Source: Phycisphaerae bacterium
GTDB taxonomy: Bacteria > Planctomycetota > Phycisphaerae > UBA1845
Length of the DNA stretch: 64,000 bases
Assembly: GCA_020056715.1 (NCBI GenBank)
Contig: JAGVHG010000040.1
Location: 75,920-139,919, forward strand
Direction of reading: 5' to 3'
Part shown: one piece after another, positions 1 to 64,000 of the stretch
Layout: the number at the start of each line of letters is the position of its first letter
Position numbering within the stretch: position 1 is the stretch's first letter
Program-made: the position numbers and the translations under genes
The notes under the pieces: model-generated
Database searches by the model: none
Seen by the model: only the letters and a program-made list of their open reading frames with translations
Told to the model about the DNA's origin: nothing

Positions 1-341
1 GGCTCACCTCCATCGCCACGGACCCCGACGTGCCGCCCGCAGCGTCCCTCGCGCGGAAGACTCCGCCCGCGTCCGCGACACCGGGCGCACCTGCTCCGGA
101 AAAACCGGCGGTGGTGATCATCGACGCGCCGCGGAAATTACGCATGACCGGCGAGGCCACGGACGCAACCCAGCCTTTGTCCTTCGTCACCAAGCTCAAG
201 GAGAGTCAGGTGTTTCGAGAGGTGACCCTGGAGCGCTCCATCAGCTCCTCGCCCCACGGCTCAAGGACCGTGGGTCTGACCCTGGGGGAGAAAACCGAAG
301 ACGAGTCGAATTTCCGATTCGAACTGATCTGTGAGTGGTGA
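1..341 (+). CDS. PilN-like platform protein, C-terminal fragment (5' end left of window)
   Basis: The frame stays open to the window edge (first listed start is GTG at 30). Stop TGA 339-341 lies 2 nt before the ATG of the next gene. It sits directly upstream of PilO-like, PilP-like and pilin genes. Assignment is by context and by a Pro/Ala linker plus a small C-terminal domain, not by a strong motif. Confidence 0.3.
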   Translation, partial: LTSIATDPDVPPAASLARKTPPASATPGAPAPEKPAVVIIDAPRKLRMTGEATDATQPLSFVTKLKESQVFREVTLERSISSSPHGSRTVGLTLGEKTEDESNFRFELICEW

Positions 342-343
342 TA

Positions 344-916
344 ATGACACGACGCGGCAAGTTACCTCTTCTTCTGCTTGACGTTCTCGGTGCGAGCCTG
401 TTAGGGGCCGGTCTTCTGGCAGCCCTCTGGATGACTTTTTTCCACAACGAACATGCCACTACCGAGCTGCGCGACTTCACCCAGATGGTCTCTTCGGCGA
501 CCCAAAACCTTGCCGCGTTACGCTCCGCCGGGGATGAGCAGCGGGCGACGTTGAAAGAACGACAAGTGGAATTGGCGACCAGCGGACAACTTCCCGCGCA
601 AATCCCCATCGAGGAATATTTCCAAACCTTGTCTCGACTCGCCGGCCTACACCACCTCCGCGTGGTTCGCCACAATCCGTTGGGGCCGCGCAACTATCCG
701 GGCTTGCTCGAGCAACGCTACGCCTACGAGGTGATGGGGAGGGTGGCTGATCTCGCCCGGTTTCTCAGGGCCATCGAGGACGCCGAGTTCTGGGCGGACA
801 TCAGCTATCTCAAGATCGACGGCGGTAAACGTCAGGGCGGTGAACCGACCGACGAGTGTGACGCTTTGCTCACCATCAGCCTTTTCTCCGCCGCCCGTGC
901 GGAGGAGTCGGGGTGA
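344..916 (+). CDS. PilO/GspM-like inner-membrane platform protein
   Basis: Basic N-terminus, one TM helix (LPLLLLDVLGASLLGAGLLAALW), a coiled-coil stretch and a small alpha/beta C-terminal domain (YAYEVMGRVADLARFLRAIED..ISYLKI). ATG 344 is preferred over GTG 335. Confidence 0.5.
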   Translation: MTRRGKLPLLLLDVLGASLLGAGLLAALWMTFFHNEHATTELRDFTQMVSSATQNLAALRSAGDEQRATLKERQVELATSGQLPAQIPIEEYFQTLSRLAGLHHLRVVRHNPLGPRNYPGLLEQRYAYEVMGRVADLARFLRAIEDAEFWADISYLKIDGGKRQGGEPTDECDALLTISLFSAARAEESG

Positions 917-973
917 AACGATCGCGGCAACACTTAAGGGTGTTGCCGCTGTCGCGGGAGCGGATGATCCTTC

Positions 974-1504
974 ATGCAACCGTCCAAAAACAAAATCTAC
1001 ATCGCGTTCATGCTGCTCGGGGGAGCAGCTTTGGTGGTGGACCGATGCGTCTTGACCCCGAGCGTGACCATGCCCGCGAGCGTCGCGGCGTCGGTCGCGG
1101 CGACCGCCCCACCGCCGCCCACGGCGTCCGCTCCGTCTCCCGGCGCGCCGGGATTGGCCATCTTGGAGTTGCCCTTCCCGCGGGCCATCCCGGCCTGGGA
1201 TCCGCAATCCCCAATCCGCGATCTCTTCGCTCCCTTTTCGGACGACGACACGGCCGATAAGCGGCATACGCGGTCGCCGCGGGGCGCCGACGCGGGACAC
1301 GGAACCTGCGCCGGTCTTTTGAGTCAACACCACCTCGAGGCCGTGCTCGTTCAGGAAAGTCTCAAAATAGCGATCTTGGACGGTGCATGGGTGCGGATCG
1401 GCGAGTCGGTCAACGGTTGCGTCCTTACCGAGATCGTCGGCAACAAGGTCCGTTTCCTTTGTCGTGATGGTGACACATGGTTTACCCTATCATCGCGGAA
1501 CTAA
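974..1504 (+). CDS. membrane-anchored PilP/GspC-like protein
   Basis: N-terminal TM helix (IYIAFMLLGGAALVV) and an Ala/Pro-rich linker. The C-terminal beta-rich segment (AILDGAWVRIGESVNGCVLTEIVGNKVRFLCRDG) resembles PilP / GspC-HR domains. Context supports this: it follows the PilO-like gene. Confidence 0.35.
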   Translation: MQPSKNKIYIAFMLLGGAALVVDRCVLTPSVTMPASVAASVAATAPPPPTASAPSPGAPGLAILELPFPRAIPAWDPQSPIRDLFAPFSDDDTADKRHTRSPRGADAGHGTCAGLLSQHHLEAVLVQESLKIAILDGAWVRIGESVNGCVLTEIVGNKVRFLCRDGDTWFTLSSRN

Positions 1505-1619
1505 AGTAACCGCCGTGCGACCACGATAGTTGTAATGTTCGCTGTGTGCGTCTCGCCAGGCGCACGTACTCCCCAGCGGGGTCGGGCGTTGAAACAGGAA
1601 ACCAAGTGAGTAAGCGATT

Positions 1620-2108
1620 ATGAAAGTTCGATCTGGAAAACGTGCCTTCAGTCTCGTCGAGTTGGTCATCGTCGTCGTGATCATCGGGGTGATCGCGGCC
1701 ATCGCGGTTCCACGCATCAGCCGCGGCGCCAAGGGCGCCGGGGAGTCCGCCCTACGCGGCAGCTTGGCCAGTATGCGCAACGCCATCGATATGTACGCCG
1801 CGGAACACGGCGGAACGTTTCCGGGCCCCGATGACACGGAGCTCCTTCGCCAGTTGACCACGAAGACCGACGCCTTCGGCGTCGCGGGCGGCAACTTCGG
1901 ACCGTATCTGCGACGCGGCTTCCCGCCTTGTCCGGTTGGGGTCCGAGCGGGTGACACAGGCGTGATAGTAGCCGCCGCCGTGCCTGCTGTGGCCGAGGGC
2001 ACCGCGGGGAAAGGCTGGGTTTATTCTTCCGCCACCGGAGAGATCATCGTCAACTGTGACGATCCCGACGACAGCGGAGTGGTCACGAATACCTACGACA
2101 AGTATTAG
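1620..2108 (+). CDS. type IV pilin / pseudopilin (prepilin N-terminal methylation motif)
   Basis: KRAFSLVELVIVVVIIGVIAAIAVP is a class III signal peptide with Glu5 and a hydrophobic alpha1 helix. The protein is 162 aa. Confidence 0.85.
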   Translation: MKVRSGKRAFSLVELVIVVVIIGVIAAIAVPRISRGAKGAGESALRGSLASMRNAIDMYAAEHGGTFPGPDDTELLRQLTTKTDAFGVAGGNFGPYLRRGFPPCPVGVRAGDTGVIVAAAVPAVAEGTAGKGWVYSSATGEIIVNCDDPDDSGVVTNTYDKY

Positions 2109-2190
2109 CAACGGCGGCCCTATCACGCCGAAACGCGAACCGGCTTTCTCGGTCCCCGAAGTGGGAGCGCGAAAGCCGGTTTTTTCGCAC

Positions 2191-3876
2191 CTACGACGGC
2201 CCAGGCCCGTGGGTCTTGTCGCTGTCGGCCAACCGAACGTGGACCGCGGGCAGCATGACGTGAAACGTCGTACCCTCGCCGACCACGCTTTCGACCTCAA
2301 TCACCCCATTGAGTTCGCTGACGATTTTTTTCGCCGCCGCCAGACCCAGCCCCGTTCCCCCATGACCCTTGGAGGAGTGGAAAGCGTCGAAGATGCGGTC
2401 CCGTTCATCCGGTGGAATACCAGGACCGTTATCGCCGATCGAAAACATTACCCGTGCCTCCGACCCTCCCACACGCTGGGGCTGATACTTGGTGGAGATG
2501 TTCACCCGACCGCCCATGGCCGGGGCGGCCTCGATGGCGTTGAGGATTATGTTGTGGGCCACTTGTTGCATCCCCTCAGGATCCAGCGGAATCGCCGGCA
2601 TCTCCTCCAGGTCGGTGAGGATCATCACCCCGTGCTCATCTCCACGACCCTGCACGAGGGCGATCACGTCTTCGACGATCTTATTAAGCTGCGCCATCTC
2701 GATCTTCGGAGCTCGATCTTTGCTGAACGTAAGCATGTTCATCGCCAAGATGTAGATGCGATCGAGGTTGCGGCGTACCATAGCCCATCCGGATTTGATC
2801 GTCTCCACGGTCTGCCGGTTCATTCCCAGTTCGACGACTTCGGCCCCGCCCTGCATCCCTTGAACGATGTTTCGAATATGGTGGGAGAGGTAGGCGACGG
2901 CTTCGCCCGCCGCGGCCAGCCGCTCGGTCTGCACGCGAGACTCCAACAGTCGTTGATTCTCAATGGCCATGCCCGCCAATCGTCCGATGGCGACGGCCAA
3001 GCGCAGTTGTTCTTGCGTATAGGTGTGGTGCGACATCGAGCAATCGAGGTGGAAAACGCCGTGAATCTTGTCGCGGGCGGTGATCGGCACGCAGATGATG
3101 CTTCGAAGACCCAAGCGGTGGATGCTGTCTTGTTTGCTTTCCGCGGTGAAGCGGTCGTCGGTCATCGCGTTCGCGCACAGCACCCCCTCTCTGGTCTTCA
3201 AAACGTGGTTGATGATCGTCCGTGAGGTTACGATCTTCGGACGACGTGCCTTGTCTCGGCTCCGGTAGCGGACCACTTGGGGGGTGAGCTTCGATCCCTC
3301 TTCCGCGCCCATCAACAGCACCAGGTGATCCACGATCAAGTGCTCGAATAGGATATCCGCCACCCGCTCCAGGAACGCCTCGACCGACTCGATCGCCCCG
3401 ATCGCATCCGCGATCTTGTAGACCACGTTCCAGGCCACCACCGCGTCCGCCGTCTCCGGCGGTTGAAGGATGACGCTCTCCTCCGACGCGTCCACCTTGG
3501 TGAGGATCGAGGATCCACCCTTGGAGGGCGATATGTCGAAGTCCACCAGGTCGCGGATCATCTCCGGACCGCTGAACGCTTCTACATGTTCCTGTCCGGT
3601 GAACACTAATAATGTGCTGCCCACTTTGATTTGATCGCCGTGTCGCAGGAGCGTCGGACTGACCACCCGCTGTCCGTTGAGGTACGTCCCGTTGGAGCTG
3701 TTCAAATCGAGAAGCAGCCACGAGCCGTTGTTGGGGCGGATTTCCGCGTGTCGGCGTGAGGCGGTGTGGTCGGAGAGGTTAATCTGGTCGGACGATCGCC
3801 CGATGACCGCAGGCTCGTCCGGCGTTTGATACGTCCGGCCCTTATCCGGGCCTTGCAAAACATGCAGCGTAGGCAC
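2191..3876 (-). CDS. FHA-GAF sensor histidine kinase
   Basis: N-terminal FHA domain (GRSSDQINLSDHTASRRHAEI..NSSNGTYLNG), central GAF-like region, H-box LSHHIRN, and HATPase_c boxes DNGPGI and GTGLGLAAAKKIV. Confidence 0.85.
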   Translation of the reverse strand: MPTLHVLQGPDKGRTYQTPDEPAVIGRSSDQINLSDHTASRRHAEIRPNNGSWLLLDLNSSNGTYLNGQRVVSPTLLRHGDQIKVGSTLLVFTGQEHVEAFSGPEMIRDLVDFDISPSKGGSSILTKVDASEESVILQPPETADAVVAWNVVYKIADAIGAIESVEAFLERVADILFEHLIVDHLVLLMGAEEGSKLTPQVVRYRSRDKARRPKIVTSRTIINHVLKTREGVLCANAMTDDRFTAESKQDSIHRLGLRSIICVPITARDKIHGVFHLDCSMSHHTYTQEQLRLAVAIGRLAGMAIENQRLLESRVQTERLAAAGEAVAYLSHHIRNIVQGMQGGAEVVELGMNRQTVETIKSGWAMVRRNLDRIYILAMNMLTFSKDRAPKIEMAQLNKIVEDVIALVQGRGDEHGVMILTDLEEMPAIPLDPEGMQQVAHNIILNAIEAAPAMGGRVNISTKYQPQRVGGSEARVMFSIGDNGPGIPPDERDRIFDAFHSSKGHGGTGLGLAAAKKIVSELNGVIEVESVVGEGTTFHVMLPAVHVRLADSDKTHGPGPS

Positions 3877-4106
3877 GTAGAATGCTCCCGCGTGGGAATC
3901 TGCCTCAATTCGTGTTAGCCCGAACTAATCTGCACCGTTCGGGCAGCCCAACCGGGTGAACTGACGGCAGCACCAACGCCCGTGAGCGTTGGTGCGAACA
4001 TTCAGCAACACCCTTTTCTCATCCACGACGCGTAGCGAAGATCATAGCGGGTTCCTCGTCCGATGTCAATTCCCAAGCCGATGCCCTTGAACCGCTGAAC
4101 CGCTGG

Positions 4107-4135
4107 TTGACGATGCGGAGTCGTATTTCTAACAT
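4107..4135 (+). promoter_or_regulatory. candidate sigma70-type promoter for the ferritin gene
   Basis: TTGACG, 17 nt, TAACAT about 60 nt upstream of the ATG. A strong SD (GAAGGAGG) lies at about 4173-4180. Confidence 0.25.
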
Positions 4136-4194
4136 GGACTTCCGGCTTCACGCGAAACCGGTTAAGGAACCCTGGTAGAAGGAGGACTCGCAAT

Positions 4195-4692
4195 ATGATG
4201 ATTTCCACGACGATGAACGCCAAACTCAACGATCAGATCGGGGCTGAGTTCGCCGCGGCCCATGCTTATCTGGCGATGGCCTGCGATTTTGACCGAATGG
4301 CCCTCAAGGCCCTCGCCAAACGGTTTCTCAAGCAACACGACGAGGAATGCGAGCACGCCATGAAGATTTTGCACTACGTGCAAGAGGTCGGCGGGACGGT
4401 GTCGCTCGATGCCATCGCTAAACCGAAAAAGGATTACAAGAACATGGAGGCGATCGTGAGCACCGCTTTGCAAAACGAACTGGACATCACCGCCAAGATC
4501 AACGACCTGATGACCCTCGCGGAATCCGAGAAGGACTACGCCACGCGCAGCTTCTTGCAGTGGTTCGTCGACGAACAGGTGGAGGAAGTCTCCAGCATGA
4601 CCGACCTGCTCAACATCGTGAAGCTCGCCGGCGAAAACATGCTCCAGGTGGAGTCCTTGGTTCGGCATCAGATGCTCGCTGAAAAAAGCTGA
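4195..4692 (+). CDS. ftn: ferritin (non-heme, Ftn-type)
   Basis: Full-length ferritin-like four-helix pattern with ferroxidase ligands ([19 protein letters not shown]). Preceded by a strong SD. Confidence 0.9.
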
Positions 4693-4716
4693 AAAGTCGA
4701 AACGTCAAAACGTCAA
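4693..4716. repeat. tandem octamer repeat (AAAGTCGA AACGTCAA AACGTCAA)
   Basis: Period-8 A-rich repeat immediately after the ferritin stop. It is related (as reverse complement) to the TCGACTTT/TCGGCGTT units at 14869-14892. Confidence 0.6.
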
Positions 4717-4757
4717 AAAGAGTGACGGTACGCTCTACTCGAACCCACAGGTTTCCT

Positions 4758-5816
4758 ATGTCTCAAGGCGCGGTTGTTGATCTTCGAAGTGATACCGTCA
4801 CCCGACCTTCGCCGGGGATGCGCAAGGCCATGGCCGATGCCGAGGTCGGCGACGACGTCTTCGGCGACGACCCCACGGTCAATCGTTTGCAGGAGCGGGT
4901 CGCCCAACTGCTCGGCAAAGAGGCCGCGATCTATGTTGCTTCCGGCTCGATGGCCAACCAGACCGCCATTCGCTCCCAGACCCAGCCCGGCGACGAGATC
5001 ATCGCCCACGCCGACAGCCACATTTACCACTACGAAGCCGGCGCTCCGGCGGGGCTGTCTGGTTGTTCGATGCGCTTGCTCACCGGCCCGCGCGGCACGT
5101 TCGACGCCGCCGCCGTGCGCGCCGCCATCCGTCCGACCGACTCCCATTTTCCTCAGTCCGCATTGATCGTCGTTGAGAATACCCACAACCGCGGCGGGGG
5201 GACTTGCTGGTCCATCGACGAAATCGCCCGGATTCGCGGAGTTGCCGACGAGTTTCGCGTGCGGATGCACCTTGACGGGGCGAGGCTGATGAACGCCTGC
5301 GTGGCCAAGGGGCACTCGCCCACGCAATACACCAAGTATTTCGACACCGTCTCGATGTGCTTTTCCAAAGGACTGGGCGCGCCGGTCGGCTCCGCGGTGG
5401 CTGGGACCAAGGAGACCATCAAGCGCGTGCATCGTTTCCGCAAGATGTTCGGCGGCGGCATGCGCCAGGCCGGGATCATCGCCGCGGCGGCCCTGTACGC
5501 CCTCGACCATAACATCGACCGCCTCGCCGAGGACCATGCCAACGCCAAACGCCTCGCCTCGGCCATCGCCGACATGCCCGGCGTATCCATCGACGTGGAG
5601 GCCGTGGAGACGAACATCCTCTACGTCGATGTAAACGAATCCACCGGGTCGGCCAAGTCCGTTTGCGACGCCCTGCGCGAGCATCAGGTCTGGGTCATCC
5701 CCACCGCCCCGCAACGCTTCCGCGCGGTGACGCACCTCGACGTCTCCGCCGAGGCCATCGACCGCGCCATCGCCGCTCTGAAGCGCGTGCTCTCTTCCAG
5801 CGGAAACCGCGTATAA
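4758..5816 (+). CDS. ltaE: low-specificity L-threonine aldolase
   Basis: [29 protein letters not shown], with the PLP-lysine motif [14 protein letters not shown] 4758 is preferred over the ORF-track start at 4722. Confidence 0.85.
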
Positions 5817-5823
5817 TCGACCA

Positions 5824-7740
5824 ATGGCCGCTGTTGTCATTCAGGGTGTCACCAAGCAGTTCGGCACGCAGATGGTGCTGGAAAACGCCTCGTTGGAGTT
5901 GAACTCCGGGGAGACGGTGGGGCTGGTCGGGGCCAACGGCACCGGCAAGACCACACTCTTTCGACTCATCGTCCGTGAATTCGAGCCTGATCTCGGCACC
6001 ATCACCCGCGCTCGCGGCGTGGAGATCGGCTACCTCAAACAGGAACCGGCCGTCGTGCTCGACCGCACCCTGCACGAGGAAGTCGGCAGCGTCTTCGCCG
6101 ACCTTCTCGTTTTGGAGGGGAAGCTCCACGCGGTCGCGGACCAGATTGCCCACAGCCACGACGATCCCATCCTGCCGCAATTGATGGAAACGTACGATCG
6201 GATTAATACCCAGTTCATCGCGGCGGGCGGCCACACCTTCGAGACGCGACTGAATGAAATCCTCGGCGGACTCGGGTTTTCCATGTCCGACAACATCCTG
6301 CCGATGTCCGCGCTTTCCGGCGGGCAGCGCTGCCGGGCGGCGCTGGCGAAGTTGCTCCTCGAAGACAAACCGCTGTTGCTGCTCGACGAGCCGACGAACC
6401 ATCTGGACATCGACGCCGTCCGCTGGTTGGAAAAATTCCTCACCGGACATCGCGGCGGAGCGGTGGTCATCTCCCACGACCGCTATCTCCTGGACCGATT
6501 GTGCGAGCGCATTGTCGAGGTCGCCAACCGGCGGATGGCGAGTTTCCCCGGCAACTACACGAACTATGCCCAGACGAAGGCCATGCGCGAGCTTACGCAG
6601 GAGCGCGACTTTGAAAAGCACTCGGAGTTCATCACCAAGGAGCGGGCCTTCATCGCCAAACACCTCGCCGGGCAGCGCAGTCAACAGGCCAAGGGCCGGC
6701 GAACCCGGCTCGAACGGCAGCTCAAGGACGGCGAGCTGGTCACCCAGGCCCCAACCTCCAAGCGACAGGCCAAGATCGCTTTCACGACCAAGGATGCCAA
6801 AGAAGGAACCATTCTCCGCTGCGACGATTTGTCGATGGCCTACGGCGACAATCGGCTCTTCAGCGATCTTGGCTTTCAGATCGCGGGCGGCGATCGACTG
6901 GGTATCACCGGCCCCAACGGCACGGGAAAAACTACGCTGCTCAAGATTCTCCTTGGCGAAGTGACCGCCACCAGCGGTTCGTTTGAGCTCGCTCCGCGAC
7001 TTCGCGTCGGCTATTACTCGCAGGACCACGCCGGTCTCGACCCGAAGCGAACCATCGTTGACGAAATCCGCTCCGTTCGTCCGGAGTTCAGCGAACAAAA
7101 CGCCCGCTCGTTCCTCGGACGGTTCCTGTTCACCGGCAATGATGCTTTTAAGCCGCTCGGGGCGCTTTCCGGCGGTGAGCAGTCCCGCGTTCGGCTCGCG
7201 TCATTGATGCTCACCGGCCCCGATCTGCTGGTGTTGGATGAACCGACCAATCATCTCGACATTCCCTCGCGCGAGGTGCTTGAGGAAGCTCTTCGCGAGT
7301 TCAACGGCACGATCATCGCCGTCAGTCACGACCGATACTTCCTCGATCGCGTGGTCAACCGCCTGTTGGTTATTCGTCCCGAAGGGCACGCTCTCTATGA
7401 GGGCAATTACTCATTCTACATCGAACAGGTTGAGCACAAGCGTGCCGCGGACAAGGCCGCGTCCGCGCCGCCGCGAAAGAAAAAGACAAAAGGGAAATCG
7501 ACCGCCTCGGCCAAAGCGAAACCATCCCGATCGCCCTATGACCATCTTTCTCTCGGAGATTTGGAAGGACTGGTCATGAAGAAAGAGGTGCAACTGGCGG
7601 GCTTGCAGGAGAGGTTCGGTGATCCCGCCGTGTGCAAGGATCCCGAAGCCTTGGCCGAACTTCAGGAAGAGTTCGAAACCGTTTCTCAGGAACTGGCCGC
7701 TATCGATGAGGCTTGGCGGGAACGCGCCGATGCACAGTAG
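5824..7740 (+). CDS. ABC-F family ATPase (Uup/YheS-like, no TM domain)
   Basis: Two ABC cassettes: Walker A GANGTGKTT and GPNGTGKTT, signatures LSGGQRCR and LSGGEQSR. It has a Lys/Ala-rich coiled-coil C-terminus. Confidence 0.9.
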   Translation: MAAVVIQGVTKQFGTQMVLENASLELNSGETVGLVGANGTGKTTLFRLIVREFEPDLGTITRARGVEIGYLKQEPAVVLDRTLHEEVGSVFADLLVLEGKLHAVADQIAHSHDDPILPQLMETYDRINTQFIAAGGHTFETRLNEILGGLGFSMSDNILPMSALSGGQRCRAALAKLLLEDKPLLLLDEPTNHLDIDAVRWLEKFLTGHRGGAVVISHDRYLLDRLCERIVEVANRRMASFPGNYTNYAQTKAMRELTQERDFEKHSEFITKERAFIAKHLAGQRSQQAKGRRTRLERQLKDGELVTQAPTSKRQAKIAFTTKDAKEGTILRCDDLSMAYGDNRLFSDLGFQIAGGDRLGITGPNGTGKTTLLKILLGEVTATSGSFELAPRLRVGYYSQDHAGLDPKRTIVDEIRSVRPEFSEQNARSFLGRFLFTGNDAFKPLGALSGGEQSRVRLASLMLTGPDLLVLDEPTNHLDIPSREVLEEALREFNGTIIAVSHDRYFLDRVVNRLLVIRPEGHALYEGNYSFYIEQVEHKRAADKAASAPPRKKKTKGKSTASAKAKPSRSPYDHLSLGDLEGLVMKKEVQLAGLQERFGDPAVCKDPEALAELQEEFETVSQELAAIDEAWRERADAQ

Positions 7741-8671
7741 TTCCTCCTTGTCGCCCCCATCGCCGCTCGTCTTCACGCCTATCGAGCTTCCGAACGGCGT
7801 TCGCGGCGAGGTTCTCTCGGTGTGTCGGGTTCCCCGGCCTGGCCTTCCCGCGATCCTGCCCTCCGCCGACGTCTGGCGTCCGTTGTTAGCGCAGCTTGTC
7901 GCCGATCCCGCACTACTGCCGGGCTATTCGGTGCTGAAGTATTCCAAGAATGGCGAAGTTTTTCGTGCGCGATTCGGCGGAGGAGATGACCAACCACATG
8001 ACGTGGTCTGCCGGTTCAGTCGCTCCGACGGCAGGGGAGCCTCCCTTCTCAAACGACCTTCCCGCGCGCAGCGAAACCTTCGTCGCGCGGTGCGATTGCT
8101 GCACGTCGGGGTCGATACCGCCATACCCCTGGCCCGGATCGAGCGTACCACAGCCCCAAGATCATCCTGGTTGGTGACCGAGTTCGTCGCCGATGTCGTC
8201 GATCTCGATCAGATCGTTCTGACGCTTCTATCGCACCTGGATCGAAGGGCTTTGCGCAAAGTGAAGGCGGCTTTATCGGAGGCCCTTGTTGAGCTTTTCA
8301 CCCGTCTTGATGACGCTCGGCTTTATCACCGTGACCTCAAGGCCTCCAACATCCTGATCACTCACTGGGACGGCCGCGAAGGCCCGGTCGGGACGATGCT
8401 GGTCGACCTCGACGGTCTTCACCATCGCCGTTGGTGGACTGCTCGCCGGCGATGGCAGCCGCTGGTCCGCGTAGCCGCCAGCTTGCGAGATTATCCGGCA
8501 CTCTGCCGAACCGACTTCGCTCGATTTCTTCAACGATATCTCTCTCGCGTCGGCATTCCGACGGCGAACTGGAAAGCACATTATCGCCGCCTCGCCCGTA
8601 ATGCGATCGACTACGCTAGACGATCGCAGCTTCGTAAGGCGCATAAGCTCGACGGGTTCACCGGGTCTTAG
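7730..8671 (+). CDS. lipopolysaccharide-kinase (Kdo/WaaP)-family protein kinase-like protein
   Basis: Catalytic loop YHRDLKASNILI and LVDLDG. ATG 7730 overlaps the ABC-F stop. It is followed by glycosyltransferase and MsbA-like genes. Confidence 0.6.
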   Translation: MHSSSSLSPPSPLVFTPIELPNGVRGEVLSVCRVPRPGLPAILPSADVWRPLLAQLVADPALLPGYSVLKYSKNGEVFRARFGGGDDQPHDVVCRFSRSDGRGASLLKRPSRAQRNLRRAVRLLHVGVDTAIPLARIERTTAPRSSWLVTEFVADVVDLDQIVLTLLSHLDRRALRKVKAALSEALVELFTRLDDARLYHRDLKASNILITHWDGREGPVGTMLVDLDGLHHRRWWTARRRWQPLVRVAASLRDYPALCRTDFARFLQRYLSRVGIPTANWKAHYRRLARNAIDYARRSQLRKAHKLDGFTGS

Positions 8672-8731
8672 ACCAAACTTCCGTCCGCCAACTCGCAGGT
8701 CGTGGCACAGTGAGATATAATCGCCGCGCGA

Positions 8732-9757
8732 ATGTCCCTAGTCATTCTTCATGTGCTGGAGTCAATGAATCCCGACGCAGGATCGGTAGCGGTCTGCCTG
8801 GGCGGGTTGCACGATGCGTTGGCATCTCGCGGCCTGCAATCCAAGTCCGTCGCGTCGCTCGCGGACGTAACACATGCTCTCCACGGCGTGGACATCGTTC
8901 ACATCCACGGTTGGGGCTACGAACTTGCCCATCGAATCGCGGCACTCGCCTTGAGGGCCGGCAAACCGTACGTCGTAAGTCCTCACGGTTCCTTGACATT
9001 CGGTCCACACAACAGACCAACGTGGAAAAACCGCCTCCGCTTCGTGTGGCGATGTCGTCGGCTGGTTCGCGAGGCCGCATGCGTCATCGCGATCAATCCG
9101 CAAGAGGAACACGATCTCAAATCCCGGCGTATCCATCCGCGCATCCGCTTGTTGCCCTATGGATTGAGCTTCGACGAATACACTGGAACCCCATCGGGCA
9201 GAGGCGTCCATCCATCCGCGAACCGTTCTCTGTTGATGCTCGGCCCGCTTCATCCGCGCGGCGGGTGCGTCGCGTTGCTCAAGGCGATCGCCGAGATCGG
9301 ACCGGATGCCAACGGCTGGAATGTTGTCTTGGCCGGCAAGGACAACGGTGAATGGCGGAAGATGCTCGAGTCCGCCGTCCGTCGTAAGAAAAGCGAAGAT
9401 CGAGTGACCTTCGCCGAAGCCTGCACAGTGGCCCAGCAGCGCGCCCTGCTTGCCGGTGCATCGTTGGTCGCGTCGCCGGGCTTGCACATCGGCCTGTCCG
9501 TGTCGATCATGCAGGCCGTGGCGAGCGGAGTTCCGGTGATTGCCTCGACCTGTACCGCTCCACCGGGGCTTGATTGCGCCATCCAGGTGTTTGCACCGCG
9601 TCGAGAAGAGCTTCGCGAGGCTCTGCGGTCGGTCTTGAGGATACCCGACGAGTCCCGTCGCGCGATGGGCGAGAAGGCCCGCACCATGGGTCGCGCGGTG
9701 TTCGATTGGTCGGTCCTTGCGGATCAATACGTCCAGCTTTACAAGAGCATCGCCTGA
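8732..9757 (+). CDS. glycosyltransferase family 4 (GT-B fold)
   Basis: N-terminal GG..HDALASRG and HIHGW pattern. The C-terminal segment ASPGLHIGLSVSIMQAVASGVPVIAS is typical of group-1 glycosyltransferases. Confidence 0.75.
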   Translation: MSLVILHVLESMNPDAGSVAVCLGGLHDALASRGLQSKSVASLADVTHALHGVDIVHIHGWGYELAHRIAALALRAGKPYVVSPHGSLTFGPHNRPTWKNRLRFVWRCRRLVREAACVIAINPQEEHDLKSRRIHPRIRLLPYGLSFDEYTGTPSGRGVHPSANRSLLMLGPLHPRGGCVALLKAIAEIGPDANGWNVVLAGKDNGEWRKMLESAVRRKKSEDRVTFAEACTVAQQRALLAGASLVASPGLHIGLSVSIMQAVASGVPVIASTCTAPPGLDCAIQVFAPRREELREALRSVLRIPDESRRAMGEKARTMGRAVFDWSVLADQYVQLYKSIA

Positions 9758-9817
9758 ACGGATTCGTACACGAACCGCGGGTCGAAATGAACCTCCTACG
9801 TTCGTTGTCATAAACCC

Positions 9818-11962
9818 TTGATGGACCCACACATAGTCTCGCCTGACGACAGCCAAAGGGCGCCCCCGGCCCGGTTCCGGTCACGCGAGTTCTGGCGCCT
9901 CGTCGCCCTCACCAGACCCTACCGGTGGTCCTTGATCGCGGGCCTCGTCGCAACGATCGCCTTCGCGGGCCTGCACACCGTGGGAATCAGCGGCGCCTTC
10001 CCTGTTTTTCAGGTCTTATTGGAAAAAGAAGACCTGCACGGCTGGCTCAACCGCGCCATTGCGGCTCATCGTCTCGATGTCGACTTCGCGCCTGTTACCG
10101 ATGCCGACTTCGTTCGTTTCCTGAAGATACCCCATGACAGCCCCTTGCTTGTCGCCGGTGTTCGAGCGGGTGACGATCTCCGCGATGCCCGAGACCGCCC
10201 GGTCCAGGAGTTGTTGCGAGAACTTGCCGAGGTTGACGCGGAGACGCCGGTCAACGTACTTGTCGGTGGAGCGTCTGCGCTGCGCGCCGTGGAGCTTCGG
10301 CCTCGCCCGGCGGAGCTTCATTTTCGGCTACTTCGCTGGGTCGGATCGGCGCTTCCGCCCGACGCTCCGGACACCAAGCTCCGCACCCTGATCTACATCC
10401 TCATGGCCCTGGTTACCGTGGCCGTTGCCTCCAACATCTTCCGTTATGTGGGCGAGACGCTCATCGCCAGAGCGATTTTGCGTACCCTGTTCGACCTCCG
10501 CGATAGGCTCTACGTACGCACGTTGCACTTACCGATGTCCTATTTCTCCGGGGCTAAGACCGCGGACTTGGTGACGCGCTTCGTACAGGACATCCAGGAA
10601 ATCCAGCGCGGTTTAATCACCCTTTTCGGCAAGGCCGTGAGGGAACCGATGAGGGGGGTGTTTCTGATTGCCCTCGCTTTCACCCTCGATTGGCGAGTCA
10701 CCCTGACGATGGCCGGCGTTGTCCCACTGGCCGTCATTCTGTTCTGGGCCGTCGGTCGAAGCGTGAAGAACGCCAACCGAAAGCTCTTGCAAGCCTACGG
10801 GGCCATGATCGGGGCGCTGACCGCGAGTCTGCAAAGTCTTCGCGTGGTTAAGACCTACACCGCCGAGGAGCACGAACGCGCCCGGCTGGACGTCGTCGAT
10901 CGAAGAATGTTCGAGCAACAACTGCACCTCGCCAAGCTGGACGCCTTCCTAAGCCCCATGATGGAGACGATCGCCGTCCTGACGGGCAGTTTGCTGACCG
11001 TCTGGCTGGCGAGCCTGGTCCTTGACCATGCCCTTTCCACTGCGAAGTTCGCCGCCCTCGGTGTGACGCTTTCCATGCTCTTCGATCCGCTTCGCAAGTT
11101 GACCGACGTGTATGTCCGCATTCAGCGCTCCACCGCGGGCGCGGAACGTATTTTCCAGGTTCTTGACCATCCCGTGGAATCCGATCTCGCCCCCGGAGAC
11201 GTCGACGTGGCCCCGCTTGAGAAAGGGCTCGACTTCCTCAACGTCTCCTTCACTTATCCCGGCGCCACGGCGCCGGCGCTTAGCGACGTGACGCTCTCCA
11301 TCCGCCGCGGCGAGACGGTTGCCATCGTCGGCCCTAACGGCTGCGGCAAGACGACGCTGGTGAGCCTCCTTCCGCGACTGTTCGATCCGGAAAAAGGCGA
11401 AGTGCGTTACGACGGCGTCGATATCCGCCGGGCGACGCTAAACAGCCTCCGCCGACAGATCGGTTTTGTGGGTCAGGATGCGGTGATTTTCGAGGGCACG
11501 CCGGTGGAGAACATCGCTTATGGCGCCTCGCCGGTCGATCGAGGCCGCGCGGAAGACGCCGCCCGCCGGGCCTACGCCGATGAGTTCATCCGCAACATCC
11601 CAGGCGGATATGAGGCCGTCCTCGGCGAACGCGGCTCGACGCTCTCCGGCGGCCAGCGGCAACGGCTCGCCATCGCCCGTGCCATTTACCGCGACGCACC
11701 GATCCTCATCTTTGACGAGGCCACCAGTCAGATTGACACCGAGTCCGAGCAGAAGATCCAAACCGCCCTGCGCGAATTCGCCAAGGGCCGCACCACCATC
11801 ATCATCGCCCACCGCCTCAGCACCATCCAATTCGCCGATCGCATCATCGTCATGGACGCCGGGCGGATCATCGACTCCAGCTCGCATAAGGAACTGTTCG
11901 ACCGCTGCCCGCTCTATCGCACGCTCTGCGAAACGCAGTTTGTAAACGAGCGTGGAGACTAA
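9818..11962 (+). CDS. ABC exporter, fused permease/ATPase (MsbA-like) with enlarged first periplasmic loop
   Basis: Six-helix exporter TMD. Walker A GPNGCGKTT, signature LSGGQRQR, Walker B ILIFDEATS. A segment of about 125 aa lies between TM1 and TM2. Confidence 0.85.
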   Translation: MMDPHIVSPDDSQRAPPARFRSREFWRLVALTRPYRWSLIAGLVATIAFAGLHTVGISGAFPVFQVLLEKEDLHGWLNRAIAAHRLDVDFAPVTDADFVRFLKIPHDSPLLVAGVRAGDDLRDARDRPVQELLRELAEVDAETPVNVLVGGASALRAVELRPRPAELHFRLLRWVGSALPPDAPDTKLRTLIYILMALVTVAVASNIFRYVGETLIARAILRTLFDLRDRLYVRTLHLPMSYFSGAKTADLVTRFVQDIQEIQRGLITLFGKAVREPMRGVFLIALAFTLDWRVTLTMAGVVPLAVILFWAVGRSVKNANRKLLQAYGAMIGALTASLQSLRVVKTYTAEEHERARLDVVDRRMFEQQLHLAKLDAFLSPMMETIAVLTGSLLTVWLASLVLDHALSTAKFAALGVTLSMLFDPLRKLTDVYVRIQRSTAGAERIFQVLDHPVESDLAPGDVDVAPLEKGLDFLNVSFTYPGATAPALSDVTLSIRRGETVAIVGPNGCGKTTLVSLLPRLFDPEKGEVRYDGVDIRRATLNSLRRQIGFVGQDAVIFEGTPVENIAYGASPVDRGRAEDAARRAYADEFIRNIPGGYEAVLGERGSTLSGGQRQRLAIARAIYRDAPILIFDEATSQIDTESEQKIQTALREFAKGRTTIIIAHRLSTIQFADRIIVMDAGRIIDSSSHKELFDRCPLYRTLCETQFVNERGD

Positions 11963-11971
11963 CGGGCGAAA

Positions 11972-12028
11972 TCAGAGCATCGGGCGCAAGCCCGATGTCA
12001 AAACGTGTCCGTAGGCTGGCGCCTACGG
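11972..12028. repeat. two-hairpin intergenic element, copy A (TCAGAGC + ATCGGGC-GCAA-GCCCGAT + CCGTAGGC-TGGC-GCCTACGG)
   Basis: Starts 10 nt after the ABC exporter stop, between convergent genes. A second copy with compensatory stem changes lies at 55714-55770. Confidence 0.7.
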
Positions 12029-12694
12029 CTCAGACGATATCCCCTTGAATCGCGTGCGATCCTTGCCGCATTCGGGACAAACGCCCGAGACATTTCCGGT
12101 CAGGCTGTAGCCGCAGCCGACGCATAAGCCACGACGCCGCCGACGCCAACGACGGCAGGGCCCACCCACAAAAGCGGCAGACGGTGCGAGCCCAGTCACG
12201 ACGGAAAGAAACCAAAGCGGTGCCGCAGTGTTATACACCATTGAGTCCCCCAGAAGACGTCGTGTCATGGTCCCTTTCCGTTCTTCATCGGTCGGAGAAC
12301 GCCCACAGTAGGAGATTAAATGGCCTCTGTTGTATCTCTCGAACCGAAACCCTCCCATCGCGAAATGTCTTAACGTAGGTATCGAGTGCCCAACGAATAA
12401 TGGGGTTACAAAGGCAATCATGAGATCGCCTCTTGCGATCCCGATGAATATCCGGCGATCGGCGAGGAGATTGTAACGACGTGCGATAGCCGGACCGGTC
12501 GTGCAACTCGGTGGCGCTGCCGCCAGCCGCCATATAAGGAAAGCATCATCGGCACCGCACGATTTTGGAAAGCGCCATTCCCTTAGTATCTTGGCGTACG
12601 ACAAAGGGATCAACATCAAAAGCAACAGCGACAGACATGCAAGACATTTGTGTAAGGCAATGCGAATCATGTTCACATTTCCGCTAACGACCAT
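12023..12694 (-). CDS. hypothetical membrane protein with C-terminal CxxC..CxxC zinc-ribbon
   Basis: TM segments (LACLSLLLLMLIPL, LWFLSVVTGLAPSAAFV) and the C-terminal motif RRRRRGLCVGCGYSLTGNVSGVCPECG. The region looks AT-richer than its flanks by eye. The start is uncertain. Confidence 0.4.
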   Translation of the reverse strand: MVVSGNVNMIRIALHKCLACLSLLLLMLIPLSYAKILREWRFPKSCGADDAFLIWRLAAAPPSCTTGPAIARRYNLLADRRIFIGIARGDLMIAFVTPLFVGHSIPTLRHFAMGGFRFERYNRGHLISYCGRSPTDEERKGTMTRRLLGDSMVYNTAAPLWFLSVVTGLAPSAAFVGGPCRRWRRRRRGLCVGCGYSLTGNVSGVCPECGKDRTRFKGISSEP

Positions 12695-12736
12695 GCAATT
12701 ATACCGCGGGGCTAGCAGTGGGATGCAGTGGGGGGC

Positions 12737-13609
12737 CTACGCTCGCGCCTGTGCGTAGCCAATGAGTTTGTAGGCCAGTCTCGCGGCGAGGAACTCCGTG
12801 ACCGCTTGGCCGGGGATGGGCATGACCTCGGTGATGTCCGCACCGACGACGGTCTTCTCCGCCGCGACGAGCCGCAACAGGCCGGTGATTTGGTACCAAT
12901 CGAGGCCGCCGGGTTCGGGCGTGCCCGTACCCGGAGCGAACGACGGATCGAACCCGTCGATGTCGATCGTGACATAGACGGTGTCTCCCAGGGCGTTGAG
13001 CACCCGGTCCACCCAATCATCGTCCGTGTGGCACTGCCGGGCGGTGATCGGTTCGATCTTGCGGCGTTTGAGAAAGCGGTGTTCTTCGAGCGAAATGTTG
13101 CGAATACCGACGGGAACGACCGTCGCGCCGAGGTCCACGATGCGACGCATGACGCAGGCGTGGGAGTGATTGGCCCCTTCCCAGGAGTCGCGAAGGTCGA
13201 GGTGGGCGTCGATCTGCAGGACCGACAGGTTCTTGTGCTTGGTCATTACGGCACGGACCAGGCCGGAGGTAATGCTATGCTCGCCACCCAGTCCGAATAA
13301 GAATTTCCCGTCCCTAACCACGCGCTTTGCGGTCTGGAAGATGTCTTTGTGCATTGCCTCAGGGCCGGACATGTTGGGCACAAGCGGATCGAGGGTGGCC
13401 ACGCCGGCCTTGTGGCACTCCGCCTCCAGCTCTTCATCGAACAGCTCGACCTGCTGTGACGCGCGAATGATCGCCGCCGGACCCTCACGGGTTCCCGTCT
13501 GGAAGCTCGTTGTCGAATCGTAAGGAATGGGCAGAACCGCGAAGCGCGAGCGGGCGTAGTCGCTGTATCTAGCGGGAAGGCCGAGGAAATTATTCGGTTG
13601 CGATGTCAT
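12737..13609 (-). CDS. speB: agmatinase (arginase fold)
   Basis: Mn-ligand motifs GGEHS, DAHLDLRD and DIDGFDPSFAPGTGTPEPGG. ATG at 13609 (MTSQPNNF) is preferred, because the ORF-track extension runs through an upstream hairpin. Confidence 0.85.
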   Translation of the reverse strand: MTSQPNNFLGLPARYSDYARSRFAVLPIPYDSTTSFQTGTREGPAAIIRASQQVELFDEELEAECHKAGVATLDPLVPNMSGPEAMHKDIFQTAKRVVRDGKFLFGLGGEHSITSGLVRAVMTKHKNLSVLQIDAHLDLRDSWEGANHSHACVMRRIVDLGATVVPVGIRNISLEEHRFLKRRKIEPITARQCHTDDDWVDRVLNALGDTVYVTIDIDGFDPSFAPGTGTPEPGGLDWYQITGLLRLVAAEKTVVGADITEVMPIPGQAVTEFLAARLAYKLIGYAQARA

Positions 13610-13627
13610 GGGAGGAGCGGAAGGGGA

Positions 13628-13648
13628 CCACTGCTGACACAGCAGTGG
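13628..13648. repeat. intercistronic hairpin CCACTGCTG-ACA-CAGCAGTGG
   Basis: Perfect 9-bp stem about 20 nt upstream of the speB start. Near-identical hairpins lie at 46011-46028 and, more diverged, at 23709-23730. Confidence 0.6.
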
Positions 13649-13687
13649 CACACTGCCGGAAAATAATTACAAATTACGAAGCGCCTA

Positions 13688-14809
13688 TCATCCGTTTCGC
13701 TTTCGACTTTCGTTCGCCGCCTTCCGCAAGCCCTCCGTCATCTCCTCCAAGCACGTGAACAACCGCCGGTGGCGGCGTGTCTTGGATCGCACGAGGACGT
13801 ACTGGGCGATCAACGGAAAGGTGATCGAGGCACACGAATACACCACGACGTTGTTGACGTACGCATCCTTGATCTTTCCCCAGCTTCGGGCCTCGCTCGG
13901 CGTCGCTCCGGACAATCCACCCCAGTGCGGGGCGTCGGTGGTCAGTTGCAGGAAGTAGTCGTGCCCGCCCTTGGAGCGATCCATCAGTATCTGGTGGAGC
14001 GTGGGTTGAGTCTGCAAATAGAAATTCTTGGGTGATCCGCCGCCGATCTCGACCACGCCGTTGATGTCCGCGTCGCGGACAATGGCCGCTGTCTCGATGA
14101 CATCGAGCACCGGGTTGAGCATCACCGGCTTGTCGAAAAGATGCGGCACGATGAGGTTCATGCCGATCGACGAATCCCCCGGCGAGGAGGTGTAAATGGG
14201 CACGTCGAACTTGGCCGCCGCGGCCACCATCGACTTTTCCGGGTGCGGCGATTTCTCCCACAACATCTTTCCCATGTGATGGTGCAACCGGGCGGTCGAG
14301 AACGGCTTAGTGAGATCGAACCCCTGGATCAGTTCGAGCACTTTGTTGTCCGTGGCCATTAGCGTGTCTTCTTCGCCGATGAAAACATCAAAAATGCGGG
14401 CGACGCCTTCGTCGGCTAGGGCGTTGTCATCGACGTTGGCGCTGCCCTGCACCATGGGGAAGGCGTAGGCCAAGTGCAGGTCGTGGTACAGGTTGGCGCC
14501 CGTGGAGATGATGAAGTCCACGAACCCACGCTCGATCAGAGAACAGATGACCCCGCCGATTCCGATGGGCGTCATCGCCCCGGCGACGGTCAGGGCGACG
14601 GTGGCGTCGGCTTCGAGCATCCGCGCGTAGAGCTTGGCCCCTTCTGCCAGCTTGCGGCCGTTGAACCCGCTATGGGAGAAGCAATTGTCGATCAGGTCCG
14701 CGACGTTCTCGTTGCCGACAAGCCGCAACGGCTCGATCGCCGGAGCGTTGAGCAAGGCCGCGTGACCGGCGTGCTTGGCGTCTTTTTCACTATGTTGGCA
14801 AGGATGCAT
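13688..14809 (-). CDS. deoxyhypusine synthase-like protein (candidate homospermidine synthase)
   Basis: Full-length DHS-family similarity, e.g. GGGSPKNF and TTDAPHWGGLSGATPSEARSWGKI. Located between pdaD and speB. Confidence 0.8.
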   Translation of the reverse strand: MHPCQHSEKDAKHAGHAALLNAPAIEPLRLVGNENVADLIDNCFSHSGFNGRKLAEGAKLYARMLEADATVALTVAGAMTPIGIGGVICSLIERGFVDFIISTGANLYHDLHLAYAFPMVQGSANVDDNALADEGVARIFDVFIGEEDTLMATDNKVLELIQGFDLTKPFSTARLHHHMGKMLWEKSPHPEKSMVAAAAKFDVPIYTSSPGDSSIGMNLIVPHLFDKPVMLNPVLDVIETAAIVRDADINGVVEIGGGSPKNFYLQTQPTLHQILMDRSKGGHDYFLQLTTDAPHWGGLSGATPSEARSWGKIKDAYVNNVVVYSCASITFPLIAQYVLVRSKTRRHRRLFTCLEEMTEGLRKAANESRKRNG

Positions 14810-14892
14810 AACGTCAAACGCCGAAACGCCGAAACGCCGAAACCCATAAGTCTTCAGTCCGCATCATTTCGGCGTTTCGACTTTTCGGCGTT
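14810..14892. repeat. inverted octamer arrays (AACGCCGA x3 ... TCGGCGTT/TCGACTTT x3)
   Basis: Period-8 tandem units at 14817-14840 and their reverse complements at 14869-14892, separated by a spacer of about 23-28 nt. Together they fill the pdaD-DHS intercistronic gap. Confidence 0.7.
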
Positions 14893-14894
14893 TT

Positions 14895-15452
14895 TCAGTA
14901 TGGGATCAACACCGCCGCCGCTACGCACGTGGTCCACAGCCCGTTCTTGTCGCCCTCGATCGTTTGCACGACGGCCTTGGTTTTGACGACCAACCCTTGG
15001 GCTTTGTAGATGTTCTTTCGCTCGTTGTAGTCGGCGCTGGGGTCGAGGTCGATTCCCTGGGTCGTGGCCAGCATGGTGGCGGCCATGTCCTCGACATAGT
15101 CGCTGCACGCTTTTTGGGTCAAGCCGAAGCCGTGATGCTCGGAGATGTAGCCGTGTTGTTCCTTGTTGGCGGGCAAGGCCAACCCGATGCCCGCGCACGC
15201 CAGCCGGTTCGGCTCGTTGGTCCGGCACTCCGCCAGCACGCAGAAAACGATCTCGCCGGCGGCCAACTTAGCCAGCCCCTTCGCCCGTGTTGCGATCCGA
15301 CAATGCGGCGGATAGATGCTGCTTACGCGGACAAGGTTAAAACCGGCGATGCCGGCGTCGCGCAAGGCCTCTTCAAATGATTGAAGGTTGTTCCGGTGCT
15401 TGCCGGTCCCCTTCGTGAAGAACATCTCCTTGGGAACAAGATGCTCATACAA
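14895..15452 (-). CDS. pdaD: pyruvoyl-dependent arginine decarboxylase
   Basis: PdaD family-wide similarity, including FFTKGTGKH and the self-cleavage region LVRVSSIYPP. Confidence 0.85.
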   Translation of the reverse strand: MYEHLVPKEMFFTKGTGKHRNNLQSFEEALRDAGIAGFNLVRVSSIYPPHCRIATRAKGLAKLAAGEIVFCVLAECRTNEPNRLACAGIGLALPANKEQHGYISEHHGFGLTQKACSDYVEDMAATMLATTQGIDLDPSADYNERKNIYKAQGLVVKTKAVVQTIEGDKNGLWTTCVAAAVLIPY

Positions 15453-15543
15453 TGCCGGACCTCCCCGCTAAAGACCATGCCATCCGTAAACCAGCGGCGG
15501 ATTGTAGCAAATACACCGGGACCGGCAAGCCCGTTTCCTAGCC

Positions 15544-16698
15544 CTAGGGTTGGGCGAGTTCCCGGGCGATGACGATCCGTTGGATCTCGCTGGTGCCCTC
15601 GTAGATCGAGGTGATCCGGGCGTCGCGGTAGAGTTGTTCGACGCGACATTCACGGACGTAGCCCGCTCCACCGTGGACCTGGACGGCCCGGTAGGCGATG
15701 CGGTTGGCGGCCTCGGAGGCGTACAGCTTGGCCATGGAGCTTGCGCTGCGGTTTGTTTCGCCCGCGTCGACCGCGCAAGCCGCCCGCCAGACCAAGGCTT
15801 TGGCCGCTTCCAGCTCCACCGCACTGTCCGCGATCATCTCACCGATGGCCTGAAACGAACCGATCGGCCGACCGAATTGCTCCCGCTGCCGCGCATAAGC
15901 GACCATCTCGGTGAGACACGCCTTTCCGATCCCCGTCGCTTGTGCCGCGATGCCGATTCGCCCCTGGTTGAGGCTGGCGAGGCACGTTTCCAAACCTTTG
16001 CCCAGCTCACCGACGAGATGGTCGACGGGTACGAACACATCGCTGAAGTGGACAACCGCGGTTTCGCTGCCGCGGATACCCATCTTACCGTGAATCTTCG
16101 TCCGGGTGATGCCCGGCAGGCGGGCGTCGATCATGAGCGTGCAGTAGTTCTTGTCCAGCGGCAGGCCGGCGAGTCGGACAAGCGTAAACAGCCACCCCGC
16201 GCTTAGCCCGTTGGTAACCCACATCTTCTCGCCGTTGATTCTAAAGCCGCCTTCTACCTCGACCGCAGTCGTTTTGACGCTGGAAGCGTCGCTGCCCGCG
16301 CCGGCTTCGGAAATGGCAAAGGCCGCAAAGCTTCTCGGATCGCCCCATGCGGAGAGCCATCGGCTTCGCAGCGGCTCACCAACGAATCGGGCGACGATTC
16401 CTCCGACCAGGCTGTGAACCGCCAAGGTTACGCCCACCGAGGGCGACCAGACCGACAGCTCATAGATGATCGCGGCGAAGGTCCGGTACGGACAACCCAC
16501 TCCGCCCAACTCCTCGGGCACTAGTAAGTTGAGGAACCCCATTTCAGACAACTTCGGTAGGATCGCGGCCACGGAGGACTCATCCACGTCGCACGCCCGG
16601 TCGAGTGGAAGAAGCTCGGTGCGGGCGAATTCGCTCGCGGTGTGAAGGATCAGAGCTTGGTCTTCACTGAAGATGAAATCGGTTGGGGCAAGCGGCAT
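15544..16698 (-). CDS. acyl-CoA dehydrogenase
   Basis: Typical ACAD length, with motifs EAGAGSD, GEKMWVTNG and the C-terminal YEGTSEIQR. Confidence 0.9.
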   Translation of the reverse strand: MPLAPTDFIFSEDQALILHTASEFARTELLPLDRACDVDESSVAAILPKLSEMGFLNLLVPEELGGVGCPYRTFAAIIYELSVWSPSVGVTLAVHSLVGGIVARFVGEPLRSRWLSAWGDPRSFAAFAISEAGAGSDASSVKTTAVEVEGGFRINGEKMWVTNGLSAGWLFTLVRLAGLPLDKNYCTLMIDARLPGITRTKIHGKMGIRGSETAVVHFSDVFVPVDHLVGELGKGLETCLASLNQGRIGIAAQATGIGKACLTEMVAYARQREQFGRPIGSFQAIGEMIADSAVELEAAKALVWRAACAVDAGETNRSASSMAKLYASEAANRIAYRAVQVHGGAGYVRECRVEQLYRDARITSIYEGTSEIQRIVIARELAQP

Positions 16699-16752
16699 CG
16701 AAGCCGTGAGTATAGGGACTCAATCGGTTCAGTACAACGCAGAGAGGAACAG

Positions 16753-16854
16753 GCTGTAGACCGTAGACTTCAGGCTATAGGCTCTGGGATCGGGATTACC
16801 TGCGGACTACAGCCTTCAGCCTGGAGCCTACCCGTTAGGACGCGTCGGTTGCGT
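16753..16854. repeat. inverted heptamer arrays (GCTGTAG-type x5 / CTACAGC-type x4) plus GGAC-N-CGTCGGTTGCGT motif
   Basis: Left array: GCTGTAG ACCGTAG ACTTCAG GCTATAG GCTCTGG (16753-16787). A 19-nt spacer follows. Right array: CTACAGC CTTCAGC CTGGAGC CTACCCG (16807-16834). CGTCGGTTGCGT lies at 16843-16854. Confidence 0.7.
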
Positions 16855-16901
16855 AGGGCAGCGTCCCCAGGAATACGATCTGGCCCGTTACGTGCGGGGG
16901 T

Positions 16902-18914
16902 CTAATCCGGCGGCGACGGCCCGGATAGGTTCCGCTGGAACGCCTCGAAGTCGGCCAGGGTGATGTCCCCCGTTGAATCCGCGTCGAATCGCTCACAATG
17001 CCCCAACGGTCGGTCGGTGCCGAAACAGGTCTGAAACGCGGCGAGGTCGAGCAGGTCGACATCGCAGTCATCGTCAGAATCCGGCATAAGCTCGTGGTAT
17101 CCAAGCTCCCATATATGACGAGCGTCTCCATTGGAACTGTATCCCCCGAGGAGAAGTACGCACTTCCCGGCGAGCGAGTAAACCATCGAATGGTCAATGC
17201 GCTGCGAAGGTCCGTTAGTGGCTCGCTGCGACCACGAGTTGCCATCCCACTCCCAAGTATCTCCGAGGTATGGCCACACCCTATCAACGCCACCGAATAG
17301 CACCGTCACTCCTCGCTCTTCGTCGAACGCGAGCGCGTGCCCCCAACGGGGCGACGGCCCAGACGTGCTACGAAGCGTCCATTCCTGCCCGTCCCACTCC
17401 CAAGTGTCTCCGAGAGGCGACCCGTCAATATCCACTCCGCCAAACAGCACAACTCGGCCGCGACTGCGGTCGTACGCCAGCGCGTGCCCCGCGCGAGGCG
17501 GTGGACCATCCGTACTCAAAAGCCGCCATTCCGAACCGTCCCACGTCCACAAATCACTGACAAGTCCGACCTCCTGCCAACCGCTAAACAGGACGGTGAC
17601 GCCGCGATCGGAATCGAATGTCATCGCCTGTTGGTCGCGCGCGGGCGGGTTCTCGATTGTACGCTCGGTCCAAACTGAGCCGTCCCATTCCCACGTTTCC
17701 GACCGGCGGAGGTAATAGTCCTCGTAGGTGTTACCGAATAAGACGGTAACCCCGCGCACTTCATCGAAAACCATTCCAACGCTGTACGGGTATGAGGGAC
17801 CGTCTTGGGTAACTTTTCTCCACGCGTCACCGTCCCATTCCCAAGTGTTGCCCGAATAGAATACGGTGACGGCGCGCCGGCGATCATACGCTGCGTGGGG
17901 CTGACTGGACCACACCTCCCCGAAGTGCGTTTGAATCCAGACCACTCCGTCCCATTCCCATGTATCACCAACGGGATAGACTTTCGCTACTTGGGAACGC
18001 GCTCGTCCACCGAACAACACGGTGACGCCTCGCCTGCTGTCATACGCTAGTGCATGATACTCCCGTCCCGTCAGACCGGCGTCGGGACGGGACGTCCAGG
18101 AGGAACCGTCCCACTCCCAGGTGCTCTCCATGCCCGAATAGACTCCGCCGTGGGCCAAAGTGACTCCGCGCCGTTCGTCGTAGGCGAGCGCGAAAGAGCG
18201 TACATAAAAATCCAATGGAAAAACGCCATCATCTCCCGAAATCCAACTCGCGCCATCCCATTCCCATGTCTTGTAGCCCCAGTAATCGGCGCCTACGAGA
18301 ACGACCACGCCCCGTTGACTGTCGAAGACCATTCGGTACGGATAACCCGGGTCCGGCGGATCTGCATCAAGCAACGTCCAGCTTCGCCCATCCCATCCCC
18401 ACATCTGGACTGCCTGCGCACCACCGTTGTCGACTGTTCCGTAGAGAACAGTGATGCCTCGTCGCTGATCGAACGCCAGTTGGACGTCCCATAAACCGGC
18501 AGGTCCGTCGGCATCAGCACGTGTCCAACGCGCGCCGTCCCATTCCCACGTATCGCGGGCGGGGGCAGTGTCCGTATAGCCACCGAATAGGACCGTCACG
18601 CCGCGTCGGGAATCAAAGCTCATGGCGTGCTCCAATCGCGGCCCCGGACCAGCGGTTGCCCGCAACGTCCACGTTTCGCCGTCCCATTCCCAGGTGTCGT
18701 CGAACACCGGCTCACTATAGTGGTGGACACCGCCGTAAAGCACGGTAACCCCGCGGCGGCTGTCGAAGGCCATAGCATGAAGAGAGCGTGCATCCGGCGA
18801 CGACCGAATCTCCTCCCACGTCACGCAGTCCGCGCAGGGCGACGGGGCGGCAGGCAATATGGCTAGCGATAGCAAGGCAACGGTCCAGATCGCACGCAGA
18901 TTCCATGTGGCCAT
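16902..18914 (-). CDS. secreted Kelch/beta-propeller repeat protein with dockerin/EF-hand-like C-terminus
   Basis: Signal peptide MATWNLRAIWTVALLSLAILPA. At least 11 repeats carry the TWEWDG..W signature. C-terminus reads DSDDDCDVDLLDLAAFQTCF..DADSTGDITLADFEAFQ. Confidence 0.8.
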   Translation of the reverse strand: MATWNLRAIWTVALLSLAILPAAPSPCADCVTWEEIRSSPDARSLHAMAFDSRRGVTVLYGGVHHYSEPVFDDTWEWDGETWTLRATAGPGPRLEHAMSFDSRRGVTVLFGGYTDTAPARDTWEWDGARWTRADADGPAGLWDVQLAFDQRRGITVLYGTVDNGGAQAVQMWGWDGRSWTLLDADPPDPGYPYRMVFDSQRGVVVLVGADYWGYKTWEWDGASWISGDDGVFPLDFYVRSFALAYDERRGVTLAHGGVYSGMESTWEWDGSSWTSRPDAGLTGREYHALAYDSRRGVTVLFGGRARSQVAKVYPVGDTWEWDGVVWIQTHFGEVWSSQPHAAYDRRRAVTVFYSGNTWEWDGDAWRKVTQDGPSYPYSVGMVFDEVRGVTVLFGNTYEDYYLRRSETWEWDGSVWTERTIENPPARDQQAMTFDSDRGVTVLFSGWQEVGLVSDLWTWDGSEWRLLSTDGPPPRAGHALAYDRSRGRVVLFGGVDIDGSPLGDTWEWDGQEWTLRSTSGPSPRWGHALAFDEERGVTVLFGGVDRVWPYLGDTWEWDGNSWSQRATNGPSQRIDHSMVYSLAGKCVLLLGGYSSNGDARHIWELGYHELMPDSDDDCDVDLLDLAAFQTCFGTDRPLGHCERFDADSTGDITLADFEAFQRNLSGPSPPD

Positions 18915-19049
18915 AGTATGACTCCTCTGTTCGGCCGAGGTTGCCCAAAAGCAACTATCGGTCCATTAGTACAACACCGGGCACGCAACTTCGACGGAGA
19001 AAAAATATAGTTTTTTTGTGGGCGCGAGGCGGGGCAAGCAAGAGCGTGT

Positions 19050-19130
19050 CTACGGCCTATAGGCTTCAGCCTACAGCCTGTAGCCGAAAACAGCACGACC
19101 GACCTGCCAGTTGGGACACGTCGGTTGCGT
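19050..19130. repeat. heptamer array (CTACGGC CTATAGG CTTCAGC CTACAGC CTGTAGC) plus GGAC-N-CGTCGGTTGCGT motif
   Basis: Period-7 array at 19050-19084. A 12/12 identical copy of CGTCGGTTGCGT lies at 19119-19130, in the same orientation as the copy at 16843-16854. Confidence 0.7.
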
Positions 19131-19378
19131 GAGGCGGCCCCCCCGCTAGGGCCACCATTGTCGATTGTCGCTAGAGCGAGTGCGGTCGGGATGGTTGCTG
19201 GCACGGCACTTGCTACAGGGTTCCCTATACGGCCGGAGTGTGCAGAGGGGATGGCTTGCAAACCGGGCCTCGTTTTGAGGCTTGGGTGGCAGGTGCGTGC
19301 TGCGCGAACGTCACGCCCGTTGCGACGGGCGCGAGGGTTAACGGGATTCTGCGGAATCGAAATGAGGAGCAAACAGCC

Positions 19379-20518
19379 ATGCCAACGGTATTAGACAAGA
19401 AGGCCGACCTCGCCGGTCCGGGGATCGGCGACTACTCGGAGTTGGAAAAGATCCTTCCCCGCGACTACCGGTCGCTGTTGTCGCCGCGGGAAACGCAAAA
19501 GGCGATCTTCGCGGTTAAGCAGTACATCGAAGAGAACCTGTGCAAACAATTGAATCTGATGATGGTCTCGGTGCCGCTGATCGTGGACGTGGAGAGCGGG
19601 GTCAACGACATGCTGGATCGCGACGGCTCGCGCACCCCCATTCAGTTCCACATCTCCAATGACCGTGACAAACATCCAATCGACGCCCAGGTCGTGCAGG
19701 CCGCGACCAAATGGAAGCGCATGGCCCTCAAGCAATTCGGGATGAAAACAGGCGAGGGGCTTTGCACCGACATGCGCGCCGTTCGCAAGGACTACTTCCT
19801 CGACCACGATCACAGCGCCTACGTGGACCAGTGGGACTGGGAGCTGGCCGTCGACGAAAAGCAACGTAACCTGAAGTTCCTGACTCAAGTCATCGAGAAT
19901 ATCTGGAAGGTCCTCAAGGGGGCTGAGACGCACGTTCAGAAGCTGTTCCCGCAACTCAAGACGGACAAGTACCGGGATCTTCCGGATAAGCTCACGTTCC
20001 TCCACGCCGAAGAGATTCTCGAGCGCTTCCCCGACATGCCACGGAAGGCGCGGGAGACGGCCATCCTGCAGGATCACCCGGCGGTGTTCATCTACGGGAT
20101 CGGCTGGCCGCTCAAGGACGGGTATCCGCACGAGATGCGGGCCGCCGACTACGACGACTGGGTCACCGAAACCCGATCCGCGGATGGGCGACCCATGCAC
20201 GGGCTAAACGGCGATATCCTCGTCTGGAACCCGGTCACCAAACGCCGCCATGAATTGACCTCCATGGGCGTCCGCGTCAACGCCGATTCGCTGCAAAAGC
20301 AGCTCAAGATGAGCGGTCAGCTCGACTTTCTCAAGTTTCCCTATCACCAGGGCATTGTGAAGAACGAGATTCCGCTGAGCATCGGCGGCGGCATCGGGCA
20401 ATCGCGCACCTATATGCTCCTCCTCAAGAAGGCGCACCTCGGCGAGGTCAGCGTCACTGTCTGGCCGAAGGTGCTCAAGGAGATGTGCCGCAAGAAAAGC
20501 ATCCACGTGCTTGAATAA
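19379..20518 (+). CDS. asnA: aspartate-ammonia ligase (asparagine synthetase A)
   Basis: Strong AsnA motifs YVDQWDWE, LNGDILVWNP and IGGGIGQSR. ATG 19379 (MPTVLDKK) is preferred over the long ORF-track start. Confidence 0.85.
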   Translation: MPTVLDKKADLAGPGIGDYSELEKILPRDYRSLLSPRETQKAIFAVKQYIEENLCKQLNLMMVSVPLIVDVESGVNDMLDRDGSRTPIQFHISNDRDKHPIDAQVVQAATKWKRMALKQFGMKTGEGLCTDMRAVRKDYFLDHDHSAYVDQWDWELAVDEKQRNLKFLTQVIENIWKVLKGAETHVQKLFPQLKTDKYRDLPDKLTFLHAEEILERFPDMPRKARETAILQDHPAVFIYGIGWPLKDGYPHEMRAADYDDWVTETRSADGRPMHGLNGDILVWNPVTKRRHELTSMGVRVNADSLQKQLKMSGQLDFLKFPYHQGIVKNEIPLSIGGGIGQSRTYMLLLKKAHLGEVSVTVWPKVLKEMCRKKSIHVLE

Positions 20519-20596
20519 TCGCTACAAGCGGTTTGATTGTCGATTGAGGAACGATCGGCGGACTTTACAGAGCCGGAAGCGGCAGCGACCGGATTC

Positions 20597-21919
20597 TCAC
20601 GCCCGGGTTGGGTCGGCCTGATTGGAGAGACGGAAGACCAATTTCGCCCCAACCAAAAGGAGAAGGGCAAGGACCACCAATCCCCACTCTCCGACCGTCG
20701 GTATCGAAGTGTGCGGACAATCCAACTCGGAACAGGAACCCAGTTTCACCCACTCGCAGGTCGGGCAGTCGCACGCCGCTTGGGTGAGGCCGTCGGTGCA
20801 GGCCCCGAAGGGATCGTGGTCACAGCACGCCCCGGTGACGGCGTCGCACGCCACCTGTGCGCAGGTTTCGCCCTTGGTCCACTGCAGATGAGTCCCTGTG
20901 CAATCGTCCGGAAGTGAGTCGTCGGTGCAATCTGCGGTGAGAAGATGGCAGCAGGCTCCCGTCTGTCTAATGCCAAGACTGTGACCCCCGCCAGCGGCGA
21001 TGCCGATGAAATCGGCATTGGGCGCGGGGACGTTCGTCTGACCGTAGCGGTTGTCCCCCCACCCCACGATGGCCCCGTCGGCCTTGAGACCAAGACTGTG
21101 ACTGTAAGCCCCGCCTGTGGCGATGCCGATGAAATCGGCATTGGGGACAGGGATGCTGGTCTGACCGAATTCGTTGTCTCCCCACGCCACAATGGACCCG
21201 TCGGCTTTTAGACCCAAACTGTGCCCACTGCCGGCGGCGACGGCGACGAAACCAGTGTTGGGCGTGGGGACGTTGCATTGCCCATAGTTGTAGCCGCCAC
21301 ATCCCCACGCCACGATGGATCCGTCGGCCCTTAAGCCCAGACTGTGTACCGCGCCCGCGGCGATGGCCACGAACCCCGTGTTGGGCGTGGGGACGTTTGT
21401 CTGACCAAAGTCATTCCATCCCCACGCCACGATGGACCCGTCTACCTTAAGCCCGAGACTGTGCCTATAGCCCGCAGAGACGGCGACGAAACCGGTGTTG
21501 GGCGCGGGGACGTTGGTTTGACCGAAGTCATTTCTTCCCCACGCCGCGACGGACCCGTTGGCTTTGAGACCCAGACTGTGGAACCCACCTGCCGAGACGG
21601 CGATGAAGCCCGTGTTCGGGGCGGGAACGTTGGTCTGACCCTCGTAGTTGCGTCCCCATCCCACGATGGACCCGTCGGCCTTTAGGCCCAGACTGTGATA
21701 GTTGCCCGCGGCGACTGCGACGAAGCCCAAGTTGGGTAAGGCAACGTCGTTCTGGCCGTAGTCATTGTATCCCCACGCCACGATGGCACCTTGAGGCGAG
21801 TCTCCGCGAGCGATACCCGCCGGGGTCAGTGTCACGCCGACGCAAGCGAGAGCGAGGACGCAAGCCCTGCGAATTGTTCTACGACCACGGCGCGTGTTTT
21901 CTCGAATTGCCGGATTCAT
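20597..21919 (-). CDS. secreted RCC1-repeat protein with Cys-rich module and IPTL-CTERM-like C-terminal anchor
   Basis: About 8 repeats of VAWG.N..GQ.NVP.PN.GFVAV.AG..HSLGL.ADGS. A Cys-rich region follows, then IPTVGEWGLVVLALLLLVGAKLVFR at the C-terminus. ATG 21919 gives a signal-peptide-like N-terminus. Confidence 0.75.
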   Translation of the reverse strand: MNPAIRENTRRGRRTIRRACVLALACVGVTLTPAGIARGDSPQGAIVAWGYNDYGQNDVALPNLGFVAVAAGNYHSLGLKADGSIVGWGRNYEGQTNVPAPNTGFIAVSAGGFHSLGLKANGSVAAWGRNDFGQTNVPAPNTGFVAVSAGYRHSLGLKVDGSIVAWGWNDFGQTNVPTPNTGFVAIAAGAVHSLGLRADGSIVAWGCGGYNYGQCNVPTPNTGFVAVAAGSGHSLGLKADGSIVAWGDNEFGQTSIPVPNADFIGIATGGAYSHSLGLKADGAIVGWGDNRYGQTNVPAPNADFIGIAAGGGHSLGIRQTGACCHLLTADCTDDSLPDDCTGTHLQWTKGETCAQVACDAVTGACCDHDPFGACTDGLTQAACDCPTCEWVKLGSCSELDCPHTSIPTVGEWGLVVLALLLLVGAKLVFRLSNQADPTRA

Positions 21920-22030
21920 ATGCCCCTCCCAAAGATGGTCGCCGGACGCTCGGCCGTGGCGATCGAAAAGAACGAAGGCCCATTGTACTGTAGCCCGCCC
22001 TGCCGGCACAATCCCAAAACCACCTGGCCA

Positions 22031-22046
22031 AACGCCGAAACGCCGA
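22031..22046. repeat. tandem octamer AACGCCGA x2
   Basis: Same unit as at 14817-14840. Located between the transglutaminase-like and RCC1 genes. Confidence 0.55.
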
Positions 22047-22122
22047 AATAAAGCTGGTCGTGTCACTCCCGCTCCACGCTCTTATTGGCCCCGCGCTGGC
22101 TTGGGGTTCGGATCGGCGCGCG

Positions 22123-23676
22123 TTACGGTGGTTGGCCGGAATCGACTTCGAGGATGTCGATGTCGAGGCCGCCGAGTTTGGTGATGAGGGGCAGGCTGAG
22201 GTCTGCCAGTCCGGCGTTTTTCAGCGACGATACGGCGAAGGCGATGCGGGCCGGGCTGACGTCGGTTTCACGCAGGGCGGCGTCGACGTCGATCCATCGG
22301 CCGTCGATGAAAAACTGCGTCCAAAGGTGGTAGCCGAAAATGTCGTCCTGTTTGCCGAAGACGGGGACGTAGGCCAGACCGACCACGACGCGCGAGGGAA
22401 TTCCGTTTAACCGTCCCAAGGCCGCGAGCAATACGCCGTGCTCGCTACAGTCGCCCTCTTTGGTGCGCGCGACTTCGCTTGCCGTGGCGAAGCCGATGTT
22501 GAGGCTCTTGTTCTCCACGTAATTGGTGACGAAGCGGCGGAGCTTGTCGGCGAGGGCGAAAGGCTCCTTCTCGCCGTCGGCGGCCTGTTTGGCCAGCTCT
22601 ATGAGCTTGGGATCGGCGGTGTTGATCATCAAGTTGCCTTCGACGAACTCCGCCATCGAGGGATCGATTTGACCCTCACCCCTGCCCTCTCCCTGGGAGG
22701 GAGAGGGGGTTTTCCGCAGGTGAGCGACTCGTGCGACAACAAGGTCCACCGACTTGTCATTCTTGCCCACGATGCTTTGCATTTCCGTCGTCGGAAGGTC
22801 GCCGAGTTCGACGCCGGCGCTCTTCGCCGTGAGCCGATACTTGATCCGCCGAGCGGCGGCCCGGTCGATCTTGCGCTTGGCCGGAATGGTGGAAGTGTTG
22901 AAGAACTCCGGCGGGACGAAGTCGCGTAGGGCCGTTGCCTGATCGGTCGTGAGCATTTCGATATCACCCATCCCGGGAATGGGCACCCTGGCCTTGAGCG
23001 CCACGCCATTCGCGTCGACCCACGAGGCCATCTCAAACGATCCGACCGGCGACTCTAAGGACACCGTGACCTTCTGCCCTTTGGTCACCTTGGCGCCCAA
23101 ACGTAGTTCTTCCCAGTCCCCGATGGTGGTGACGGCGTTGACCGAGCCGTCGAGTCGAAGTTCAGGAGCGTAGGTAGCTAGCGTGTACTTGGTTCCCGGT
23201 TTGAAACCGCGAAGCATGCTCTCACGGTAGGTGCCCCAGGTCATCAGTGCACCTGTAGGAAAATCGAACGTCTGCGTTTGATCCATCCCATACTGCGAAG
23301 TGACGATGGTGACTTTGCCGTCTTTGACCGTGCCCTTGATAGCCGATTTCATCACGGACATGTCCATTTCGGAGCCGAAGGTGACGGGGACGCCCCCGAG
23401 CGTCTCGCTGGTATGCTGCGTCATGCCGATTTTGACGGGTTGCTCGGCCCGGCCCAAAACCATGTGAGACGTCACCCCGGTGGTGATGAGGTCGCCGTCG
23501 CGGTTCATGGTGGTGTGGGCGTAGCCGACCTTGCCCCCGGCCAAGTAGACCTCCGTCCATTCGTCGCTGAAACGACCTTGGGGCGGATTCTTCGTGTCGA
23601 TCGGCGCGGCAGCGGCACTAGCCGTGGCCATTGCCGAAATGACAATCATCGGGAAGCGTCGCAATGAGCATTTCAT
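22123..23676 (-). CDS. secreted transglutaminase-like domain protein
   Basis: Signal peptide present. Cys-His-Asp core pattern (EGDCSEHGVLLAAL, GYHLWTQFFIDGRWIDVDA). Confidence 0.75.
   Translation of the reverse strand: MKCSLRRFPMIVISAMATASAAAAPIDTKNPPQGRFSDEWTEVYLAGGKVGYAHTTMNRDGDLITTGVTSHMVLGRAEQPVKIGMTQHTSETLGGVPVTFGSEMDMSVMKSAIKGTVKDGKVTIVTSQYGMDQTQTFDFPTGALMTWGTYRESMLRGFKPGTKYTLATYAPELRLDGSVNAVTTIGDWEELRLGAKVTKGQKVTVSLESPVGSFEMASWVDANGVALKARVPIPGMGDIEMLTTDQATALRDFVPPEFFNTSTIPAKRKIDRAAARRIKYRLTAKSAGVELGDLPTTEMQSIVGKNDKSVDLVVARVAHLRKTPSPSQGEGRGEGQIDPSMAEFVEGNLMINTADPKLIELAKQAADGEKEPFALADKLRRFVTNYVENKSLNIGFATASEVARTKEGDCSEHGVLLAALGRLNGIPSRVVVGLAYVPVFGKQDDIFGYHLWTQFFIDGRWIDVDAALRETDVSPARIAFAVSSLKNAGLADLSLPLITKLGGLDIDILEVDSGQPP
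22675..22724. repeat. imperfect palindrome with perfect 9-bp core CCCTCTCCC-TGGGA-GGGAGAGGG inside a CDS
   Basis: Core stem at 22685-22707 followed by GGTTTT, with outer complementary arms CTCA/TGAG and CCTG/CAGG. It encodes PSPSQGEGRGEGQ in the transglutaminase-like protein. A similar hairpin lies at 60946-60972. Confidence 0.6.
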
Positions 23677-23708
23677 TCGTCAGTACCTTGTCTGTGTGCG
23701 TGCAAGAC

Positions 23709-23730
23709 GCCACTGCTCAAGAGCAGCGGC
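23709..23730. repeat. hairpin GCCACTGCT-CAAG-AGCAGCGGC (diverged CCACTGCTG-family copy)
   Basis: Located between the sdhB stop and the transglutaminase-like start. It has one mismatch in the stem. Confidence 0.4.
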
Positions 23731-23778
23731 ACACATCAAGAGGAGTGGCACAGCTCCACCCCATAGATCGTAACCGGG

Positions 23779-24588
23779 TTATCGTCCGAACCACTGTCGA
23801 ATCTTGTAGAGAGTGGTGTCGCGTCCGGCCTTGGCGATGGAGGTCGTCAGGGGGATGTCCTTGGGGCAGACTTTGACGCAGTTTTGGCTGTTGCCGCAAT
23901 CGACGATGCCGCCCACGCCGGTGAGCACGGCGAGTCGATCGTCGCGCTCGACGCGGGCCGTGGGATGGGCGTTGAAGAGGATGGCCTGGGAGATCGCCGC
24001 GGGGCCGATGAAGGTGGAATGGTCGTTGAACTGCGGGCAGGCCTCCACGCAGCAGCCGCAGGTCATGCACCGCGACAGCGGATAGGCCTCGTCCTGCTCC
24101 CTCGGCGATATCCTCGGCCCCGGGCCGATGTCGTGATAACCGTCCACCGCGACCCACGCCTTGATCCGCTTGAGAGCGGCGAACATGGGACTGCGATCGA
24201 CGAACAGGTCGCGCACAACCTTGAATTTGGTCATGGGGCGAAGCTCGATCCCTTCCGGCGAATCGGCGAGGAGCGAATCGACCAGGGCCGAGCACGCCTG
24301 GCGGACCCGGCCGTTGATGACCATCGTACACGCCCCGCACACCTCCTCGAGGCAACAGGAATCGTAGGCGACCGGCGTGCTGTGCTCATGCTCCGCGTTA
24401 GTCGGGTTGGCCGCGATGCGCTGAAGGACGGTGGTGACGTTCATGCCCGGCTCATAAGGAACCTCGAACGTTTCCCAATGCGAGCCGCCGCGGGGATCGG
24501 ACTGGCGGAGAACCTTGACGCTGATCTTGCGCCCGTTGCCCTCATGCGAAAGGGTATGTGTCTGGTGGATATGAGTTGTGGCGCTCAT
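23779..24588 (-). CDS. sdhB: succinate dehydrogenase/fumarate reductase iron-sulfur subunit
   Basis: Three Cys clusters: CCLEEVCGAC.., CMTCGCCVEACP and CGNSQNCVKVCP. ATG 24588 (MSATTH) is preferred, which removes the overlap with the upstream small gene. Confidence 0.9.
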   Translation of the reverse strand: MSATTHIHQTHTLSHEGNGRKISVKVLRQSDPRGGSHWETFEVPYEPGMNVTTVLQRIAANPTNAEHEHSTPVAYDSCCLEEVCGACTMVINGRVRQACSALVDSLLADSPEGIELRPMTKFKVVRDLFVDRSPMFAALKRIKAWVAVDGYHDIGPGPRISPREQDEAYPLSRCMTCGCCVEACPQFNDHSTFIGPAAISQAILFNAHPTARVERDDRLAVLTGVGGIVDCGNSQNCVKVCPKDIPLTTSIAKAGRDTTLYKIRQWFGR

Positions 24589-24595
24589 CGGGTGT

Positions 24596-24850
24596 TTACC
24601 GTTTGGGTCCTCTTCCATTACCCCCTCGCGCTTTCCGCTTTCCGTTAGCCGCGGAAATGGAGACGACATGCAGGAGGTCAATCGTCTCCGCAGACTCATC
24701 CAGCGAATACAGCGTTATCGTGCGACCGCTTGGTGACCGGGCGAGAAATTCAGGATGATGTACGCGCAAACGGCGACCGTTGGTAAGGCGCATGATGAAG
24801 GGCTTGAATGGTCTCGCGTCGTACCACTGTTTCAAACCGTCAATGGTCAT
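24596..24850 (-). CDS. small conserved hypothetical protein (84 aa), paralog of 35281-35538 and 35548-35814
   Basis: Shares PF.PF....G.....HP[ED] and DLLHVV.I...NG plus a basic tail with the two other copies. It is wedged between sdhA and sdhB with 7-9 nt gaps. Confidence 0.5.
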   Translation of the reverse strand: MTIDGLKQWYDARPFKPFIMRLTNGRRLRVHHPEFLARSPSGRTITLYSLDESAETIDLLHVVSISAANGKRKARGGNGRGPKR

Positions 24851-24859
24851 GCTAATCAC

Positions 24860-26845
24860 TTATCCGCTGACCGCCGCCGCCTGTGGTTTCCGCACCGGCG
24901 TTGCTTTAGTCATTTCTTTCCAGGTCTTCTCAATAATCTCCGCCCCCTTTAGACCATAAGTCCGCGGTCGCGGCGGAATCAAGCTCGTGTCCACGTCTTC
25001 GTAGGTGATCTCCGGTACGTCGGGTGTATGCTTGGCGATCGTCGTCTTGAGCCAGCGATCGGATTGCTCCTTGAACGCGCGGCACCACTTCTCGGCCTGC
25101 TCACGTAGTTTGACGGGGTCATCGGCGCTGGTCGGCGGAATCTCAAACGCCGGCTTGTAATGCGCCCCACGGCACTCATCACGAAGCAACGCCCCTTTCG
25201 TAATCACCCGAGCGAGCAGGATCATATCCTCCAATGCGCGGGTGAAGCTGAGATTTTGATTGGTCCAATGGGATTTATCCGACAGGGACACATTCTGGTA
25301 TCGGTCCGCGAATTCGTCGATCTTGTCCAGGCAGGCTTGGAGGTCCTTGTTGTTTCGCACGACGGTGACACATCGTGTCATCCAGTCACCCAGTTCTTGA
25401 TGGAGCTTGTAGGGGTTTTCCTCACCCTGGTTGTGAATCAACTGCTCCATCCGCTGCTGATGGAGCATGACGGCGTCGTCGAAGAGCGATGCCGGTTGAT
25501 CGGCGGCGCTGCCTTTGGCCTGCGATTTCAGCCAGTTTTCGATCGAAGGCGCCACGATCAATCCGGCGAAGATGCAGCTTAGTAGCGAATTGGCCCCCAA
25601 GCGGTTGGCCCCGTGGTATTGGTAATCCGCCTCGCCGATCACGAAGATGCCGGGCACGTTGCTTTGCTGATTGCGCGGCGAGCCGAGCACCAGTCCGCCG
25701 GTGTTGTCGTCACGCTCATAGTCCACCCATAACCCGCCCATCGAGTAGTGTACGGCCGGGAAGATTTTCATGGGCACTTCGCGGGGGTTGACGCCCCGGA
25801 ACTTCTCGTAGATTTCGAGGATGCCGTCGAGCTTCTTTTGCACCGTGGGCGGCAACTCGGTAACGTCGAGATAGACGCACATCTGTCCGGCCTCGACGCT
25901 CAACCCTTGCGTAACACAGACGTCGAAAATCTCGCGGGTGGCGATGTCGCGGGGCACGAGGTTGCCGTACTTCGGGTAACGCTCTTCGAGGAAGTAATAA
26001 CGCTCCGCCGCGGGGATGGAGAGCGGGTCGCGCGGGTCTTGCGGCTTTCGCGGGACCCAGACCCGTCCGCCCTCGCCGCGGGCGCTTTCGCTCATCAGGC
26101 GAAGCTTATCGGTGCCGGGGATCGCCGTGGGGTGGACCTGGATGAACTCGCCGTTGGCGTAGTTGACCCCGGCCTTGAAGGCCCGGCCTGCGGCACCGCC
26201 GGTGCAGATCATGGACATGGTGCTGCGGCCATAGATCAGCCCGCAGCCGCCTGTCGCCAGAACGACCGCGTCCGCCGCCAATGAGCGGATGGTCATGGCG
26301 AACATGTCCTGCACCACCGCCCCGCGGCAGTGGCCGTTGCCGTCGAGAATCGGACCGAGGAACTCCCAGTATTCGAACTTCTCGACCAGTCCGTCCGCTT
26401 CCCACCGGCGAACCTGCTCGTCGAGGGCGTAAATCAGTTGTTGACCCGTCGTGGCGCCGGCGAAGGCCGTACGCTTGAACAGTGTTCCGCCGAAGCGCCG
26501 TTGATCGAGCAAGCCCTCCGGAGTGCGATTGAAAGGGACTCCGAGCCGGTCAAGCAGGTTGACGATCCTCGGACCCCAATCGCACATCTCCTTGACCAGC
26601 GGTTGGTGTTGAAGGAAATCGCCGCCGTAGACGGAGTCGTCGAGGTGCAACCATTCGCTATCGCCCTCTTGCCGCGTCAGATCGTTGACGGAGTTGATCC
26701 CGCCTTGGGCGCATACGCTATGCGATCTTTTCACCGGGACCATGCTGATGAGGTAGACGTGGACGCCGGCCTCGGCGAGCTTCATGGTCGCGGAGAGTCC
26801 CGCAAGCCCGCCTCCCACGACGATTACGTGTTGTTTCTTCGCCAT
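24860..26845 (-). CDS. sdhA: succinate dehydrogenase/fumarate reductase flavoprotein subunit
   Basis: FAD-binding VVGGGLAGL, FIQVHPTA and SESARGEGGRV. 661 aa. Confidence 0.95.
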   Translation of the reverse strand: MAKKQHVIVVGGGLAGLSATMKLAEAGVHVYLISMVPVKRSHSVCAQGGINSVNDLTRQEGDSEWLHLDDSVYGGDFLQHQPLVKEMCDWGPRIVNLLDRLGVPFNRTPEGLLDQRRFGGTLFKRTAFAGATTGQQLIYALDEQVRRWEADGLVEKFEYWEFLGPILDGNGHCRGAVVQDMFAMTIRSLAADAVVLATGGCGLIYGRSTMSMICTGGAAGRAFKAGVNYANGEFIQVHPTAIPGTDKLRLMSESARGEGGRVWVPRKPQDPRDPLSIPAAERYYFLEERYPKYGNLVPRDIATREIFDVCVTQGLSVEAGQMCVYLDVTELPPTVQKKLDGILEIYEKFRGVNPREVPMKIFPAVHYSMGGLWVDYERDDNTGGLVLGSPRNQQSNVPGIFVIGEADYQYHGANRLGANSLLSCIFAGLIVAPSIENWLKSQAKGSAADQPASLFDDAVMLHQQRMEQLIHNQGEENPYKLHQELGDWMTRCVTVVRNNKDLQACLDKIDEFADRYQNVSLSDKSHWTNQNLSFTRALEDMILLARVITKGALLRDECRGAHYKPAFEIPPTSADDPVKLREQAEKWCRAFKEQSDRWLKTTIAKHTPDVPEITYEDVDTSLIPPRPRTYGLKGAEIIEKTWKEMTKATPVRKPQAAAVSG

Positions 26846-26882
26846 GATTCTGTGGGACCGACTTTTCAGCCGGTCAACAATC

Positions 26883-27644
26883 TCACCGATCGCGCGTCGC
26901 CGCGGTCACCGAGTGCCCCGTTTTCTGCGCCGTACCTTCCGTCACGTTCAAGGCTCGAAACCCGTTCAACGCTCCCAAGCCCGCCAACGATAGCACTATA
27001 CCGAGGGCAGCGCAAACGTACCCGGCAGCTTGTTGCGATCGCGGGCGGATGGTGATGCCCCAGGTAATCAACGAGGTCCAAATTCCGTTGGCCAGGTGAT
27101 AGACGGCGGAGAGAACGCCGATGGCGTAAATCGGAGCGATCCACCAGGCGGCCTGGATCGTCGCCGCCGTGGTCGTTGCAGCCAAAGCTCCGCCCGATTC
27201 GTCGTACAGGCGGAAACGGCCCCCCCCCGCCCATTCGCCGAACCAGTGCATCTGCCATACATGGTAGAAGATAAACACGAATGCGATGATGCCGGTCGCA
27301 CGTTGGAGCATGTAGCGGATGTTGCTCCCGTAACGGTATTGTTGGGCGTTGGATTGACACGTGAAGATGATCACAAAGCCGAGCAAGGCATGAAACAGAA
27401 GGGGAAGGAAGATCCCCACGATCTCGACCGGCGCCAGCAGCGGGCCGAGGGAGTGGATACGCTCGACCGACCGTTGAAACTCCGACCCCACGGGTCCGGG
27501 GGCGAGCACCATCGCGTTGATCGACAGGTGGACGACGAGGAAGACGCCGACCGGCACCAGCCCGGTGAGCGAGTGCAGGCGTCGAATCAGAAAGTAGTAC
27601 TTATCGGCAGGCGATTCCGCCGCTTGGTGCTCGTGCTCAGCCAC
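26883..27644 (-). CDS. sdhC: succinate dehydrogenase cytochrome b subunit (single large anchor, B. subtilis type)
   Basis: Multi-pass membrane protein with conserved His residues, immediately upstream of sdhA. No separate sdhD is present. Confidence 0.75.
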   Translation of the reverse strand: MAEHEHQAAESPADKYYFLIRRLHSLTGLVPVGVFLVVHLSINAMVLAPGPVGSEFQRSVERIHSLGPLLAPVEIVGIFLPLLFHALLGFVIIFTCQSNAQQYRYGSNIRYMLQRATGIIAFVFIFYHVWQMHWFGEWAGGGRFRLYDESGGALAATTTAATIQAAWWIAPIYAIGVLSAVYHLANGIWTSLITWGITIRPRSQQAAGYVCAALGIVLSLAGLGALNGFRALNVTEGTAQKTGHSVTAATRDR

Positions 27645-27777
27645 GAACGCCTCCCATTTCCCGACCTGCTCACCGACACGGTCATGTCGGTCGAACGGGC
27701 CTCAATCATCAAGGGCGCGGATTATAGTAACCAAGAATGTCAACGCAAGCCCAGGTTGAGCGGGGTGCGGTGGTGGG

Positions 27778-28290
27778 TTACCCGACCGCAATCTGCACCA
27801 CGAGTAGGACCATTGCTGCGGCGGCGCTGCCCAGCGCGCATCCAAATAAGAATCCACCGGGTGTGAACGGCGATTGCTTTTGTTTTCGCTGCCGCATCGG
27901 CTGGAACGACGCCCGCAGCGGACGAATGACGGAATCCCGCCGCGGCTCATCGGCGACTTCGACGGCGGTGGATCGTTCATCGGTCTGGTCCGGCGGTGCA
28001 TTCTCGCGGGCCGTACCGGCTGCGATCAACGGTAGTTCAAGTTGTCGCTGGGTCGGCGCGTCCTGATCTTCGCTGATGAACGCGGCCGAGGGGAGGAACT
28101 CGCTGCGGCCGCGAATCGGAATATACCGCTCGGGCCGACCGGAGTCGGGATCGGGATAGAGATACTCGTCAATCATTTGCTGGGCGTACATTCGCGTGAC
28201 CCGATTCAGGTCGCGTGTCCGTCGCGCTTTGCCCGCAAGTCCGTTGTATCGCGTGTCTTCCATGGATCGACCTCCGTGCCGATTCGGCAT
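27778..28290 (-). CDS. hypothetical C-terminally anchored protein
   Basis: C-terminal TM helix (GGFLFGCALGSAAAAMVLLVVQIAV). The start is uncertain (28290, 28263 or 28425). The longer ORF-track version overlaps folE. Confidence 0.3.
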   Translation of the reverse strand: MPNRHGGRSMEDTRYNGLAGKARRTRDLNRVTRMYAQQMIDEYLYPDPDSGRPERYIPIRGRSEFLPSAAFISEDQDAPTQRQLELPLIAAGTARENAPPDQTDERSTAVEVADEPRRDSVIRPLRASFQPMRQRKQKQSPFTPGGFLFGCALGSAAAAMVLLVVQIAVG

Positions 28291-28465
28291 GTTGAACTTC
28301 CCCGACAACACCTGGATTATATCGTCCCGGCGGATGAAAAACGACAAGGGAAACCGGTACCACGAATCGCAAAAGTGAAACTGGGCTATCTGGGCCACTC
28401 GTGTCTGGCTGTAGACTTTGACCATGCCGTTCCCGGATCGTACGATCGTCGGTACGGGGAGATGT

Positions 28466-29020
28466 ATGGATTTAGAACGGATCGAGCGGGCGGTGAGGGA
28501 AATCCTCCTCGCGATCGGCGAGAACGTCGATCGCGAGGGGCTGCGAGGTACGCCGAACCGGGTCGCGCGGATGTACCAAGAGCTTTTCAACGGCCTCTGT
28601 AAGGAGCCGGCGGAGAACCTCACCACGGCCTTCACCGAGGTCTACGACGAGCTTGTGGTACTGCGTGACATTTCGTTCAACTCCATGTGCGAGCATCATC
28701 TGATGCCCTTCGAGGGCAAGGCTCATGTTGCCTACCTACCGGATGGCCAAGTGATCGGAATCTCCAAGCTCGCCCGCGTGGTGGACGATTTCGCCCATCG
28801 GCCTCAGGTGCAGGAGCGACTCACTTCACAGATCGCCGATCTGCTAATGGAGAAGCTCCTGGCCAAAGGCGTCGCGGTGGTGATCCACGCAACGCACACC
28901 TGCATGACCTGCCGCGGGATCAAGAAGTCCGGCAGCATCATGGTTACTTCCGCGGTGCGCGGACTCTGCAAGAGCGACGCCCGCACCCGCAGCGAAGTGA
29001 TGTCGTTGTTGCACAGCTAG
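28466..29020 (+). CDS. folE: GTP cyclohydrolase I
   Basis: [21 protein letters not shown] and [21 protein letters not shown] 28466 (MDLERIE) is preferred. Confidence 0.9.
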
Positions 29021-29029
29021 AATCGAAGT

Positions 29030-30016
29030 CTACTGACGCTCGTTCAGTCCCGCCTCGCGGAGGATTCCGCTCGCCGTGGCCCAGGTGAGCCAGTTCTCGC
29101 ACCAATAAACCAAATTCTTCCATCGTCCATAAGGGGCGTAAACCCGTTCGATTTGCTTGTTCGTCGGTCTGCGGCCGTTGGTGTGCAATTGGGACACGTG
29201 GGCGACCGTGGCGCTGTCGATGGAGAGCCGGTCATGGCGCCCGAGGAATCCCAGCAGATAATGCGCGCTCGACGGGCCGATGCCATGAATGGAGCGTAAC
29301 AGTGCCAAGAGATCGTCACTGCTAACGGCGGGGTCTGCTGCCATCGTGTCGAGTGATTCCGGGGCGAATCGGCCATCACATACCGCGTGACAGAAGGCGA
29401 GGATCGATTCCGTACGATAGCCGAGACGACAGACCTCGTTGAGATACCGTTCGCCGGCGCGGAGGATTTCGCGCGGGCTAGGCCAGGCGGTCAGGTTGCG
29501 GAAGTGCGGCATGTACGGGCCGAGCTGCGCGATACGATTGATCATTTTCACCGCTTGCGTCCAATTCACGTTCGTCGCGCAGAGCGCCTTGATGATGTTC
29601 TCCGTCATCGAGGCCGAGCGAATCAGGCGACCTCCGCCGATCCGCGGGATCGCGCTGAGTCGTGGATGCTGGGCGCATAACTCGTAGAACTCGGACAGGT
29701 CGCGATCCAACCCCAGGGTCACCCGGAGACGATCGCCAGTCCGCTGAAGTACGCCGTCGTCGAGGTCACCGCCATCCACCGTTACCGCGAGCTTGGGTGC
29801 TCGGCGACCGTGGTCATTCTCGACGACCGAGACGCGATAGGGACGATCTCCGTTATATTCAATGGTCTGGAAGCATCGTCCCCCTTCGGACCAGTTCATC
29901 GGAGCGCATTCATGCCAGCCGTGGCTAAGCACCGTCGCCTTCAGCGAAAACCCTGGAGGCACTTTCAATTTTAACGATCCTGCATTCATCACGGCGCACT
30001 CCTGTATCGTTTGCAC
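29030..30016 (-). CDS. HhH-GPD superfamily DNA glycosylase (AlkA/Ogg-like)
   Basis: Helix-hairpin-helix LLRSIHGIGPSSAHYLLGFLG followed by a conserved Asp (LSIDSAT). Confidence 0.6.
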   Translation of the reverse strand: MQTIQECAVMNAGSLKLKVPPGFSLKATVLSHGWHECAPMNWSEGGRCFQTIEYNGDRPYRVSVVENDHGRRAPKLAVTVDGGDLDDGVLQRTGDRLRVTLGLDRDLSEFYELCAQHPRLSAIPRIGGGRLIRSASMTENIIKALCATNVNWTQAVKMINRIAQLGPYMPHFRNLTAWPSPREILRAGERYLNEVCRLGYRTESILAFCHAVCDGRFAPESLDTMAADPAVSSDDLLALLRSIHGIGPSSAHYLLGFLGRHDRLSIDSATVAHVSQLHTNGRRPTNKQIERVYAPYGRWKNLVYWCENWLTWATASGILREAGLNERQ

Positions 30017-30143
30017 ATCTCGTAGGTTCGGCGAGAGTTAGGGTAGTTGCAACTGCCCTATCACCCGCCGACCGCAAAGGCGGCCCCTCAAGAAGGACAC
30101 GCAACATGTCAGTAATTCTGTCAAATGTACATAAGCTCACGCG

Positions 30144-30190
30144 CCACATAGACTTGTGTTATGTTTCTCGAATCATACAAGATATAGTGT
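30144..30190. promoter_or_regulatory. candidate tandem NrdR boxes
   Basis: CCACATAGACTTGTGT (30144-30159) and ATACAAGATATAGTGT (30175-30190) have centres 31 bp apart. The second matches about 13/16 of the ACACAATATATTGTGT-type consensus as I remember it. It lies just upstream of the nrdJ promoter. Confidence 0.45.
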
Positions 30191-30196
30191 TTTTGT

Positions 30197-30225
30197 TTGA
30201 CAACCGCCGATAAGTAGTGTACAAT
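30197..30225 (+). promoter_or_regulatory. near-consensus sigma70-type promoter of nrdJ
   Basis: TTGACA, 17 nt, TACAAT. A palindromic ACAATTGT overlaps the -10 element. Confidence 0.55.
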
Positions 30226-30408
30226 TGTGTTTGCCCTTAAAGATGCTGCTCAGTAGCCAAGGGCCGCAGAGTCTGGCCTATGCGGCGATTTTCCTGCAAG
30301 TGGTTCGAGGTGGGTTGAGCAGGTGGCGTTAGGGCTGTTTGTCAGACGGGTGTGAACGAAACACAATCATTTGCCCGGCGAAAACGCCGGTGGAGGCGTG
30401 GCGGCTTT

Positions 30409-33006
30409 ATGGCGGAAGCGGTGATATCGGGATGCGGTTTGTGTGTTACGGATGACACGCGGAAGTCGAATCTTGGGTTCTCTGAAAACGCGCAGCGAGT
30501 CCTTCGGGCGCGGTATCTAAAGAAGGACGAGCAGGGTCGTCATACGGAAACGGCCACGGAATTGTTTCGGCGGGTTGCTAGGGCGGTTGCCGAAGCCGAA
30601 ACGTCGTATAGCGCCGATCCGGCGATTCGCAGCGAGTGGGAGGCCCGCTTTTATGAGCTGATGGTGAGCCGACGGTTCATGCCCAACAGCCCGACGTTGA
30701 TGAACGCCGGGCGGGAGATGGGCATGTTGAGCGCTTGTTTTGTGCTCCCGGTCCGCGACAGCATCGGCGAGATTTTCGACTCCATCAAGCACACCGCCCT
30801 TATCCAGAAAGCCGGTGGCGGAACCGGCTTCGCTTTCGACGAGCTACGCCCCACCGGCGATTATATTAGTAGTTCCGGCGGGACCACCAGCGGTCCGATC
30901 TCCTTCTGGCGGGCCTTCAGCGAGGCGACCAACGCCATCCAACAAGGCGCGTTCCGCCGTGGGGCCAACATGGGGATGATGAACATTCATCACCCCGATA
31001 TCTTAAAGTTCCTCCACGCCAAGGAGGATCTCACTCAATTCACGAATTACAACATCTCCGTGAAGGTGAACGACGAGTGGATGGAGGCGTTTCTCAAGGA
31101 GCCGAATGGTCCGCACGTGGTGAAGAACCCGCGAACAGGTCGGACGTATTTGCTGCCCAAGGCCCTGAACATCTGGAAAGACGACCTTCGGTCGCTCACC
31201 GAGATCAAAGCCGGCGAGTTGATTCCGGCCGGCGAGTTCTACTCGCGTCAAGACATCTGGGACATCATCCTGAAGAACGCCCACCGTACCGGCGAACCCG
31301 GCGTGGTCTATATCGACCGGATCAACGAGTTCAACCCCACCCCGCACATCGGTCGGATCGAGGCGACGAACCCCTGCGGCGAGCAGCCGCTCTTGCCGTA
31401 TGAAGCGTGTAACCTCGGCAGCATCAACCTGGCCGAGTTTGTTCACGAGGATCCAAGGAGCGCGGCAACCGTCGACTGGGACGCCCTGCGGGAAACCATT
31501 CACGAAAGCACGCGGTACCTCGACGACATCATTGACGTCAACAAATATCCCCTTGCGGAGATCGACGCGATTTGCAAGGCCAATCGCAAGATCGGCCTGG
31601 GAGTCATGGGCTTCGCCGACGCCCTTTACAAACTGGGCGTGGCCTATGACAGCGCCGAGGGCGTGGAATGGGGCGAACGTTTCATGAAGTTCGTGGACGA
31701 CGAGTCGCACCATTACAGCGAAAAACTAGCCAAAGAGCGGGGTGCGTTTCCGAACTGGAAGGGGAGCATTTACGACACGAAATATCACCGTCCGATGCGC
31801 AATGCGACGTGTACCACGGTGGCGCCGACCGGGACGATCAGCATCATTGCCGGTTGCACCGGCGGCATTGAGCCGCTCTACAGTCTGGCCTTTTTCCGCA
31901 ACGTGCTGAAGGGCCAGAACGAGGGGCAAGCCCCCATGGTCGAAATAAATCCGATCTTTGAGGCCGTTGCGCGGCGGGAAGGTTTCCTTAGCGAGGGTTT
32001 GATGGAGCGGGTTGCCACGGAGGGCACCCTCGCTAATGCTGCGGACGTATCGGATGAGGTCAAGCGTGTGTTTGTGTGCGCGCATGACGTGGCCCCGGCG
32101 TGGCACATGCGGATGCAAGCCGCTTTCCAAAAACATTGCGATGCGTCGATTTCCAAGACCATCAACTTCCCCGAGACGGCGACGGTTGAGGACGTGTCGG
32201 TTATCTATCGCCTGGCATACGACATGCGCTGCAAGGGTGTGACCGTCTATCGCAACGGGTGCCGCCAGCATCAGCCGATGGCGCTCAAGAGTAGCGATAA
32301 AGTGCATGCGGCCGCGACCGCCGTGGTCGAAGAGATCGAAGCGGCGGAGCACAAGCCGCTCGAGCCGGCAACCTTGCCGGAAATCAGCAGCGGTATTCGC
32401 GTCCGGCAGCTTACTCCCTTCGGCAACATGCACATCAACATCACCGTGGATGCGCGGACGGATCGGGAGATGGAAGTGTTCGCCCAGCTTGGAAAAGGCG
32501 GCGACCTGGCCAATAGCGATCTGGAGGCGATCTGCCGCATGATCAGCTTGTGGTTACGTTCCGGCGGCACGCTGAAACATGTCGTCGATCAACTTCACTC
32601 GATTGGATCCTGCCTGCAAGTTTCAACCAAAGAAGGCAAGATCATGAGCCTTGGCGACGGGTTGGCCCGTGGTCTGAAACGCTATTTGGAGGCCAAGCGA
32701 GAGTGTGGTCTCAAGCCTTTGCTCTTGGGCGAAGCGACTATCGACGCTTCGGGTCGACCGCACCGGATCAAGGGAAAGGGGTCAAATGGGAACGGAAACG
32801 GCCACGGTAATGGTCACCGGGTAGGCGATACCGCGGTTGAGGTTGTGGTGGAACGGCTCGGCAACCCAGCGCCGTCACGATTCGAGGCTCACGGAATACA
32901 GTGGCAGCAAACGCAATATAAGGTACGCTGCCCAGATTGCCAGGGTGAGCTTAGGTTTAGCGAAGGATGCATGACATGCGATGGGTGTGGGTTCTCTAAA
33001 TGTTAA
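30409..33006 (+). CDS. nrdJ: class II (adenosylcobalamin-dependent) ribonucleotide reductase
   Basis: Family-wide similarity including TNPCGEQPL and the C-terminal CPDC..CMTCDGCG cysteine tail. ATG 30409 is preferred over GTG 30352. Confidence 0.9.
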   Translation: MAEAVISGCGLCVTDDTRKSNLGFSENAQRVLRARYLKKDEQGRHTETATELFRRVARAVAEAETSYSADPAIRSEWEARFYELMVSRRFMPNSPTLMNAGREMGMLSACFVLPVRDSIGEIFDSIKHTALIQKAGGGTGFAFDELRPTGDYISSSGGTTSGPISFWRAFSEATNAIQQGAFRRGANMGMMNIHHPDILKFLHAKEDLTQFTNYNISVKVNDEWMEAFLKEPNGPHVVKNPRTGRTYLLPKALNIWKDDLRSLTEIKAGELIPAGEFYSRQDIWDIILKNAHRTGEPGVVYIDRINEFNPTPHIGRIEATNPCGEQPLLPYEACNLGSINLAEFVHEDPRSAATVDWDALRETIHESTRYLDDIIDVNKYPLAEIDAICKANRKIGLGVMGFADALYKLGVAYDSAEGVEWGERFMKFVDDESHHYSEKLAKERGAFPNWKGSIYDTKYHRPMRNATCTTVAPTGTISIIAGCTGGIEPLYSLAFFRNVLKGQNEGQAPMVEINPIFEAVARREGFLSEGLMERVATEGTLANAADVSDEVKRVFVCAHDVAPAWHMRMQAAFQKHCDASISKTINFPETATVEDVSVIYRLAYDMRCKGVTVYRNGCRQHQPMALKSSDKVHAAATAVVEEIEAAEHKPLEPATLPEISSGIRVRQLTPFGNMHINITVDARTDREMEVFAQLGKGGDLANSDLEAICRMISLWLRSGGTLKHVVDQLHSIGSCLQVSTKEGKIMSLGDGLARGLKRYLEAKRECGLKPLLLGEATIDASGRPHRIKGKGSNGNGNGHGNGHRVGDTAVEVVVERLGNPAPSRFEAHGIQWQQTQYKVRCPDCQGELRFSEGCMTCDGCGFSKC

Positions 33007-33115
33007 CAACAATGTAATGTCCGGTAAGATTGTTATTTTTATGCAGATTTTCTTGTTGGAACGGGTATAATTGTGTTGACAAACGAAAGCTCGCACGTAC
33101 ATTCTGCCGATAGAA

Positions 33116-33217
33116 ATGGCGCGTGGGTACGAAGCACCACCCATTGAACAAAGCGCGAATTCGGACGTAGAGAAGATTATCTGGGAGGTCGACGCAACGG
33201 TCGAGAATAACGAGTAG
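33116..33217 (+). CDS. candidate 33-aa small ORF or sRNA body (MARGYEAPPIEQSANSDVEKIIWEVDATVENNE)
   Basis: ATG-to-TAG ORF below the ORF-track cutoff. It lies between a TTGACA-16-TACATT promoter-like site (33076-33103) and a strong intrinsic terminator (33240-33283). No convincing SD. Confidence 0.2.
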   Translation: MARGYEAPPIEQSANSDVEKIIWEVDATVENNE

Positions 33218-33239
33218 TATCAGGCTTCTTTCCCCTCCG

Positions 33240-33283
33240 GAAAGCACCGTTTCGCCTTCGGGTGAGCGGTGCTTTCTTTTTTA
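33240..33283 (+). terminator. rho-independent terminator
   Basis: GAAAGCACCG..(inner CGCC-TTCG-GGTG)..CGGTGCTTTC followed by TTTTTT. The outer stem is 10 bp. Confidence 0.8.
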
Positions 33284-33329
33284 CGACCATTTTCGCGGAA
33301 TCTCCGCTTTTTGGCCGTATCACCCCCTG

Positions 33330-33357
33330 TTGCATGCTGGCGGTTCGCCGTTATACT
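33330..33357 (+). promoter_or_regulatory. candidate promoter of the rpsP-trmD-rplS operon
   Basis: TTGCAT, 16 nt, TATACT. GGGAGG SD lies about 7 nt before the rpsP ATG. Confidence 0.45.
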
Positions 33358-33440
33358 GGCTTGGCTCAGGCTTGGTTACGTTCGCGTAAGCAGGTAGGAT
33401 GTAAGGCAAGAAATGTTGGTCTCGACAGTGGGAGGACGCG

Positions 33441-33701
33441 ATGTCCGTCCGGATTAAACTCAAAAAAGTGGGTCGCCGACACCGTCCGTCGTATCGGTTG
33501 ACGGCCGTCGATCGTCGACGCTCGCGCGACAGTAAAGTCATCGAGGAACTCGGGAGCTATAATCCCGTGCATCCTCGTGAAGACCAGCAAGTCGCTCTCA
33601 ATCGCGAGCGGATCGAGTACTGGCTCGGCGTCGGGGCGCTGCCCACCGACACGGTGCGGCGGCTGTTGCAGAAGGCTGGAATCATTGGGGAGTCAGCGTA
33701 G
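33441..33701 (+). CDS. rpsP: 30S ribosomal protein S16
   Basis: MSVRIKLKKVGRRHRPSYRLTAVD..GSYNP. Confidence 0.95.
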   Translation: MSVRIKLKKVGRRHRPSYRLTAVDRRRSRDSKVIEELGSYNPVHPREDQQVALNRERIEYWLGVGALPTDTVRRLLQKAGIIGESA

Positions 33702-33719
33702 AGTTGGGTAGCAACCGTC

Positions 33720-34421
33720 ATGCGGATCGATGTATTGACACTCTTCCCGGAGGTGTTCGAGCCGTACGTTGCGTCCAGCATCGTCGGCCGGGCCGTTGCG
33801 CAGGGGATTGTCTCGATCCGGTGTACGAGCTTCCGCGACTTCGCCAGTGACCGACATCGCAGCGTAGACGACCGCCCGTTCGGCGGCGGGCCGGGCATGG
33901 TGCTCATGTGCGGCCCGGTGTTTGACGCACTGGAGCACGTCGAGGCGCAAAGCGAAACGAAACCCCTTCGGATTCTCCTGACCCCCCAAGGCGAGAAGCT
34001 AACACAAAGCGTGGTCGCGGAGCTTGCCAAAGCGCCGCGGTTGGTGCTATTGTGCGGGCATTACGAGGGGTTTGACGAGCGGATCCGCACCGGGATCGCG
34101 GCGCGAGAGATTTCGATCGGGGATTATGTCCTGTCCGGCGGCGAGCCGGCGGCGATGGTTTTGATCGACGCGGTGGTGCGTCTGCTGCCTGGGGCGTTGG
34201 GCGACGAAGCTTCGGCGGCGGATGAATCGTTTACTGCCGGGACGCTGGAGTATCCGCAGTTCACTCGGCCTCGCGAGTTTCGCGGCATGGAAGTCCCGGA
34301 GGTGTTGTTGTCCGGCGATCACGGCAAGATCGCCGCGTGGCGGCGAGAGCAATCGCTGGAACGTACGTTGGAGCGCCGGCCTGATTTGCTCGAGGCGCGG
34401 CAGTACATGGCCTTAGATTAA
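33720..34421 (+). CDS. trmD: tRNA (guanine37-N1)-methyltransferase
   Basis: [13 protein letters not shown].., [12 protein letters not shown] and [10 protein letters not shown]. Confidence 0.95.
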
Positions 34422-34445
34422 TTTCGTAGAACGTGGAGTGGTGCG

Positions 34446-34844
34446 ATGAGTCAGCAATTGATGAACCTAGTGGAGAAGCCGTATTTGAAGGCCTCACCGC
34501 CCGAGTTCCACGTCGGCGACACGGTGGATGTGCAGTGTCGGATCGTGGAGGGCGAGAAGGAGCGTATTCAGATATTCAACGGAATTGTCATCGCCCATCA
34601 GGGGCGGGGGATCAACGAAACCTTCACCGTCCGGCGGATCGTGGGCAACGAAGGCGTGGAGCGAAAGTATTTGGTCCATTCGCCGGGCGTGGTGGATATA
34701 AAAGTACGGCGCCGCGGACGGGTGCGTCGTGCGAAGCTGTACTACCTCCGCCAAAGGATCGGAAAGGCCCGCAAGCTGCGTGAACTTCGCATCCATCACA
34801 AGAAGGCTGCGGAACCTGCTGTCTTGGCGACGTCGGCCGTCTAG
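34446..34844 (+). CDS. rplS: 50S ribosomal protein L19
   Basis: GDTVDVQCRIVEGEKERIQIFNG..TFTVRR..GVERKY..HSP. Confidence 0.95.
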   Translation: MSQQLMNLVEKPYLKASPPEFHVGDTVDVQCRIVEGEKERIQIFNGIVIAHQGRGINETFTVRRIVGNEGVERKYLVHSPGVVDIKVRRRGRVRRAKLYYLRQRIGKARKLRELRIHHKKAAEPAVLATSAV

Positions 34845-34857
34845 CGGGCACCTCGCG

Positions 34858-35211
34858 TTGGGTCGCCAAGGCGAGCGGGCCGCAGCCCGGTATCTGCGGC
34901 GACGCCGCTATCGCATCCTCGTCCGTAACTACCGATGCATTGCAGGTGAGATTGACCTCATCGCGTCGCAAGCGGCTACCATCGTTTTCGTCGAAGTGAA
35001 GACGCGCCAACCGGACGAAGGTCAGGGCGACCGGTTGCCCGTACACAGCGAACAACGCGGTCGAATCGGGCGAGCGGCCCGATACTTTATGACCCACCCC
35101 GCGGCGGCCGATCGTCCTTACCGATTCGATGTCATCTCTGTGGCATTCTCAAGCCACGGAAAACCGCAGATTGAACACTATGAGGATGCATTTCAACCGG
35201 GTCGTTCCTAA
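34858..35211 (+). CDS. yraN: YraN-family (UPF0102) endonuclease-like protein
   Basis: GRQGERAAARYL..GEIDLIA...VFVEVKTR. There is no in-frame ATG after the rplS stop, so the TTG at 34858 is proposed as the start. The start is uncertain. Confidence 0.65.
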   Translation: MGRQGERAAARYLRRRRYRILVRNYRCIAGEIDLIASQAATIVFVEVKTRQPDEGQGDRLPVHSEQRGRIGRAARYFMTHPAAADRPYRFDVISVAFSSHGKPQIEHYEDAFQPGRS

Positions 35212-35280
35212 CTCCGTGCATCCCGCTCCCTGCTGAGTACCCATTGATGTCGTAGGGATGTGCAGATATGATCGTAGAAT

Positions 35281-35538
35281 ATGAACCCTGAAACTCTACG
35301 TGAACAGGTTCGCAAGCGGCCATTCGAGGCATTTCGTGTCTATCTGTCCGATGGATCGCACTATGACATTCGCCATCCCGAGATGATCGCTATTACCCGC
35401 CGCGACGTGGCCATCGCCATCGGTCCGGGCAATGACGAACTTCCCGATAGACTCGCAACGTGTGATCCCCTACACATCGTGCGGGTCGAACCCCTCAACG
35501 GAAGGGCCGCTCGGCAGCAACATTCACGGCGCAAATAA
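35281..35538 (+). CDS. small conserved hypothetical protein (85 aa), paralog family
   Basis: RPFEAFRVYLSDGSHYDIRHPE...CDPLHIVRVEPLNG plus a basic tail. It is a tandem duplicate of the next gene. Confidence 0.5.
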   Translation: MNPETLREQVRKRPFEAFRVYLSDGSHYDIRHPEMIAITRRDVAIAIGPGNDELPDRLATCDPLHIVRVEPLNGRAARQQHSRRK

Positions 35539-35547
35539 GGCGCGTAT

Positions 35548-35814
35548 ATGCGGTTCAACGAATTGTACAATGTGTTGCACAAGGTTCCGTTTAGCCCTTT
35601 TCGGATTCAATTTACAAACGGGCAATCGTATGTGATCCGGCATCCCGACTTTGCTTGGTTGAAACGCACAAGCATCCTCATCGGCTTGGCTTCCGGCCAC
35701 GATGACATCCCAGATGACCACACCGAGTGCGACCTTCTCCATGTAGTGGCCATTGAACCCGCGAATGGATCGCGACGCCGCAACGGGGCACGCCCAAAGA
35801 AACGTCCACGTTAG
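35548..35814 (+). CDS. small conserved hypothetical protein (88 aa), paralog family
   Basis: VPFSPFRIQFTNGQSYVIRHPD...CDLLHVVAIEPANG plus a basic tail. It starts 9 nt after the previous copy. Confidence 0.5.
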   Translation: MRFNELYNVLHKVPFSPFRIQFTNGQSYVIRHPDFAWLKRTSILIGLASGHDDIPDDHTECDLLHVVAIEPANGSRRRNGARPKKRPR

Positions 35815-35847
35815 TCTGTCCAGGAATACGCCACGTCGGAAACAGCG

Positions 35848-36624
35848 ATGGGTCTGATCGACTCTCATGCTCACCTGACGTACCCGGAGTTCGAGGGGCG
35901 GATGGAGGACGTGCTTACGCGTTGCACTGAGGCCTGTGTCGACCGGGTCATCACCATCGGAACAAGCCTGTCCGATGCGCGGAAGGCGATCGAGTTAGCG
36001 GAGCGATACCCAACTCGCATCCATACCGCAGTCGGTTTCCACCCCCATGAGGCTGACAAGGTTACCGAAGCTGATATCGCGGCGATGGCCGACCTGTGGG
36101 ATCACGGACAGGTCGTAGCGTTCGGCGAGATGGGGCTGGATTACCATTACGATTTAGCCGATCGCGGGAACCAGAAAAGAGTGTTTGTCCGGCAACTCGA
36201 GCTTGCGTTGGGCCGTGGGAAACCGCTCATCATTCACTGCCGCGAGGCCCTCGAAGACGCAGTCCCGATGCTTGTTGAATACGGGTTTGCGAATCAATCG
36301 GTGGTTTTCCATTGCTTCACGGGAACGAAAGCGGAGGCCGACCGAATCGCCCAACAGGGGTGGAGAATCTCGTTCACGGGTATCGTCACCTTCCCCAAGT
36401 CCGGCGAATTGCAGGAGATCGCCAAGAGGTACCCATTGGATCAATTGATGGTGGAGACGGACTCGCCGTATCTCTCGCCGGTACCGGTGCGCGGGCGTCG
36501 TCCGAATGAGCCGGCGCACGTCGCGCATGTCGCACGGTTCCTGGCCGACCTACGCGATGTTCCGTATCCGGAACTGGTCGAACAGACGTCCGCGAATACG
36601 AAGCTCTTCTTCGGTCTGCGGTAG
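35848..36624 (+). CDS. tatD: TatD-family metal-dependent hydrolase
   Basis: LIDSHAHL, GEMGLDYHY, IIHCR and ETDSPYL. Confidence 0.9.
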   Translation: MGLIDSHAHLTYPEFEGRMEDVLTRCTEACVDRVITIGTSLSDARKAIELAERYPTRIHTAVGFHPHEADKVTEADIAAMADLWDHGQVVAFGEMGLDYHYDLADRGNQKRVFVRQLELALGRGKPLIIHCREALEDAVPMLVEYGFANQSVVFHCFTGTKAEADRIAQQGWRISFTGIVTFPKSGELQEIAKRYPLDQLMVETDSPYLSPVPVRGRRPNEPAHVAHVARFLADLRDVPYPELVEQTSANTKLFFGLR

Positions 36625-36638
36625 CGACGGCTACGTTA

Positions 36639-37250
36639 TCAAATGTTCTCGACGAACAGGGCCTTGCCGCGTTGGGTGCGCATGTTGGTTCGAACGGCCT
36701 CGGCCACGCGGTCCGCGTCGTCGATGCCCTCGATCACCACCAGCCGATCGGACACGTCGGTCGAGAGCAACGACACCGTCCCCAACCCGAATACGCGATC
36801 GATCAGCGTCTTTTCCAATCGAACGTCATCGACGCGGATCAGTTCGGTCTGGTCAATCGTCTGACTGAGGATGCCGCGCTCGATGAAGAGCCGTTGCGAG
36901 GTCAGTCGGTAGCGACGACTGATAATGCGTAGAAAAACGGGAATAATGAAGATCAACCCGGAAACGAAGACACCGCCCAGAACTATCCAGATCACCCCTG
37001 GCAATTCGAACCACTTTCTGGCGGATGCGAGCCAACCGATCAGGGCTGCGAAGAGAACATTGGCGACGATCCACAAACTAACCCGACCGGCGTAATGCTT
37101 CCAGCTTGTTCGCCCGGTCCACAATTCGGTTTCCGGTGGTCCGGGCTGGGCGGTTGCTGCCGCGCCGGCTTCCGGTGCGAGCTTCGATGATGGGGTTTCT
37201 GAAGGGATTACGGTTTCCATGCGATCACTCCTCTGGGCTGGAAAGATCAT
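36639..37250 (-). CDS. membrane protein with bacterial PH (bPH_2/YdbS-like) domain
   Basis: Two TM helices followed by RRYRLTSQRLFIERGILSQTIDQTELIRVDDVRL..GLGTV. Confidence 0.65.
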   Translation of the reverse strand: MIFPAQRSDRMETVIPSETPSSKLAPEAGAAATAQPGPPETELWTGRTSWKHYAGRVSLWIVANVLFAALIGWLASARKWFELPGVIWIVLGGVFVSGLIFIIPVFLRIISRRYRLTSQRLFIERGILSQTIDQTELIRVDDVRLEKTLIDRVFGLGTVSLLSTDVSDRLVVIEGIDDADRVAEAVRTNMRTQRGKALFVENI

Positions 37251-37308
37251 AGCGGATCAAGCGTGGGCTTGCACCATACTGGTTACTTTGCTCGACCGGT
37301 GGGGTAGG

Positions 37309-37983
37309 ATGCCTCCGATGATCGTCACCATCGATGGACCGGCCGGGTCGGGGAAGTCCACAGCCGCCCGAAAGCTCGCGGCCCGGTTAGAGATCGCCTA
37401 CCTCGACACCGGGGCCATGTACCGCGCGATCGCCCACGAAGCTCTGCAGAGGGGCATCGATTTCAGCAACGAGCAAGCCGTCCTCGAGGTCGCCCGGTCC
37501 ATCCGCCTCGAACTGGACTGCGGACCCACACACACCCGTGTCCGCGTTAATGGCCACGACGTGAGCGAGGTGATCCGAACCATGGCCGTGAACGCCGTAA
37601 TGTCGCAGGTTGCTCGGAATCAAGCCGTCCGCAAACTTCTTGTTGAGGACCAACGTCGGGTCGGCGAGCGCCTTGGTTCGTTCGTCACCGAAGGCCGCGA
37701 CCAGGGTAGCGTGGTCTTCCCCAAGGCTGACATCAAGTTTGTGCTCCAAGCAACACTACAACGTCGGAGCGAACGGCGTTACCAAGAGCTTGCCGCCGAC
37801 GGCGAGAGCGTACAAATTACAGAGGTGATGGATAATCTTGCCGCACGCGACCAAGTCGACGCCAAGCAATGGGAGCCGTTGCTCACCTCGGATGCCGTGA
37901 TCGTTATTGATACCACACAGATGACCATCATCGAAGTTGTGGATCTTATGGAAGAATGTCTGCGGGCTTCGTTACACCGCTAA
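37309..37983 (+). CDS. cmk: cytidylate kinase
   Basis: IVTIDGPAGSGKST.., YLDTGAMYRA and GRDQGSVVFP. ATG 37309 is preferred. Confidence 0.9.
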   Translation: MPPMIVTIDGPAGSGKSTAARKLAARLEIAYLDTGAMYRAIAHEALQRGIDFSNEQAVLEVARSIRLELDCGPTHTRVRVNGHDVSEVIRTMAVNAVMSQVARNQAVRKLLVEDQRRVGERLGSFVTEGRDQGSVVFPKADIKFVLQATLQRRSERRYQELAADGESVQITEVMDNLAARDQVDAKQWEPLLTSDAVIVIDTTQMTIIEVVDLMEECLRASLHR

Positions 37984-38176
37984 GCCGTCGTCTGCCTACC
38001 ACCGCGAACCGCAATCATTGGTCGGTATTCTGTGTACAAGTTCTCATGCGCGCGTAGGTATGCGTGCGATTTGACCGAAAATAGGGATGTGGATACCGTA
38101 GAATGGGCGGAAAGCGTGGTTTTTCTAGGACGTTCACACCCACTCCGTGCCAGGCATGTTCGTTGGGAAGTCGTTG

Positions 38177-39376
38177 ATGCCCAGTTTTAGTTACAAGGCG
38201 GTTAGCAACGCTGGAAAACACGTCGCGGGTGTGTTGACGGCGGAGAACTACCTCGTCGCCCTGCGCATGCTGGATGAACAAGCACTCTACCCCATCCACG
38301 TGGCCGAAGGGGTGGAGGCGGGCGGGCTGTCGTTCGGTCGTCGGCGAAGGGTTAAGTCGTCGCACCTGACTACCTTTTATAGCCAACTGGCCGATCTGTT
38401 GAAGGCCGGCGTGCCCATGATGCGGGCATTGGATGTGCTGTCCGGCCAGGGTTCGCAGGGCGCTATGGCGATGATGGTCAAGGAGTTGCGCGAGGACGTG
38501 GCCGGTGGTATGTCGCTGGGCGACGCCATGGCGAAACATCCCCGCGTCTTCTCGCCGTTGCACTCCTCCATGACCCGTGCGGGCGAGCAGGGCGGCTTCC
38601 TCGAAGACGTGTTGCACCGCATCGCCATCTTCTGCGAAAAGCAGGATGAGCTACGCAACAAGGTAGTGGGGGCGATGATCTACCCCGCGATCCTGGTCCT
38701 AGCGGGGAGCGGCGTGGTGTTGTTGCTGCTCACGGTGGTGGTGCCCAAGCTCCGGGAGCATCTGCGGCCGGAGACTTTCAACGTTCTGACGAAGGCGGTG
38801 TTTGGGCTTTGCGATCTGCTACGCGACCACTGGATGGCCTTGCTTATGCTCGCGTTCGCGATTCTCTTCGGGTTAACGACGTGGGTGAAGACGGCGGCCG
38901 GTCGTCGAGTATACGAGCGTTTCAAGCTCCGTGCCCCGGTGATGGGCAAGATCGTGACCATGGTCGCCATCTGCCGGTTCTGTCGGATTCTCGGAACGAT
39001 GCTGCACAACGGCGTGCCGATCCTCCAAGCCTTGAAGATTTCCAAGGACTCCGCCGGCAACAGCATTCTCGCCAAGGCGATAGAGGAGGCGGCGGACAGC
39101 GTGAAGAAAGGGGCGGCCCTCTCGGCGCCGCTGCGGGAGTCGGGGCTTTTCCCGCTGACCGTTCTGGACATGATCGCGGTGGCGGAGGAGAGCAATAATC
39201 TAGAGACGGTGCTGGTGCAGATTGCGGATACGAACGAGGCCCGGACGGCACGAGCGATCGACCTGGGCGTGCGGGTCCTCGAACCGGTGTTGTTGGTGAT
39301 GATGGCCATGGTGGTGTTTTGCATCGCGGTGGCGTTGCTGCTGCCCATCTTGACGATGGGATCCGCGGTGAGATGA
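38177..39376 (+). CDS. gspF: type II secretion / type IV pilus platform protein F
   Basis: FSYKAVSNAGK N-terminus and duplicated T2SSF repeats with 3 TM segments. ATG 38177 is preferred. Confidence 0.9.
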   Translation: MPSFSYKAVSNAGKHVAGVLTAENYLVALRMLDEQALYPIHVAEGVEAGGLSFGRRRRVKSSHLTTFYSQLADLLKAGVPMMRALDVLSGQGSQGAMAMMVKELREDVAGGMSLGDAMAKHPRVFSPLHSSMTRAGEQGGFLEDVLHRIAIFCEKQDELRNKVVGAMIYPAILVLAGSGVVLLLLTVVVPKLREHLRPETFNVLTKAVFGLCDLLRDHWMALLMLAFAILFGLTTWVKTAAGRRVYERFKLRAPVMGKIVTMVAICRFCRILGTMLHNGVPILQALKISKDSAGNSILAKAIEEAADSVKKGAALSAPLRESGLFPLTVLDMIAVAEESNNLETVLVQIADTNEARTARAIDLGVRVLEPVLLVMMAMVVFCIAVALLLPILTMGSAVR

Positions 39377-39382
39377 GATCAG

Positions 39383-39417
39383 GCTATAGGTTGTAGGCTG
39401 TAGGCATTAGGCAATAC
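39383..39417. repeat. heptamer array GCTATAG GTTGTAG GCTGTAG GCATTAG GCAATAC
   Basis: Period-7 repeat in the gspF-gspG spacer. Same unit family as 16753-16787. Confidence 0.65.
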
Positions 39418-39434
39418 TTGAGAGGAACAGTTCT

Positions 39435-39899
39435 ATGCGAAGAAAAGTGTATCGAAGGCGATCGGCGTTTACGTTGATCGAGGTGTTGCTGGTGGCGGGC
39501 ATCCTGGCGGTGCTGGCGGCCTTTATTGTCCCGAACCTGTTCGGACAGGCAACCAAGGCGAAGATCGACATCGCCAAGGCGGCGGTGCTGCGCAACGGCT
39601 CTATTGCCAAGGCGTTGGATATGTACAAGTTCGACATGGTCAAATTCCCTGAAACGAACGAGGGGCTGGCGGCCCTTTTCCAGCCCAAGGAAAAAAAGAA
39701 GGACGAAGAGCGCTACAACGGGCCGTACATGGAAGGGGTCTTCGAGCAACTCAAGGATCCGTGGGGCAACCCCTATGAGTATCGCTCCCCCGGGGAGATC
39801 AACGAGGACTTCTACGACCTGTGGAGCCGAGGCCCGGATGGCAAGGACGACGGCGGCAAGGAAGGAAGCGACGACATCGTGAACTGGGTTAGGAAGTAG
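39435..39899 (+). CDS. gspG: type II secretion major pseudopilin G
   Basis: RRSAFTLIEVLLVAGILAVLAAFIVPN prepilin motif. GspG core present (DMYKFDMVKFP..EGL.AL, DPWGNPYEYRSPGE, DLWSRGPDGKD). Confidence 0.9.
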   Translation: MRRKVYRRRSAFTLIEVLLVAGILAVLAAFIVPNLFGQATKAKIDIAKAAVLRNGSIAKALDMYKFDMVKFPETNEGLAALFQPKEKKKDEERYNGPYMEGVFEQLKDPWGNPYEYRSPGEINEDFYDLWSRGPDGKDDGGKEGSDDIVNWVRK

Positions 39900-39911
39900 G
39901 AGTATGACGTG

Positions 39912-40011
39912 GATTGTCAATTGCCAATTGCCGATTGCCAATTAAAAAACGCAAGTCCACGCGCGTTCCTATTTGGCAATTGGCCCGCCTTCGGCGGGGC
40001 AATTGGCAATG
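39912..40011. repeat. inverted heptamer arrays (GATTGTC AATTGCC AATTGCC GATTGCC AATTAAA ... GGCAATT..GGCAATT GGCAATG) around GC hairpins
   Basis: The left array (39912-39946) and reverse-complement units (39975-39981, 39998-40011) flank the CCCGCC-TTCG-GGCGGG hairpin (about 39984-39998). The element fills the gspG-gspH gap. Confidence 0.7.
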
Positions 40012-40013
40012 AC

Positions 40014-40775
40014 ATGCCGCAAAAGTCGCCCGCCTTCACGCTCTTGGAAGTGACGTTGGCGATCGGGCTGCTGGTCGTCATCAGCGCCATCGCCATCCCC
40101 AATTTTGTTGGTCAAATCGAGCGCGAGGAATTGCCGGGTTCGGGGCGACAGCTTCGCTCGTTGCTGGCCCTGGCCCGGGCGAACGCCTCGTTCGAGGGGA
40201 AGCGCTATCGGATCCGTTTTCCCAAGGAGAAGGAGAAGGAGAAAGACGCACTGGGGGGCGATCAGCAACCGCTGATCGAGCGTGAGGATGATCCCATTCG
40301 CAACCCGGAGGTGTTCCACGAAGTGACGGCCCCCTGGGCCTTCGGAAAAACGCTGTTGGGGAAGGTGTGGTGCGTGGAGGTACGGCTGGGGCGGCCTACC
40401 ATCGAGGACCTTCGCGTGCGGCGCGAGAAGATTACGGAGGTCTCGGACGAACTGCTTCGCTCTCCGGAGAATTTTGAACCGGAATACCCACCATTGTACA
40501 TCGAGCCGGACGGCAGCTCCGAGTGGGCGACGTTTACACTGACCAACGCGCCGCGGGGCACGAAAATCGACGAATTGGAAGACCACCCGCGTATCGACCT
40601 GATTGTGGAAGGGACGACGGGTTTGGCATGGATGCAGCGTCCGTTCTACGACGAGGAGTTGGACCTGTTCGAGGAGAAGGGTTGGCCGGCGGTGCTGCGC
40701 CAGGACTTCCTCGATCCGCGGGTGCTGACTGAAAACGACGTTCTCGAACTGCGTGAGATTACGATCCGGCCATGA
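40014..40775 (+). CDS. minor pseudopilin (GspH-like)
   Basis: SPAFTLLEVTLAIGLLVVISAIAIPNF prepilin motif. ATG 40014 is preferred, because the ORF-track extension runs through the repeat element. Confidence 0.6.
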   Translation: MPQKSPAFTLLEVTLAIGLLVVISAIAIPNFVGQIEREELPGSGRQLRSLLALARANASFEGKRYRIRFPKEKEKEKDALGGDQQPLIEREDDPIRNPEVFHEVTAPWAFGKTLLGKVWCVEVRLGRPTIEDLRVRREKITEVSDELLRSPENFEPEYPPLYIEPDGSSEWATFTLTNAPRGTKIDELEDHPRIDLIVEGTTGLAWMQRPFYDEELDLFEEKGWPAVLRQDFLDPRVLTENDVLELREITIRP

Positions 40776-41479
40776 AAGCGAGTCGACGCGGATATGTTCT
40801 TCTCGAGACCGTCATCGCCACGGGCCTACTGATCGTGGGGCTGGCGGTGCTCGGAGGGCAGATTCAGGACTCGGACACGGCGATTCGGAATATGCGTCTA
40901 CGTCTTCGGGCCATGACGCTCGCTGAGCAGCAGCTCGCCGAGTTGGATCTCGGGTTGGTCGAGCTGGACTCGGTAGACGAGGTGCAGGAAGGTGACTTCG
41001 GGCCTCGCTATCCGGACTTCGGCTGGCGATTGATCACTGAGCCTACGGCGATCGAGGGTTTGTACCGCTTCACCGTGGAAGTTCTTTACCTTGTGCGCAT
41101 GGACGCCTACCAAGAGGATGATTTCGACTACCAGGCGGCGGATACGCTTTTCACCACTTATGCCTTTCGCCCCGCGCCGCAGTCGCTCGATCTGGGTACG
41201 GACTTCGGACTGAAAGACGACCAACTTGAGAAAGTCAGTCAAAAGCTCAGCGATGCCGGCGTTCCCGGCTTGACCGCGCAATCCTTCGATCCCGCGATCC
41301 TTGCCAAATTGGACTTCGAGCAGATGGTCCAAGTTCTTCCGGTGATCCTCGACGCGCTTGGAATGGAACTCGGCGATCTGAAGGCGTTGATCCCGCCAGA
41401 AGTCCTGGAGGAGCTTAAGAAGAGCGGCATCCTCGACGAATTGGACGGGGCCAAAAAGCCCGAGGGGGAGGGCGGTTGA
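40772..41479 (+). CDS. minor pseudopilin (GspI-like)
   Basis: RRGYVLLETVIATGLLIVGLAVL prepilin motif. ATGA overlap with the upstream gene. Confidence 0.55.
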   Translation: MKASRRGYVLLETVIATGLLIVGLAVLGGQIQDSDTAIRNMRLRLRAMTLAEQQLAELDLGLVELDSVDEVQEGDFGPRYPDFGWRLITEPTAIEGLYRFTVEVLYLVRMDAYQEDDFDYQAADTLFTTYAFRPAPQSLDLGTDFGLKDDQLEKVSQKLSDAGVPGLTAQSFDPAILAKLDFEQMVQVLPVILDALGMELGDLKALIPPEVLEELKKSGILDELDGAKKPEGEGG

Positions 41480-41493
41480 GGAACCGAACAACG

Positions 41494-42468
41494 ATGCAAC
41501 ATCGCCCCTTTACGCAACGACGCGGCGTGACACTGCTGGAAATCCTCCTGGCTATGAGTCTCCTGGTGACGCTCACCTCGATGACCTACTGGTTCTATTC
41601 ATCGTCGATGGAGACGAATCAGAGGGGGACGATGGAAGCGGACAAGCTGCGGCTGGCGCGGGTGGTGTTGGACCGCATTACGACGGAGATTCGACAGGCA
41701 AGCTCCACTACGGCCGAGGACCGGATGGGCATCCGCGGCGAAAAGGAGAGCATCGCCATCTCCACGCTTCGCGTCCCCACCAAGGAGCTGTCCAAGAAGC
41801 ATTCGTCGCGAACCGCTCCGCCGCCGGCGGAGTTCGACCTGGTCGCAGTGCAATACAAGATCGCCCGTCACCCGGACATCCTGCATGACGACGGGTACGA
41901 AATGCCGCTTGGACTAGCACGAGTCGAGGTGCTGATCCCGCGAGCGGTGGCTCCTGGAGAAGCCGATACGGGTCAGACTGAGCAGCCCGCCGAGGGATCA
42001 ACGGACGGCGCGGCGCCGCCGGAAAAGGTGTTGTTGGATGAACTTTTCTCGGAGGAAGGAACCGGTGACAAGGATGTGTCATTGGGACCGGACATTAACT
42101 GGGAGGAGCTTTATGCCCCCGAAATACGGTTTCTTCGATTCTGCTACTACGACGGCTACAAGTGGTGGGACGACTGGCAGGTCGCGGGAGAGAACCCGCT
42201 GCCGCAACTCGTGCAGATCACCATCGGGTTCGAGTCGCATCCGCCGTGCGGCGAGGAGTTCGGGCAGGACAAGCTCAACGAGGAGTTTTGTGAGTGCCTG
42301 AACAAAGATCCGGTGGATTGTGAGCCGCTGCCCAAGGACCAGTATTCAACCGTCGTGCGCGTCACCGGGGCCGATCCGCTCTTTCGTTCCCGCGTCAGCC
42401 GCGAGAGTCAATCGGTGATCGACCAGATGGCGACAACTAAGGCCGAAGACAAAGGCGAGGAGCCGTAG
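41494..42468 (+). CDS. minor pseudopilin (GspJ-like)
   Basis: RRGVTLLEILLAMSLLVTLTSM prepilin motif. ATG 41494 or TTG 41476. Confidence 0.55.
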   Translation: MQHRPFTQRRGVTLLEILLAMSLLVTLTSMTYWFYSSSMETNQRGTMEADKLRLARVVLDRITTEIRQASSTTAEDRMGIRGEKESIAISTLRVPTKELSKKHSSRTAPPPAEFDLVAVQYKIARHPDILHDDGYEMPLGLARVEVLIPRAVAPGEADTGQTEQPAEGSTDGAAPPEKVLLDELFSEEGTGDKDVSLGPDINWEELYAPEIRFLRFCYYDGYKWWDDWQVAGENPLPQLVQITIGFESHPPCGEEFGQDKLNEEFCECLNKDPVDCEPLPKDQYSTVVRVTGADPLFRSRVSRESQSVIDQMATTKAEDKGEEP

Positions 42469-44406
42469 ATGGCTAGGCGCGCTCGTGCGGTCATCCTGCC
42501 GGTGGTCTTGTTTGTGCTCCTACTGTTGGGGCTGCTGGGGGCGATGTTCTCGTTTCGTATTCATGCGGACGTGTCCGCGACGCGAGTAATGGGTGACCGG
42601 CTGCAAACGCGCCTCGCGGCCGAGGCGGGCGTCGAGGCCGTGAAGTTGTTGCTTCGGACCGCCCGCTTCGATCGCACCCAGTGGTACAATAACCCCGTTG
42701 CATTCCACCGTATCTTGGTCTGGGCCTACGGGGCGGACCGTTCCACGGCCGGGACCAACGAAGAGTTCAAGGACACCAAGGCCTTTCGATTCAGCATTGT
42801 GGCCGACGATCCTACCGATGATGAGCGCTACATTCGCTTTGGCATCACTGACGAGGCATCCAAGCTCAACCTGAACACCGCCACCGATAGTCAGTTGCTC
42901 AAGTTCGTCGAAACGGTCGTCGGACAAGGGGAGGATAACGATCTCAACCCGCGGGCGATCGTGGACGCAATCATTGACTGGCGCGACGCCGATTCCAAGC
43001 CGACGGGTGAGGCCGGTGACACGGAGGAGGCGTACTATCGCGCGCTCGACAAACCGTATCGCGTCAAGAACGGGCCGTTTTCCACCGTCGAAGAGTTGCT
43101 GTTGGTCAAAGGCATTACCGGACAGGTGCTCTTCGGCGAGGACTTCGATCGCAACGGTCTGCTGACTCCCAATGAAGACGACGGCGACAAGTCATTCCCG
43201 CCGGACAACCAGGATGGGATCCTCAACCGCGGGCTTTTCCCCTATCTGACGGTCATGTCGTACGACAACAACACCAGCAACGACAACCGCCCACGGGTCT
43301 TCCTGTTCAGCGACGAGGCCACGCTCAAGAAAGAACTAGAACCGGTCTTTCCGGATGAACCAGACATCGTCAACTTCATCGTAGCCGTGACCAGGACCGG
43401 ACCCGGCGTCCCGGGGCCGGGAGGAAAACCGCCTGGGCCCCAGCAGCCGAAGCAGCCGAAAACTGGTACCGGAGTTACGCCCGGTCCACAGGAACCGGGC
43501 GCGAACCCGCCCGTCCAGCCGCCACCCGGAACTCCCGGCGGAGGCAAGGGCGGCAAGAAACCCCCGACCGCACCAGTTCCCTCCGGCGGTCCTACACCGC
43601 CGAAGATTCCCCCACCCGTTGGTAAGCAAACGAATAGTATGAAGCAGAAGAACCTGGGCAGCCCTCCCAGTCCTGGAAATCCGCGCGGTTCCGTAGTGGA
43701 CGAGGGCAAGGGCGGCAAGCCGCAGCCACCGGGCCGGACCGACCCGGTACCAAGCGATCCTACGCCGGCAGCGCCTACGACGCCAGTCGGCAGCGAAGTG
43801 GTACCAGGTGGGGAGGAAGGCGGCGAAGGAGGAGAAAAACCGACCGGGGGTGCGGAAAGCGGTGATGGTGGAACCGCGGCCACGCCGATTCGATCACCAG
43901 CGTCGCTGCTTCGCCCGCGCAAGGTTGGAACGGCACAGGAGGAGCCGAGTCCGCTGACGGTCGATCGCCTGCCGTTATTGATGGACCAGTTGTCGACTCG
44001 GCGGCCGGCGGAGCGGCGTATTCCGGGCCTTATCAATGTTAATACGGCCCCTCGGCAGGTGTTGGAATGCCTCGGAGAACTGAATGGGGAGCAGATTCAA
44101 AGCATCCTCGCACTTCGAGAGACGCTGGATGCGGAGACGTTGTCGACGCCGGCGTGGCTGGTGACGGCAGGGGCGGTCGACGTAGAGACGTTCGACAAGA
44201 TCGCCACGAATCTTACCTCGCGGGGTCAACAATTTTCTATTGAATCTTTGGGCTACGGAGATCATATTGGTATGGTCACGCGGCTGCAGGTGGTGGTGGA
44301 TATGGTGGGACCTATCGCACAAACGATCTATTACCGCGACCTGAGCTATCTGGGCGGCAGCTACCCGATCCGCGAAGAAGATAAGGAGCAGGTCCGTGGC
44401 CGGTAG
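42469..44406 (+). CDS. gspK: GspK-like pseudopilus tip protein with ~170-aa Pro/Gly-rich insertion
   Basis: Hydrophobic N-terminus without Glu5. Motifs ITDEASKLNLNTA, IIDWRDAD, PFSTVEELLLVKGIT and INVNTAPRQVL (HhH). Insertion at about 43396-43900. Confidence 0.7.
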   Translation: MARRARAVILPVVLFVLLLLGLLGAMFSFRIHADVSATRVMGDRLQTRLAAEAGVEAVKLLLRTARFDRTQWYNNPVAFHRILVWAYGADRSTAGTNEEFKDTKAFRFSIVADDPTDDERYIRFGITDEASKLNLNTATDSQLLKFVETVVGQGEDNDLNPRAIVDAIIDWRDADSKPTGEAGDTEEAYYRALDKPYRVKNGPFSTVEELLLVKGITGQVLFGEDFDRNGLLTPNEDDGDKSFPPDNQDGILNRGLFPYLTVMSYDNNTSNDNRPRVFLFSDEATLKKELEPVFPDEPDIVNFIVAVTRTGPGVPGPGGKPPGPQQPKQPKTGTGVTPGPQEPGANPPVQPPPGTPGGGKGGKKPPTAPVPSGGPTPPKIPPPVGKQTNSMKQKNLGSPPSPGNPRGSVVDEGKGGKPQPPGRTDPVPSDPTPAAPTTPVGSEVVPGGEEGGEGGEKPTGGAESGDGGTAATPIRSPASLLRPRKVGTAQEEPSPLTVDRLPLLMDQLSTRRPAERRIPGLINVNTAPRQVLECLGELNGEQIQSILALRETLDAETLSTPAWLVTAGAVDVETFDKIATNLTSRGQQFSIESLGYGDHIGMVTRLQVVVDMVGPIAQTIYYRDLSYLGGSYPIREEDKEQVRGR

Positions 44407-46006
44407 ACCGCCGCCGAAAAAGATCGTGGCCGTCGACTGGGACACGCGTACGCTGCGGATCGTCCATGCCCTGCTCGGCAAACGCGGGGTGAAAATCGAC
44501 CGTTTGCTTTCGGCGCCGATTCCTACGGACCTTGATCTTGCGAACCCTGAACTATTGGGGCGACACATCCGGCGAGTGCTGGACCAGGAAGGGATCCAAA
44601 CCAAGCACGCGACCGTCGACATCCCCCGCGATCAAGCCATTCTCAAGACGCTGTCGCTTCCGGCGCTTTCACCGGACGAGTTGGCGGGGATGGTGGGAAT
44701 CCAGATTGCCAAGGAGCTGCCGTTTCCGGCGAGCGAAGCAGTGATCGACTTTGCGGTTCCGCCGTTCGCGGCTTCGGCAACGACATCGGAAGTGTTGGTG
44801 GCCGCGGTGCGCCGCGAGGTCGTGCAACAATACGAAACCACGTTCGAGGTGGCGGGTCTGAAACTGGACCGTGTGGGGCTTCGCCCCTATGCGAACACGG
44901 TGGCGGTTTGCGAATTGCTTAAACATGCCTTGCCGGAACGGGTGATGTTCATCGACGTGCGGCCTTCGCTGACGGAAATCGATGTCATCCACAACGGATC
45001 GTTGACCTTCTCGCGGGCGGCGTCGGTGATGGTCTCTCAGGAGGCGCGGGGTCACGGCGAGCGGCCGCGCTTTTCGATCGTGCGCGAGAGCGGCACGAGC
45101 GAGGCGCACGTGCCGATGGACTTGGACGCCGAAACGCCGCACCACCTCGGTGACACCGAGGCCATGATTCATTCGTTGGTGGTGGAGGTGACGCGTTCGA
45201 TCGAGGCCTATCGGGCCAACGACGCCGGGGCAACCATCGACCACGTGGTCATCGCGGGCGACCTCGGGGTGGAGGAGACGCTGGCGGAAGCGATTCAGAA
45301 ACGACTCGGTATCACGACGGAACTGTACAACCCGGCGGCATCGTTCGGTTGGGAACCGGACGAAGGGGCGGGAGCATCGGCGTTCGCTTCCACGTTGGGG
45401 CTAGTGGTGGGGCACTCCTACGACCGGGCGCTACACTTCGATTTTTTACACCCCAAAAAACGCGTCTCGCAGACTCAGGAGCGGTTGAAAAAGGCGCCGC
45501 TGGTGGCGGCGGTGGCGGTGTTGTTCGTCGCGGCGGGAGGAATTGCCTTCGCCAAGTTCACCGCACCCGCCCGGAAGACCTTAGCGAGGATCGAGAGTTC
45601 GATCCAAGAGCTGGAGGACAAACGCGCCGACCACAAGAAATTCTTGGAGGTGATGGAACGAATCCGCGATTTCGACGCAGAGCAACATGTTTGGGTCGAC
45701 GTGCTGTACGACGTTCTCTACGTTCTCCCGACCAACGAGGAACTGGTGATCAACAATATAGAAATGAACCAGTCGGAGGGCCGGTTGGTGCTCAAGACCA
45801 AGACCAAGAACCGCGACACGGCTACGACCGCGGTGCGAAAGCTCGACGAGTTCCGACGAGAGGGGAAAGACCGCCCGCGGTTCAAGACGAGCATCGGCCC
45901 GCAGACGGAAAAAAAGGGCGAGAAATATGCGTATGTGCAGGACTTGCGGATTGCCCTGCTTCGGGATGACGCGGTGAAGAAGGGATCGGCGAAGTCCAAA
46001 AACTGA
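44396..46006 (+). CDS. PilM-PilN fusion (GspL-like cytoplasmic actin-like domain + TM + periplasmic domain)
   Basis: N-terminal domain of about 360 aa with PilM-like layout (IVAVDWDTRTLRIV.., IAGDLG). TM helix LVAAVAVLFVAAGGIAFA at about 45490-45560, followed by a PilN-like coiled-coil and alpha/beta domain. GTG start overlaps gspK by 11 nt. Confidence 0.6.
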   Translation: MAGRPPPKKIVAVDWDTRTLRIVHALLGKRGVKIDRLLSAPIPTDLDLANPELLGRHIRRVLDQEGIQTKHATVDIPRDQAILKTLSLPALSPDELAGMVGIQIAKELPFPASEAVIDFAVPPFAASATTSEVLVAAVRREVVQQYETTFEVAGLKLDRVGLRPYANTVAVCELLKHALPERVMFIDVRPSLTEIDVIHNGSLTFSRAASVMVSQEARGHGERPRFSIVRESGTSEAHVPMDLDAETPHHLGDTEAMIHSLVVEVTRSIEAYRANDAGATIDHVVIAGDLGVEETLAEAIQKRLGITTELYNPAASFGWEPDEGAGASAFASTLGLVVGHSYDRALHFDFLHPKKRVSQTQERLKKAPLVAAVAVLFVAAGGIAFAKFTAPARKTLARIESSIQELEDKRADHKKFLEVMERIRDFDAEQHVWVDVLYDVLYVLPTNEELVINNIEMNQSEGRLVLKTKTKNRDTATTAVRKLDEFRREGKDRPRFKTSIGPQTEKKGEKYAYVQDLRIALLRDDAVKKGSAKSKN

Positions 46007-46010
46007 AACC

Positions 46011-46028
46011 CACTGCTGACCAGCAGTG
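46011..46028. repeat. intercistronic hairpin CACTGCT-GACC-AGCAGTG
   Basis: Lies 13 nt upstream of ATG 46041. Near-identical to 13628-13648. Confidence 0.55.
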
Positions 46029-46040
46029 ACAGACGAAGTT

Positions 46041-47582
46041 ATGGATCGACGTACGAAAATCCTGGTAAGCGCGTTCGCCGTACTGGTCGGCGCGGGGTTG
46101 GTCCGCGGGGTCGTCTATCCCACCTGGATTCAGCCGTTACTGACGATCGACGAGCGGATCGTGGAACGTCAGAAGGTGTTGGATGTGCTGGAGGCGCAAG
46201 AGTCGGCCGTGCAACAGGCGCGGCACGAGTACAAGGCATTGGTTGCGCGAGTCGGCTCGTTCGACGTGAGTAAGGTCGAAACTGAGGTGCGCGATCGGCT
46301 CAATCACCTGATCGAGAGGCACCATTTGCAGGATGCGGCGGTGTCTCCCAGTCGGCCCGTGGAGGACCGTAAGACGGGCCTGTGGTCGACGTCGATTTCG
46401 GTGTCAGCGACCGGTACTTTGGAGTCGACCATCACGTTCTTGAAGGACCTCGCGGAGCTTCCCTACGTCGCGCGGGTCGGGAACCCGGTGCTGTCACCGG
46501 TGGGTGGCGGGCGAAAAGGCCCCAAACAAGACCTCCTCAGCCTGCGGGTTCCCGTGGACTTGCTGGTCCTGCCGCAAAACCGGGTGGCGGGTAGCATCCA
46601 GGTAGCGGAACTGACGCATCCCGATACGTACATTCGTCACCAGGGTCGCGAATACGCTCAGATTTGGAACCGTAAGCCGTTCTCGGAATACGTACCGCCG
46701 ATTCCGCTAAGGGCGACGGTGGCGCGAACCGTGAACGTGGAAAAGGGCCAGCCGGCCACACTCGAAGGGGCGGTGAGCGGCGGAGACGGCGAGTACACCA
46801 TCCGCTGGTCGCCGTCGGAGGGATTGAGCGATCCGACGTCGCTGCGTCCGACGGTGGATACCAGCAAAGCGGAAACGAAAACATACACCCTCACCGTCAC
46901 GGACGGCAGCGGTGGAACGTCCGAGGCCGTAGCGATGGTCACGGTGCGCGAGCCGCGGCCCGAGCCTGTGGCGGTGGTGAAACCACCAGAGCCTGTCCCC
47001 CCGCCGCCGCCGCCGGGTCCCAAGCGTTGGCCCGACGGGCGGAATATGACCATCGCCATGGCCTTATTGCGTACTTTGGGTCCGGAGCGGTTGGACGAGT
47101 TCATGGTATACAACAAACAATCCAAGCAGACCAACTATTACAAGGTCGGCGATGAATTCGACGGAGGAGAATTGGTTTTTGTGCATCAGCGCGGCGGGGT
47201 TGTGCGTAGAAATGAGGACTACTACGTGTATCCGATCGGGGCGAGCCTCGATCAACCCGTGGAAGCGAAGGCCGCCGACGACTATCCGGAGTTGAAGTCC
47301 GCGGCGGACAAGATTCGCGAGATTCGTGAGGCGCGGCAAAAGGCGATGCCCGCGCCGCCGGCAGCGCCCGAGGCACAGCCGCCGCCGACCGAGGCACCGG
47401 TGGAGAGCGGGCGGAAGATCGAGGATGCCAAGACCGAGCCGGAGCTGGAAGTGAAGCCCGCGGAAGACGCGAATGCTAAACCGGCTGAACCGGCGAGCGC
47501 GGATGAGAAACCGGCGGAGTCCAAGACGGCCAAGCCGAAGCGTCGCCCGAGTAGGCCCGTGACGCCGAAGAAACAGCCGTAG
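46041..47582 (+). CDS. PilO/GspM-like - Ig/PKD-like - PilP/GspC-HR-like fusion protein with Pro/Ala/Lys-rich tail
   Basis: TM helix (ILVSAFAVLVGAGLV), coiled coil and a PilO-like domain (ISVSATGTLESTITFLKDLAELPYV). An Ig-like module follows (EKGQPATLEGAVSGGDGEYTIRWSP..TYTLTVTDGSGG), then a beta domain (YYKVGDEFDGGELVFVHQRGGVVRRNEDYYVYPIG). Confidence 0.5.
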   Translation: MDRRTKILVSAFAVLVGAGLVRGVVYPTWIQPLLTIDERIVERQKVLDVLEAQESAVQQARHEYKALVARVGSFDVSKVETEVRDRLNHLIERHHLQDAAVSPSRPVEDRKTGLWSTSISVSATGTLESTITFLKDLAELPYVARVGNPVLSPVGGGRKGPKQDLLSLRVPVDLLVLPQNRVAGSIQVAELTHPDTYIRHQGREYAQIWNRKPFSEYVPPIPLRATVARTVNVEKGQPATLEGAVSGGDGEYTIRWSPSEGLSDPTSLRPTVDTSKAETKTYTLTVTDGSGGTSEAVAMVTVREPRPEPVAVVKPPEPVPPPPPPGPKRWPDGRNMTIAMALLRTLGPERLDEFMVYNKQSKQTNYYKVGDEFDGGELVFVHQRGGVVRRNEDYYVYPIGASLDQPVEAKAADDYPELKSAADKIREIREARQKAMPAPPAAPEAQPPPTEAPVESGRKIEDAKTEPELEVKPAEDANAKPAEPASADEKPAESKTAKPKRRPSRPVTPKKQP

Positions 47583-47621
47583 CCGGGCCGAGATGGCGAG
47601 CCAAGCAGAAGGAACCTAAAA

Positions 47622-50600
47622 ATGAAACACAGACCGATCCGACGAACACGACGCCCCTTGGGGGTTGCAATTCTGTATTTGGCCGTGCTGGGGTCCGTCG
47701 GGAGCATGCCCTTCGCGCTTGCGCAGGTTCCCACCCAACCCGCCCAACCCACTCCACAGCCCGCGACTAAGGGACGTCGAACGAGCAACATAAAACCGCC
47801 TGTCCAGCCGCAACAAACGGACGAGCCAAAGACCGCGCCTGACGCCGAGGTGGAGACGCCCAAGGAGGCAGAGACCGCGCAACCGCAGACCCCGCCGCAA
47901 CCGATCCCACCACGCCCCGTGCGTCCGACGCCAGGCAAAGGGGTCGAACCGAGCGACGCAGCTGTCAAACCGACAATGCCGGAAGGCGCTCTTGATCCCG
48001 CTCGCGGCGCGGTCGCGCAACCACAGCCACAGCCAACAGCGGAAGCCCCGAAGAAACCCGATGAATCCGAAGTGGACCCGGCCAAGCGGGTGGAAGAGGC
48101 GCGTAAGGCAGCCGCGGATCGCGCCGCTGCGCGGCGTGCTCGCACCGGACAAGGTACGGACGCGACGGGTAGACCAATTGCGGGTCAGCCCGCCACGGGT
48201 GCGACGGGCTTACCTTCGGGAGCGGGTTCTATGCCGGTCATGCCGCCGTCGGGGGAGACGATGGGGGAGGTTCCGCCGGACGGCGAGCCGTCGACGACGC
48301 TCAACATCGCTCCGGCGGAAAGCGACGTGCCGCCGGAAGCGAGGATGTACGGATTCAGCATCAAGGACGGTACCTACGAACAGCTCATTGCGGGGTTCGC
48401 CCGGCAGACGGGGCTGGGCGTGATCGGCGATGCGCCCAAGGATGGGAAGGTGACGTTCGTTACTACAGAGACATTGACTTTCGATCAAACGCTCGCTCGG
48501 GTTCAGATGCTACTGTTCAAGTACAAGCCGCACGAGCCGTATTGGATCGTGCGCAACGAGACAAACCTGGAGGTCAGCAAGGTCAACGATATTTACCGCG
48601 TCCTTCCGCGGAACCGGATGTTTCGGAACTTGGACGACTACCGCGCTGCCAACCTATCAAGTGACGAGCTGGCATTGGTAGTGTATACGCCCAAGAGCGG
48701 TTCGATCGCCGCTTTGAAGCAAGTTCGGGACTGGCTGCCGGATTATGTGCGGGTGACGCCACTCGATGAGCAAAACAGCGTCACCATCTTCGCTCTGGTG
48801 AGCGACATCGAGAAATATCTCTGGTTGCTGGACTGGATCAGCGGAGCGCGCACGGACCCGCGGACGCTCACGAAGATCGAGGTCCGTCACCTCTTGGCAA
48901 GCGAGGCGCTCAACCGGATGCGACAATTGATGGACATCGAGGGGGCGCCGCAGGGTAGGCCGCAGACGGCGGTTCCGAAGCGCGCTGCGCGGGAGCCGAG
49001 CGCCTTGGACACCATGCCCGAGCCGCCCGTAACGGTGATCGCCGACGACGCCCAGGGGATCCTCCTGGTGCGGGCGATGCAGGACAAGATCGACGAGATC
49101 AAGCTGCTTCTGCCCTTCATCGACGTGGACCTGTCGACACAGTCACCGGCGCCTGTGATCGTAAAGCTGCAATACGTGGACGCGAATGATATGATCGCCA
49201 CGCTGCAGCAAATCCTGTCCGCGTCGTCGACGCCGCCGGGGACGCCTACGCCGCCCAGGGCGAAGAAGGGAAAAAAGGGCCTTCCCACGCCCGCGGGGAC
49301 GGCGCCTATGGGCGCATCGGGTACAGCTACAGCTCCGGAGAGCATCACGCTTCTGCCTCACCCCTCCGACAACGCGATCATAGTGCTCGCCGACGAAGAG
49401 GGGGTGGCGCGGGTCCGTGAGTTGGTCACGCTTTTCGACGTGTCCACGACGATGGACCCGATACGGCTTCCGTTGTCCCACGCGGACGCGAATGAAGTGC
49501 TCAATACCATTACGGCCGTGTTGGGAGCGGCTAACCCCAAAGGGAAGCCGGCCCTCGACCGGTTTACCGTGGTCGTCGATCCCGCCGGGGATGCGGTGTG
49601 GTTCAGAGGCGGCGACAAGGACCTCGCCAGGGTGAAGGGCTTGATCGAGACGATCGACGTCGCGGGGGAGCCGGTGTCGCTCCGGGTGGTGATGTTGAAG
49701 TACCAGCAGCCGACGTTCGTATCGAACATGCTGCGAGAGTTCGAGGGGACCAACTCGGCGTCCCCGACGCCGGCGCCGGCGGGGAGAAAACCAAAGAGCA
49801 AACGGGCCGTGTCGGTTCAGACTTCGAAGTTCACTCCGGACGATACGACGAACAGGTTGTTCATTATTTGTACGGAGGACGATTGGGCGCGGTACCAGCC
49901 GCTGATTGCGCAGCTCGACCGGCCGGCGGATGACGGGGAGGTGTTCGTTCGCCTGCCGCTTCAGCACGCCGAGCCGAACACGGCCATCGACCGTCTTGTA
50001 GCGATGCTCGGTGACGGGGAGAGCGTGCGGTTCATCCCCAGCGAGGGGAGCATCCTCGTGGTGGGAGCGAAGCCTCAGCAGATCGAACGCATCAAGGTGT
50101 TTATCGCCGAAGTGGACAAGCCGTCGCATGTGGAGCAGCGGACGTTCGAGATTCGGCACGCCAATCCGGCGGACATCAAGTCGGCGATCGAGAGTCTGAT
50201 CGCGGACATGCCGGTGAAGGCCCCACGACGGCCAAGGAAGGGCGACGCCGGTAAAAGTGGGGTAGCGACGGAGGCGACTGTGACGGACCAGTTGACCATC
50301 GTCCAACTCGGCCAACGGCTTGTGGTCCAGACCACGCCGGCGCGGATGGAGCAGGTTGCGGCGTTGATTGCCGAGTTCGACGTCGAGGAGGCGAAGACGG
50401 AACTGAAAGTGTACGCCGACTTCCCGCCGGGTACGAATATTGAGTCCATCTCCGATACGGTTTCGTCAGTGTTCACGGCGACTGGACGAGGCTCCAAGCG
50501 GGGAAACAAGGACGTCGCGGCGGTGGAGGGGCCGAAGTTCATCCCCCAGCCGGCGTCCGGCAAACTCGTGGTGATCGCCGATCCGTCGGTGTTCCCGGAA

Positions 50601-53600
50601 ATCGAGCGGCTCCTGAACGTGCTGCGGCGTGAGGTAGAGGCGAGGCCGACGATCGTGGCGTTCGTGGAGGTCAAGCACGCCGACCCCGCGGATTTGGTGG
50701 AAAGCATCAAGCCGCTGCTGGATATCAAGATTCGCGGGCTGGTGGAGTCGGGGGAACTGGACGAGGCCGGTGAAGAGGGCGTGGCCGCGCCGAAGATGCC
50801 CAAACGTCGGTCGGCACCCTCTCAAACCTCCAGCGACCGTTATCACCTTTCGCCCGATTCGCGGAACCACCGGATCGTGATTGCGGCGCCGCAGGTTGTC
50901 GTCGATCAAGCGAAGGCGCTGATTGCCCAGTTCGACACCCCGGGCGAAAAGCCTGTCTTCAAGACGGTGGAACTGGCCAACGCGGCGCCGGACGAAATGG
51001 TCCGCGCGGTCAAGGAGATGATGGGCAGGCCGGTGGCACGCAAGGCTGTGAGCACGGGCAAGGGGAAAGCGCCGGTCATGCCGGCCGTGGATTTAGGCGG
51101 CGGAAGCGAAGGGCTGTCGGTCGTCGAGGCGCCGGGTGGCGGCGCGGTGATCCTGCACGGGCAGGCGGCGGAGGTCGCTCAGGCCGAGGATTGGATCAAG
51201 CAACTCGACGCGATGTCCACGCGAGGGCGGACCATCAAGGTTTACGAGATCAAAAAGGCGGACATGGCCAAGCTGTTCGACCTGGTGGTGAACGTAGTCG
51301 GCAGTTCGTCGCCGGCGATGGGCGGTAAGGGCGTGCCGCAAATGCCGCATAGGTCCGCGGGCAAAGGTGCGGACACAAAAGAAAAAGACATTGAGGAGGA
51401 GTTCACCACAAGCAAGACGTTCTCCGGGGCGGACTTGTACATCCAGGCCGATTTGATCGGGAAGACGATGTTGGTTGCCGCGACGCCCTCAAAGGTTGCG
51501 GAGATAGACGACATTGTCGCTCGCTTGGACAAGGGCACGGAGGAGGCGATCGGCAGGGTCATCGGGGCGGACAAGCCGACGCCGAAGTTGATGTACGACC
51601 TGAAGGAGGCCGACGCCATCGACGCGAAATATGCCCTGCGGGACGCGTTCGAGACCATGTGGGAGCCGCGCGATGAGCTTCCCCAGGTGGATGGCTTCGG
51701 GAGCGTGTTGATCGTGCGCTATCCGCACGATGAGCGCTTCGACGAAATCCAGGAATTCATCCGCAAGTACGCGGACAAGCCCGATCCGGAGAAGACCAAG
51801 ATCGTGGCTAAGTCCTTCCCGGCCCCGGCTGGACTCAGGGCTGAGGAAGCGGCGGCTTGGATCAAAATAAATCACCCGGAGATCGTGGTGGACTTGGTGG
51901 ACAAAACGCCCGGTAGCGACAAGCCGTACGAAATCGAACAGATTCGGCCGCTTGCACCCAAGAAAGCCAATCCTTGCGTGTTGCCGGGCGCTTTTCTCCG
52001 GGCGACGGACGCCCTGCTGGGAAGCATCGTCGGTCAGTCTCCACCGCAAAACGGTGCGGGAGGCCAGCCCGAAGCCCAACCATTACCTGAGGAGGAAGCG
52101 ACCGAGGATGAGCCGGAGGAGGAAGTCGCACCCATCCCCACCGGCGATGACATGATTCGGCGAGCGATCACGCCGATCGTTCCTCGGAAGAGCAAGAAGA
52201 CCACTGAGCCCCAAGCCGACGACAAGAGTAAGACGAGTGACAAGTCGAGTGACAAGCCGGGCGAAAAAGCGGACGACAAGAAAGGGCTGACGGGAGAGCG
52301 GATCGAAATCGAATACAACAACGTGGCCGGTGTGTTCGTGGTCAAGGGGCAAGCCGGCGACGTCAAAGAGGTTGATGATTGGCTCGATGAACTCAAAGAA
52401 GGGATTGAGGACTTCCCAGTCAAACCCGACATTCGCATCTTCCGCGTGCGGTACATCGACGTGGACTTGGCGCAGGACATCTTGGAGGAGATGTTCAACG
52501 CCACGAAGCAGCAAACGGCAATGCTGCAACAACAACAGCAGGCCGCGATGCGGGCACAGCAGCAGTTGCAGCAGCGCCAGGGACAGCAGGGACAGCAACC
52601 GGGGGCCAAGGGTCAGCCAGGCGACCAAGCAGGCCCCGGCGCTCCCGGCGCTCCGGGCGGTCGAAACGCGCAGCCGCAAGCGATCCAAGCGCAGCTGGCG
52701 CCGCCGCAGCTTCCCCAGGCGGGCGTACGCATCTATCCCAACCGGCGCGATCGCACTTTGATCCTGCGCGCCGAGACCAGCCAGTATCCGCAGATCGAAG
52801 AACTCCTCGCCACGATCGATCAGCCCAAGCCCATCGACAGCTTCATGCGGACCTATCCGCTCAAGAACCTCAACGCCGCCGAAGTGGAAGAAATCCTGCG
52901 GGAAATGCTGGGGATCGGCAAGGAAGGCGCTCGTCCCAAGGCCGGGGCCGCTCGGACTCCAGGCGTACCGGGTGCACCGGGCGCGTCGGCCGCTCCGGCG
53001 GATCAACTTCCGCAGACGATTTTACAGGAGACGGTCTCCGGGGCGTCACAATTAGGCGTCGATCCTGCGGACATCAAGCTGTTCAGCAGCGAGGTGTCCA
53101 ATACGGTGATGGCCATGGCCCCGAAAAAGGCGTTGGATTTCATCGGGGAGTTAATCAACAAGCTGGAAAGCGAGGACATCCCGCAACGAACCACTAAGTA
53201 CTACGAGTTGAAGCACGCGGACGTAGAAGACGCGGCGGCGTATCTGGAGAGTCACTTCGAGGAGGCGTCGGGGCCGCGTAAAACGCGAAAAGGCGGCGGG
53301 GATGCCGCGGCCGCAGGCCCGGGCGGAAAATCCCTCAACACTCCGAGCTTCGTGCCCTATCCGCGATTGAACTTTCTGACGGTCCAAGCGACGGCGGCGC
53401 AGATCGAAGAGATCGACAAGATCGTCGAACGGATCGACGTGAGCGGGGGTACGGACAAATGGGAGGACGTGGCATTGGCCCACGCCGACGCCAAACTGGT
53501 CGCGGATACGCTGACGAAGATGTTCACCGACAAGAGCGGAGGGGGTACTGTTCCGTCGAAGGCGACGTCCAAGGGCGCGGCCATCCCCAAGTTTATCGGC

Positions 53601-55712
53601 GAGGAGGGCGGCGGGATCGTTTTGTTCAGCGCCCCACCGAGCCTGCGCGAGCAAATCCTGACGACCATTGCCAAGCTCGAAGAGCAATACAAAGAGACGC
53701 GCACCCCGCGAATTATCGAGCTAAAAAACGCCAAGCCCAGCGCCCTGGCGGAGGCGATTGAGAAGGCCTACGACGCGAAAAAAGCGGGAGGTAAGTCGGG
53801 CGGATCGACCCCCGCGCGATTTACGGTGACGGCGCATGATTCGTCCAAGCGGTTATTTGTGATCGCCGATGACGAAACTTTCAAGGAAGTCGAGGCTTTG
53901 GCGAGACTGCTGGATGACAAGCCGGGTACGATCGGGGTGGAGTTTCGGATTTATCCGCTAAAGTTCGCCAGCGCCAAGACCGTTCACGCGCAGATGACCA
54001 AGCTGCTGAAAGACTACCTGTCGCGGTTGGGTCAGGATGCCAATAAGATTGAGGCGTTCAGCGTCGAGCCGGAAGAATCGTCCAACTCGCTCATCGTGCT
54101 CGGCGGTCCCACGGTGTTCGGTTTCCTGGAGGAGAACCTTCGGAAGATCGACACGCCGGAGATGAAGACGAGCCTGCCGGCATCGCTGATTGTCCCCCTG
54201 AGCAACGCGAACGCCGCGGAAGTAGCGGGGAATATCCAAAAGCTGTACGCCGGGAAGGAGCAACCGCTGGGAGTGACCGCGCCGCAAGTGGAGGCGAACC
54301 CGTCGACGAACACGCTCATCGTGCGCGGCACCCAGTCCCAGATCAACGAGATCAAGAAGGACATCATCGACCCGCTGGAAGCGCAAGACAAGCTCGCCAG
54401 ACAGGTGCAGGTCAAGCCGATTAAGTTGAAGTTCGCCGACCCCGCCGGGGCCGCGGAGGTGATCAACAAGCTCTTCCGTTCCGAAGGCAAGAACGCCCGC
54501 GATCAGGTGCAGGCGTCAGCGGATTTCACCTCCAATTCGGTGGTCGTGGCGGCCTCGCCGGAGAACTTCAAACGCATCGAGGATTTGATCGCCCAGATCG
54601 ACAGCGCCGAGACAAGTCAACAGGACGTCCACGTGGTGGAGATCAAGCACGCCGACGCCTCGTCCGTGGCACAGACCTTGACCGAAATCTTCGTCCGCGC
54701 GGCGGCAAAACAGATGGGCAATCAAGCGCCGCCGATCACCATCTCGGCGGTGGCGGGATCGCGGGCGCTGCTCATTAAGTGCAAGACCGACGACTTCGCC
54801 CGCATCAAGGAGACGATCAAGGAGCTGGACAACGAGGACGTCGGCACCGGCGGCGAAGTCCGCGTGGTGACGCTCCTCTACGGAGACGCCAACGAAATCT
54901 CACAAGCGATGGAAAAGTATCTGACCAACTCCGGGGCGGCTGGCGGTCGCGGACCTCGGTTGATGGGCGACGCTCGGATTAGCTCTATGCCGCAGAGCAA
55001 TAGCGTGATGATCAGCGCCGCCAAGGAGGAGGTCGAGCGCTTGGTCGAGATCGCGCACGGGATGGATGTGGCCGGCGAAAAGGGCAGCGTCCCGCAGATC
55101 ATTCCGCTGAAGTACGCAAATGTTGGTATGATCCTTCCCAGCGTGCAGGAGGTGTTCACGGAGACGCGAGGCGGCGGTCGGCGGAATCAGCCCGCGCCGG
55201 TGATCGTGGCCGACGAGGGCAGCAATGCGTTGATCGTGCGGGCTTCCCAGACGGACCTGGCCGCGATCCAGGGGATCGTCACCCAGTTGGACACCGAGGA
55301 CAAGAAAGATAAGACTCCGTTCCGCATTATTAAGGTAGCGGCGGGAATCAACGTGACGGATCTGGCGGAGCAGGTGGAGACGACATTGAACGAAACCTCG
55401 CGGTCCCAGGCCGGTTCGGGGCGCGGGGCGCAGGTTCGGAGCGTCGCGGTGACGCCGAACGTGCGGACGAATAGCCTTGTCGTGTCGGGGTACGCGGCTA
55501 TGTTCGATCAGGCCGAGGCCCTGGTTCGCAAGCTCGAGGAGATGGGTCCGGTGGGCAATCGAGTGACGGCCGTCGTTCCGCTCAAGAGGACCAAGGTCGA
55601 TGAAATCCAACGGCTCATTGACCAGTTGACGCAACAGCCCGGCGGGACGGGTGATTCACGGCGCGGCGGCAGTCGTCCGCGGCCGACGAGTCGCCCGCGA
55701 TCGGGACCGTGA
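47622..55712 (+). CDS. giant secreted secretin-N-repeat protein (N0-like + ~25 N1-type modules, no secretin beta-barrel)
   Basis: Signal peptide (..GSMPFALA-QV) and a Pro/Gln-rich linker. N0/STN-like domain at aa 243-318. Repeated modules then carry the signature h.LK.A.A..h...L..hh ... D.(R)TN.LhV.A......I..LI..LD, e.g. VEIKHADASSVAQTLTEIF..SRALLIKCKTDDFARIKETIKELD. The protein ends without a barrel domain. Confidence 0.75.
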   Translation: MKHRPIRRTRRPLGVAILYLAVLGSVGSMPFALAQVPTQPAQPTPQPATKGRRTSNIKPPVQPQQTDEPKTAPDAEVETPKEAETAQPQTPPQPIPPRPVRPTPGKGVEPSDAAVKPTMPEGALDPARGAVAQPQPQPTAEAPKKPDESEVDPAKRVEEARKAAADRAAARRARTGQGTDATGRPIAGQPATGATGLPSGAGSMPVMPPSGETMGEVPPDGEPSTTLNIAPAESDVPPEARMYGFSIKDGTYEQLIAGFARQTGLGVIGDAPKDGKVTFVTTETLTFDQTLARVQMLLFKYKPHEPYWIVRNETNLEVSKVNDIYRVLPRNRMFRNLDDYRAANLSSDELALVVYTPKSGSIAALKQVRDWLPDYVRVTPLDEQNSVTIFALVSDIEKYLWLLDWISGARTDPRTLTKIEVRHLLASEALNRMRQLMDIEGAPQGRPQTAVPKRAAREPSALDTMPEPPVTVIADDAQGILLVRAMQDKIDEIKLLLPFIDVDLSTQSPAPVIVKLQYVDANDMIATLQQILSASSTPPGTPTPPRAKKGKKGLPTPAGTAPMGASGTATAPESITLLPHPSDNAIIVLADEEGVARVRELVTLFDVSTTMDPIRLPLSHADANEVLNTITAVLGAANPKGKPALDRFTVVVDPAGDAVWFRGGDKDLARVKGLIETIDVAGEPVSLRVVMLKYQQPTFVSNMLREFEGTNSASPTPAPAGRKPKSKRAVSVQTSKFTPDDTTNRLFIICTEDDWARYQPLIAQLDRPADDGEVFVRLPLQHAEPNTAIDRLVAMLGDGESVRFIPSEGSILVVGAKPQQIERIKVFIAEVDKPSHVEQRTFEIRHANPADIKSAIESLIADMPVKAPRRPRKGDAGKSGVATEATVTDQLTIVQLGQRLVVQTTPARMEQVAALIAEFDVEEAKTELKVYADFPPGTNIESISDTVSSVFTATGRGSKRGNKDVAAVEGPKFIPQPASGKLVVIADPSVFPEIERLLNVLRREVEARPTIVAFVEVKHADPADLVESIKPLLDIKIRGLVESGELDEAGEEGVAAPKMPKRRSAPSQTSSDRYHLSPDSRNHRIVIAAPQVVVDQAKALIAQFDTPGEKPVFKTVELANAAPDEMVRAVKEMMGRPVARKAVSTGKGKAPVMPAVDLGGGSEGLSVVEAPGGGAVILHGQAAEVAQAEDWIKQLDAMSTRGRTIKVYEIKKADMAKLFDLVVNVVGSSSPAMGGKGVPQMPHRSAGKGADTKEKDIEEEFTTSKTFSGADLYIQADLIGKTMLVAATPSKVAEIDDIVARLDKGTEEAIGRVIGADKPTPKLMYDLKEADAIDAKYALRDAFETMWEPRDELPQVDGFGSVLIVRYPHDERFDEIQEFIRKYADKPDPEKTKIVAKSFPAPAGLRAEEAAAWIKINHPEIVVDLVDKTPGSDKPYEIEQIRPLAPKKANPCVLPGAFLRATDALLGSIVGQSPPQNGAGGQPEAQPLPEEEATEDEPEEEVAPIPTGDDMIRRAITPIVPRKSKKTTEPQADDKSKTSDKSSDKPGEKADDKKGLTGERIEIEYNNVAGVFVVKGQAGDVKEVDDWLDELKEGIEDFPVKPDIRIFRVRYIDVDLAQDILEEMFNATKQQTAMLQQQQQAAMRAQQQLQQRQGQQGQQPGAKGQPGDQAGPGAPGAPGGRNAQPQAIQAQLAPPQLPQAGVRIYPNRRDRTLILRAETSQYPQIEELLATIDQPKPIDSFMRTYPLKNLNAAEVEEILREMLGIGKEGARPKAGAARTPGVPGAPGASAAPADQLPQTILQETVSGASQLGVDPADIKLFSSEVSNTVMAMAPKKALDFIGELINKLESEDIPQRTTKYYELKHADVEDAAAYLESHFEEASGPRKTRKGGGDAAAAGPGGKSLNTPSFVPYPRLNFLTVQATAAQIEEIDKIVERIDVSGGTDKWEDVALAHADAKLVADTLTKMFTDKSGGGTVPSKATSKGAAIPKFIGEEGGGIVLFSAPPSLREQILTTIAKLEEQYKETRTPRIIELKNAKPSALAEAIEKAYDAKKAGGKSGGSTPARFTVTAHDSSKRLFVIADDETFKEVEALARLLDDKPGTIGVEFRIYPLKFASAKTVHAQMTKLLKDYLSRLGQDANKIEAFSVEPEESSNSLIVLGGPTVFGFLEENLRKIDTPEMKTSLPASLIVPLSNANAAEVAGNIQKLYAGKEQPLGVTAPQVEANPSTNTLIVRGTQSQINEIKKDIIDPLEAQDKLARQVQVKPIKLKFADPAGAAEVINKLFRSEGKNARDQVQASADFTSNSVVVAASPENFKRIEDLIAQIDSAETSQQDVHVVEIKHADASSVAQTLTEIFVRAAAKQMGNQAPPITISAVAGSRALLIKCKTDDFARIKETIKELDNEDVGTGGEVRVVTLLYGDANEISQAMEKYLTNSGAAGGRGPRLMGDARISSMPQSNSVMISAAKEEVERLVEIAHGMDVAGEKGSVPQIIPLKYANVGMILPSVQEVFTETRGGGRRNQPAPVIVADEGSNALIVRASQTDLAAIQGIVTQLDTEDKKDKTPFRIIKVAAGINVTDLAEQVETTLNETSRSQAGSGRGAQVRSVAVTPNVRTNSLVVSGYAAMFDQAEALVRKLEEMGPVGNRVTAVVPLKRTKVDEIQRLIDQLTQQPGGTGDSRRGGSRPRPTSRPRSGP

Positions 55713-55713
55713 G

Positions 55714-55770
55714 TCAGAGCGCCGGGCACAAGCCCGGTGACCGTGTTTGTCCGCAGGCTTGCGCCTGCGG
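55714..55770. repeat. two-hairpin intergenic element, copy B (TCAGAGC + CCGGGC-ACAA-GCCCGG + CCGCAGGC-TTGC-GCCTGCGG)
   Basis: Starts 2 nt after the giant gene stop. It aligns with 11972-12028 and carries paired (compensatory) stem substitutions. Confidence 0.7.
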
Positions 55771-55822
55771 CTCGGCGGGGCGGACTGTGTGGAAGGACCG
55801 GGCCATGGATGGGTTCCGGTGA

Positions 55823-58800
55823 GTGGAGGCAATGGTGATGAGGATGAACGGACAAACGAGGACGGGATGCGTCGGCCGGTGGCGATGGATATTCGCCGTG
55901 GGCGTCTTCGCGGCGAGTTTGTTGTTGGTGGACGGCTCGGCGAGAGGTCAGGCCGAGCGCAGTTCCGAACAAGCGCAAACGCAACAGCCGCCGAGCCCGC
56001 CGGCCCCACAACGCAAGGGTGCAGTGCAGCCGTCGCAACCTGCGCAACGCCCACAGCAACCACGCGGACAAAAACCGCCGGCACAGCCCGATCGGATCAG
56101 CGAGCTGGTGCGCGGACTCGACCCCGCGGTCTTGGCGCAGCTCGCCGGGGCGGAGGTGACGGCCGAGGTGGTCGGCGACCAAGTGATTTTGCAAGGCCCG
56201 GAGGAAGCGGTGAAGGCGATCGAACTGCTCATCCGAGCGCTGGAGGTCGAAAGCGAGTCGAAAGCGAAAGTCCTGCAGGTGGTCCAAGTCACGGAGCGTG
56301 ACGCCGTGGAGATCGCTCGGACCGTCCAACAGGCGGTGCGCGATGCGTTGGGATTCGCAGCGCAAAAACAGGAGGATAAGATCTCCGTCACCGCACTGTC
56401 ATCGAACATTCTATTGATAGCGGCGTCGCCGAAAGAAATCGACCAGGTGATCGACATCATCGAGCAGGTCGACGCGATTCCCGATCCGTTGGGCAAGGTG
56501 GAGTTGATGCGCTTCGACGTCGTGCATCGCAAGGCGGGCGACGTGGCCAAGGAATTGGAGAAGATCATCACCCAACTTCGCGTCGCCGCTGGGCAGAAAA
56601 AGGACCAGGGGAAGCTGCAAATCATTCCCAACAACTCCAACAACACCATTACCGTCACCGCCCGCGAAACCGAGCGCGAGAAGATCCAGGCCCTTATCGA
56701 GAATATCGACGTGGAGCCGAAAAAGGGCTGGGGCGAAATTCGCCTGACCATCTTCCCGTTGCTTCATTCCAAAGCGAGCGATCTCCAGAAAGTCATCCAG
56801 GATTTGATCAAATCGGAGGCCAAGGCGGACAAGGACGCCGTACAGGAGATGATCCAGCGCCTGCGCATAAGCAAGGCCGACGCGACCGGCAAGATGACCG
56901 ACCTTGCACCGATCGATCTTCAGCGCCAATTGCGGATCATCTCTGACACGGGCACGAACAGCTTGATCGTGGCGACGATCGAGGAGAACGTCGAGCCTAT
57001 GGGCGAGTTGATCCGCCTGCTCGACGGCGTGCCGCTCGCGGAGGAGTTCGCGGTCAAGCTGTTTCCCCTTCGCTTCGCCGACGCGGAGACGGTCAACAAA
57101 GTGCTCAAGGAGATGTTCGATTCCGGCAAGAAGCTGCCTGAGGACCCCAACGGCGGCGGAAAGGGCGGCGTCCCCACGGGTTCCGAGGGGCACGCCCTGG
57201 TATACAACGTAGGTCTGGCCACGGACTTGCGCACCAACACGTTGATCGTCTCCGGTCGCCCCGAGCAGTTGGGGCTGGTGGAGACGGTCGTCGGTGAACT
57301 GGACCGCCCCGCGACGGCCCTGAAGTTCCCCTTGCGGCTGATTCCCTTGGAGTACAACGACGCGACCGGGTTTGGGAAGATGGTGACGGAGTTGTTCGAC
57401 CAACGGATGAAGACGGTCGAGGCTACGAACGCGGGCAAGTCCGCCGCGGAACGCGAGCGCATCTTTCTCAGCGTGGACCTCCGCACCAACTCCTTGATCG
57501 TTTCGGCCTCGGAGGAGAACTTCAACGAGATTGTCGCCATCGCCCGGCAGTTGGATACGAAGCCGGCGAAGCTGTTCGACCAAATCCGAATCGTGCCGCT
57601 AGCCAGACTCACCGCCAAGGACATGAAGACCAAGATCGAGGACTTGTGGAAGCGCAAGGCCGATCTGCGCAAGGAGGGCAAGCTGCTCGAGGATCTGCCC
57701 ATCGTGGCCTTCGATGAACGCAGCAACTCGCTCGTGGTCGCCTCCAACCGCGAGGACTTCGACGAAATCCTGCGACTGGTGACTCTGCTCGAGGCCCAGC
57801 CGCTGATCGAAGATATCCGGCTGTTCAAGTTGGAGTTTGCCGACGCGGCCGTCCTTTCGGGGATGTTGGACGAGTTGTTCAAGGGTCTCGCTGGTCAATC
57901 GGAATCCTTCAAGGCGCCCACGATCATTCCCGACTCGCGAAGCAACGCGTTGGTCGTGGCGGGCGCCCGCGACGCGACGGAGCGCGTGGCCGAGGTGGTT
58001 CAACGGCTGGACGTGGAGGCCGGACCGCTCACCGCGGTTTTCAAGGTGTATCCCCTGAAGAACGGCTCGGCCAATCAGCTTGCCCAGCGGATGCAAAAGC
58101 TGTTTGACTCCCGTAAGGAGGGCGAAAAGACCGACCGGACGCCGGTGGTGATTCTGTCGGAGGAGTCGTCCAATAGCCTGGTGGTCAGCGCCTCGCGCGA
58201 CGATCATGACGTGATCGACGGCCTAATCGATCTGCTGGACAAACCGTCGAGTCTTGCCCAGCAATTCGAGATCTTCCCGCTGAAGATGTCCAAGGCCAAG
58301 ACGGTGGCGGAAAAGCTGGACAGCCTCTTCAAAGCACAGGGCGAGGGAACGACGGGTCGGGCGGATGCCATCGCCACGCAGGCCGACGAGCGGACCAACT
58401 CGATCATCGTGTGGGCGTCGCCCTCGCAAATGGCCAACATCGGCGAGGTCATCGCCAAGCTCGACACCTCCACGCCGGCCGTGGAGATGATGATTAAGGT
58501 TATCCAACTCAAGCAGGCGCTAGCGACGGATTTCGCCAAACTGCTCGAGGAGACGCTGATTGGCGACAAGTCCGGCGGCGATGAGGAGCGTGCGGTCATC
58601 GTGTCGTTTCTGGAAAAAAACCCGAACGGCAAGGAAATCCTACGCAAGTTGTTGCGCCAGGACATCCGCATCAAGCCCGACCCTCGGACCAACTCCGTGA
58701 TGGTCATGGCCCCGGCGGACAGTATGTCGATGCTGGAGGCGATGATACTTGACTTCGACCGCATCCGCCCGGTGACCTCCGAAATCCGCCTGTTTCCGCT

Positions 58801-60379
58801 CATTAACAGTGACGCGAAGACCATGGTGGAACAGCTCACGGAACTGTTTAAGGCCGAAGGAGGGACTAAAGAGGGCGAGGCGAAAAGCCAACTGGTGTTC
58901 GGCGCCGCGGCCGAGGGATTGGACCTTGCGAGCGTCGGCCAAGAGCTGCGCTTCGCCGCCGATACCCGCACCAACACGCTCATTGCGGCGGGAGCACAAG
59001 TATACCTGCGGATGGTCGAGGACCTGGTGCGCTATCTGGATTCGCAGGAGGCCGAGGAGCGGGTGAACGAGGTGTACCAAGCCAAGTTCCGCCCCGCTTC
59101 CGACCTCGCCACCGCAGTCCAGGGGTTCATCAAGCAGGAGGTTGACGTGATCGGCGAGGCCGCGGACACGGAGGCGAAGACGAGGAAACAAGAACGACAA
59201 GTGTCCGTCGAAAGCGTAGGAAAGGAAGAGAAGGGGAGCAGCAGTTTGCTGGTGGGGACTAGTCGCCGCGCGTATCAGCGGACGATGGACATGATCCAGT
59301 CCCTCGATCGACCCGAACCGCAGGTCATGATCTCCGTACTGATCGCCGAAGTGTCGCTGACCGGCGGCGTAGACTTGGGGATCGAGTTCGCCGGACAAGA
59401 CCTGACCTTCTCCAAGAAGGCCGTGGTCGGCCCCAACGGCATCGTGCAAGGCAGCGACTTCGACTTCGTCGGCGGCACGGACCTCGGGGCCGCCGGTCTG
59501 GGTTTGGGGGGGTTCAACTTCACTATCACCGGCGAGGACTTCAGTTTCCTCTTGCGGGCCTTGCAACAAGACAGCCGGCTCGAGGTGCTGTCGCGCCCGG
59601 TCCTCATGGTTCGCAACGGCGAAGAGGGCAAGATCACCATCGCCGACAAGGTGCCCATTGTGGCGTCCACGAACCTCAATCCGACCGGTCAAACACAATC
59701 GACCATCGGTCGGGAGGACGTGGGCATCATCCTGACCGCAACGCCGCACATCAGCCCGGACGGTTACGTCACCATTAAGATGAAGCAGGAGATATCGAGC
59801 ATCGGCGCCAACGTCCAACTGACCGAGGGGGTCGCTTCGCCGATTTTCTCCACCCGCGAGGTGGAGACCAATGTGACCATCCGCGACGGGGAGACGGTGG
59901 TGATCGGCGGGCTGATCCAGTCGAGCGATGGACAAACTGAGAACAAGGTCCCCATTCTGGGGGACATTCCGTGGCTTGGCGTGTTGTTCCGCACCACTTC
60001 AGCCACCACCCGCAGGACGGAGCTTATGGTGGTTCTAACCGTCGACATCCTACGCACCGACGAGGACGTGAAGCAGATGTCGGTGGAGCAGCGCGACAAG
60101 TTCTTGCTCCCCGACACCATCCGGCAAAGTCCGTTGATGGAAGGTCTGCGGATCACGCCGCAGGAACAGGCCCTTGGACCGAAGGAGGACCGCGCGTCCG
60201 CCAAGGTGCCCCCGCCCGGTCCGGCGATCGAACCGCGACGCGAGGATCGCGATCTCTATGGACCGCGTCCCAAGACCTATGGGCCGGTGATCACTCGCCC
60301 GACCTCGACGAGCACGACGCAGGGCCCGGTTTACGGCCCCAACATCGCCCGCAACAAGGATTCGGTCGCCCACCCATGA
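55823..60379 (+). CDS. gspD: secretin (GspD/PilQ family) with 12 N-type modules plus a leading half-module
   Basis: Signal peptide. 12 Secretin_N-like modules. C-terminal secretin domain at about 59315-60053 (VLIAEVSL.., LEVLSRPVLMVRNGEEGKITI, PILGDIPWLGVLFR, ELMVVLT). ATGs at 55832/55838/55844 are more likely starts than GTG 55823. Confidence 0.9.
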   Translation: MEAMVMRMNGQTRTGCVGRWRWIFAVGVFAASLLLVDGSARGQAERSSEQAQTQQPPSPPAPQRKGAVQPSQPAQRPQQPRGQKPPAQPDRISELVRGLDPAVLAQLAGAEVTAEVVGDQVILQGPEEAVKAIELLIRALEVESESKAKVLQVVQVTERDAVEIARTVQQAVRDALGFAAQKQEDKISVTALSSNILLIAASPKEIDQVIDIIEQVDAIPDPLGKVELMRFDVVHRKAGDVAKELEKIITQLRVAAGQKKDQGKLQIIPNNSNNTITVTARETEREKIQALIENIDVEPKKGWGEIRLTIFPLLHSKASDLQKVIQDLIKSEAKADKDAVQEMIQRLRISKADATGKMTDLAPIDLQRQLRIISDTGTNSLIVATIEENVEPMGELIRLLDGVPLAEEFAVKLFPLRFADAETVNKVLKEMFDSGKKLPEDPNGGGKGGVPTGSEGHALVYNVGLATDLRTNTLIVSGRPEQLGLVETVVGELDRPATALKFPLRLIPLEYNDATGFGKMVTELFDQRMKTVEATNAGKSAAERERIFLSVDLRTNSLIVSASEENFNEIVAIARQLDTKPAKLFDQIRIVPLARLTAKDMKTKIEDLWKRKADLRKEGKLLEDLPIVAFDERSNSLVVASNREDFDEILRLVTLLEAQPLIEDIRLFKLEFADAAVLSGMLDELFKGLAGQSESFKAPTIIPDSRSNALVVAGARDATERVAEVVQRLDVEAGPLTAVFKVYPLKNGSANQLAQRMQKLFDSRKEGEKTDRTPVVILSEESSNSLVVSASRDDHDVIDGLIDLLDKPSSLAQQFEIFPLKMSKAKTVAEKLDSLFKAQGEGTTGRADAIATQADERTNSIIVWASPSQMANIGEVIAKLDTSTPAVEMMIKVIQLKQALATDFAKLLEETLIGDKSGGDEERAVIVSFLEKNPNGKEILRKLLRQDIRIKPDPRTNSVMVMAPADSMSMLEAMILDFDRIRPVTSEIRLFPLINSDAKTMVEQLTELFKAEGGTKEGEAKSQLVFGAAAEGLDLASVGQELRFAADTRTNTLIAAGAQVYLRMVEDLVRYLDSQEAEERVNEVYQAKFRPASDLATAVQGFIKQEVDVIGEAADTEAKTRKQERQVSVESVGKEEKGSSSLLVGTSRRAYQRTMDMIQSLDRPEPQVMISVLIAEVSLTGGVDLGIEFAGQDLTFSKKAVVGPNGIVQGSDFDFVGGTDLGAAGLGLGGFNFTITGEDFSFLLRALQQDSRLEVLSRPVLMVRNGEEGKITIADKVPIVASTNLNPTGQTQSTIGREDVGIILTATPHISPDGYVTIKMKQEISSIGANVQLTEGVASPIFSTREVETNVTIRDGETVVIGGLIQSSDGQTENKVPILGDIPWLGVLFRTTSATTRRTELMVVLTVDILRTDEDVKQMSVEQRDKFLLPDTIRQSPLMEGLRITPQEQALGPKEDRASAKVPPPGPAIEPRREDRDLYGPRPKTYGPVITRPTSTSTTQGPVYGPNIARNKDSVAHP

Positions 60380-60930
60380 CCACCGTCCAGGCGATGATAC
60401 GGCGAAGGTTTCGGTCGGTGGCGACATGCTTGGGCGTGTTCGCCTTGGTCACCGGCGGATGCCGTTCTTTGGGTAGGACGGACGCAAGCTCACCGCCGTC
60501 GTCGTCGCGCCCCATCCGCTCGGGCGACATTCACGGCGTGGTTTGTCTGTTCGATCAAAAGCCGTGGATCAGCGTCGATGCCGCGGGAGATCCCGATCCG
60601 GAGGGCATCCGCTATCGTGTCTTTCTCGACCCCGGCAAAGGTAAATGCGTTCTACGTGAAGGTTCGTTTCGTATTGAGATGTATCTGATCGATCGCACGG
60701 ACTCCGGCGATACTGAGCGTACGCTGGTGAGCGATTGGAATTATCCGACGAGCGAGCTTGGAACCGTTCTTTCCAAGATTCTCGGCAAAGGCTATCACCT
60801 TCAACTGCGCTGGGCGAAGAAAGACACCGCCGGGCACGAGATCGAAGTGGTCACGCAGTTCATCGATCGATACGGCAACACCACGCGGTCGCCGACCAAG
60901 CGACTCCGCGTGCCGAAGTATTCGTCCTGA
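60376..60930 (+). CDS. lipoprotein, candidate pilotin/secretin accessory
   Basis: Lipobox-like LVTGGC after a basic/hydrophobic signal. Its ATG overlaps the secretin TGA (ATGA). The longer ORF-track version is an artefactual extension. Confidence 0.45.
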   Translation: MTTVQAMIRRRFRSVATCLGVFALVTGGCRSLGRTDASSPPSSSRPIRSGDIHGVVCLFDQKPWISVDAAGDPDPEGIRYRVFLDPGKGKCVLREGSFRIEMYLIDRTDSGDTERTLVSDWNYPTSELGTVLSKILGKGYHLQLRWAKKDTAGHEIEVVTQFIDRYGNTTRSPTKRLRVPKYSS

Positions 60931-60940
60931 AAGCGTGTAC

Positions 60941-60972
60941 AAAAACTCCTCTCCCCCTTATGGGGAGAGGGG
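60941..60972 (-). terminator. intrinsic terminator for the isc operon (hairpin CCTCTCCCC-loop-GGGGAGAGG + T-run on minus strand)
   Basis: 9-11 bp GC stem at 60946-60972 followed, on the minus strand, by TTTTT (complement of 60941-60945). It lies 16 nt after the iscX stop, between convergent genes. Confidence 0.6.
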
Positions 60973-60987
60973 TTCCTAGACACACTT

Positions 60988-61203
60988 TCAGGCATGTTCT
61001 TCTTTCCACTCTTCGAGCCAGGCCATCTGGATCGCCTCAAGTTTGCCCTCGGTGGAGGTCTTGGGGTCGTCGGTGAAGTTCTCCAATTCGCAAACCCATT
61101 CGTGTAGTTGGGTGAAGCGTACCGTGAGCGGGTCGAGATCAGGGAAACGCTCATAGAGCAGAATGCCGATGTCCTCGGCGTCATTCCACGTCAATTCGGT
61201 CAT
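60988..61203 (-). CDS. iscX: Fe-S cluster assembly protein IscX
   Basis: MTELTWNDAEDIGILLYERFPDLDPLTVRFTQLHEWVCELENFTDDP matches the IscX/YfhJ pattern. ATG 61203 is preferred. Confidence 0.8.
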   Translation of the reverse strand: MTELTWNDAEDIGILLYERFPDLDPLTVRFTQLHEWVCELENFTDDPKTSTEGKLEAIQMAWLEEWKEEHA

Positions 61204-61222
61204 GGCAACTCCGATGCTTATG

Positions 61223-61336
61223 AATGAAGAATGCTGAATTCGGAATGCGGAATGGTTGTCACCCATTCGCGGCTCAGCCCTGCCCTGAGCCGCGAAGGGA
61301 TGACACCGTGCATTCCGCATTCACAATTCCGCATTG
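61223..61336. repeat. inverted heptamer arrays (AATGAAG AATGCTG AATTCGG AATGCGG AATGGTT ... CCGCATT CACAATT CCGCATT) around an 11-bp GC hairpin
   Basis: The central hairpin TCGCGGCTCAG-CCCTGCC-CTGAGCCGCGA (about 61268-61296) is flanked by period-7 arrays in opposite orientation. The element fills the fdx-iscX gap. Confidence 0.7.
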
Positions 61337-61345
61337 ATACGGCCC

Positions 61346-61753
61346 TTAATGCCCTTCTTGCACGAGATTGCGGTTCCATTCGGGGATCTCGACGACCACG
61401 TGGGCGGTGCCGTCGGGGACGCATTGGCAGGCGAGGCGACTGCTGGGTTTGATGGCCGGGGCGTTTTCGAGTTGGTCCTCTTCTTCTTCAATGGCCTCGT
61501 TGATGGTTTTCAGGCCTTCCTTGACATAGACATGGCACGTCGAGCACGCACATACCCCGCCGCAAGCGTGGTCGATCGCGATGCCGTTGCCCAGGGCGAT
61601 GTCCAGAATGCTTCCCGGCAACCCGTTGTGCTCGTAGGGGAACTTTTCCGGATCGACCTCGATGGTGATGTTCATCGGCAAGTACGTGATCTTGTATTTG
61701 GTCGTCGGCACGGCTACTTCGGGCTGTTGGATGTAGGGATTGACGCCGCCCAT
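61346..61753 (-). CDS. fdx: [2Fe-2S] ferredoxin (ISC-type, adrenodoxin-like)
   Basis: Cys ligands in ACGGVCACSTCHV and RLACQ. ATG at 61753 lies 1 nt after the hscA stop. The ORF-track GTG at 61864 would overlap hscA by about 110 nt. Confidence 0.85.
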   Translation of the reverse strand: MGGVNPYIQQPEVAVPTTKYKITYLPMNITIEVDPEKFPYEHNGLPGSILDIALGNGIAIDHACGGVCACSTCHVYVKEGLKTINEAIEEEEDQLENAPAIKPSSRLACQCVPDGTAHVVVEIPEWNRNLVQEGH

Positions 61754-61754
61754 G

Positions 61755-63686
61755 CTAGGTCTCCACACTTCGTAGGGTGGGTTGTCCGAACCCACCACGG
61801 TTGTTTTCGCGGGTCTCTTGACCAATCTTGCACGCTGGCTCTTGTCCTGCGGCCCCGTCATCACTACTCAGAGACGCCGTGATGGCCAGTTCGGCCAGGG
61901 GGATGGTCATGCGGTTGAACGCTTCACGGCGTTCGTTGAGGACGTGCGGATCAGTGCATTGTTTCGCAAGTTCGAGCAAACCCCGGATTTCGGCGACCAG
62001 AGCATCTCGCCCCGACACGTCGAGTAGTTGCCCATAACGCTCAACCATCTGCTCGGCCTTGTGGAGGTCGAACTCCAGCGTCGTGCGGACGTCGATCAAG
62101 TGATGGGCGGCCATGTCCTCGCGGGCGTGCTGAAGCGCTTCGGCTTGCATTCGTTTGACTTCGTCGCGGGTCAGGCCGTGGGAAGGGATGATTTGCACGC
62201 TCGCCGTCTGCGCGCTGCGACGCTCGGTGGCGGAGACGTTGAGGATTCCGTTTTGATCGATCAGAAACGTCACGTCGATCTTGGGAATCCCCGCGGGCAT
62301 CGGCGGAACGCCCTGCAACTCGAAGACGCCCAGCGATCGGCAATCCTTGACCAGTTCTCGTTCGCCTTGCAGGACGTTGATCTTCACGTTCGTCTGGCCG
62401 TCCTTAAAGGTGGTGAATGTTTCGGACGCACGGCACGGAACACGGGTGTTCGCGGGGATCAGTTTTCCCATCGCTCCGCCGAGGGTCTCGATCCCCAGTG
62501 ACAGAGGGGTGACATCTAACAGCAGAATGTCGCGCTGAACGCCGGCGAGAAGAGAGGCCTGGACCCCGGCGCCGAGGGCCACGACCTGTTCGGGATTGAG
62601 GGCCGTGTACGGTTGCCGCTGGAACACCTCCGCGACGCGTCGGCGGACAAAGGGCACTCGCGTCGAACCGCCGACCAAGACGACCTGTTGGATATTTTCG
62701 GGAGTCAGCTTGGCGGTTTTCATGGCCCGCGAGCAGGCCTCGATTGTCCGGTCGACGAGCGGTGCGATCATGGTTTCGAACTCGCCCCGCGTGACCGAGC
62801 GGCGATAGACCCGGCCTGCGCCGATGGCGATCTCCACGGGGGCTGAATCGCGGTCACTCAGGCGAATCTTGATATTTTCCGAGAGCGTCCGAAGCTGTTG
62901 CTTGATAGACGGCGTAGTGATGTCGATGCCGAACTGTTCGCGGATTTCACGAGTGAAAAGGTCGATCAGTGTGTGATCGAAGTCATCCCCGCCCAGGTGC
63001 GTGTCGCCGTTGGTGGCGAGAACCTCGAACACACCGTCCTCCAGGCGGAGGATGGAGATATCGAACGTGCCGCCGCCGAGATCGTAGACCGCGATGGTTG
63101 CGTGCTCGGTACGATCGAGTCCGTAGGCGAGGGCGGCGGCCGTCGGTTCGTTGATGATGCGCACCACGTCCAACCCTGCGATCTGGCCCGCGTCGCGCGT
63201 CGCCTGACGTTGGGCGTCGTCGAATTGCGCGGGGACGGTGATGACCGCCTTGGTCACAGGGCATCCGAAATGGCGCTCCGCGCGCATCTTGAGTTCGCGC
63301 AGGATCATGGCGCTGATTTCCGGCGGGGTGTAGCACTTATCGCCGATCATCACGGTCGCCACGTCGCGCCCGTCCTCTTGGCTGCGGCGCTCAATAGAAT
63401 AAGGCAGGCGGCTAAGGTCGTCGGTTAAGTCCGCAACGCCCATGCCCATCAATCGCTTAATCGAGTAGACGGTGGTCGCGGGTCGCTCTACGGCGTGGGC
63501 GCGAGCTTCGCTGCCGATTTGCGCAACCCGCCCGGCGTCGTCAAAAGCAACTACCGACGGAAGCAATACGTCGTCTTCCCCGGCGGGCCCGGCAATCAGA
63601 TGCGGCCCGGCCTCGTCGGCGTACGCGACCAACGAGTTCGTCGTGCCCAAGTCGATGCCGATGATGATGTCGTGGTCGTCAGTCAT
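61755..63686 (-). CDS. hscA: Fe-S cluster assembly chaperone HscA (Hsp70 family)
   Basis: [36 protein letters not shown] 63686 is preferred. Confidence 0.9.
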
Positions 63687-64000
63687 TGGTGGTTCTCGCC
63701 GATGCCGCAAACGGATCGACGGCAAGCTCCGCCAGCAGATTGTCGTAGTACTTCATCGAGTTCAACAACTTACGCAGCACTCTGCGTCTCGGCTCGTCGA
63801 GATCGGCGGCTGATTCCGCGAGGACGGCGATCTGCCGCAGTGTATCTTGTCGTCGGGCGGCGATGGACTCACTATGGCGCCGCAGTGCGTCGTCGTCGCC
63901 GGTGGTCCTGGCCTGGTCAATCTCCTCCCGGAGCATCATCACGTCGGCAAGGAAATCACCCGGCACCTCGCGCATCTCGGCCGCGCTCGGTCCGCCCGCA
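63679..64000 (-). CDS. hscB: co-chaperone HscB, C-terminal fragment (5' end right of window)
   Basis: The frame is open to the window edge. Helical C-terminal domain (..[16 protein letters not shown]..). Its stop overlaps the hscA start (ATGACTGA). Position upstream of hscA-fdx-iscX supports the call. Confidence 0.55.

What the first reader, a model, noticed from the sequence alone, without database searches (positions are those of the whole stretch)
11972..12028. Two-hairpin element present twice with compensatory stem substitutions (second copy 55714-55770)
Copy A reads TCAGAGC ATCGGGC-GCAA-GCCCGAT ..(12 nt).. CCGTAGGC-TGGC-GCCTACGG. Copy B reads TCAGAGC GCCGGGC-ACAA-GCCCGGT ..(12 nt).. CCGCAGGC-TTGC-GCCTGCGG. 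One stem pair in hairpin 1 changes from T-A to C-G, and one in hairpin 2 from T-A to C-G, with both sides changing. Another pair changes from A-T to G.T, which remains compatible as a wobble. Both copies start within 10 nt of the stop of a long plus-strand gene. Paired changes indicate selection on structure, as for a REP-like element, an mRNA 3' stabiliser, or a terminator lacking a U-tract. Copy B sits between the two secretin-family genes, so it must be compatible with whatever coupling they need.
Basis: seen in the sequence. Interest (0 to 1): 0.6.

Follow-up and report, generated by a model that had tools for sequence, protein, structure and literature searches.

The report
REP-like hairpin doublets of a transposase family
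The two-hairpin element is real and its stems co-vary, but it is an ordinary kind of thing: a pair of short palindromic "REP" repeats of the type that surrounds a known class of single-strand DNA transposase genes in Planctomycetes and Acidobacteria.

Summary
Two about 60-nt elements (11972-12034 and 55714-55776) each carry two perfect 8-bp hairpins, and every stem difference between the copies keeps pairing. Each element is an inverted doublet of one 28-nt unit: foot TCnGAGC, 8-bp stem, 4-nt loop, 8-bp stem, tail GAC. The window holds only these four units.

A search anchored outside the variable stem positions found 17 more doublets on 15 metagenome contigs, plus one in a MAG. Across 21 doublets 96.7% of stem cells pair, and 8 of 16 pairs change on both sides.

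In six independent loci, clusters of the same unit lie directly on both sides of a 165-175-aa gene. That gene is a Pfam Y1_Tnp HUH transposase whose predicted fold matches only IS200/IS605 TnpA and E. coli RAYT. Its motifs and the CnGA foot match the 'class 3 TnpA_Y1' REPtron-like systems of Quentin et al. 2018.

So these are REP/REPIN-type repeats, probably substrates or relics of that transposase. Stem covariation is best explained by hairpin recognition on single-stranded DNA. Any role as an RNA stabiliser or terminator is untested.

No transposase gene lies in the window. It is a new member of a known kind, of low to moderate interest.

The parts
11972..11999 (+). Copy A, left unit (X type). 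Foot TCAGAGC (CnGA = CAGA), 8-bp stem CATCGGGC/GCCCGATG, loop GCAA, tail TC.
   Evidence: Sequence. Unit covariance model R1 scores 40.5 bits, E 3e-08. DNA fold -10.2 kcal/mol, z -5.5.
12000..12006 (.). Copy A spacer between the two units. Together with the unit tails it reads GTCAAAACGTGTC, a spacer type also seen in doublets that flank the transposase gene.
   Evidence: For comparison, L021 has GACAAACAAACGTGTC and L003 has GTCAAACCGTGTC.
12007..12034 (-). Copy A, right unit (Y type), read on the minus strand: TCTGAGC-CGTAGGC-GCCA-GCCTACG-GAC. The TAG stop of the minus-strand gene (12023-12025) lies in its stem.
   Evidence: R1 scores 43.2 bits, E 6e-09. ORF 12023-12694 (-) ends ...GISSEP*. 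The orthologous unit in L018 12463-12490 scores 44 bits.
55714..55741 (+). Copy B, left unit (X type): TCAGAGC-GCCGGGC-ACAA-GCCCGGT-GAC, with one G.T pair.
   Evidence: R1 scores 38.4 bits, E 1e-07.
55749..55776 (-). Copy B, right unit (Y type), read on the minus strand: GCCGAGC-CGCAGGC-GCAA-GCCTGCG-GAC.
   Evidence: R1 scores 41.5 bits, E 2e-08. The orthologous unit in L026 2873-2900 scores 31 bits.
9821..11962 (+). Upstream gene of copy A, an ABC transporter with fused permease and ATPase. Its stop codon lies 9 nt before the element.
   Evidence: Pfam ABC_membrane and ABC_tran. P0001 is 100% identical over 713 aa.
12023..12694 (-). Convergent gene with a C-terminal CxxC...CPEC zinc-ribbon motif. 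Its last three codons and its stop codon lie inside the Y unit of copy A.
   Evidence: In L018 the ortholog stops at the TGA within the unit's foot.
47622..55712 (+). Upstream gene of copy B, a 2696-aa protein with 18 Secretin_N repeats and no pore domain. Its stop codon lies 1 nt before the element.
   Evidence: Pfam.
55838..60379 (+). Downstream gene of copy B, a secretin with 10 Secretin_N repeats and the Secretin pore domain. The start is ATG 55838 by the NCBI gene call and by orthologs, or 55898 by the JGI call.
   Evidence: The ortholog start ATGAGGATGAACGG appears.

Best explanation
Each element is a REPIN/BIME-like inverted doublet of a 28-nt REP-type unit. The unit reads 5'-TCnGAGC foot, 8-bp G+C-rich stem, 4-nt loop, 8-bp stem, GAC-3'. 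In a doublet the two GAC ends face each other across a short variable spacer.

The unit belongs to the repeats that surround 'class 3' HUH-Y1 (IS200/RAYT-like) transposase genes, whose hallmark is a hairpin with a 5' CnGA foot.

Proposed mechanism, inferred from IS200/IS605 and E. coli TnpA-REP:
- The transposase binds the hairpin on single-stranded DNA, for example the lagging-strand template.
- It uses the tetranucleotide at the foot as a guide to cut and rejoin.
- This copies or moves units in trans.
- The protein reads the shape of the stem and the foot, not the stem's sequence. Stems can therefore drift through compensatory changes while the foot, the inner GGC/GCC pairs and the tail stay fixed.

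The two window copies are non-autonomous, because no transposase gene lies in the 64 kb. They sit where REPs usually survive, just after stop codons.

Both copies are old. A unit persists at the same site in relatives whose flanking proteins are 80-83% identical.

When transcribed they must form two stable RNA hairpins at the 3' end of the upstream message. Any effect on decay, termination or translation termination would be secondary and is unproven.
For: What the sequence and searches show:
- Unit anatomy and inverted arrangement. The X unit and the reverse complement of the Y unit agree at 20 of 28 positions.
- Only four units occur in the window, at 38-43 bits. The next best hit scores 14 bits.
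- Dispersal: one doublet in a MAG in a non-orthologous context, and 17 doublets on 15 metagenome contigs.
- Covariation: 96.7% of stem cells pair, 8 of 16 pairs change on both sides, and 0 of 500 shuffles reach this. Slid controls pair at about 30%. The search pattern left the outer four pairs of each stem free.

Association with the transposase gene:
- Unit clusters lie directly on both sides of a 165-175-aa gene in L003, L006, L016, L021, L023 and L024.
- In L021 all 3 units found in 20 kb lie within 140 nt of that gene.

Identity of the gene:
- Pfam Y1_Tnp at 38.2 bits, above the cutoff of 23.
- AlphaFold model with pLDDT 85.5. The top 30 PDB matches are all IS200/IS605 TnpA or RAYT 4er8.
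- Motifs NHVH, W[TA] and YVxxxQ are conserved.
- JGI names homologs 'REP element-mobilizing transposase RayT'. NCBI homologs come from Phycisphaerales, Phycisphaerae, Planctomycetota and Acidobacteria MAGs.

Literature match (PMC6006769):
- Class 3 is described with NHVH, W[TA] and YV[VI][AENY]EQ.
- It occurs mainly in Planctomycetes, Acidobacteria and Proteobacteria.
- Its genes are flanked by secondary structures with a 5' CnGA foot, in high copy number.
- Its Table S1 units read CnGAGCCGCGACCGTAAGGGAGCGGA. They share the foot, the outer CGC/GCG pairs and the GA tail with the Y unit here.

Link to the window's lineage:
- The window comes from a Planctomycetota MAG with Phycisphaerae-like relatives.
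- The transposase contig L021 comes from the same samples as the window's 83% relative L018/L019. It has the same G+C content and an equally high tetranucleotide correlation with the window.
Against: - No transposase gene lies in the window (tblastn). The rest of the source genome could not be read, so an active partner in this organism is unproven.
- Density is low: 2 doublets in 64 kb here, and 1 intact unit in 22 kb of L018. Classical REP families are denser.
- NCBIfam's IS200 and REP_Tyr_transpos models match the protein only below their cutoffs. It is therefore not a canonical RAYT.
- No class 3 enzyme has been tested biochemically, so cleavage at the foot is an analogy.
- The Y units at both sites show hairpin-preserving double changes at fixed orthologous positions. 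Transposase recognition alone does not require this of immobile copies.
Confidence: 0.85

Rival explanations
1. A host RNA element. The hairpins are kept because, as the 3' end of the upstream mRNA, they block 3'-5' exonucleases, end transcription without a U-tract, or slow termination by lying close to the stop codon. The resemblance to transposase-flanking repeats reflects only origin. This reading can coexist with the best explanation, as exaptation of some copies.
For: - Both copies begin 1-9 nt after a stop codon, and copy A lies between convergent genes.
- The Y unit persists at both orthologous sites in relatives at 80-83% protein identity. It shows one hairpin-preserving double change each: T-A to C-G in L018 and A-T to G-C in L026.
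- Where the REP unit is missing between the secretin genes, another stable hairpin takes its place: L028 with z -4.8, and L027.
- REPs elsewhere are reported to stabilise mRNA, terminate transcription and affect translation (background of PMC6006769).
Against: - The same units occur in tandem arrays and in both orientations relative to neighbouring genes, for example L004 against L005.
- They also occur inside an ORF in L001.
- There is no U-tract on the + strand.
- The X unit decayed at both orthologous sites, so the two-hairpin form is not conserved as such.
- L027 folds no better than shuffled sequence (z -0.2).
- No transcript data are available.
Confidence: 0.3
2. Relics of an insertion sequence. 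The doublets are miniature derivatives of a true IS200/IS605-type element, its left and right subterminal hairpins joined after loss of the interior. They are not REPs served by a domesticated single-copy gene.
For: - The protein scores slightly better against IS200 than against the RAYT model in NCBIfam (31.4 against 26.5 bits).
- Its best Foldseek E-values are to ISDra2 and IS608.
- Quentin et al. state that class 3 resembles both IS and REPtrons.
Against: - Gene flanks hold several units in arrays and in both orientations, not one defined left end and one right end. L003 has 19 units in 1.3 kb, and L024 has 5 upstream and 4 downstream.
- No conserved target sequence lies next to the doublets (flanks).
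- Transposase contigs carry one gene copy each.
- Doublets have variable spacers of 8-46 nt.
Confidence: 0.1
3. No selection at all. The apparent compensatory changes arise because a mismatch in a palindrome extruded as a hairpin is repaired using the other arm as template. A mutation is then either erased or copied across.
For: - All stems are perfect or near-perfect palindromes, and double changes appear even at fixed orthologous sites.
- Mispaired intermediates are few: 3.3% of stem cells are unpaired.
Against: - This does not explain why the unpaired foot TCnGAGC and the tail GAC are conserved across contigs and phyla.
- It does not explain why the units surround one gene family.
- The X units at both orthologous sites did decay.
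Confidence: 0.1

Closest known systems
REP-like secondary structures flanking class 3 TnpA_Y1 genes (Quentin et al. 2018, BMC Genomics 19:475, PMC6006769)
   Same: - The 5' CnGA foot directly followed by GC and a hairpin.
- Unit length of 26-29 nt.
- Outer stem pairs CGC/GCG and a 3' GA tail, as in the Y-type unit.
- Several units on both sides of a single HUH-Y1 gene with NHVH, W[TA] and Y----Q motifs.
- Occurrence in Planctomycetes and Acidobacteria.
   Different: - The published examples (Solibacter usitatus, Legionella pneumophila) have weak stems with internal mismatches and a GTAA/GTCA loop.
- Stems here are perfect 8-bp G+C-rich helices with GCNA loops, or TTNA in a subfamily.
- The units here form regular inverted doublets.
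- The paper gives no planctomycete unit sequence in the parts of Table S1 that I read.
Canonical REP/REPIN-RAYT systems (E. coli, Pseudomonas; class 2 TnpA-REP; Bertels and Rainey)
   Same: - Short extragenic palindromes with a conserved unpaired 5' tag.
- Inverted doublets with a short spacer.
- Location after stop codons and between convergent genes.
- Clusters around a Y1 transposase gene.
- Long persistence at fixed sites.
   Different: - The tag is CnGA, not GT[AG]G.
- The protein is from another class, and the NCBIfam RAYT model scores below its cutoff.
- The two units of a doublet differ in stem sequence, so the doublet folds as two local hairpins rather than one long one.
- Density is lower in this lineage.
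CGTC-tagged REPs (Di Nocera et al. 2013, PMC3733652)
   Same: - Read on the other strand, the unit begins (C/T/G)GTC, then an 8-bp stem, a 4-nt loop and an unpaired tail.
- The dimers have their tags facing each other, which that paper calls head-to-head and reports as the main arrangement for CGTC repeats.
   Different: - CGTC families have A/T at the first two stem positions and a CCA tail. Stems here start CA/CC and the tail is GCTCnGA.
- CGTC repeats were reported to have no associated transposase, whereas these have one.
IS200/IS605 subterminal hairpins (IS608, ISDra2)
   Same: A hairpin of about 20-25 nt with a guide tetranucleotide 5' of its foot, read by an HUH-Y1 enzyme on single-stranded DNA. 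The protein fold matches.
   Different: There is no defined left and right end pair around the gene, no tnpB, no evident target site, and the units are dispersed without the gene.

Membership tests
Class 3 TnpA_Y1 REPtron-type repeats | A short hairpin with a conserved 5' tetranucleotide foot CnGA. | tested here: met
   All four window units and 36 distinct units elsewhere begin (T)CnGAGC. C2, G4, A5, G6 and C7 are invariant and position 3 is free. The same foot appears in published class 3 units.
Class 3 TnpA_Y1 REPtron-type repeats | Units flank a class 3 HUH-Y1 gene on both sides. | tested here: met
   Met in six related loci: L003, L006, L016, L021, L023 and L024. Not met inside the window itself, which has no such gene. 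The rest of the source genome was not available.
Class 3 TnpA_Y1 REPtron-type repeats | The associated protein has an HUH-Y1 fold with motifs NHVH, W[TA] and Y----Q. | tested here: met
   Pfam Y1_Tnp is above its cutoff. NHVH, WT/WA and YVxxxQ are conserved in 54 homologs, with H97, V98, H99, W137 and Y158 invariant. Fold matches are limited to IS200/IS605 TnpA and RAYT. Position 5 of the Y motif is G here, against E in the published consensus.
Class 3 TnpA_Y1 REPtron-type repeats | Many dispersed copies in the host genome. | tested here: inconclusive
   There are 2 doublets in 64 kb, and relatives are low in units outside the gene flanks. Whole-genome counts were not possible.
Class 3 TnpA_Y1 REPtron-type repeats | The transposase binds and cuts the unit on single-stranded DNA. 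| not testable with these tools
   This needs biochemistry. According to PMC6006769 it has not been done for any class 3 enzyme.
REPIN / BIME (inverted REP doublet) | Two units in inverted orientation separated by a short spacer. | tested here: met
   In every doublet the unit model hits the left half on one strand and the right half on the other. Spacers are mostly 2-8 nt between unit ends, up to 43 nt in L001.
REPIN / BIME (inverted REP doublet) | The doublet folds into one long hairpin. | tested here: not met
   The X and Y stems differ. The minimum-energy fold is two local hairpins as RNA and as DNA. Cross-pairing would leave about 11 of 28 positions unpaired (my count from the sequence).
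Canonical GTAG REP / class 2 RAYT | A 5' GT[AG]G tag at the foot of the hairpin. | tested here: not met
   The foot is CnGA. The GTAG in hairpin 2 of copy A lies inside the stem and reads GCAG in copy B and in many other copies.
Canonical GTAG REP / class 2 RAYT | The protein reaches the NCBIfam REP_Tyr_transpos (NF047646) cutoff. | tested here: not met
   It scores 26.5 bits against a cutoff of 80.
CGTC-tagged REP families 1-4 | A CGTC tag, A/T at the first two stem positions, a CCA tail and no associated transposase. | tested here: not met
   Only the GTC of the tag fits. The stem starts, the tail and the transposase association all differ.
Intrinsic (rho-independent) terminator | A G+C-rich hairpin followed by a U-tract on the transcribed strand. 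| tested here: not met
   No + strand site is called at either copy. The only call is hairpin 1 of copy A on the minus strand, with the weak tail CTCTGATTTC. The scan found no more sites than in shuffled sequence.
Any Rfam family | A match to a curated covariance model. | tested here: not met
   There are no hits at gathering score over the window. Nothing relevant appears at E up to 1 around either copy.

The most novel reading that the evidence does not exclude
The Y-type hairpin has been taken over by the host. At both sites it has survived since the split from relatives with 80-83% identical flanking proteins, each time with a hairpin-preserving double substitution, while its X partner decayed. 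At site A it supplies the stop codon of the convergent gene in both genomes. Where the REP unit is absent between the two secretin genes, a different stable hairpin takes its place. This would make these class 3 REP units a source of exchangeable 3'-end hairpins (U-tract-less terminators or decay barriers) in Phycisphaerae-like planctomycetes. It would also make them a vertically inherited REPIN-RAYT-like partnership outside the Proteobacteria.
Probability: 0.2. Interest if true: 0.5.

Novelty: new member of a known kind. Interest (0 to 1): 0.3.

Why it matters
It settles what the element is, so nobody needs to treat it as a new regulatory RNA.

It also gives the poorly described class 3 HUH-Y1 systems a clean, strongly structured repeat family in Planctomycetota:
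- a clear 28-nt unit;
- a covariance model that separates true units (31-47 bits) from background (about 14 bits);
- six gene loci with flanking arrays.

This is a practical starting point for testing whether class 3 enzymes really cut at a CnGA foot. It also allows annotation of these repeats in planctomycete MAGs, where they overlap gene ends and can mislead gene callers.

The orthologous-site comparisons hint at long vertical persistence, as argued for REPINs in Pseudomonas and enterobacteria.

Tried and rejected
- Exact-protein look-ups of window genes found nothing. The source contig could therefore not be extended, and no transposase gene or copy number could be sought in the source genome.
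- The viral contig scan gave 0 hits, so there is no phage link.
- Rfam gave nothing. The single weak CRISPR-DR29 hit (16 bits against a gathering score of 39) lies in the coding region upstream and is noise.
- The terminator reading is rejected on the + strand for lack of a U-tract.
- A third copy was suspected at 35065-35083, which has the same ATCGGGC/GCCCGAT stem. It has no foot, no partner and no model hit, so it is a chance hairpin.
- An orientation test against neighbouring genes was inconclusive. At 60% G+C, stop-to-stop ORFs are too numerous to assign genes on short contigs. Clear cases show both orientations.
- G.T against A.C mismatch counts were too few to say which strand is read.
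- Assignment to Di Nocera's CGTC families was considered and dropped.
- The unit alignment A3 was chosen with a pairing filter of at least 6 of 7 pairs. Its 95.5% pairing is therefore not independent evidence. The doublet alignment A2 is the fair test.

Full report
**1. The observation**

Copy A:
- TCAGAGC, then an 8-bp hairpin at 11978-11997 with loop GCAA.
- A second 8-bp hairpin at 12009-12028 with loop TGGC, then CTCAGA.

Copy B has the same layout at 55714-55776.

An alignment with flanks shows that similarity starts at TCAGAGC and ends about 6 nt after hairpin 2. The spacer between the hairpins is largely unrelated between the copies.

All five stem substitutions keep pairing. There are two T-A to C-G double changes and one A-T to G.T change.

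Degenerate patterns for either half, with up to 3 mismatches allowed, hit only these two places in 64 kb. The chance expectation is 0.02 and 0.00.

Both copies fold as two local hairpins, as RNA and as DNA.

The context claims also hold:
- The element starts 9 nt after the TAA of an ABC transporter gene, and 1 nt after the TGA of a 2696-aa protein with 18 Secretin_N repeats.
- The gene after copy B is a true secretin.
- One addition: copy A lies between convergent genes. The minus-strand gene 12023-12694 reads ...GISSEP and stops at a TAG inside hairpin 2.

**2. Anatomy**

The two hairpins are one unit in two orientations. The left half is TCAGAGC-ACCRGGC-GCNA-GCCYGGT-GAC. The reverse complement of the right half is TCTGAGC-CGYAGGC-GCNA-GCCTRCG-GAC. 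The two agree at 20 of 28 positions.

The unit is therefore a 7-nt foot TCnGAGC, an 8-bp stem, a 4-nt loop, the second stem arm and a tail GAC. The element is an inverted doublet with the two tails facing each other.

A covariance model of the unit (R1, built from 36 distinct units) finds exactly four units in the window, at 38-43 bits. The next hit scores 14 bits. Each unit scores only about 9-13 bits on its wrong strand, so the foot gives the unit a direction.

**3. More copies and covariation**

A scan of one genome per species found one doublet, in a MAG (L001). It lies between convergent genes unrelated to those of the window. The source genome itself is not in that collection.

A metagenome scan used a pattern anchored on the foot, the three or four innermost stem pairs and the GCTC after hairpin 2. 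The four outer pairs of each stem were left free. It returned 17 doublets on 15 contigs.

On 21 doublets:
- 96.7% of stem cells form standard pairs.
- 8 of 16 pairs change on both sides (27 cells).
- No shuffle out of 500 reaches any of the main measures.
- Sliding the partner by 1-3 columns drops pairing to about 30%.

The free pairs carry most of the signal. Pair 11-22 is A-U in 11 sequences and G-C in 10. Pair 41-54 is U-A in 12 and C-G in 7.

Many of these cells must be inherited within subfamilies rather than being independent events.

**4. What the units belong to**

Contig L003 (1269 bp) holds 19 units in two arrays on either side of a 171-aa ORF. The ORF's start codon overlaps the foot of the last upstream unit.

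Homologous ORFs lie next to units in L016 and L006.

Evidence on the protein:
- It matches Pfam Y1_Tnp above the curated cutoff (38.2 against 23 bits).
- It matches NCBIfam's IS200 and RAYT models only below their cutoffs.
- A search found 325 homologs. JGI names them 'REP element-mobilizing transposase RayT'. NCBI names them as transposases of Phycisphaerales, Phycisphaerae, Planctomycetota and Acidobacteria MAGs.

Three further gene loci were fetched through these proteins and searched with R1:
- L021: the only three units in 20 kb lie within 140 nt of the gene.
- L023: eight model hits (seven full-length units and one partial) lie on both sides.
- L024: five units lie upstream and four downstream.

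An AlphaFold model built on 54 homologs has pLDDT 85.5 and pTM 0.80. Its top 30 PDB matches are exclusively IS200/IS605 transposases (ISDra2, IS608, Sulfolobus) and the E. coli REP-associated transposase 4er8, the last with the lowest rmsd of 3.5 Å.

**5. Match to the literature**

Quentin et al. 2018 (PMC6006769) split HUH-Y1 proteins into IS200-type (class 1), RAYT-type (class 2) and a small new class 3. They describe class 3 as follows:
- Motifs NHVH, W[TA] and YV[VI][AENY]EQ.
- Found mainly in Planctomycetes, Acidobacteria and Proteobacteria.
- High copy number, about 600 in Solibacter usitatus.

The protein family here has NHVH, WT/WA and YV-x-x-x-Q. The foot TCnGAGC contains CnGA with a free third base.

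Their Table S1 lists class 3 units such as CCGAGCCGCGACCGTAAGGGAGCGGA and CAGAGCCGCGACCGTCAGGGAGCGATCG. These share the foot CnGAGC, the outer CGC/GCG pairs and the GA tail with the Y-type unit TCnGAGCCGCAGGCGCNAGCCTGCGGAC. The inner stem differs and is much stronger here.

The elements do not fit two other published groups:
- The GTAG REPs, because the tag is not GT[AG]G.
- The four CGTC families of Di Nocera et al. 2013 (PMC3733652), which differ in stem starts and tail and were reported to lack a transposase.

**6. The window's lineage**

The window comes from a 141-kb contig of a Planctomycetota MAG whose relatives are labelled Phycisphaerae or Planctomycetes. No Y1 gene lies in the 64 kb.

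The transposase contig L021 comes from the same two samples as L018/L019, which carry the 83% ortholog of the ABC transporter. L021 has the same G+C content (60.1% against 59.9%) and as high a tetranucleotide correlation with the window (0.968) as the true relatives do. This is compatible with the relative owning the gene, but it is not proof.

**7. History at the two sites**

Site A:
- In L018 (83% protein identity) the Y unit is intact at the same place (44 bits). Its stem differs from the window by one double change, T-A to C-G.
- That unit supplies the TGA stop of the zinc-ribbon gene, from the foot TCTGAGC.
- The X unit is degenerate (CTCGGGTGCAAGTCCGAT).
- About 290 nt carrying other palindromes lie between the ABC stop and the element.
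- In L017 (90% identity) the neighbouring gene is different and no element is present. A unit lies upstream of the ABC gene instead, and the window lacks that one.

Site B:
- L026 (80% identity) keeps the Y unit (31 bits), with A-T changed to G-C and one C-G changed to T.G. Only the left arm of X remains.
- L027 (76%) has no unit.
- L028 (84%) has a different hairpin with a UUCG loop at that place.

The insertions are therefore old, decay slowly and unevenly, and show presence/absence differences among relatives. This fits long-lived, vertically inherited REP-type repeats, as described for REPINs (abstracts listed).

**8. How it most likely works**

Shown:
- A repeat family with a directional foot and a co-varying hairpin.
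- Dispersal in intergenic 3' regions.
- Clusters around an HUH-Y1 gene family.

Inferred from IS608, ISDra2 and E. coli TnpA-REP (background of PMC6006769):
- The enzyme binds the hairpin on single-stranded DNA.
- It uses the tetranucleotide at the foot as a guide for cleavage and rejoining, and so multiplies units in trans.
- Recognition of shape plus foot explains why stems co-vary while the foot, inner pairs and tail stay fixed.

Also inferred: once transcribed, the two hairpins (about -33 kcal/mol as RNA for the two together, from the centroid structures) sit at the 3' end of the ABC and Secretin_N messages. There they could slow exonucleases or polymerase.

From my own knowledge, E. coli REPs within about 15 nt of a stop codon were reported to stall terminating ribosomes (Liang, Rudd and Deutscher 2015). 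The stems here begin 15 and 7 nt after the stops. This is a lead only. I could not find that paper in the library.

**9. Rivals**

- A dedicated RNA element is possible for individual copies, most plausibly the Y units. It cannot explain the family as a whole.
- A true insertion sequence with miniature derivatives is hard to reconcile with arrays of units in both orientations around the gene.
- Arm-to-arm repair of palindromes could produce compensatory-looking changes without selection. It does not explain conservation of the unpaired foot and tail.
- Chance is excluded.

**10. Verdict**

The element is a new, well-structured member of a known but little-studied kind: class 3 TnpA_Y1-associated REP-like repeats. 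It is not a new class of regulatory RNA.

Interest is 0.3. It is useful for annotating planctomycete MAGs and as a test substrate for class 3 enzymes, but it would not surprise a specialist.

Noticed in passing
window 12023-12034; L018 12486-12490: The stop codon of the convergent zinc-ribbon gene comes from the repeat unit in both genomes. In the window it is the TAG in the stem. In L018 it is the TGA in the foot TCTGAGC. Read from its foot, the Y unit has a stop in two of three frames.
   Followed up: partly
window 55787-55820; L026 2904-2945; L027 2853-2898; L028 48-85: A leader motif is conserved in all four orthologs just upstream of the second secretin gene, downstream of the repeat. It reads GTGGAAGGACCGG..GGATGG.TTCCGG. 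It could be a regulatory or structural element of that gene's 5' region.
   Followed up: no
L026 2951-2978; L028 90-117; L027 about 2902-2930: A further weak CnGA-foot hairpin, TCAGAGCCGCCGGATTCATCCGGCGG (18.8 bits), sits in the secretin-2 leader of three relatives. It is absent from the window, so it is a presence/absence difference.
   Followed up: partly
window 47622-55712: This 2696-aa protein has 18 Secretin_N repeats but no Secretin pore domain. It lies directly upstream of a secretin with 10 Secretin_N repeats plus the pore domain. The pair is conserved in relatives (L026, L027).
   Followed up: partly
window 16750-16835 and 19050-19085: A different palindromic repeat, built from GGCTGTAG / GGCTATAG / AGGCTTCAGCCT motifs, lies on both sides of ORF 16902-18914 (-). 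The two sites form 32-nt inverted arms at 75% complementarity. That ORF itself carries 9 copies of a 30-nt internal repeat (repeat finder D3-D5).
   Followed up: no
window 14807-14902 and 4679-4710: An inverted repeat with 36-nt arms (83% complementary) is made of CGCCGAAA-type repeats, upstream of the gene 13688-14809 (-). A related arm lies at 4679-4710 (88% complementary).
   Followed up: no
window 61239-61330: A perfect 12-bp stem hairpin (TTCGCGGCTCAG / CTGAGCCGCGAA, 61266-61296) is embedded in a longer palindrome, GAATGCGGAATG ... CATTCCGCATTC.
   Followed up: no
window 20977-21813: Tandem repeats of 117/123 nt (6 copies at 63-82% identity) lie inside ORF 20597-22066 (-).
   Followed up: no
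L018 12156-12430: About 290 nt lie between the ABC transporter stop and the degenerate X unit. They carry two CCCAGGGT...ACCCTGGG palindromes of about 37 nt, probably another small repeat family. The insertion point is next to the foot of the X unit.
   Followed up: no
L001 2125-2152 and 3271-3298: Two units of a TTCA-loop subfamily (CCnGAGCCGCGGGCTTCAGCCCGCGCGG, 32-33 bits) lie inside a 748-aa ORF. They are translated as ...PEPRASARA... and ...GLKPAARD..., so they are intragenic REPs.
   Followed up: no
L012 374-999 compared with L016 1990-2594: The two contigs share the same flanks and the same downstream doublet. L016 has a unit plus the Y1 transposase gene between them. L012 instead has two small overlapping ORFs of 82 and 67 aa that look like a toxin-antitoxin-like pair (my reading of the sequences, not tested). 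The locus is variable.
   Followed up: partly
window 55741-55751 compared with 11999-12009: The spacer of copy B with its tails reads GACCGTGTTTGTC. Its reverse complement, GACAAACACGGTC, resembles the common spacer type GTCAAAACGTGTC of copy A. The spacer may therefore be inverted relative to the X/Y order. In L008 the X and Y stem types are themselves swapped.
   Followed up: no

What the first reader, a model, noticed from the sequence alone, without database searches (positions are those of the whole stretch)
38177..60930. 22.8-kb tightly coupled T2SS/T4P-hybrid operon with no ATPase or prepilin peptidase
Eleven co-oriented genes run gspF, gspG, H-, I- and J-like pseudopilins, gspK, PilM-PilN fusion, PilO-Ig-PilP/GspC-like fusion, giant N-repeat protein, secretin, lipoprotein. 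Junctions are tight: ATGA overlaps at 40772 and 60376, abutting stop/start at 42468/42469, and an 11-nt overlap at 44396. The fibre genes are T2SS-type (G,H,I,J,K), whereas the assembly platform is T4P-type (PilM/N/O/P). No GspE/PilB-type ATPase or PilD-type peptidase lies anywhere between cmk (37983) and iscX (60988). This gene set does not match the canonical T2SS or T4aP operon layouts I know.
Basis: partly seen in the sequence, partly recalled or inferred. Interest (0 to 1): 0.75.

Follow-up and report, generated by a model that had tools for sequence, protein, structure and literature searches.

The report
Type II secretion operon, giant split secretin
This is a type II secretion-like gene cluster conserved in Phycisphaerae (Planctomycetota) whose outer-membrane channel protein is about six times the usual length and split into two proteins, and whose "missing" motor ATPase is most likely encoded elsewhere in the genome.

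Summary
Eleven co-oriented, tightly packed genes fill 38177-60930, and no GspE/PilB ATPase or prepilin peptidase lies in the window.

The "ATPase-less T2SS/T4P hybrid" reading is only partly right:
- GspF, G, K and D score as T2SS proteins.
- The "PilM-PilN fusion" has the same membrane topology as GspL.
- The 518-aa protein combines a PilO/GspM-like domain, a PKD domain and a GspC-HR-like domain.
- A sister Phycisphaerae clade has gspE directly upstream of gspF.
- A complete genome of the window's clade carries the gspE orthologue (70% identity) alone, about 300 kb from its operon.

The real novelty is the secretin. The 2,696-aa "N-repeat protein" is the N-terminal part of a split GspD: signal peptide, N0 domain and at least 22 Secretin_N domains. 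The 1,518-aa secretin supplies 12 more plus the pore. Other Phycisphaerae encode the same thing as one 3,500-4,700-aa secretin with 30-52 N-domains.

The split falls inside an N-domain. The giant ends with a conserved β1-α1 half. The secretin starts with the complementary β2-β3-α2 half. I infer that the halves dock to build a very long periplasmic conduit.

I found no description of this in the literature. Verdict: new variant of a known kind.

The parts
38177..39376 (+). gspF, the polytopic inner-membrane platform protein (ORF opens at GTG 38147; ATG 38177 matches the 399-aa orthologues)
   Evidence: Pfam T2SSF 3.2e-56 with 2 stretches. TIGR02120 GspF 2e-100, but 337 bits is below the 424 cutoff. 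88% identical orthologue in L001.
39435..39899 (+). gspG, the major pseudopilin (prepilin motif RRSA^FTLIEV)
   Evidence: T2SSG 4.8e-27 and N_methyl 6e-6. TIGR01710 scores 118.4 bits, above the 88.85 cutoff.
39908..40013 (+). Structured spacer between gspG and the H-like gene, built of CAATTGCC/GGCAATTG repeats
   Evidence: RNA fold -52.7 kcal/mol, z = -5.05, 0 of 200 shuffles as good. Five repeat copies. Conserved in L001 and L007. Function not tested.
40014..40775 (+). GspH-like minor pseudopilin (KSPA^FTLLEV)
   Evidence: Prepilin-type N-terminus. Weak N-terminal matches to XpsH/GspH/Verru_Chthon cassette D, E 1e-3 to 8e-3. Position after gspG. Orthologues in about 35 loci.
40772..41479 (+). 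GspI-like minor pseudopilin (SRRG^YVLLET)
   Evidence: Prepilin-type N-terminus. XpsI 1.1e-4. ATGA overlap with the preceding gene.
41494..42468 (+). GspJ-like minor pseudopilin (QRRG^VTLLEI)
   Evidence: N_methyl 2.3e-3. TIGR01711 GspJ 1.1e-4. Faint or weak T2SSJ hits on orthologues in L003, L004 and L006.
42469..44406 (+). gspK, a minor pseudopilin without Glu5, carrying a ~190-aa Pro/Gly-rich insert
   Evidence: T2SSK_1st 1.1e-12, T2SSK 7.8e-4. NF037980 GspK 8e-25, 88 bits, below the 130 cutoff. Sequence.
44396..46006 (+). GspL-equivalent: PilM-type actin-like cytoplasmic domain (res 13-330), a PilN-like 'HFDFLHPKK' linker, TM (368-390), then a coiled coil and periplasmic domain
   Evidence: PilM_2 2.1e-29. 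TIGR01175 pilM 2e-36; Amuc_1101 family 4.5e-19. PDB PilM and the PilM-PilN chimera 5eou 4e-21; no GspL hit at E<=1. TM and topology.
46026..47582 (+). GspM/GspC-equivalent fusion: TM (11-32), coiled coil plus PilO/GspM-like domain (to ~185), PKD/Ig domain (229-308), Pro-rich linker, GspC-HR/PilP-like beta domain (341-403; nt 47046-47234), disordered tail
   Evidence: AF2 mean pLDDT 80. Foldseek hit to M. xanthus PilO 3jc8_Oa, E 1.3e-5. Profile versus PDB: PKD hits and PilO at E 0.41. C-terminal domain model pLDDT 91; its best specific hits are LspC 7oio (prob 0.97) and ETEC GspC HR 3oss_C (prob 0.95, TMt 0.64), but with E 0.09-0.27.
47622..55712 (+). N-terminal piece of a split giant secretin (2,696 aa): signal peptide; ~200-aa Pro/Gln-rich linker; N0 domain (res 243-345, nt 48348-48656); at least 22 Secretin_N domains (res 413-2642); terminal half domain beta1-alpha1 (res 2647-2672, nt 55560-55637); basic Ser/Gly/Arg/Pro tail
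   Evidence: Secretin_N 1.8e-177 with no Secretin domain. Domain map. N0: the family profile hits only secretin N0 domains in the PDB (PilQ 4ar0 E 0.003; GspD 5mp2, 4e9j and others) and the first domain of the fused giant secretins. Half domain. Family of 74 clusters without PF00263.
55823..60379 (+). C-terminal piece of the split secretin (1,518 aa; start probably ATG 55838): own signal peptide, Pro/Gln linker, complementary half domain beta2-beta3-alpha2 (res ~108-143, nt 56144-56251), 12 Secretin_N domains, Secretin pore domain (res 1246-1411, nt 59558-60055)
   Evidence: Secretin_N 8.9e-111, Secretin 4.1e-47. TIGR02517 GspD 551 bits against a 351 cutoff. Domain map. Half domain. Collinear, at ~30% identity, with the C-terminal 1,100-1,300 residues of the fused secretins.
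60376..60930 (+). Conserved lipoprotein (lipobox VTGG|C) translationally coupled to the secretin; candidate pilotin or accessory protein
   Evidence: Gly28-Cys29 are invariant in five orthologues, including the fused-secretin clade. ATGA overlap. No Pfam, NCBIfam or PDB match. The role is inferred from position only.

Best explanation
The locus is the Phycisphaerae version of a type II secretion system (a type IV filament-superfamily machine), transcribed as one unit.

Shown here:
- It encodes GspF, the major pseudopilin GspG and four minor pseudopilins (H-, I- and J-like, plus K).
- It encodes a GspL-equivalent made of a PilM-type domain fused to a TM segment and a PilN-like part.
- It encodes a GspM/GspC-equivalent (PilO-like, PKD, HR-like domains).
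- It encodes a secretin and a coupled lipoprotein.
- The secretin is gigantic and divided between two genes. The 2,696-aa product carries the N0 domain and at least 22 ring-building N-domains. The 1,518-aa product carries 12 more N-domains and the outer-membrane pore.
- Each product has its own signal peptide.
- The break lies inside one N-domain. Its beta1-alpha1 half ends the first protein and its beta2-beta3-alpha2 half begins the second.

Inferred:
- After separate export, the two halves reconstitute one N-domain. This joins the two oligomeric stacks head to tail into a single channel of about 35-38 rings.
- At roughly 3-4 nm per ring this would be on the order of 100 nm. That would fit the enlarged periplasm reported for planctomycetes.
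- The N0 end is held at the inner membrane by the HR-like domain of the 518-aa protein.
- The GspE ATPase and the prepilin peptidase are supplied in trans from other loci, and GspE docks on GspF and on the PilM-type domain.
- The pseudopilus, or possibly a longer fibre, grows inside the conduit to expel folded proteins.
For: Component identities.

Operon conservation: the order F-G-H-I-J-K-L-MC-giant-secretin-lipoprotein recurs in about 40 species-level Phycisphaerae genomes.

Split secretin:
- The N-only family has 74 clusters at 28-100% identity, 2,300-3,500 aa, none with PF00263.
- More distant Phycisphaerae have single secretins of 3,500-4,700 aa with PF00263 in the same operon slot.
- N-domain counts are 22+12 here, against 30-52 (median 39) in the fused forms.
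- The window secretin aligns collinearly with the C-terminal third of the fused forms.
- N0 is present only on the giant.

Half domains:
- The giant's C-terminus matches N-domain HMM positions 3-46, of which only 3 to about 28 (beta1-alpha1) is real domain sequence and the remainder lies over the low-complexity tail. The secretin's N-terminus matches positions 36-71. A concatenation scores as one whole domain at 34 bits.
- The first half, followed by a basic tail, ends 62 of 74 family members by HMM. By eye, most of the remaining 12 have it too.
- The second half begins the secretin in all five pairs examined, down to about 29% identity between the giants.
- The two genes are in different frames, and signal peptides are conserved on both.

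ATPase in trans:
- gspE lies directly upstream of gspF in L037, L038, L041, L042 and L045.
- Orthologue P0286 (70% identity) sits alone in CP070744.1 at about 982.5-984.2 kb, while that genome's operon is at about 658-691 kb.

Precedents:
- Secretin height tracks envelope thickness: D. radiodurans ~350 A against ~220 A (PMC10828601).
- A split GspD with half-N-domain proteins exists in the mitochondrial T2SS (PMC8134430).
Against: - No structure prediction of the two-protein junction could be run, so domain reconstitution is inference from sequence complementarity and conservation.
- The HR-like assignment has non-significant Foldseek E-values (0.09-0.27).
- H, I and J rest on weak matches.
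- The source genome's own gspE and prepilin peptidase were not seen. Only 64 kb is available, and look-ups of its proteins were not on record.
- A fused-secretin clade (L004) also lacks gspE next to gspF, so the history of gspE linkage is unresolved.
- Whether 35 or more N-domains really stack into a rigid tube, what is secreted, and whether the fibre stays periplasmic are all unknown.
- One window-clade genome (CP070744.1) shows a secretin ORF without a pore domain. This is either an assembly or rearrangement problem or evidence that the system can decay.
Confidence: 0.7

Rival explanations
1. The machine assembles a true surface fibre (a type IV pilus-like or planctomycetal fimbria-like filament) through the long conduit, for adhesion, uptake or motility, rather than secreting folded proteins.
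For: - The platform protein is PilM-family, not T2SSL-family.
- A PilO-like domain is present.
- PVC relatives of the L-like protein and the secretin belong to the Akkermansia Amuc_1101/Amuc_1098 'pilus complex' families.
- A fibre would have to be about 100 nm long just to traverse the predicted conduit (inference).
Against: - The major subunit passes the GspG equivalog cutoff.
- A GspK-type tip pseudopilin is present.
- The secretin passes the GspD equivalog cutoff and scores far above PilQ (551 against 258 bits).
- No PilT-type retraction ATPase lies in the operon, even in the sister clade that keeps gspE.
- NCBI names the ATPase orthologues GspE.
Confidence: 0.2
2. The 2,696-aa protein is an independent periplasmic scaffold or flexible tether. 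It might be a spacer through peptidoglycan, or a leash keeping the pore near the platform across a variable periplasm. On this reading it is not a stacked extension of the channel, and the terminal half-domains are only relics of the gene fission.
For: - It is a separate, separately exported polypeptide with long disordered segments: about 200 aa at the N-terminus, about 90 aa inside (res ~1470-1560), and a basic tail.
- No structural test of docking was possible.
Against: - Both half-domains are conserved across pairs whose giants share only about 29% identity, which argues for selection.
- Fused orthologues show the same domains as one chain with the pore.
- N0, the platform-contact domain, sits on this protein and not on the pore protein.
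Confidence: 0.2
3. One reading: a self-contained T2SS/T4P hybrid that really lacks a dedicated ATPase and peptidase and therefore works by a different principle.
For: No T2SSE or A24 peptidase gene lies in the 64-kb window or beside the operon in any window-clade locus.
Against: - The sister clade carries gspE at the head of the same operon.
- An orthologue at 70% identity is retained as a lone gene in a window-clade complete genome.
- GspF and a PilM-type domain, the usual ATPase partners, are retained.
- Prepilin peptidase genes are commonly unlinked (Denise et al. 2019 treat gspO as a 'loner').
Confidence: 0.03
4. The two secretin ORFs are a decaying or mis-assembled single gene (a frameshift or stop artefact), so the split has no biological meaning.
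For: The fused form exists in other Phycisphaerae. One genome shows a truncated secretin ORF.
Against: - The split recurs in 68 or more independent clusters from NCBI, JGI, ENA and Logan assemblies.
- The downstream piece has its own start, signal peptide and linker in all five pairs.
- A 110-nt spacer separates the genes, and they are in different frames.
- Lengths and termini are conserved.
Confidence: 0.02

Closest known systems
Canonical proteobacterial T2SS (Gsp/Pul/Eps/Xcp; GspC-M, O)
   Same: GspF, GspG, an H-I-J-K pseudopilin block in the same order, a GspD-class secretin, a bitopic actin-like-domain protein (GspL topology), a GspM-like protein, an HR-like domain, and a secretin-associated lipoprotein. 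In the sister clade gspE heads the operon.
   Different: - The secretin has about 35-38 N-domains instead of 3 plus N0, and is split in two.
- The L-equivalent scores as PilM, not T2SSL.
- The M- and C-equivalents are fused in one protein with a PKD domain.
- gspE is unlinked in this clade.
- The secretin gene lies at the 3' end of the operon.
T4aP alignment subcomplex PilM-PilN-PilO-PilP-PilQ
   Same: PilM-family domain (5eou/5eox E 4e-21), a PilN-like linker motif and TM, a PilO-like fold (3jc8_Oa), and a PilP/HR-type beta domain.
   Different: - M+N and O+P are fused pairwise.
- The major subunit is GspG-type.
- A GspK is present.
- There is no PilT and no AMIN domains.
- The secretin scores as GspD rather than PilQ.
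Long secretins of thick-envelope bacteria (Deinococcus radiodurans T2SS secretin DR_0774, ~350 A tall; Thermus PilQ with extra N-rings, the latter from my own knowledge)
   Same: Extension of the periplasmic part of a secretin to match an unusually wide envelope (PMC10828601).
   Different: Those have N0-N3 (up to about six rings in Thermus) on one polypeptide of about 750 aa. Here there are 35-50 rings, 4,200-4,700 aa in total, and in this clade two polypeptides.
Mitochondrial T2SS of some protists (GspD + GspDL + GspDN1-3; Horvathova et al. 2021, PMC8134430)
   Same: The secretin gene is split so that Secretin_N domains sit on separate polypeptides. GspDN2 and GspDN3 are the C- and N-terminal halves of a single N-domain, and GspD-GspDN1 interact in Y2H.
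   Different: It is eukaryotic and organellar, has very few N-domains, and is much reduced. No giant array and no N0-bearing piece is described.
Akkermansia/Verrucomicrobia Amuc_1098-1102 'pilus complex' cluster (NCBIfam NF045709, NF042912)
   Same: PVC-superphylum relatives: the L-like protein matches the Amuc_1101 PilM-like family (4.5e-19) and the secretin's C-terminus matches the Amuc_1098 family (1e-24). A Puniceicoccaceae locus with an L-like protein and a secretin was retrieved (L047).
   Different: Scores are far below those families' cutoffs. The secretin there is about 800-1,060 aa and unsplit. Gene content was not compared in detail.

Membership tests
Type II secretion system (T2SS) | GspD-class secretin | tested here: met
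   TIGR02517 GspD equivalog 551.5 bits against a 351.35 cutoff; Pfam Secretin 4.1e-47. The architecture is atypical (split, 12+22 N-domains).
Type II secretion system (T2SS) | GspE-family hexameric ATPase belonging to the system | tested here: inconclusive
   Absent from the window. Present at the operon head in the sister clade, and as a lone orthologue (70% identity) in the window-clade genome CP070744.1. The source genome itself was not searchable.
Type II secretion system (T2SS) | GspF platform protein | tested here: met
   Pfam T2SSF 3.2e-56. GspF is the best NCBIfam match (2e-100), although below the equivalog cutoff (337 against 424 bits).
Type II secretion system (T2SS) | GspG major pseudopilin | tested here: met
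   TIGR01710 118.4 bits against an 88.85 cutoff; Pfam T2SSG 4.8e-27.
Type II secretion system (T2SS) | Minor pseudopilins GspH, I, J, K | tested here: inconclusive
   K: T2SSK_1st 1.1e-12 (above the Pfam cutoff) and NF037980 88 bits (below the 130 cutoff). H, I and J: prepilin N-termini and gene order, with only weak HMM hits at E 1e-4 to 8e-3.
Type II secretion system (T2SS) | GspL and GspM assembly proteins (T2SSL/T2SSM families) | tested here: not met
   No T2SSL or T2SSM Pfam/NCBIfam hit. The L-position protein is PilM-family. The M-position protein is PilO-like by fold only. The topology is nevertheless the same as GspL/GspM.
Type II secretion system (T2SS) | GspC with an HR domain contacting secretin N0 | tested here: inconclusive
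   The C-terminal beta domain (pLDDT 91) has LspC and ETEC GspC-HR as its best specific PDB matches (prob 0.95-0.97), but with E 0.09-0.27. An N0 domain was identified on the giant protein. The interaction itself was not tested.
Type II secretion system (T2SS) | Prepilin peptidase GspO/PilD | not tested
   None in the window. The rest of the genome is not available. The cleavage motifs have Ala or Gly at position -1.
Type II secretion system (T2SS) | Secretes folded periplasmic proteins across the outer membrane | not testable with these tools
   Requires secretome or mutant data.
Type IVa pilus (T4aP) | PilA-type major pilin, PilB plus PilT ATPases, PilQ-type secretin with AMIN domains | tested here: not met
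   The major subunit is GspG-type. There is no PilT in the window or in the sister-clade operon. The secretin is GspD-type (551 bits against 258 for PilQ, which is below the PilQ cutoff). No AMIN hit.
Type IVa pilus (T4aP) | PilM-PilN-PilO-PilP alignment proteins | tested here: met
   PilM_2 2.1e-29 and PDB PilM 4e-21. PilO-like fold at E 1.3e-5. PilN-like and PilP/HR-like parts are supported by topology and fold only. They are present as two fusion proteins rather than four separate ones.

The most novel reading that the evidence does not exclude
Phycisphaerae build a periplasm-spanning secretin tube of about 35-50 stacked rings, on the order of 100 nm. In this clade it is assembled from two separately exported polypeptides that lock together by reconstituting one split N-domain. 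This would be the structure that lets a type IV filament machine reach the outer membrane across the enlarged planctomycetal periplasm. It might correspond to envelope-spanning structures seen by microscopy in this phylum.
Probability: 0.35. Interest if true: 0.8.

Novelty: new variant of a known kind. Interest (0 to 1): 0.62.

Why it matters
Characterised secretins have three to about six periplasmic rings. A secretin with 35-50 rings would be by far the longest known, and a natural two-piece version with a domain split across the pieces is unusual in its own right.

It gives a concrete, testable answer to how planctomycetes couple an inner-membrane secretion or pilus motor to the outer membrane across a periplasm much wider than in model bacteria.

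The split-domain junction is a defined target for structure prediction, cross-linking and cryo-ET. It also parallels the split GspD of the mitochondrial T2SS.

More practically, the work shows that 'missing ATPase' calls from a single locus can be resolved by comparing sister clades.

Tried and rejected
- Exact-sequence look-ups of the window's GspG and of P0001 (the 100%-identical giant) found no record, so the source contig could not be extended.
- The first genome scan, with the single 518-aa protein, found nothing. The second, with an alignment of the L-like protein, worked.
- Whole-chain Foldseek of the 518-aa model was swamped by Ig/PKD hits, so the C-terminal domain was modelled separately.
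- Pfam and single-sequence PDB searches of the putative N0 region gave nothing. Only a family profile recovered secretin N0 domains.
- A motif search for the secretin's 'VGDQ[IL]IL' half-domain in the fused giants did not locate a homologous junction. BLAST of the giant against the fused forms aligns in many registers. The exact point of fission or fusion, and its direction, are therefore unresolved.
- The 849-aa gene after the truncated secretin in CP070744.1 is unrelated to secretins.
- Promoter and terminator scans showed nothing above chance inside the cluster.
- The two GC hairpins in the giant-secretin spacer are not significant (z = -0.84).
- The lipoprotein has no detectable homologue in Pfam, NCBIfam or the PDB.
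- Seven literature searches found no description of planctomycetal T2SS operons or giant secretins.
- I considered and rejected pseudogene/artefact and 'ATPase-independent machine' as explanations (see rivals).

Full report
**Observation.** The interval 38147/38177-60930 holds eleven + strand ORFs. The reported junctions are exact:
- ATGA overlaps at 40772 and 60376.
- TAG|ATG abutment at 42468/42469.
- An 11-nt overlap at 44396.
- The other gaps are 14-114 nt.

Terminator-like sites inside the cluster are no more frequent than in shuffled sequence. The flanks are housekeeping genes: cmk upstream, and iscX-fdx-hscA convergent downstream. No ORF I scanned in the 64-kb window matches T2SSE or Peptidase_A24. 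No GspE/PilB-type Walker A occurs in any frame.

**Who and where.** The giant protein's relatives are all from Planctomycetota, and where they are named, from Phycisphaerae or Phycisphaerales MAGs. An alignment of the PilM-type protein retrieved about 40 species-level Phycisphaerae genomes. tblastn of the window proteins shows the same order in them, F-G-H-I-J-K-L-MC-giant, usually with cmk upstream. Gene tables for relatives at 72%, ~43% and ~37% giant identity show the full set through the secretin and the lipoprotein. This is a conserved, class-level operon. Sources annotate it only generically ('secretin N-terminal domain-containing protein', 'hypothetical').

**Components.**
- GspF: T2SSF 3e-56.
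- GspG: T2SSG 5e-27, and above the NCBIfam GspG equivalog cutoff.
- GspK: T2SSK_1st 1e-12.
- Secretin: above the GspD equivalog cutoff at 551 bits, against 258 for PilQ. These four are T2SS-type.
- The three genes between G and K have prepilin N-termini (A^FTLLE, G^YVLLE, G^VTLLE). Their matches to H, I and J models are weak, so those labels rest mainly on order.
- The 536-aa protein has a PilM-family actin-like domain (PilM_2 2e-29; PDB PilM 4e-21; no GspL hit). This is followed by a conserved 'HFDFLHPKK' segment resembling the PilN N-terminal motif (by eye), one TM segment and a periplasmic domain. It is therefore a natural PilM-PilN fusion, and that is the topology of GspL.
- The 518-aa protein models well (pLDDT 80). 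It comprises a TM segment, a coiled coil, a ferredoxin-like domain that hits M. xanthus PilO (E 1.3e-5), a PKD domain, a proline-rich linker and a small beta domain.
- That beta domain, modelled alone (pLDDT 91), has Legionella LspC and the ETEC GspC HR domain as its best specific PDB matches. The probabilities are 0.95-0.97 but the E-values are not significant.
- About 100 clusters at 50% identity share the full-length architecture of the 518-aa protein.
- The terminal 184-aa ORF is a lipoprotein with an invariant lipobox in all five orthologues. It has no detectable homologue, so 'pilotin' is a positional guess.

**The giant protein is half of the secretin.** An HMM built from its own repeats finds 22 full N-domains in the 2,696-aa protein and 12 in the 1,518-aa secretin. 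By eye there are two or three more divergent ones in residues 1309-1603 of the giant.
- The N-only family comprises 74 clusters of 2,300-3,500 aa, none with the pore domain.
- More distant Phycisphaerae have single proteins of 3,500-4,700 aa with 30-52 N-domains and the pore domain. These sit in the same slot of the same operon.
- The window's secretin aligns collinearly, at about 30% identity, with the C-terminal 1,100-1,300 residues of those proteins.
- Residues 243-345 of the giant are the most conserved part of the family. They match only the first domain of the fused proteins. As a profile, they hit nothing in the PDB except secretin N0 domains: PilQ 4ar0 at E 0.003, then GspD N0-N1 entries and LspD N0.
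- The secretin ORF has no N0.

The pair therefore equals one GspD cut in two.

**The cut runs through a domain.**
- The giant ends with 'RVTAVVPLKRTKVDEIQRLIDQLTQQ', the beta1-alpha1 half of an N-domain (HMM positions 3 to about 28). A 24-residue basic Ser/Gly/Arg/Pro tail follows.
- After its signal peptide and a Pro/Gln linker, the secretin begins with 'AEVTAEVVGDQVILQGPEEAVKAIELLIRALEV', the beta2-beta3-alpha2 half (positions 36-71).
- Joined in silico, the two halves score as one domain: 34 bits, against 13 and 23 separately.
- The first half plus a basic tail ends 62 of 74 family members by HMM. By eye, most of the remaining 12 have it too.
- The second half opens the secretin in all five pairs I could read, including a sister-clade pair whose giant is only about 29% identical.
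- The genes are in different frames, 110 nt apart, and each has a conserved signal peptide. This rules out readthrough or an assembly artefact.
- I infer non-covalent reconstitution of this domain as the docking mechanism.
- There is a precedent. In the mitochondrial T2SS, GspD is split, and GspDN2 and GspDN3 are the C- and N-terminal halves of an N-domain (PMC8134430).

**The missing ATPase.** Five loci of a sister clade (L-like protein ~41% identical) have a GspE Walker A just upstream of gspF.
- In L038/L051 this is a 556-557-aa MshEN+T2SSE protein heading a 12-gene operon that also has the split secretin.
- Searching with it found P0286 (70% identity) on the 5.67-Mb chromosome CP070744.1, a window-clade genome.
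- There it sits alone between lpxD and a thioredoxin gene at about 982.5-984.2 kb, while that genome's operon lies at about 658-691 kb.
- The absence of gspE from the operon is therefore best explained by unlinking, not by loss.
- For the window's own genome this is inference.
- Prepilin peptidase genes are commonly unlinked; Denise et al. model gspO as a 'loner'.

**Mechanism.**
- Shown: the parts list, the architecture, the conservation and the complementary termini.
- Inferred: the HR-like domain holds the N0 end at the inner membrane. The giant and the secretin oligomerise and join through the split domain into one channel of about 35-38 rings. GspE acts in trans. GspG polymerises inside the channel.
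- If the rings stack like N1-N3 of GspD, the tube would be on the order of 100 nm. For scale, the whole complex is ~220 A tall for four N-domains plus the pore, and ~350 A in D. radiodurans.
- That length would match the enlarged planctomycetal periplasm (my own knowledge).
- Such a length also raises the possibility that the fibre is long, or even exposed on the surface. This is why 'pilus rather than secretion' stays a live rival.

**Novelty.** Seven literature searches found no description of planctomycetal T2SS operons, of secretins with tens of N-domains, or of bacterial split secretins. The library does not cover subscription journals. I class the locus as a new variant of a known kind. 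The kind of machine is clearly T2SS/type IV filament. The secretin architecture and its two-piece form are the new elements.

**Verdict.** The 'no ATPase' puzzle is largely explained by unlinking of gspE. The interesting feature is the giant split secretin. Interest 0.62.

Noticed in passing
window 39908-40013: The spacer between gspG and the H-like gene is a nested hairpin built from five CAATTGCC/GGCAATTG repeats (-52.7 kcal/mol, z = -5.05). It is conserved in the close relatives L001 and L007. It could attenuate transcription or stabilise the gspG message, setting the ratio of major to minor pseudopilin. ORF finders and gene callers read through it as the first ~35 codons of the H-like gene, probably wrongly.
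   Followed up: partly
window 39456, 40023; loci L001-L051: The residue before the prepilin cleavage site is Ala in GspG and the H-like protein (RRSA^FTLIE, KSPA^FTLLE). It alternates among Gly, Ala and occasionally Ser across orthologues, which suggests a peptidase tolerant of Ala at position -1.
   Followed up: partly
L003 19302-24388 (= CP070744.1, also L044): In this 'complete' MAG chromosome the ORF after the giant is only 766-815 aa. It has N-domains but no pore domain, and is followed by an unrelated DUF4349 gene. This could be a rearrangement, decay or a mis-assembly; the pore-encoding part was not located.
   Followed up: partly
L037, L038/L051, L041, L042, L045: A sister Phycisphaerae clade keeps gspE directly upstream of gspF, in a 12-gene operon that also has the split secretin. 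The fused-secretin clade (L004/L046) lacks it, so gspE linkage changed more than once or was regained.
   Followed up: partly
window 1620-2108 (+) and 2191-3876 (-): A stand-alone prepilin-type gene (GKRA^FSLVE; N_methyl 3e-6) lies next to an FHA-GAF-HisKA-HATPase sensor kinase, 36 kb from the operon.
   Followed up: no
window 42469-44406 (residues ~300-480): The GspK-like protein carries a ~190-residue Pro/Gly/Thr-rich low-complexity insert between its two T2SSK-matching parts. Similar Pro/Gln-rich linkers follow the signal peptides of both secretin pieces.
   Followed up: no
window 20597-22066 (-): An RCC1-repeat protein with an IPTL-CTERM sorting signal. Next to it lie a transglutaminase-core protein (22123-23676) and a Kelch-repeat protein (16902-18914).
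   Followed up: no
L047 9716-16616 (Puniceicoccaceae, Verrucomicrobiota): A cluster with a 564-aa L-like protein (23% identity), two ~330-aa ORFs and a 1,061-aa secretin, with a GspE-type Walker A nearby. Together with the NCBIfam Amuc_1101/Amuc_1098 hits, this hints that PilM-fusion platforms are a PVC-wide trait.
   Followed up: no
window 55713-55822 and ~60946-60972: Two GC-rich stem-loops lie in the giant-secretin spacer, but they are not better than shuffles (z = -0.84). A CCTCTCCCC...GGGGAGAGG hairpin lies between the convergent lipoprotein and iscX genes and is probably a bidirectional terminator.
   Followed up: partly

What the first reader, a model, noticed from the sequence alone, without database searches (positions are those of the whole stretch)
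39912..40011. Inverted heptamer arrays around a GC hairpin between the major and minor pseudopilin genes
Five tandem 7-nt units (GATTGTC AATTGCC AATTGCC GATTGCC AATTAAA) sit on one side. Their reverse complements (GGCAATT ... GGCAATT GGCAATG) sit on the other, interrupted by a CCCGCC-TTCG-GGCGGG hairpin. The whole 100-nt gap can fold into a long composite stem. A structure placed right after gspG could lower expression of the minor pseudopilins relative to the major one. The same architecture with different unit sequences occurs at 61223-61336, 16753-16834 and, as octamers, at 14810-14892. This suggests a genome-wide repeat class defined by form rather than by sequence.
Basis: seen in the sequence. 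Interest (0 to 1): 0.6.

Follow-up and report, generated by a model that had tools for sequence, protein, structure and literature searches.

The report
Heptamer-repeat hairpin in gspH leader
Mirror-image arrays of 7-base repeats form a long hairpin just after the major pseudopilin gene; such arrays are common in this lineage and known in other bacteria, but here the "gap" seems to be translated as a throw-away leader of the next gene.

Summary
The sequence observation is real. Window 39912-40011 holds about 4.4 AATTGCC-type heptamers, their inverted copies, and a nested CCCGCC-TTC-GGCGGG mini-hairpin. The RNA fold is -58 kcal/mol (z = -6.6). Period-7/8 arrays are about 12-fold enriched over shuffles, and inverted pairs almost never occur in shuffles. 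The source is a Phycisphaerae (Planctomycetota) genome.

The same two gaps around gspG carry such arrays in about 15 relatives. Unit sequence, copy number and presence of the inverted partner all turn over. Similar inverted arrays occur in other Planctomycetota and Verrucomicrobiota loci. This is the known kind "over-represented heptameric long SSRs"; inverted pairs were described in Xanthomonas. It is therefore a new variant, not a new class.

The main new result is that the "100-nt gap" is probably not a gap. A conserved SD-like motif and GTG/ATG start lie 9 nt after the gspG stop. They open a stop-free frame that stays in phase with gspH in 10 of 11 lineages, across 8 different lengths. The other two frames carry 12 and 15 stops.

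Most likely, SSRs expanded inside a disposable prepilin leader. The hairpin starts 4 nt after the start codon. That it throttles or couples gspH translation is plausible but unproven.

The parts
39435..39899 (+). gspG, major pseudopilin gene (stop codon TAG at 39897-39899)
   Evidence: Pfam T2SSG E = 4.8e-27. NCBIfam GspG equivalog, 118.4 bits against a cut-off of 88.85.
39897..39902 (+). SD-like TAGGAG overlapping the gspG stop codon
   Evidence: TAGGAG/TAGGGG/TAGGGA lies 6-9 nt before the conserved start in 10 lineages.
39909..39911 (+). Conserved candidate start codon (GTG) of the long gspH ORF, 9 nt after the gspG stop
   Evidence: GTG in 10 lineages and ATG in L027/L028, while the three bases before it vary. 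NCBI and JGI both annotate the 288-aa product from this codon (P0001/P0002).
39912..39946 (+). 5' arm: about 4.4 tandem heptamers (GATTGTC AATTGCC AATTGCC GATTGCC AATTAAA)
   Evidence: TRF period 7, 87% matches. Orthologous array present in 10 relatives.
39947..39974 (+). Central spacer: A-run, small AACGC/GCGTT stem, T-rich tract
   Evidence: Fold. Orthologues have a different small GC stem followed by TCTTTYATTT.
39975..39983 (+). 3' arm, first inverted unit (GGCAATTGG)
39984..39998 (+). Nested GC mini-hairpin CCCGCC-TTC-GGCGGG inside the 3' arm
   Evidence: Unique in the window. Also present in L002 only. L029 and L048 have different GC hairpins at the same spot. L001, L024, L025, L027 and L051 have plain units there.
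39999..40011 (+). 3' arm, outer inverted units (GCAATTGGCAATG)
40014..40016 (+). Proximal in-frame ATG (alternative gspH start; would give the leader MPQKSPA)
40035..40775 (+). Mature GspH-like minor pseudopilin, starting at the F of A|FTLLEV
   Evidence: Prepilin motif. Weak GspH/XpsH matches. 308 homologues found.
39381..39410 (+). Unpaired heptamer array (TAGGCTG x about 4) in the gspF-gspG gap, upstream of the gspG SD
   Evidence: TRF. The orthologous gap holds CGAATGT-, TCGATTT-, CAATTAC- or AATTGCC-type arrays in relatives.
61219..61340 (-). Sister element: inverted GAATGCG heptamer arrays around a 12-bp GC hairpin, between fdx (ferredoxin) and iscX
14808..14898 (-). Sister element: inverted AAACGCCG octamer arrays filling the gap between pyruvoyl arginine decarboxylase and deoxyhypusine synthase
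16751..16832 (-). Weak sister element: degenerate GGCTGTA-type inverted arrays (Kelch protein -> acyl-CoA dehydrogenase gap)
   Evidence: (z = -1.65).
4685..4720 (+). Unpaired octamer array (AAAAGTCG AAACGTCA AAACGTCA) filling a 29-nt gap from stop to start
19050..19085 (.). Unpaired or self-complementary CTACAGC heptamer array in a divergent gap
22030..22048 (.). Short AAACGCCG octamer array (2.4 copies)

Best explanation
The feature belongs to a lineage-wide population of long simple-sequence repeats with 7- or 8-nt units. These repeats grow and shrink by slippage wherever the sequence is free to vary, and they often sit as inverted pairs that fold into long hairpins. At this locus the arrays expanded inside the 5' end of gspH, not in an untranslated spacer. 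Translation most likely starts at the conserved GTG 9 nt after the gspG stop. It runs through both arms and yields a prepilin whose long, sequence-unconstrained leader (42 aa here, against 11 aa in most of the family) would be removed at A|FTLLE by the prepilin peptidase. Selection therefore keeps only the total length at a multiple of three and the frame free of stops. The hairpin starts 4 nt after that start codon. It should therefore hinder free ribosome loading and make gspH translation depend on ribosomes that have just finished gspG. This would keep minor pseudopilins low relative to the major one. Shown: the arrays, the fold potential, the enrichment, persistence at orthologous sites, and conservation of frame and start codon. 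Inferred: actual translation, cleavage of the leader, and any effect on expression. My step-wise confidence is about 0.85 for the SSR class, about 0.65 for the translated leader, and about 0.35 for the hairpin tuning translation.
For: SSR class. Period-7/8/14 arrays concentrate outside the interior of ORFs: in 424 kb of Phycisphaerae loci, 41 of 52 period-7 arrays are intergenic or within the first 150 nt of a maximal ORF, whereas 60 of 83 period-9 arrays are inside genes. They are enriched against shuffles. The F-G and G-H positions carry arrays in about 15 relatives, with changing units and copy numbers. Translated leader. The distance from the start codon to the F/Y codon is 126, 150, 150, 159, 309, 90, 126, 138, 162 and 117 nt in 10 lineages; all are 0 mod 3 and there are 8 distinct lengths. 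That frame has 0 stops, against 12 and 15 in the other two frames. P(10 or more of 11 in frame | 1/3) = 1.3e-4. The start codon is GTG, replaced by ATG in L027, with an SD-like TAGGAG upstream. The 9-nt spacing fits the overlapping H-I-J-K gene junctions. Some lineages have lost the proximal start (L024, GTG->GTT; P0010, P0008, P0014). The family-typical leader is 11 aa in 70 of 110 homologues, and long leaders occur only in this sub-clade. Hairpin. Every orthologue folds at -40 to -55 kcal/mol, and both arms are kept in most. A GC mini-hairpin at one site has three different self-complementary sequences. The start codon sits at the base of the stem.
Against: GC3 of the leader is 0.55, against 0.77-0.80 for gspG and mature gspH. 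Substitutions show no third-position excess (read by hand from the orthologue sequences), so nothing but the frame indicates coding. Most lineages also have a plausible proximal start that gives a normal leader of 7-14 aa. One lineage (L050) has the upstream GTG out of frame. The arrays lack stop codons in all frames, so open frames are cheap. Arm complementarity is only about 80-88%. One relative (L026) has lost the 3' arm and L029 has lost most of the 5' arm. The G-H hairpins fold equally well on either strand, so nothing points specifically to RNA. No expression data exist.
Confidence: 0.4

Rival explanations
1. Neutral by-product. Slippage-prone heptamer/octamer arrays, and inverted copies made by template switching or by drift of near-palindromic units, accumulate in any unconstrained DNA. 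The hairpin has no function. The frame is kept only because ribosomes that unavoidably re-initiate after gspG must not run out of frame across the real gspH start.
For: About half of the arrays have no inverted partner. Partners decay (L026, L029). Units drift and copy numbers change between close relatives. The CAATTG core of AATTGCC is palindromic, so a single C->G change per unit turns one arm type into the other (sequence; L008 13761-13785). Arm complementarity is no better than expected for two arrays of one unit family. The leader shows no codon bias. The literature attributes heptamer excess to polymerase slippage (Mrazek 2007, as summarised in PMC4679880).
Against: The elements persist at the same two gaps across relatives down to about 70-82% GspG identity. 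A mini-hairpin is kept at one site with three different self-complementary sequences. Sense strands tend to fold better than antisense strands (mean -2.2 kcal/mol, Wilcoxon p = 0.03; p = 0.09 after removing orthologues; G.U pairs 54 vs 33, p = 0.03).
Confidence: 0.27
2. Untranslated intercistronic RNA element. The hairpin would act as an attenuating terminator, a 3' stabiliser of gspG mRNA, or an RNase III processing site that lowers downstream pseudopilin expression.
For: The stem is very stable. The centre of several orthologues is a small GC stem followed by TCTTTYATTT. More distant relatives have terminator-like hairpins after gspG, for example L032 GCCCACGGG..CCCGTGGGCTTTTT and L009. Long perfect duplexes are RNase III substrates (general knowledge; compare PMC12721329, abstract seen).
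Against: No U-run follows the complete stem. The terminator scan finds no + strand site here and is at background overall (15 found against 13.8 expected). Conservation of the frame and of the start codon is unexplained if the stretch is untranslated.
Confidence: 0.12
3. Miniature mobile element (MITE/REP-like) whose terminal inverted repeats happen to be built of heptamers.
For: The same unit sequences occur at non-orthologous sites and in different genomes (AATTGCC, GAATGCG, GAGGCAAC). L050 and L002 contain insertion-like hairpin blocks inside an array.
Against: There are no near-identical dispersed copies and no target-site duplications are visible. The mini-hairpin is not dispersed. Orthologous elements drift in place instead of showing presence/absence with clean edges. 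Unpaired arrays are as common as paired ones.
Confidence: 0.04
4. Arrayed binding sites for a nucleic-acid-binding protein with a footprint of about 7 nt, for example cold-shock-domain proteins or ribosomal protein S1 on the mRNA. Binding to the 5' arm would control whether the hairpin forms.
For: The unit length matches the 6-7-nt footprint of cold-shock domains (own knowledge). Many units share CGAA/CCAAT-like cores. MacGregor proposed S1/Csp/CsrA binding for TAACTGA heptamer arrays next to start codons (PMC4679880).
Against: Several unrelated unit families coexist (GGCTGTA, GAGGCAAC, ACTCCCAC). The orientation of unpaired arrays relative to transcription is not fixed (about 6 sense to 2 antisense, not significant). 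No candidate protein was examined.
Confidence: 0.05
5. Contingency (phase-variation) switch. Gain or loss of one 7-nt unit shifts the long gspH ORF out of frame.
For: Non-3n repeats sit inside a 5' coding region. This geometry is classic for SSR phase variation (general knowledge; PMC4679880 introduction).
Against: The arrays are short (about 4 units) and imperfect, so slippage should be slow. Ten of 11 assemblies are in the ON frame. Two near-identical strains (L027/L028) differ by point changes, not by unit number. Proximal starts could bypass the switch.
Confidence: 0.04

Closest known systems
G-rich heptameric repeats of Xanthomonas (GGGAATC) and Nostoc (GGGGAYT), Rehm et al. 2015 (PMC4692102)
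   Same: They are intergenic tandem heptamers, usually about 4 units. In Xanthomonas 70-75 cases are convergent inverted pairs able to form stem-loops. [quoted passage not shown] They are mostly transcribed and their function is unknown.
   Different: Each of those genomes has one G-rich unit family with G-quadruplex potential. Here several non-G-rich families coexist, there are no G3 tracts, octamers also occur, and one element lies inside a frame-conserved ORF.
Long simple sequence repeats with 5-11-nt units (Mrazek et al. 2007, as summarised in PMC4679880 and PMC4692102)
   Same: Heptanucleotide units are the most abundant class. Units that are not multiples of 3 avoid coding regions. Polymerase slippage is the proposed origin.
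   Different: That survey did not address Phycisphaerae, inverted pairing, or arrays tolerated inside a cleavable leader.
TAACTGA heptamer direct repeats of Beggiatoaceae, Cyanobacteria and Bacteroidetes (MacGregor 2015, PMC4679880)
   Same: They are short heptamer arrays that sit within a few nucleotides of start codons, and a post-transcriptional role has been proposed.
   Different: They have a single fixed unit and are almost always direct repeats (one indirect repeat among 170 sets). Here there are many units and frequent inverted pairs.
Cyanobacterial STRR heptanucleotide repeats (Calothrix/Anabaena)
   Same: They are tandem heptamers from a few unit families, dispersed in intergenic DNA (mentioned in PMC4692102; the rest is own knowledge).
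   Different: The unit sequences and the phylum differ. I know of no reported frame-locked coding case.
REP/BIME elements and MITEs
   Same: They are intergenic, hairpin-forming and often intercistronic. REPs can stabilise upstream mRNA (own knowledge; PMC3733652 abstract).
   Different: REPs and MITEs are families of near-identical copies with defined ends or tags and a cognate transposase. These elements share a form and short units, not full-length sequence.
Structure-mediated translational coupling (e.g. phage MS2 genes, rpmI-rplT)
   Same: The downstream initiation site is buried at the base of a stem that a ribosome terminating a few nucleotides upstream would open (own knowledge; geometry).
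   Different: Dependence on upstream translation is untested here, and the stem is built of SSR units.

Membership tests
Long SSRs with 5-11-nt units (heptameric SSR class) | Head-to-tail iteration of a 5-11-nt unit, longer than chance allows | tested here: met
   TRF finds 4.4 copies at 87% matches. The window has 8 such arrays, against 0.66 in shuffles.
Long SSRs with 5-11-nt units (heptameric SSR class) | Units that are not multiples of 3 are concentrated outside constrained coding sequence | tested here: met
   41 of 52 period-7 arrays lie outside ORF interiors, whereas period 6, 9, 12 and 15 arrays are mostly inside.
Long SSRs with 5-11-nt units (heptameric SSR class) | Copy number varies between related genomes (slippage dynamics) | tested here: met
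   Orthologous arms range from 1.5 to about 5 units.
Xanthomonas/Nostoc G-rich heptamer repeats (Rehm 2015) | Unit consensus GGGNATC / GGGGAYT with G-quadruplex potential | tested here: not met
   The units are AATTGCC, GAATGCG, AAACGCCG and GGCTGTA, with no G3 tracts.
Xanthomonas/Nostoc G-rich heptamer repeats (Rehm 2015) | Frequent convergent (inverted) pairs at conserved intergenic positions | tested here: met
   Five of 8 arrays in the window are paired. The positions are conserved in relatives.
MITE / REP-type mobile repeat | Multiple near-identical full-length copies with defined termini and target-site duplications | tested here: not met
   No repeated full-length copies were found in the window or in 51 loci. 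The mini-hairpin is unique. No flanking duplications are seen.
MITE / REP-type mobile repeat | Cognate transposase (e.g. a RAYT) in the genome | not testable with these tools
   The whole genome is not available.
Intrinsic (Rho-independent) terminator | GC-rich stem immediately followed by a U-run | tested here: not met
   The full stem is followed by GACATGCCGC. The scan finds no + strand site here and is at background overall. Only the small central stem of some orthologues is followed by a T-rich tract.
Rfam RNA families | Match to any curated covariance model at its gathering score | tested here: not met
   0 matches in the 64-kb window.
Prepilin (type IV pilin-like) leader peptide | Leader ending in G/A, followed by F/Y-T-L-[LIV]-E and a hydrophobic helix | tested here: met
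   ...SPA|FTLLEVTLAIGLLVV. The motif is present in 110 of 120 homologues.
Prepilin (type IV pilin-like) leader peptide | Short basic leader (family norm 11 aa) | tested here: not met
   The long form has 42 aa here and 30-103 aa in close relatives. Only the alternative ATG at 40014 would give 7 aa.
Prepilin (type IV pilin-like) leader peptide | Actual translation of the leader and cleavage by the prepilin peptidase | not testable with these tools
   This needs Ribo-seq or proteomics. The only indirect support is frame conservation.
Structure-mediated translational coupling | The upstream stop codon lies close to a stem that buries the downstream start | tested here: met
   The stop is at 39897-39899, the GTG at 39909 and the stem runs from 39909/39913. 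This rests on a predicted structure only.
Structure-mediated translational coupling | Downstream translation depends on upstream translation | not testable with these tools
   An experiment is required.

The most novel reading that the evidence does not exclude
In this Phycisphaerae sub-clade a pseudopilin gene has acquired a leader-coding region built almost entirely of slippage-prone heptamer arrays in inverted orientation. The peptide is disposable and the mRNA hairpin is the functional product. The hairpin would act as a frame-locked 'zipper' that gates gspH initiation to ribosomes coming off gspG. Its stem length, and therefore the major-to-minor pseudopilin ratio, could be tuned by gain or loss of units, with single-unit changes acting as frameshift off-switches. 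More broadly, inverted heptamer/octamer arrays in bacteria of the Planctomycetota-Verrucomicrobiota (PVC) group would be an evolvable, sequence-independent way of building intercistronic coupling hairpins.
Probability: 0.15. Interest if true: 0.7.

Novelty: new variant of a known kind. Interest (0 to 1): 0.45.

Why it matters
Over-represented heptameric repeats are a long-noted but unexplained feature of many large bacterial genomes. This locus offers three things.

- It extends inverted heptamer/octamer arrays to Planctomycetota and Verrucomicrobiota, with many unit families in one genome. This argues for a general generating process rather than one sequence-specific factor.
- It provides a natural experiment. 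The same kind of array sits both in true spacers and in a stretch that is held in frame. The neutral slippage spectrum (+/-7 nt) can therefore be separated from what selection allows (net multiples of 3).
- It gives a concrete, testable case in which an SSR-built hairpin could set subunit stoichiometry in a type II secretion operon.

It also warns annotators that a "gap with repeats" may in fact be a translated, cleavable leader.

Tried and rejected
- **Rfam:** the scan of the whole window gave nothing at gathering scores.
- **Promoter/terminator consensus scan:** terminator-like sites are at background. None lies on the + strand at the element. Only a weak minus-strand promoter-like match and a small minus-strand terminator-like site fall inside it.
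- **Pooled lag autocorrelation of crude intergenic DNA:** this was dominated by period 3 from unannotated coding sequence and was not informative.
- **First strict array finder:** it missed degenerate arrays, so I replaced it with TRF.
- **Mini-hairpin as a small dispersed mobile insert (by analogy with cyanobacterial SDRs):** it occurs once in the window and once in L002, so I rejected the idea.
- **Formal base-pair covariation on the orthologue alignment:** abandoned. Repeat arms can pair in several registers, so column-wise counts would be arbitrary. Only anecdotal compensations were seen, for example the L025 GAC variant in both arms.
- **Sense versus antisense folding asymmetry as a test for RNA-level selection:** the result is only borderline (p = 0.03, or 0.09 after removing orthologues). 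It is absent for the G-H element itself and is confounded by possible transcription-linked mutation bias.
- **Single-linkage clustering of units:** 48 of 88 arrays fell into one cluster. I discount this as evidence, because random heptamers compared over 14 rotations and strands would also percolate. Only exact recurrences are used.
- **In-frame extension as a general property of the class:** rejected. The 14810 and 16753 elements have in-frame stops, and the 39-codon open stretch before iscX is within chance.
- **Exact-sequence look-ups of window proteins:** GspG, both IscX forms and P0001 gave no contigs.
- **Elhai 2008 and Mrazek 2007:** neither paper could be opened.
Full report
**1. The observation**

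Window 39912-40011 reads GATTGTC AATTGCC AATTGCC GATTGCC AATTAAA. A 28-nt spacer follows, then GGCAATTGG, then a nested CCCGCC-TTC-GGCGGG hairpin (39984-39998), then GCAATTGGCAATG. Tandem Repeats Finder gives period 7, 4.4 copies and 87% matches for the first arm. As RNA, the stretch 39900-40020 folds into one composite stem of -58.2 kcal/mol. Two hundred dinucleotide shuffles give -35.9 +/- 3.4 (z = -6.6), and none is as stable.

- The sister site at 61215-61345 is stronger (z = -8.4).
- The octamer site at 14800-14900 is also strong (z = -5.7).
- The site at 16745-16845 is weak (z = -1.65).

The window holds 8 period-7/8 arrays of at least 20 nt, against 0.66 in 100 shuffles. Five of them have an inverted partner within 220 nt, against 0.01 in shuffles. 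Rfam has no match.

**2. Gene context and organism**

- The upstream gene is GspG (NCBIfam equivalog, above its cut-off).
- gspF precedes it.
- Downstream come a prepilin-type protein with weak GspH similarity, then weak GspI/GspJ matches, then a GspK-like gene.
- The closest public relatives are Phycisphaerae/Planctomycetota MAGs.
- The other elements separate unrelated gene pairs: pyruvoyl arginine decarboxylase and deoxyhypusine synthase; a Kelch protein and an acyl-CoA dehydrogenase; ferredoxin and IscX.
- There is no common function among these pairs. All four paired elements lie between co-directional genes, but so do most gaps in this genome.

**3. A clade-wide class with turnover**

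I fetched the DNA around gspG from 12 Phycisphaerae genomes and 13 metagenome contigs, plus four more loci through GspH homologues.

- **G-H position.** It carries AATTGCC-type inverted arrays in window, L001, L002, L024, L025, L027/L028, L048, L050 and L051. L026 has lost the 3' arm and L029 has lost most of the 5' arm.
- **F-G gap.** It carries arrays too, but the units differ:
  - CGAATGT unpaired in L001, L024, L025, L029 and L032;
  - inverted GTCGAAT/GTCGATT in L027;
  - inverted TCGATTT in L002;
  - inverted CAATTAC in L003;
  - inverted AATTGCC-type in L026 and L030;
  - TAGGCTG in the window.
- **Drift and concerted change.** Within one array the units grade into each other. L032 runs from GATTTTC to GAATGGC. 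In L002 both arms have changed together relative to L001/L024.
- **Recent divergence.** Two strains that are 99.88% identical differ at 14 positions plus one indel in 16 kb. Two of those positions fall in the roughly 180 nt of the two elements, where about 0.17 would be expected.
- **Distribution by period.** Across 424 kb of these loci, 41 of 52 period-7 arrays, 16 of 19 period-8 arrays and 9 of 11 period-14 arrays lie outside ORF interiors. Period 6, 9, 12 and 15 arrays lie mostly inside genes.
- **Other lineages.** Loci from other lineages that were pulled in by weak matches have a similar density (1.27 against 1.53 arrays per 10 kb). They include clear inverted pairs:
  - L018 (Planctomycetota), ATGATTG/AATCATC;
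  - L040, GTGTGGGA/ACTCCCAC at -75 kcal/mol;
  - L016 (Chthoniobacter).

First, about half of the arrays are unpaired, so the tandem array is the basic object. Second, some units recur exactly at unrelated sites and in different genomes (AATTGCC, GAATGCG, GAGGCAAC, AAACGYCG).

**4. What is already known**

- Heptanucleotide repeats are the most abundant long-SSR class in many bacterial genomes. Polymerase slippage has been proposed as the cause (Mrazek 2007, as summarised in PMC4679880, and in PMC4692102).
- In Xanthomonas, GGGAATC heptamer arrays number about 185 per genome, usually with about 4 units. Seventy to 75 cases form convergent inverted pairs that could make stem-loops. They sit between the same genes in related species, with length variation, and they are mostly transcribed.
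- TAACTGA heptamer arrays lie next to start codons in Beggiatoaceae and some Cyanobacteria and Bacteroidetes.
- I found no description for Phycisphaerae. The only hint is a table in which the 73% GC, 3,201-gene genome has 93.5 tandem-repeat bases per kb, against 10-20 for other Planctomycetes. I take that genome to be Phycisphaera mikurensis.

The kind is therefore known. What is new is the lineage, the co-existence of several non-G-rich unit families and of octamers, and the point in section 5.

**5. The "gap" is probably translated**

- **Conserved start.** A GTG lies 9 nt after the gspG stop, preceded by TAGGAG/TAGGGG. It is conserved in 10 lineages and replaced by ATG in L027/L028, while the three bases before it vary.
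- **Open frame.** From that codon an open frame runs through both arms and the mini-hairpin into the A|FTLLE prepilin motif.
- **Frame conservation.** The distance from the start to the F/Y codon is 126, 150, 150, 159, 309, 90, 126, 138, 162 and 117 nt. There are eight distinct lengths and all are multiples of 3. The alignment, however, shows many indels that are not multiples of 3, and the repeat unit is 7 nt.
- **Stops by frame.** That frame has 0 stops in these 10 lineages. The other two frames have 12 and 15.
- **Significance.** P(10 or more of 11 in frame | 1/3) is 1.3e-4. The eight lineages found through GspG alone, without any bias from ORF annotation, are 8 of 8 in frame.
- **The exception.** Only L050 is out of frame. 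It carries an extra hairpin-forming block of about 100 nt in the centre and has its own in-frame ATG.
- **Annotation.** Both NCBI and JGI annotate the 288-aa long form.
- **Leader lengths in the family.** The usual leader is 11 aa (70 of 110 homologues). Leaders of 26-103 aa that begin MDCQLPIADCQL... occur only in the window's close relatives.
- **Proximal starts.** Several of those relatives have lost any proximal start (L024, GTG->GTT; P0008, P0010, P0014).
- **No protein-level constraint.** GC3 of the leader is 0.55, against 0.77-0.80 for gspG and mature gspH. By my hand reading of the orthologue sequences, substitutions show no third-position excess.
- **Fit to operon layout.** A start 9 nt after gspG also fits the overlapping H-I-J-K junctions.

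Only the reading frame and the absence of stops are constrained. That is the pattern expected if the peptide is cut off and discarded by the prepilin peptidase.

**6. How it most likely works**

*Shown.* SSR arrays of 7-8-nt units populate unconstrained sequence in this lineage. They persist at orthologous sites while units, copy numbers and partners change. They are often inverted pairs with very stable predicted folds. At G-H the stretch is frame-locked to gspH behind a conserved SD-like motif and start codon.

*Inferred.* The arrays expanded inside the gspH leader-coding region. Translation starts at 39909 and the leader is removed. The stem begins 4 nt after the start codon, and in the window its 3' base also covers the alternative ATG at 40014. 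It should therefore impede free 30S loading. A ribosome terminating at the gspG stop 9 nt upstream would open the base of the stem, so gspH translation would be coupled to gspG translation and throttled by it.

*For selection on the structure.*
- Both arms are retained in most lineages.
- Left and right copy numbers are similar (4.4/4.1, 4.6/4.9, 4.1/4.9, 1.5/about 2).
- A GC mini-hairpin sits at one position with three different self-complementary sequences: window/L002 CCCGCC..GGCGGG, L029 GCCCG..CGGGC and L048 TCCCGG..CCGGGA. Five lineages lack it.

*Against selection on the structure.*
- Arm complementarity is only about 80-88%.
- An arm has been lost in L026 and in L029.
- The G-H hairpins show no strand asymmetry in folding.
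- The near-palindromic CAATTG core makes an inverted partner easy to obtain by drift.

**7. Rivals**

- **Neutral by-product.** This is the main rival, and only experiments or population data can separate it from the best explanation.
- **Untranslated terminator, stabiliser or processing site.** It is weakened by the lack of a U-run after the stem and by the frame conservation. Small central stems followed by T-rich tracts in some orthologues, and terminator-like hairpins after gspG in distant relatives, keep it alive.
- **Mobile element.** There are no near-identical copies or target duplications, and the mini-hairpin is not dispersed.
- **Protein-binding arrays and phase variation.** Both remain speculative.

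**8. Verdict**

The finding is a real feature that was correctly seen. It is a new variant of a known kind (heptameric long SSRs, with inverted pairs as in Xanthomonas), here in a Phycisphaerae lineage. The frame-locked, SSR-built prepilin leader is the unexpected part and is directly testable. Interest is moderate.

Noticed in passing
window 39984-39998; L002 988-1002; L029 about 10500-10520; L048 about 1555-1575: A GC-rich mini-hairpin sits at the same position inside the 3' arm. It has three different self-complementary sequences (CCCGCC-TTS-GGCGGG; GCCCG-TCGCAGGC-CGGGC; TCCCGG-AGCG-CCGGGA). In L001, L024, L025, L027 and L051 plain heptamer units take its place. The indel is 9 nt, which keeps the frame.
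   Followed up: partly
L050 about 1500-1600: An extra block of about 100 nt that can form a hairpin (TGTCATGTTGAGCGCAACGAAGC ... GCTTCGCTCAGAATGACATG) is inserted in the centre of the G-H element. This is the only lineage in which the upstream GTG is out of frame with gspH.
   Followed up: partly
L002 318-405 compared with L001 3045-3112: L002 looks as if a hairpin block (TTTTCGATTTTCGATTGC-GGGGAGCGCAGACCTCTCC-AATCGACAATCGCAAATCGA) was inserted into, or grew out of, the middle of the CGAATGT array that L001 and L024 have. This could be a template-switch or insertion event.
   Followed up: no
window 4688-4706, 14897-14870 (minus strand), L008 10430-10450: Three unrelated genes end in TGA followed directly by an AAA(A/G)(T/C)CGAAAC-type octamer array. 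GCTGAAAAGTCGAAACGTC is identical in window 4688 and after L008 gspG. The array therefore starts at the stop codon itself.
   Followed up: no
L008 5280-5361 and 6632-6678; L026 9887-9972 and 10479-10510: Complementary or identical array families flank a whole gene: TGTTGCC/CCTTGCC before a gene in L008 and GAGGCAAC after it, and AATTGCC arrays on both sides of gspG in L026. In L008 almost every intercistronic gap of the gsp operon holds an array.
   Followed up: no
window 20976-21786: A tandem repeat of about 117 nt, 6.8 copies at 72% identity, lies inside the minus-strand ORF 20597-22066. It is presumably a repeat-domain protein.
   Followed up: no
window 60926-60992: An inverted repeat with 31-nt arms (81% complementary) and a 5-nt loop overlaps the stop codon of iscX (60988-60990, minus strand) and extends downstream of it. 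It is a candidate end-of-operon hairpin and is not built of tandem units.
   Followed up: no
window 61204-61320 (minus strand): The frame of iscX is open for 39 codons upstream of its ATG, through the centre and the 3' arm of the 61223 element, back to a TGA-ATG inside the 5' arm. This is within chance expectation, and no orthologues were available to test it.
   Followed up: partly
L049 1-16: The contig begins with an Illumina adapter fragment (GACGCTCTTCCGATCT), so its 5' end is an assembly artefact.
   Followed up: no
L018 363-405, 7220-7313, 8241-8349; L040 14527-14589, 16049-16197; L016 2677-2966: Inverted heptamer/octamer arrays with other units occur in another Planctomycetota MAG, in an unassigned metagenome contig and in a Chthoniobacter (Verrucomicrobiota) MAG. 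The architecture is therefore not confined to Phycisphaerae.
   Followed up: partly
window 39949-39964 (minus strand): On the antisense strand the central small stem is followed by TTTTTT, which gives a terminator-like site for antisense transcription. This feature is shared with L024 only.
   Followed up: no
L027 438-442 compared with L028: Two 99.88%-identical strains differ by one copy of a 5-nt tandem unit (GTTGA GTTGA). This is a direct example of recent slippage in an intergenic region.
   Followed up: no
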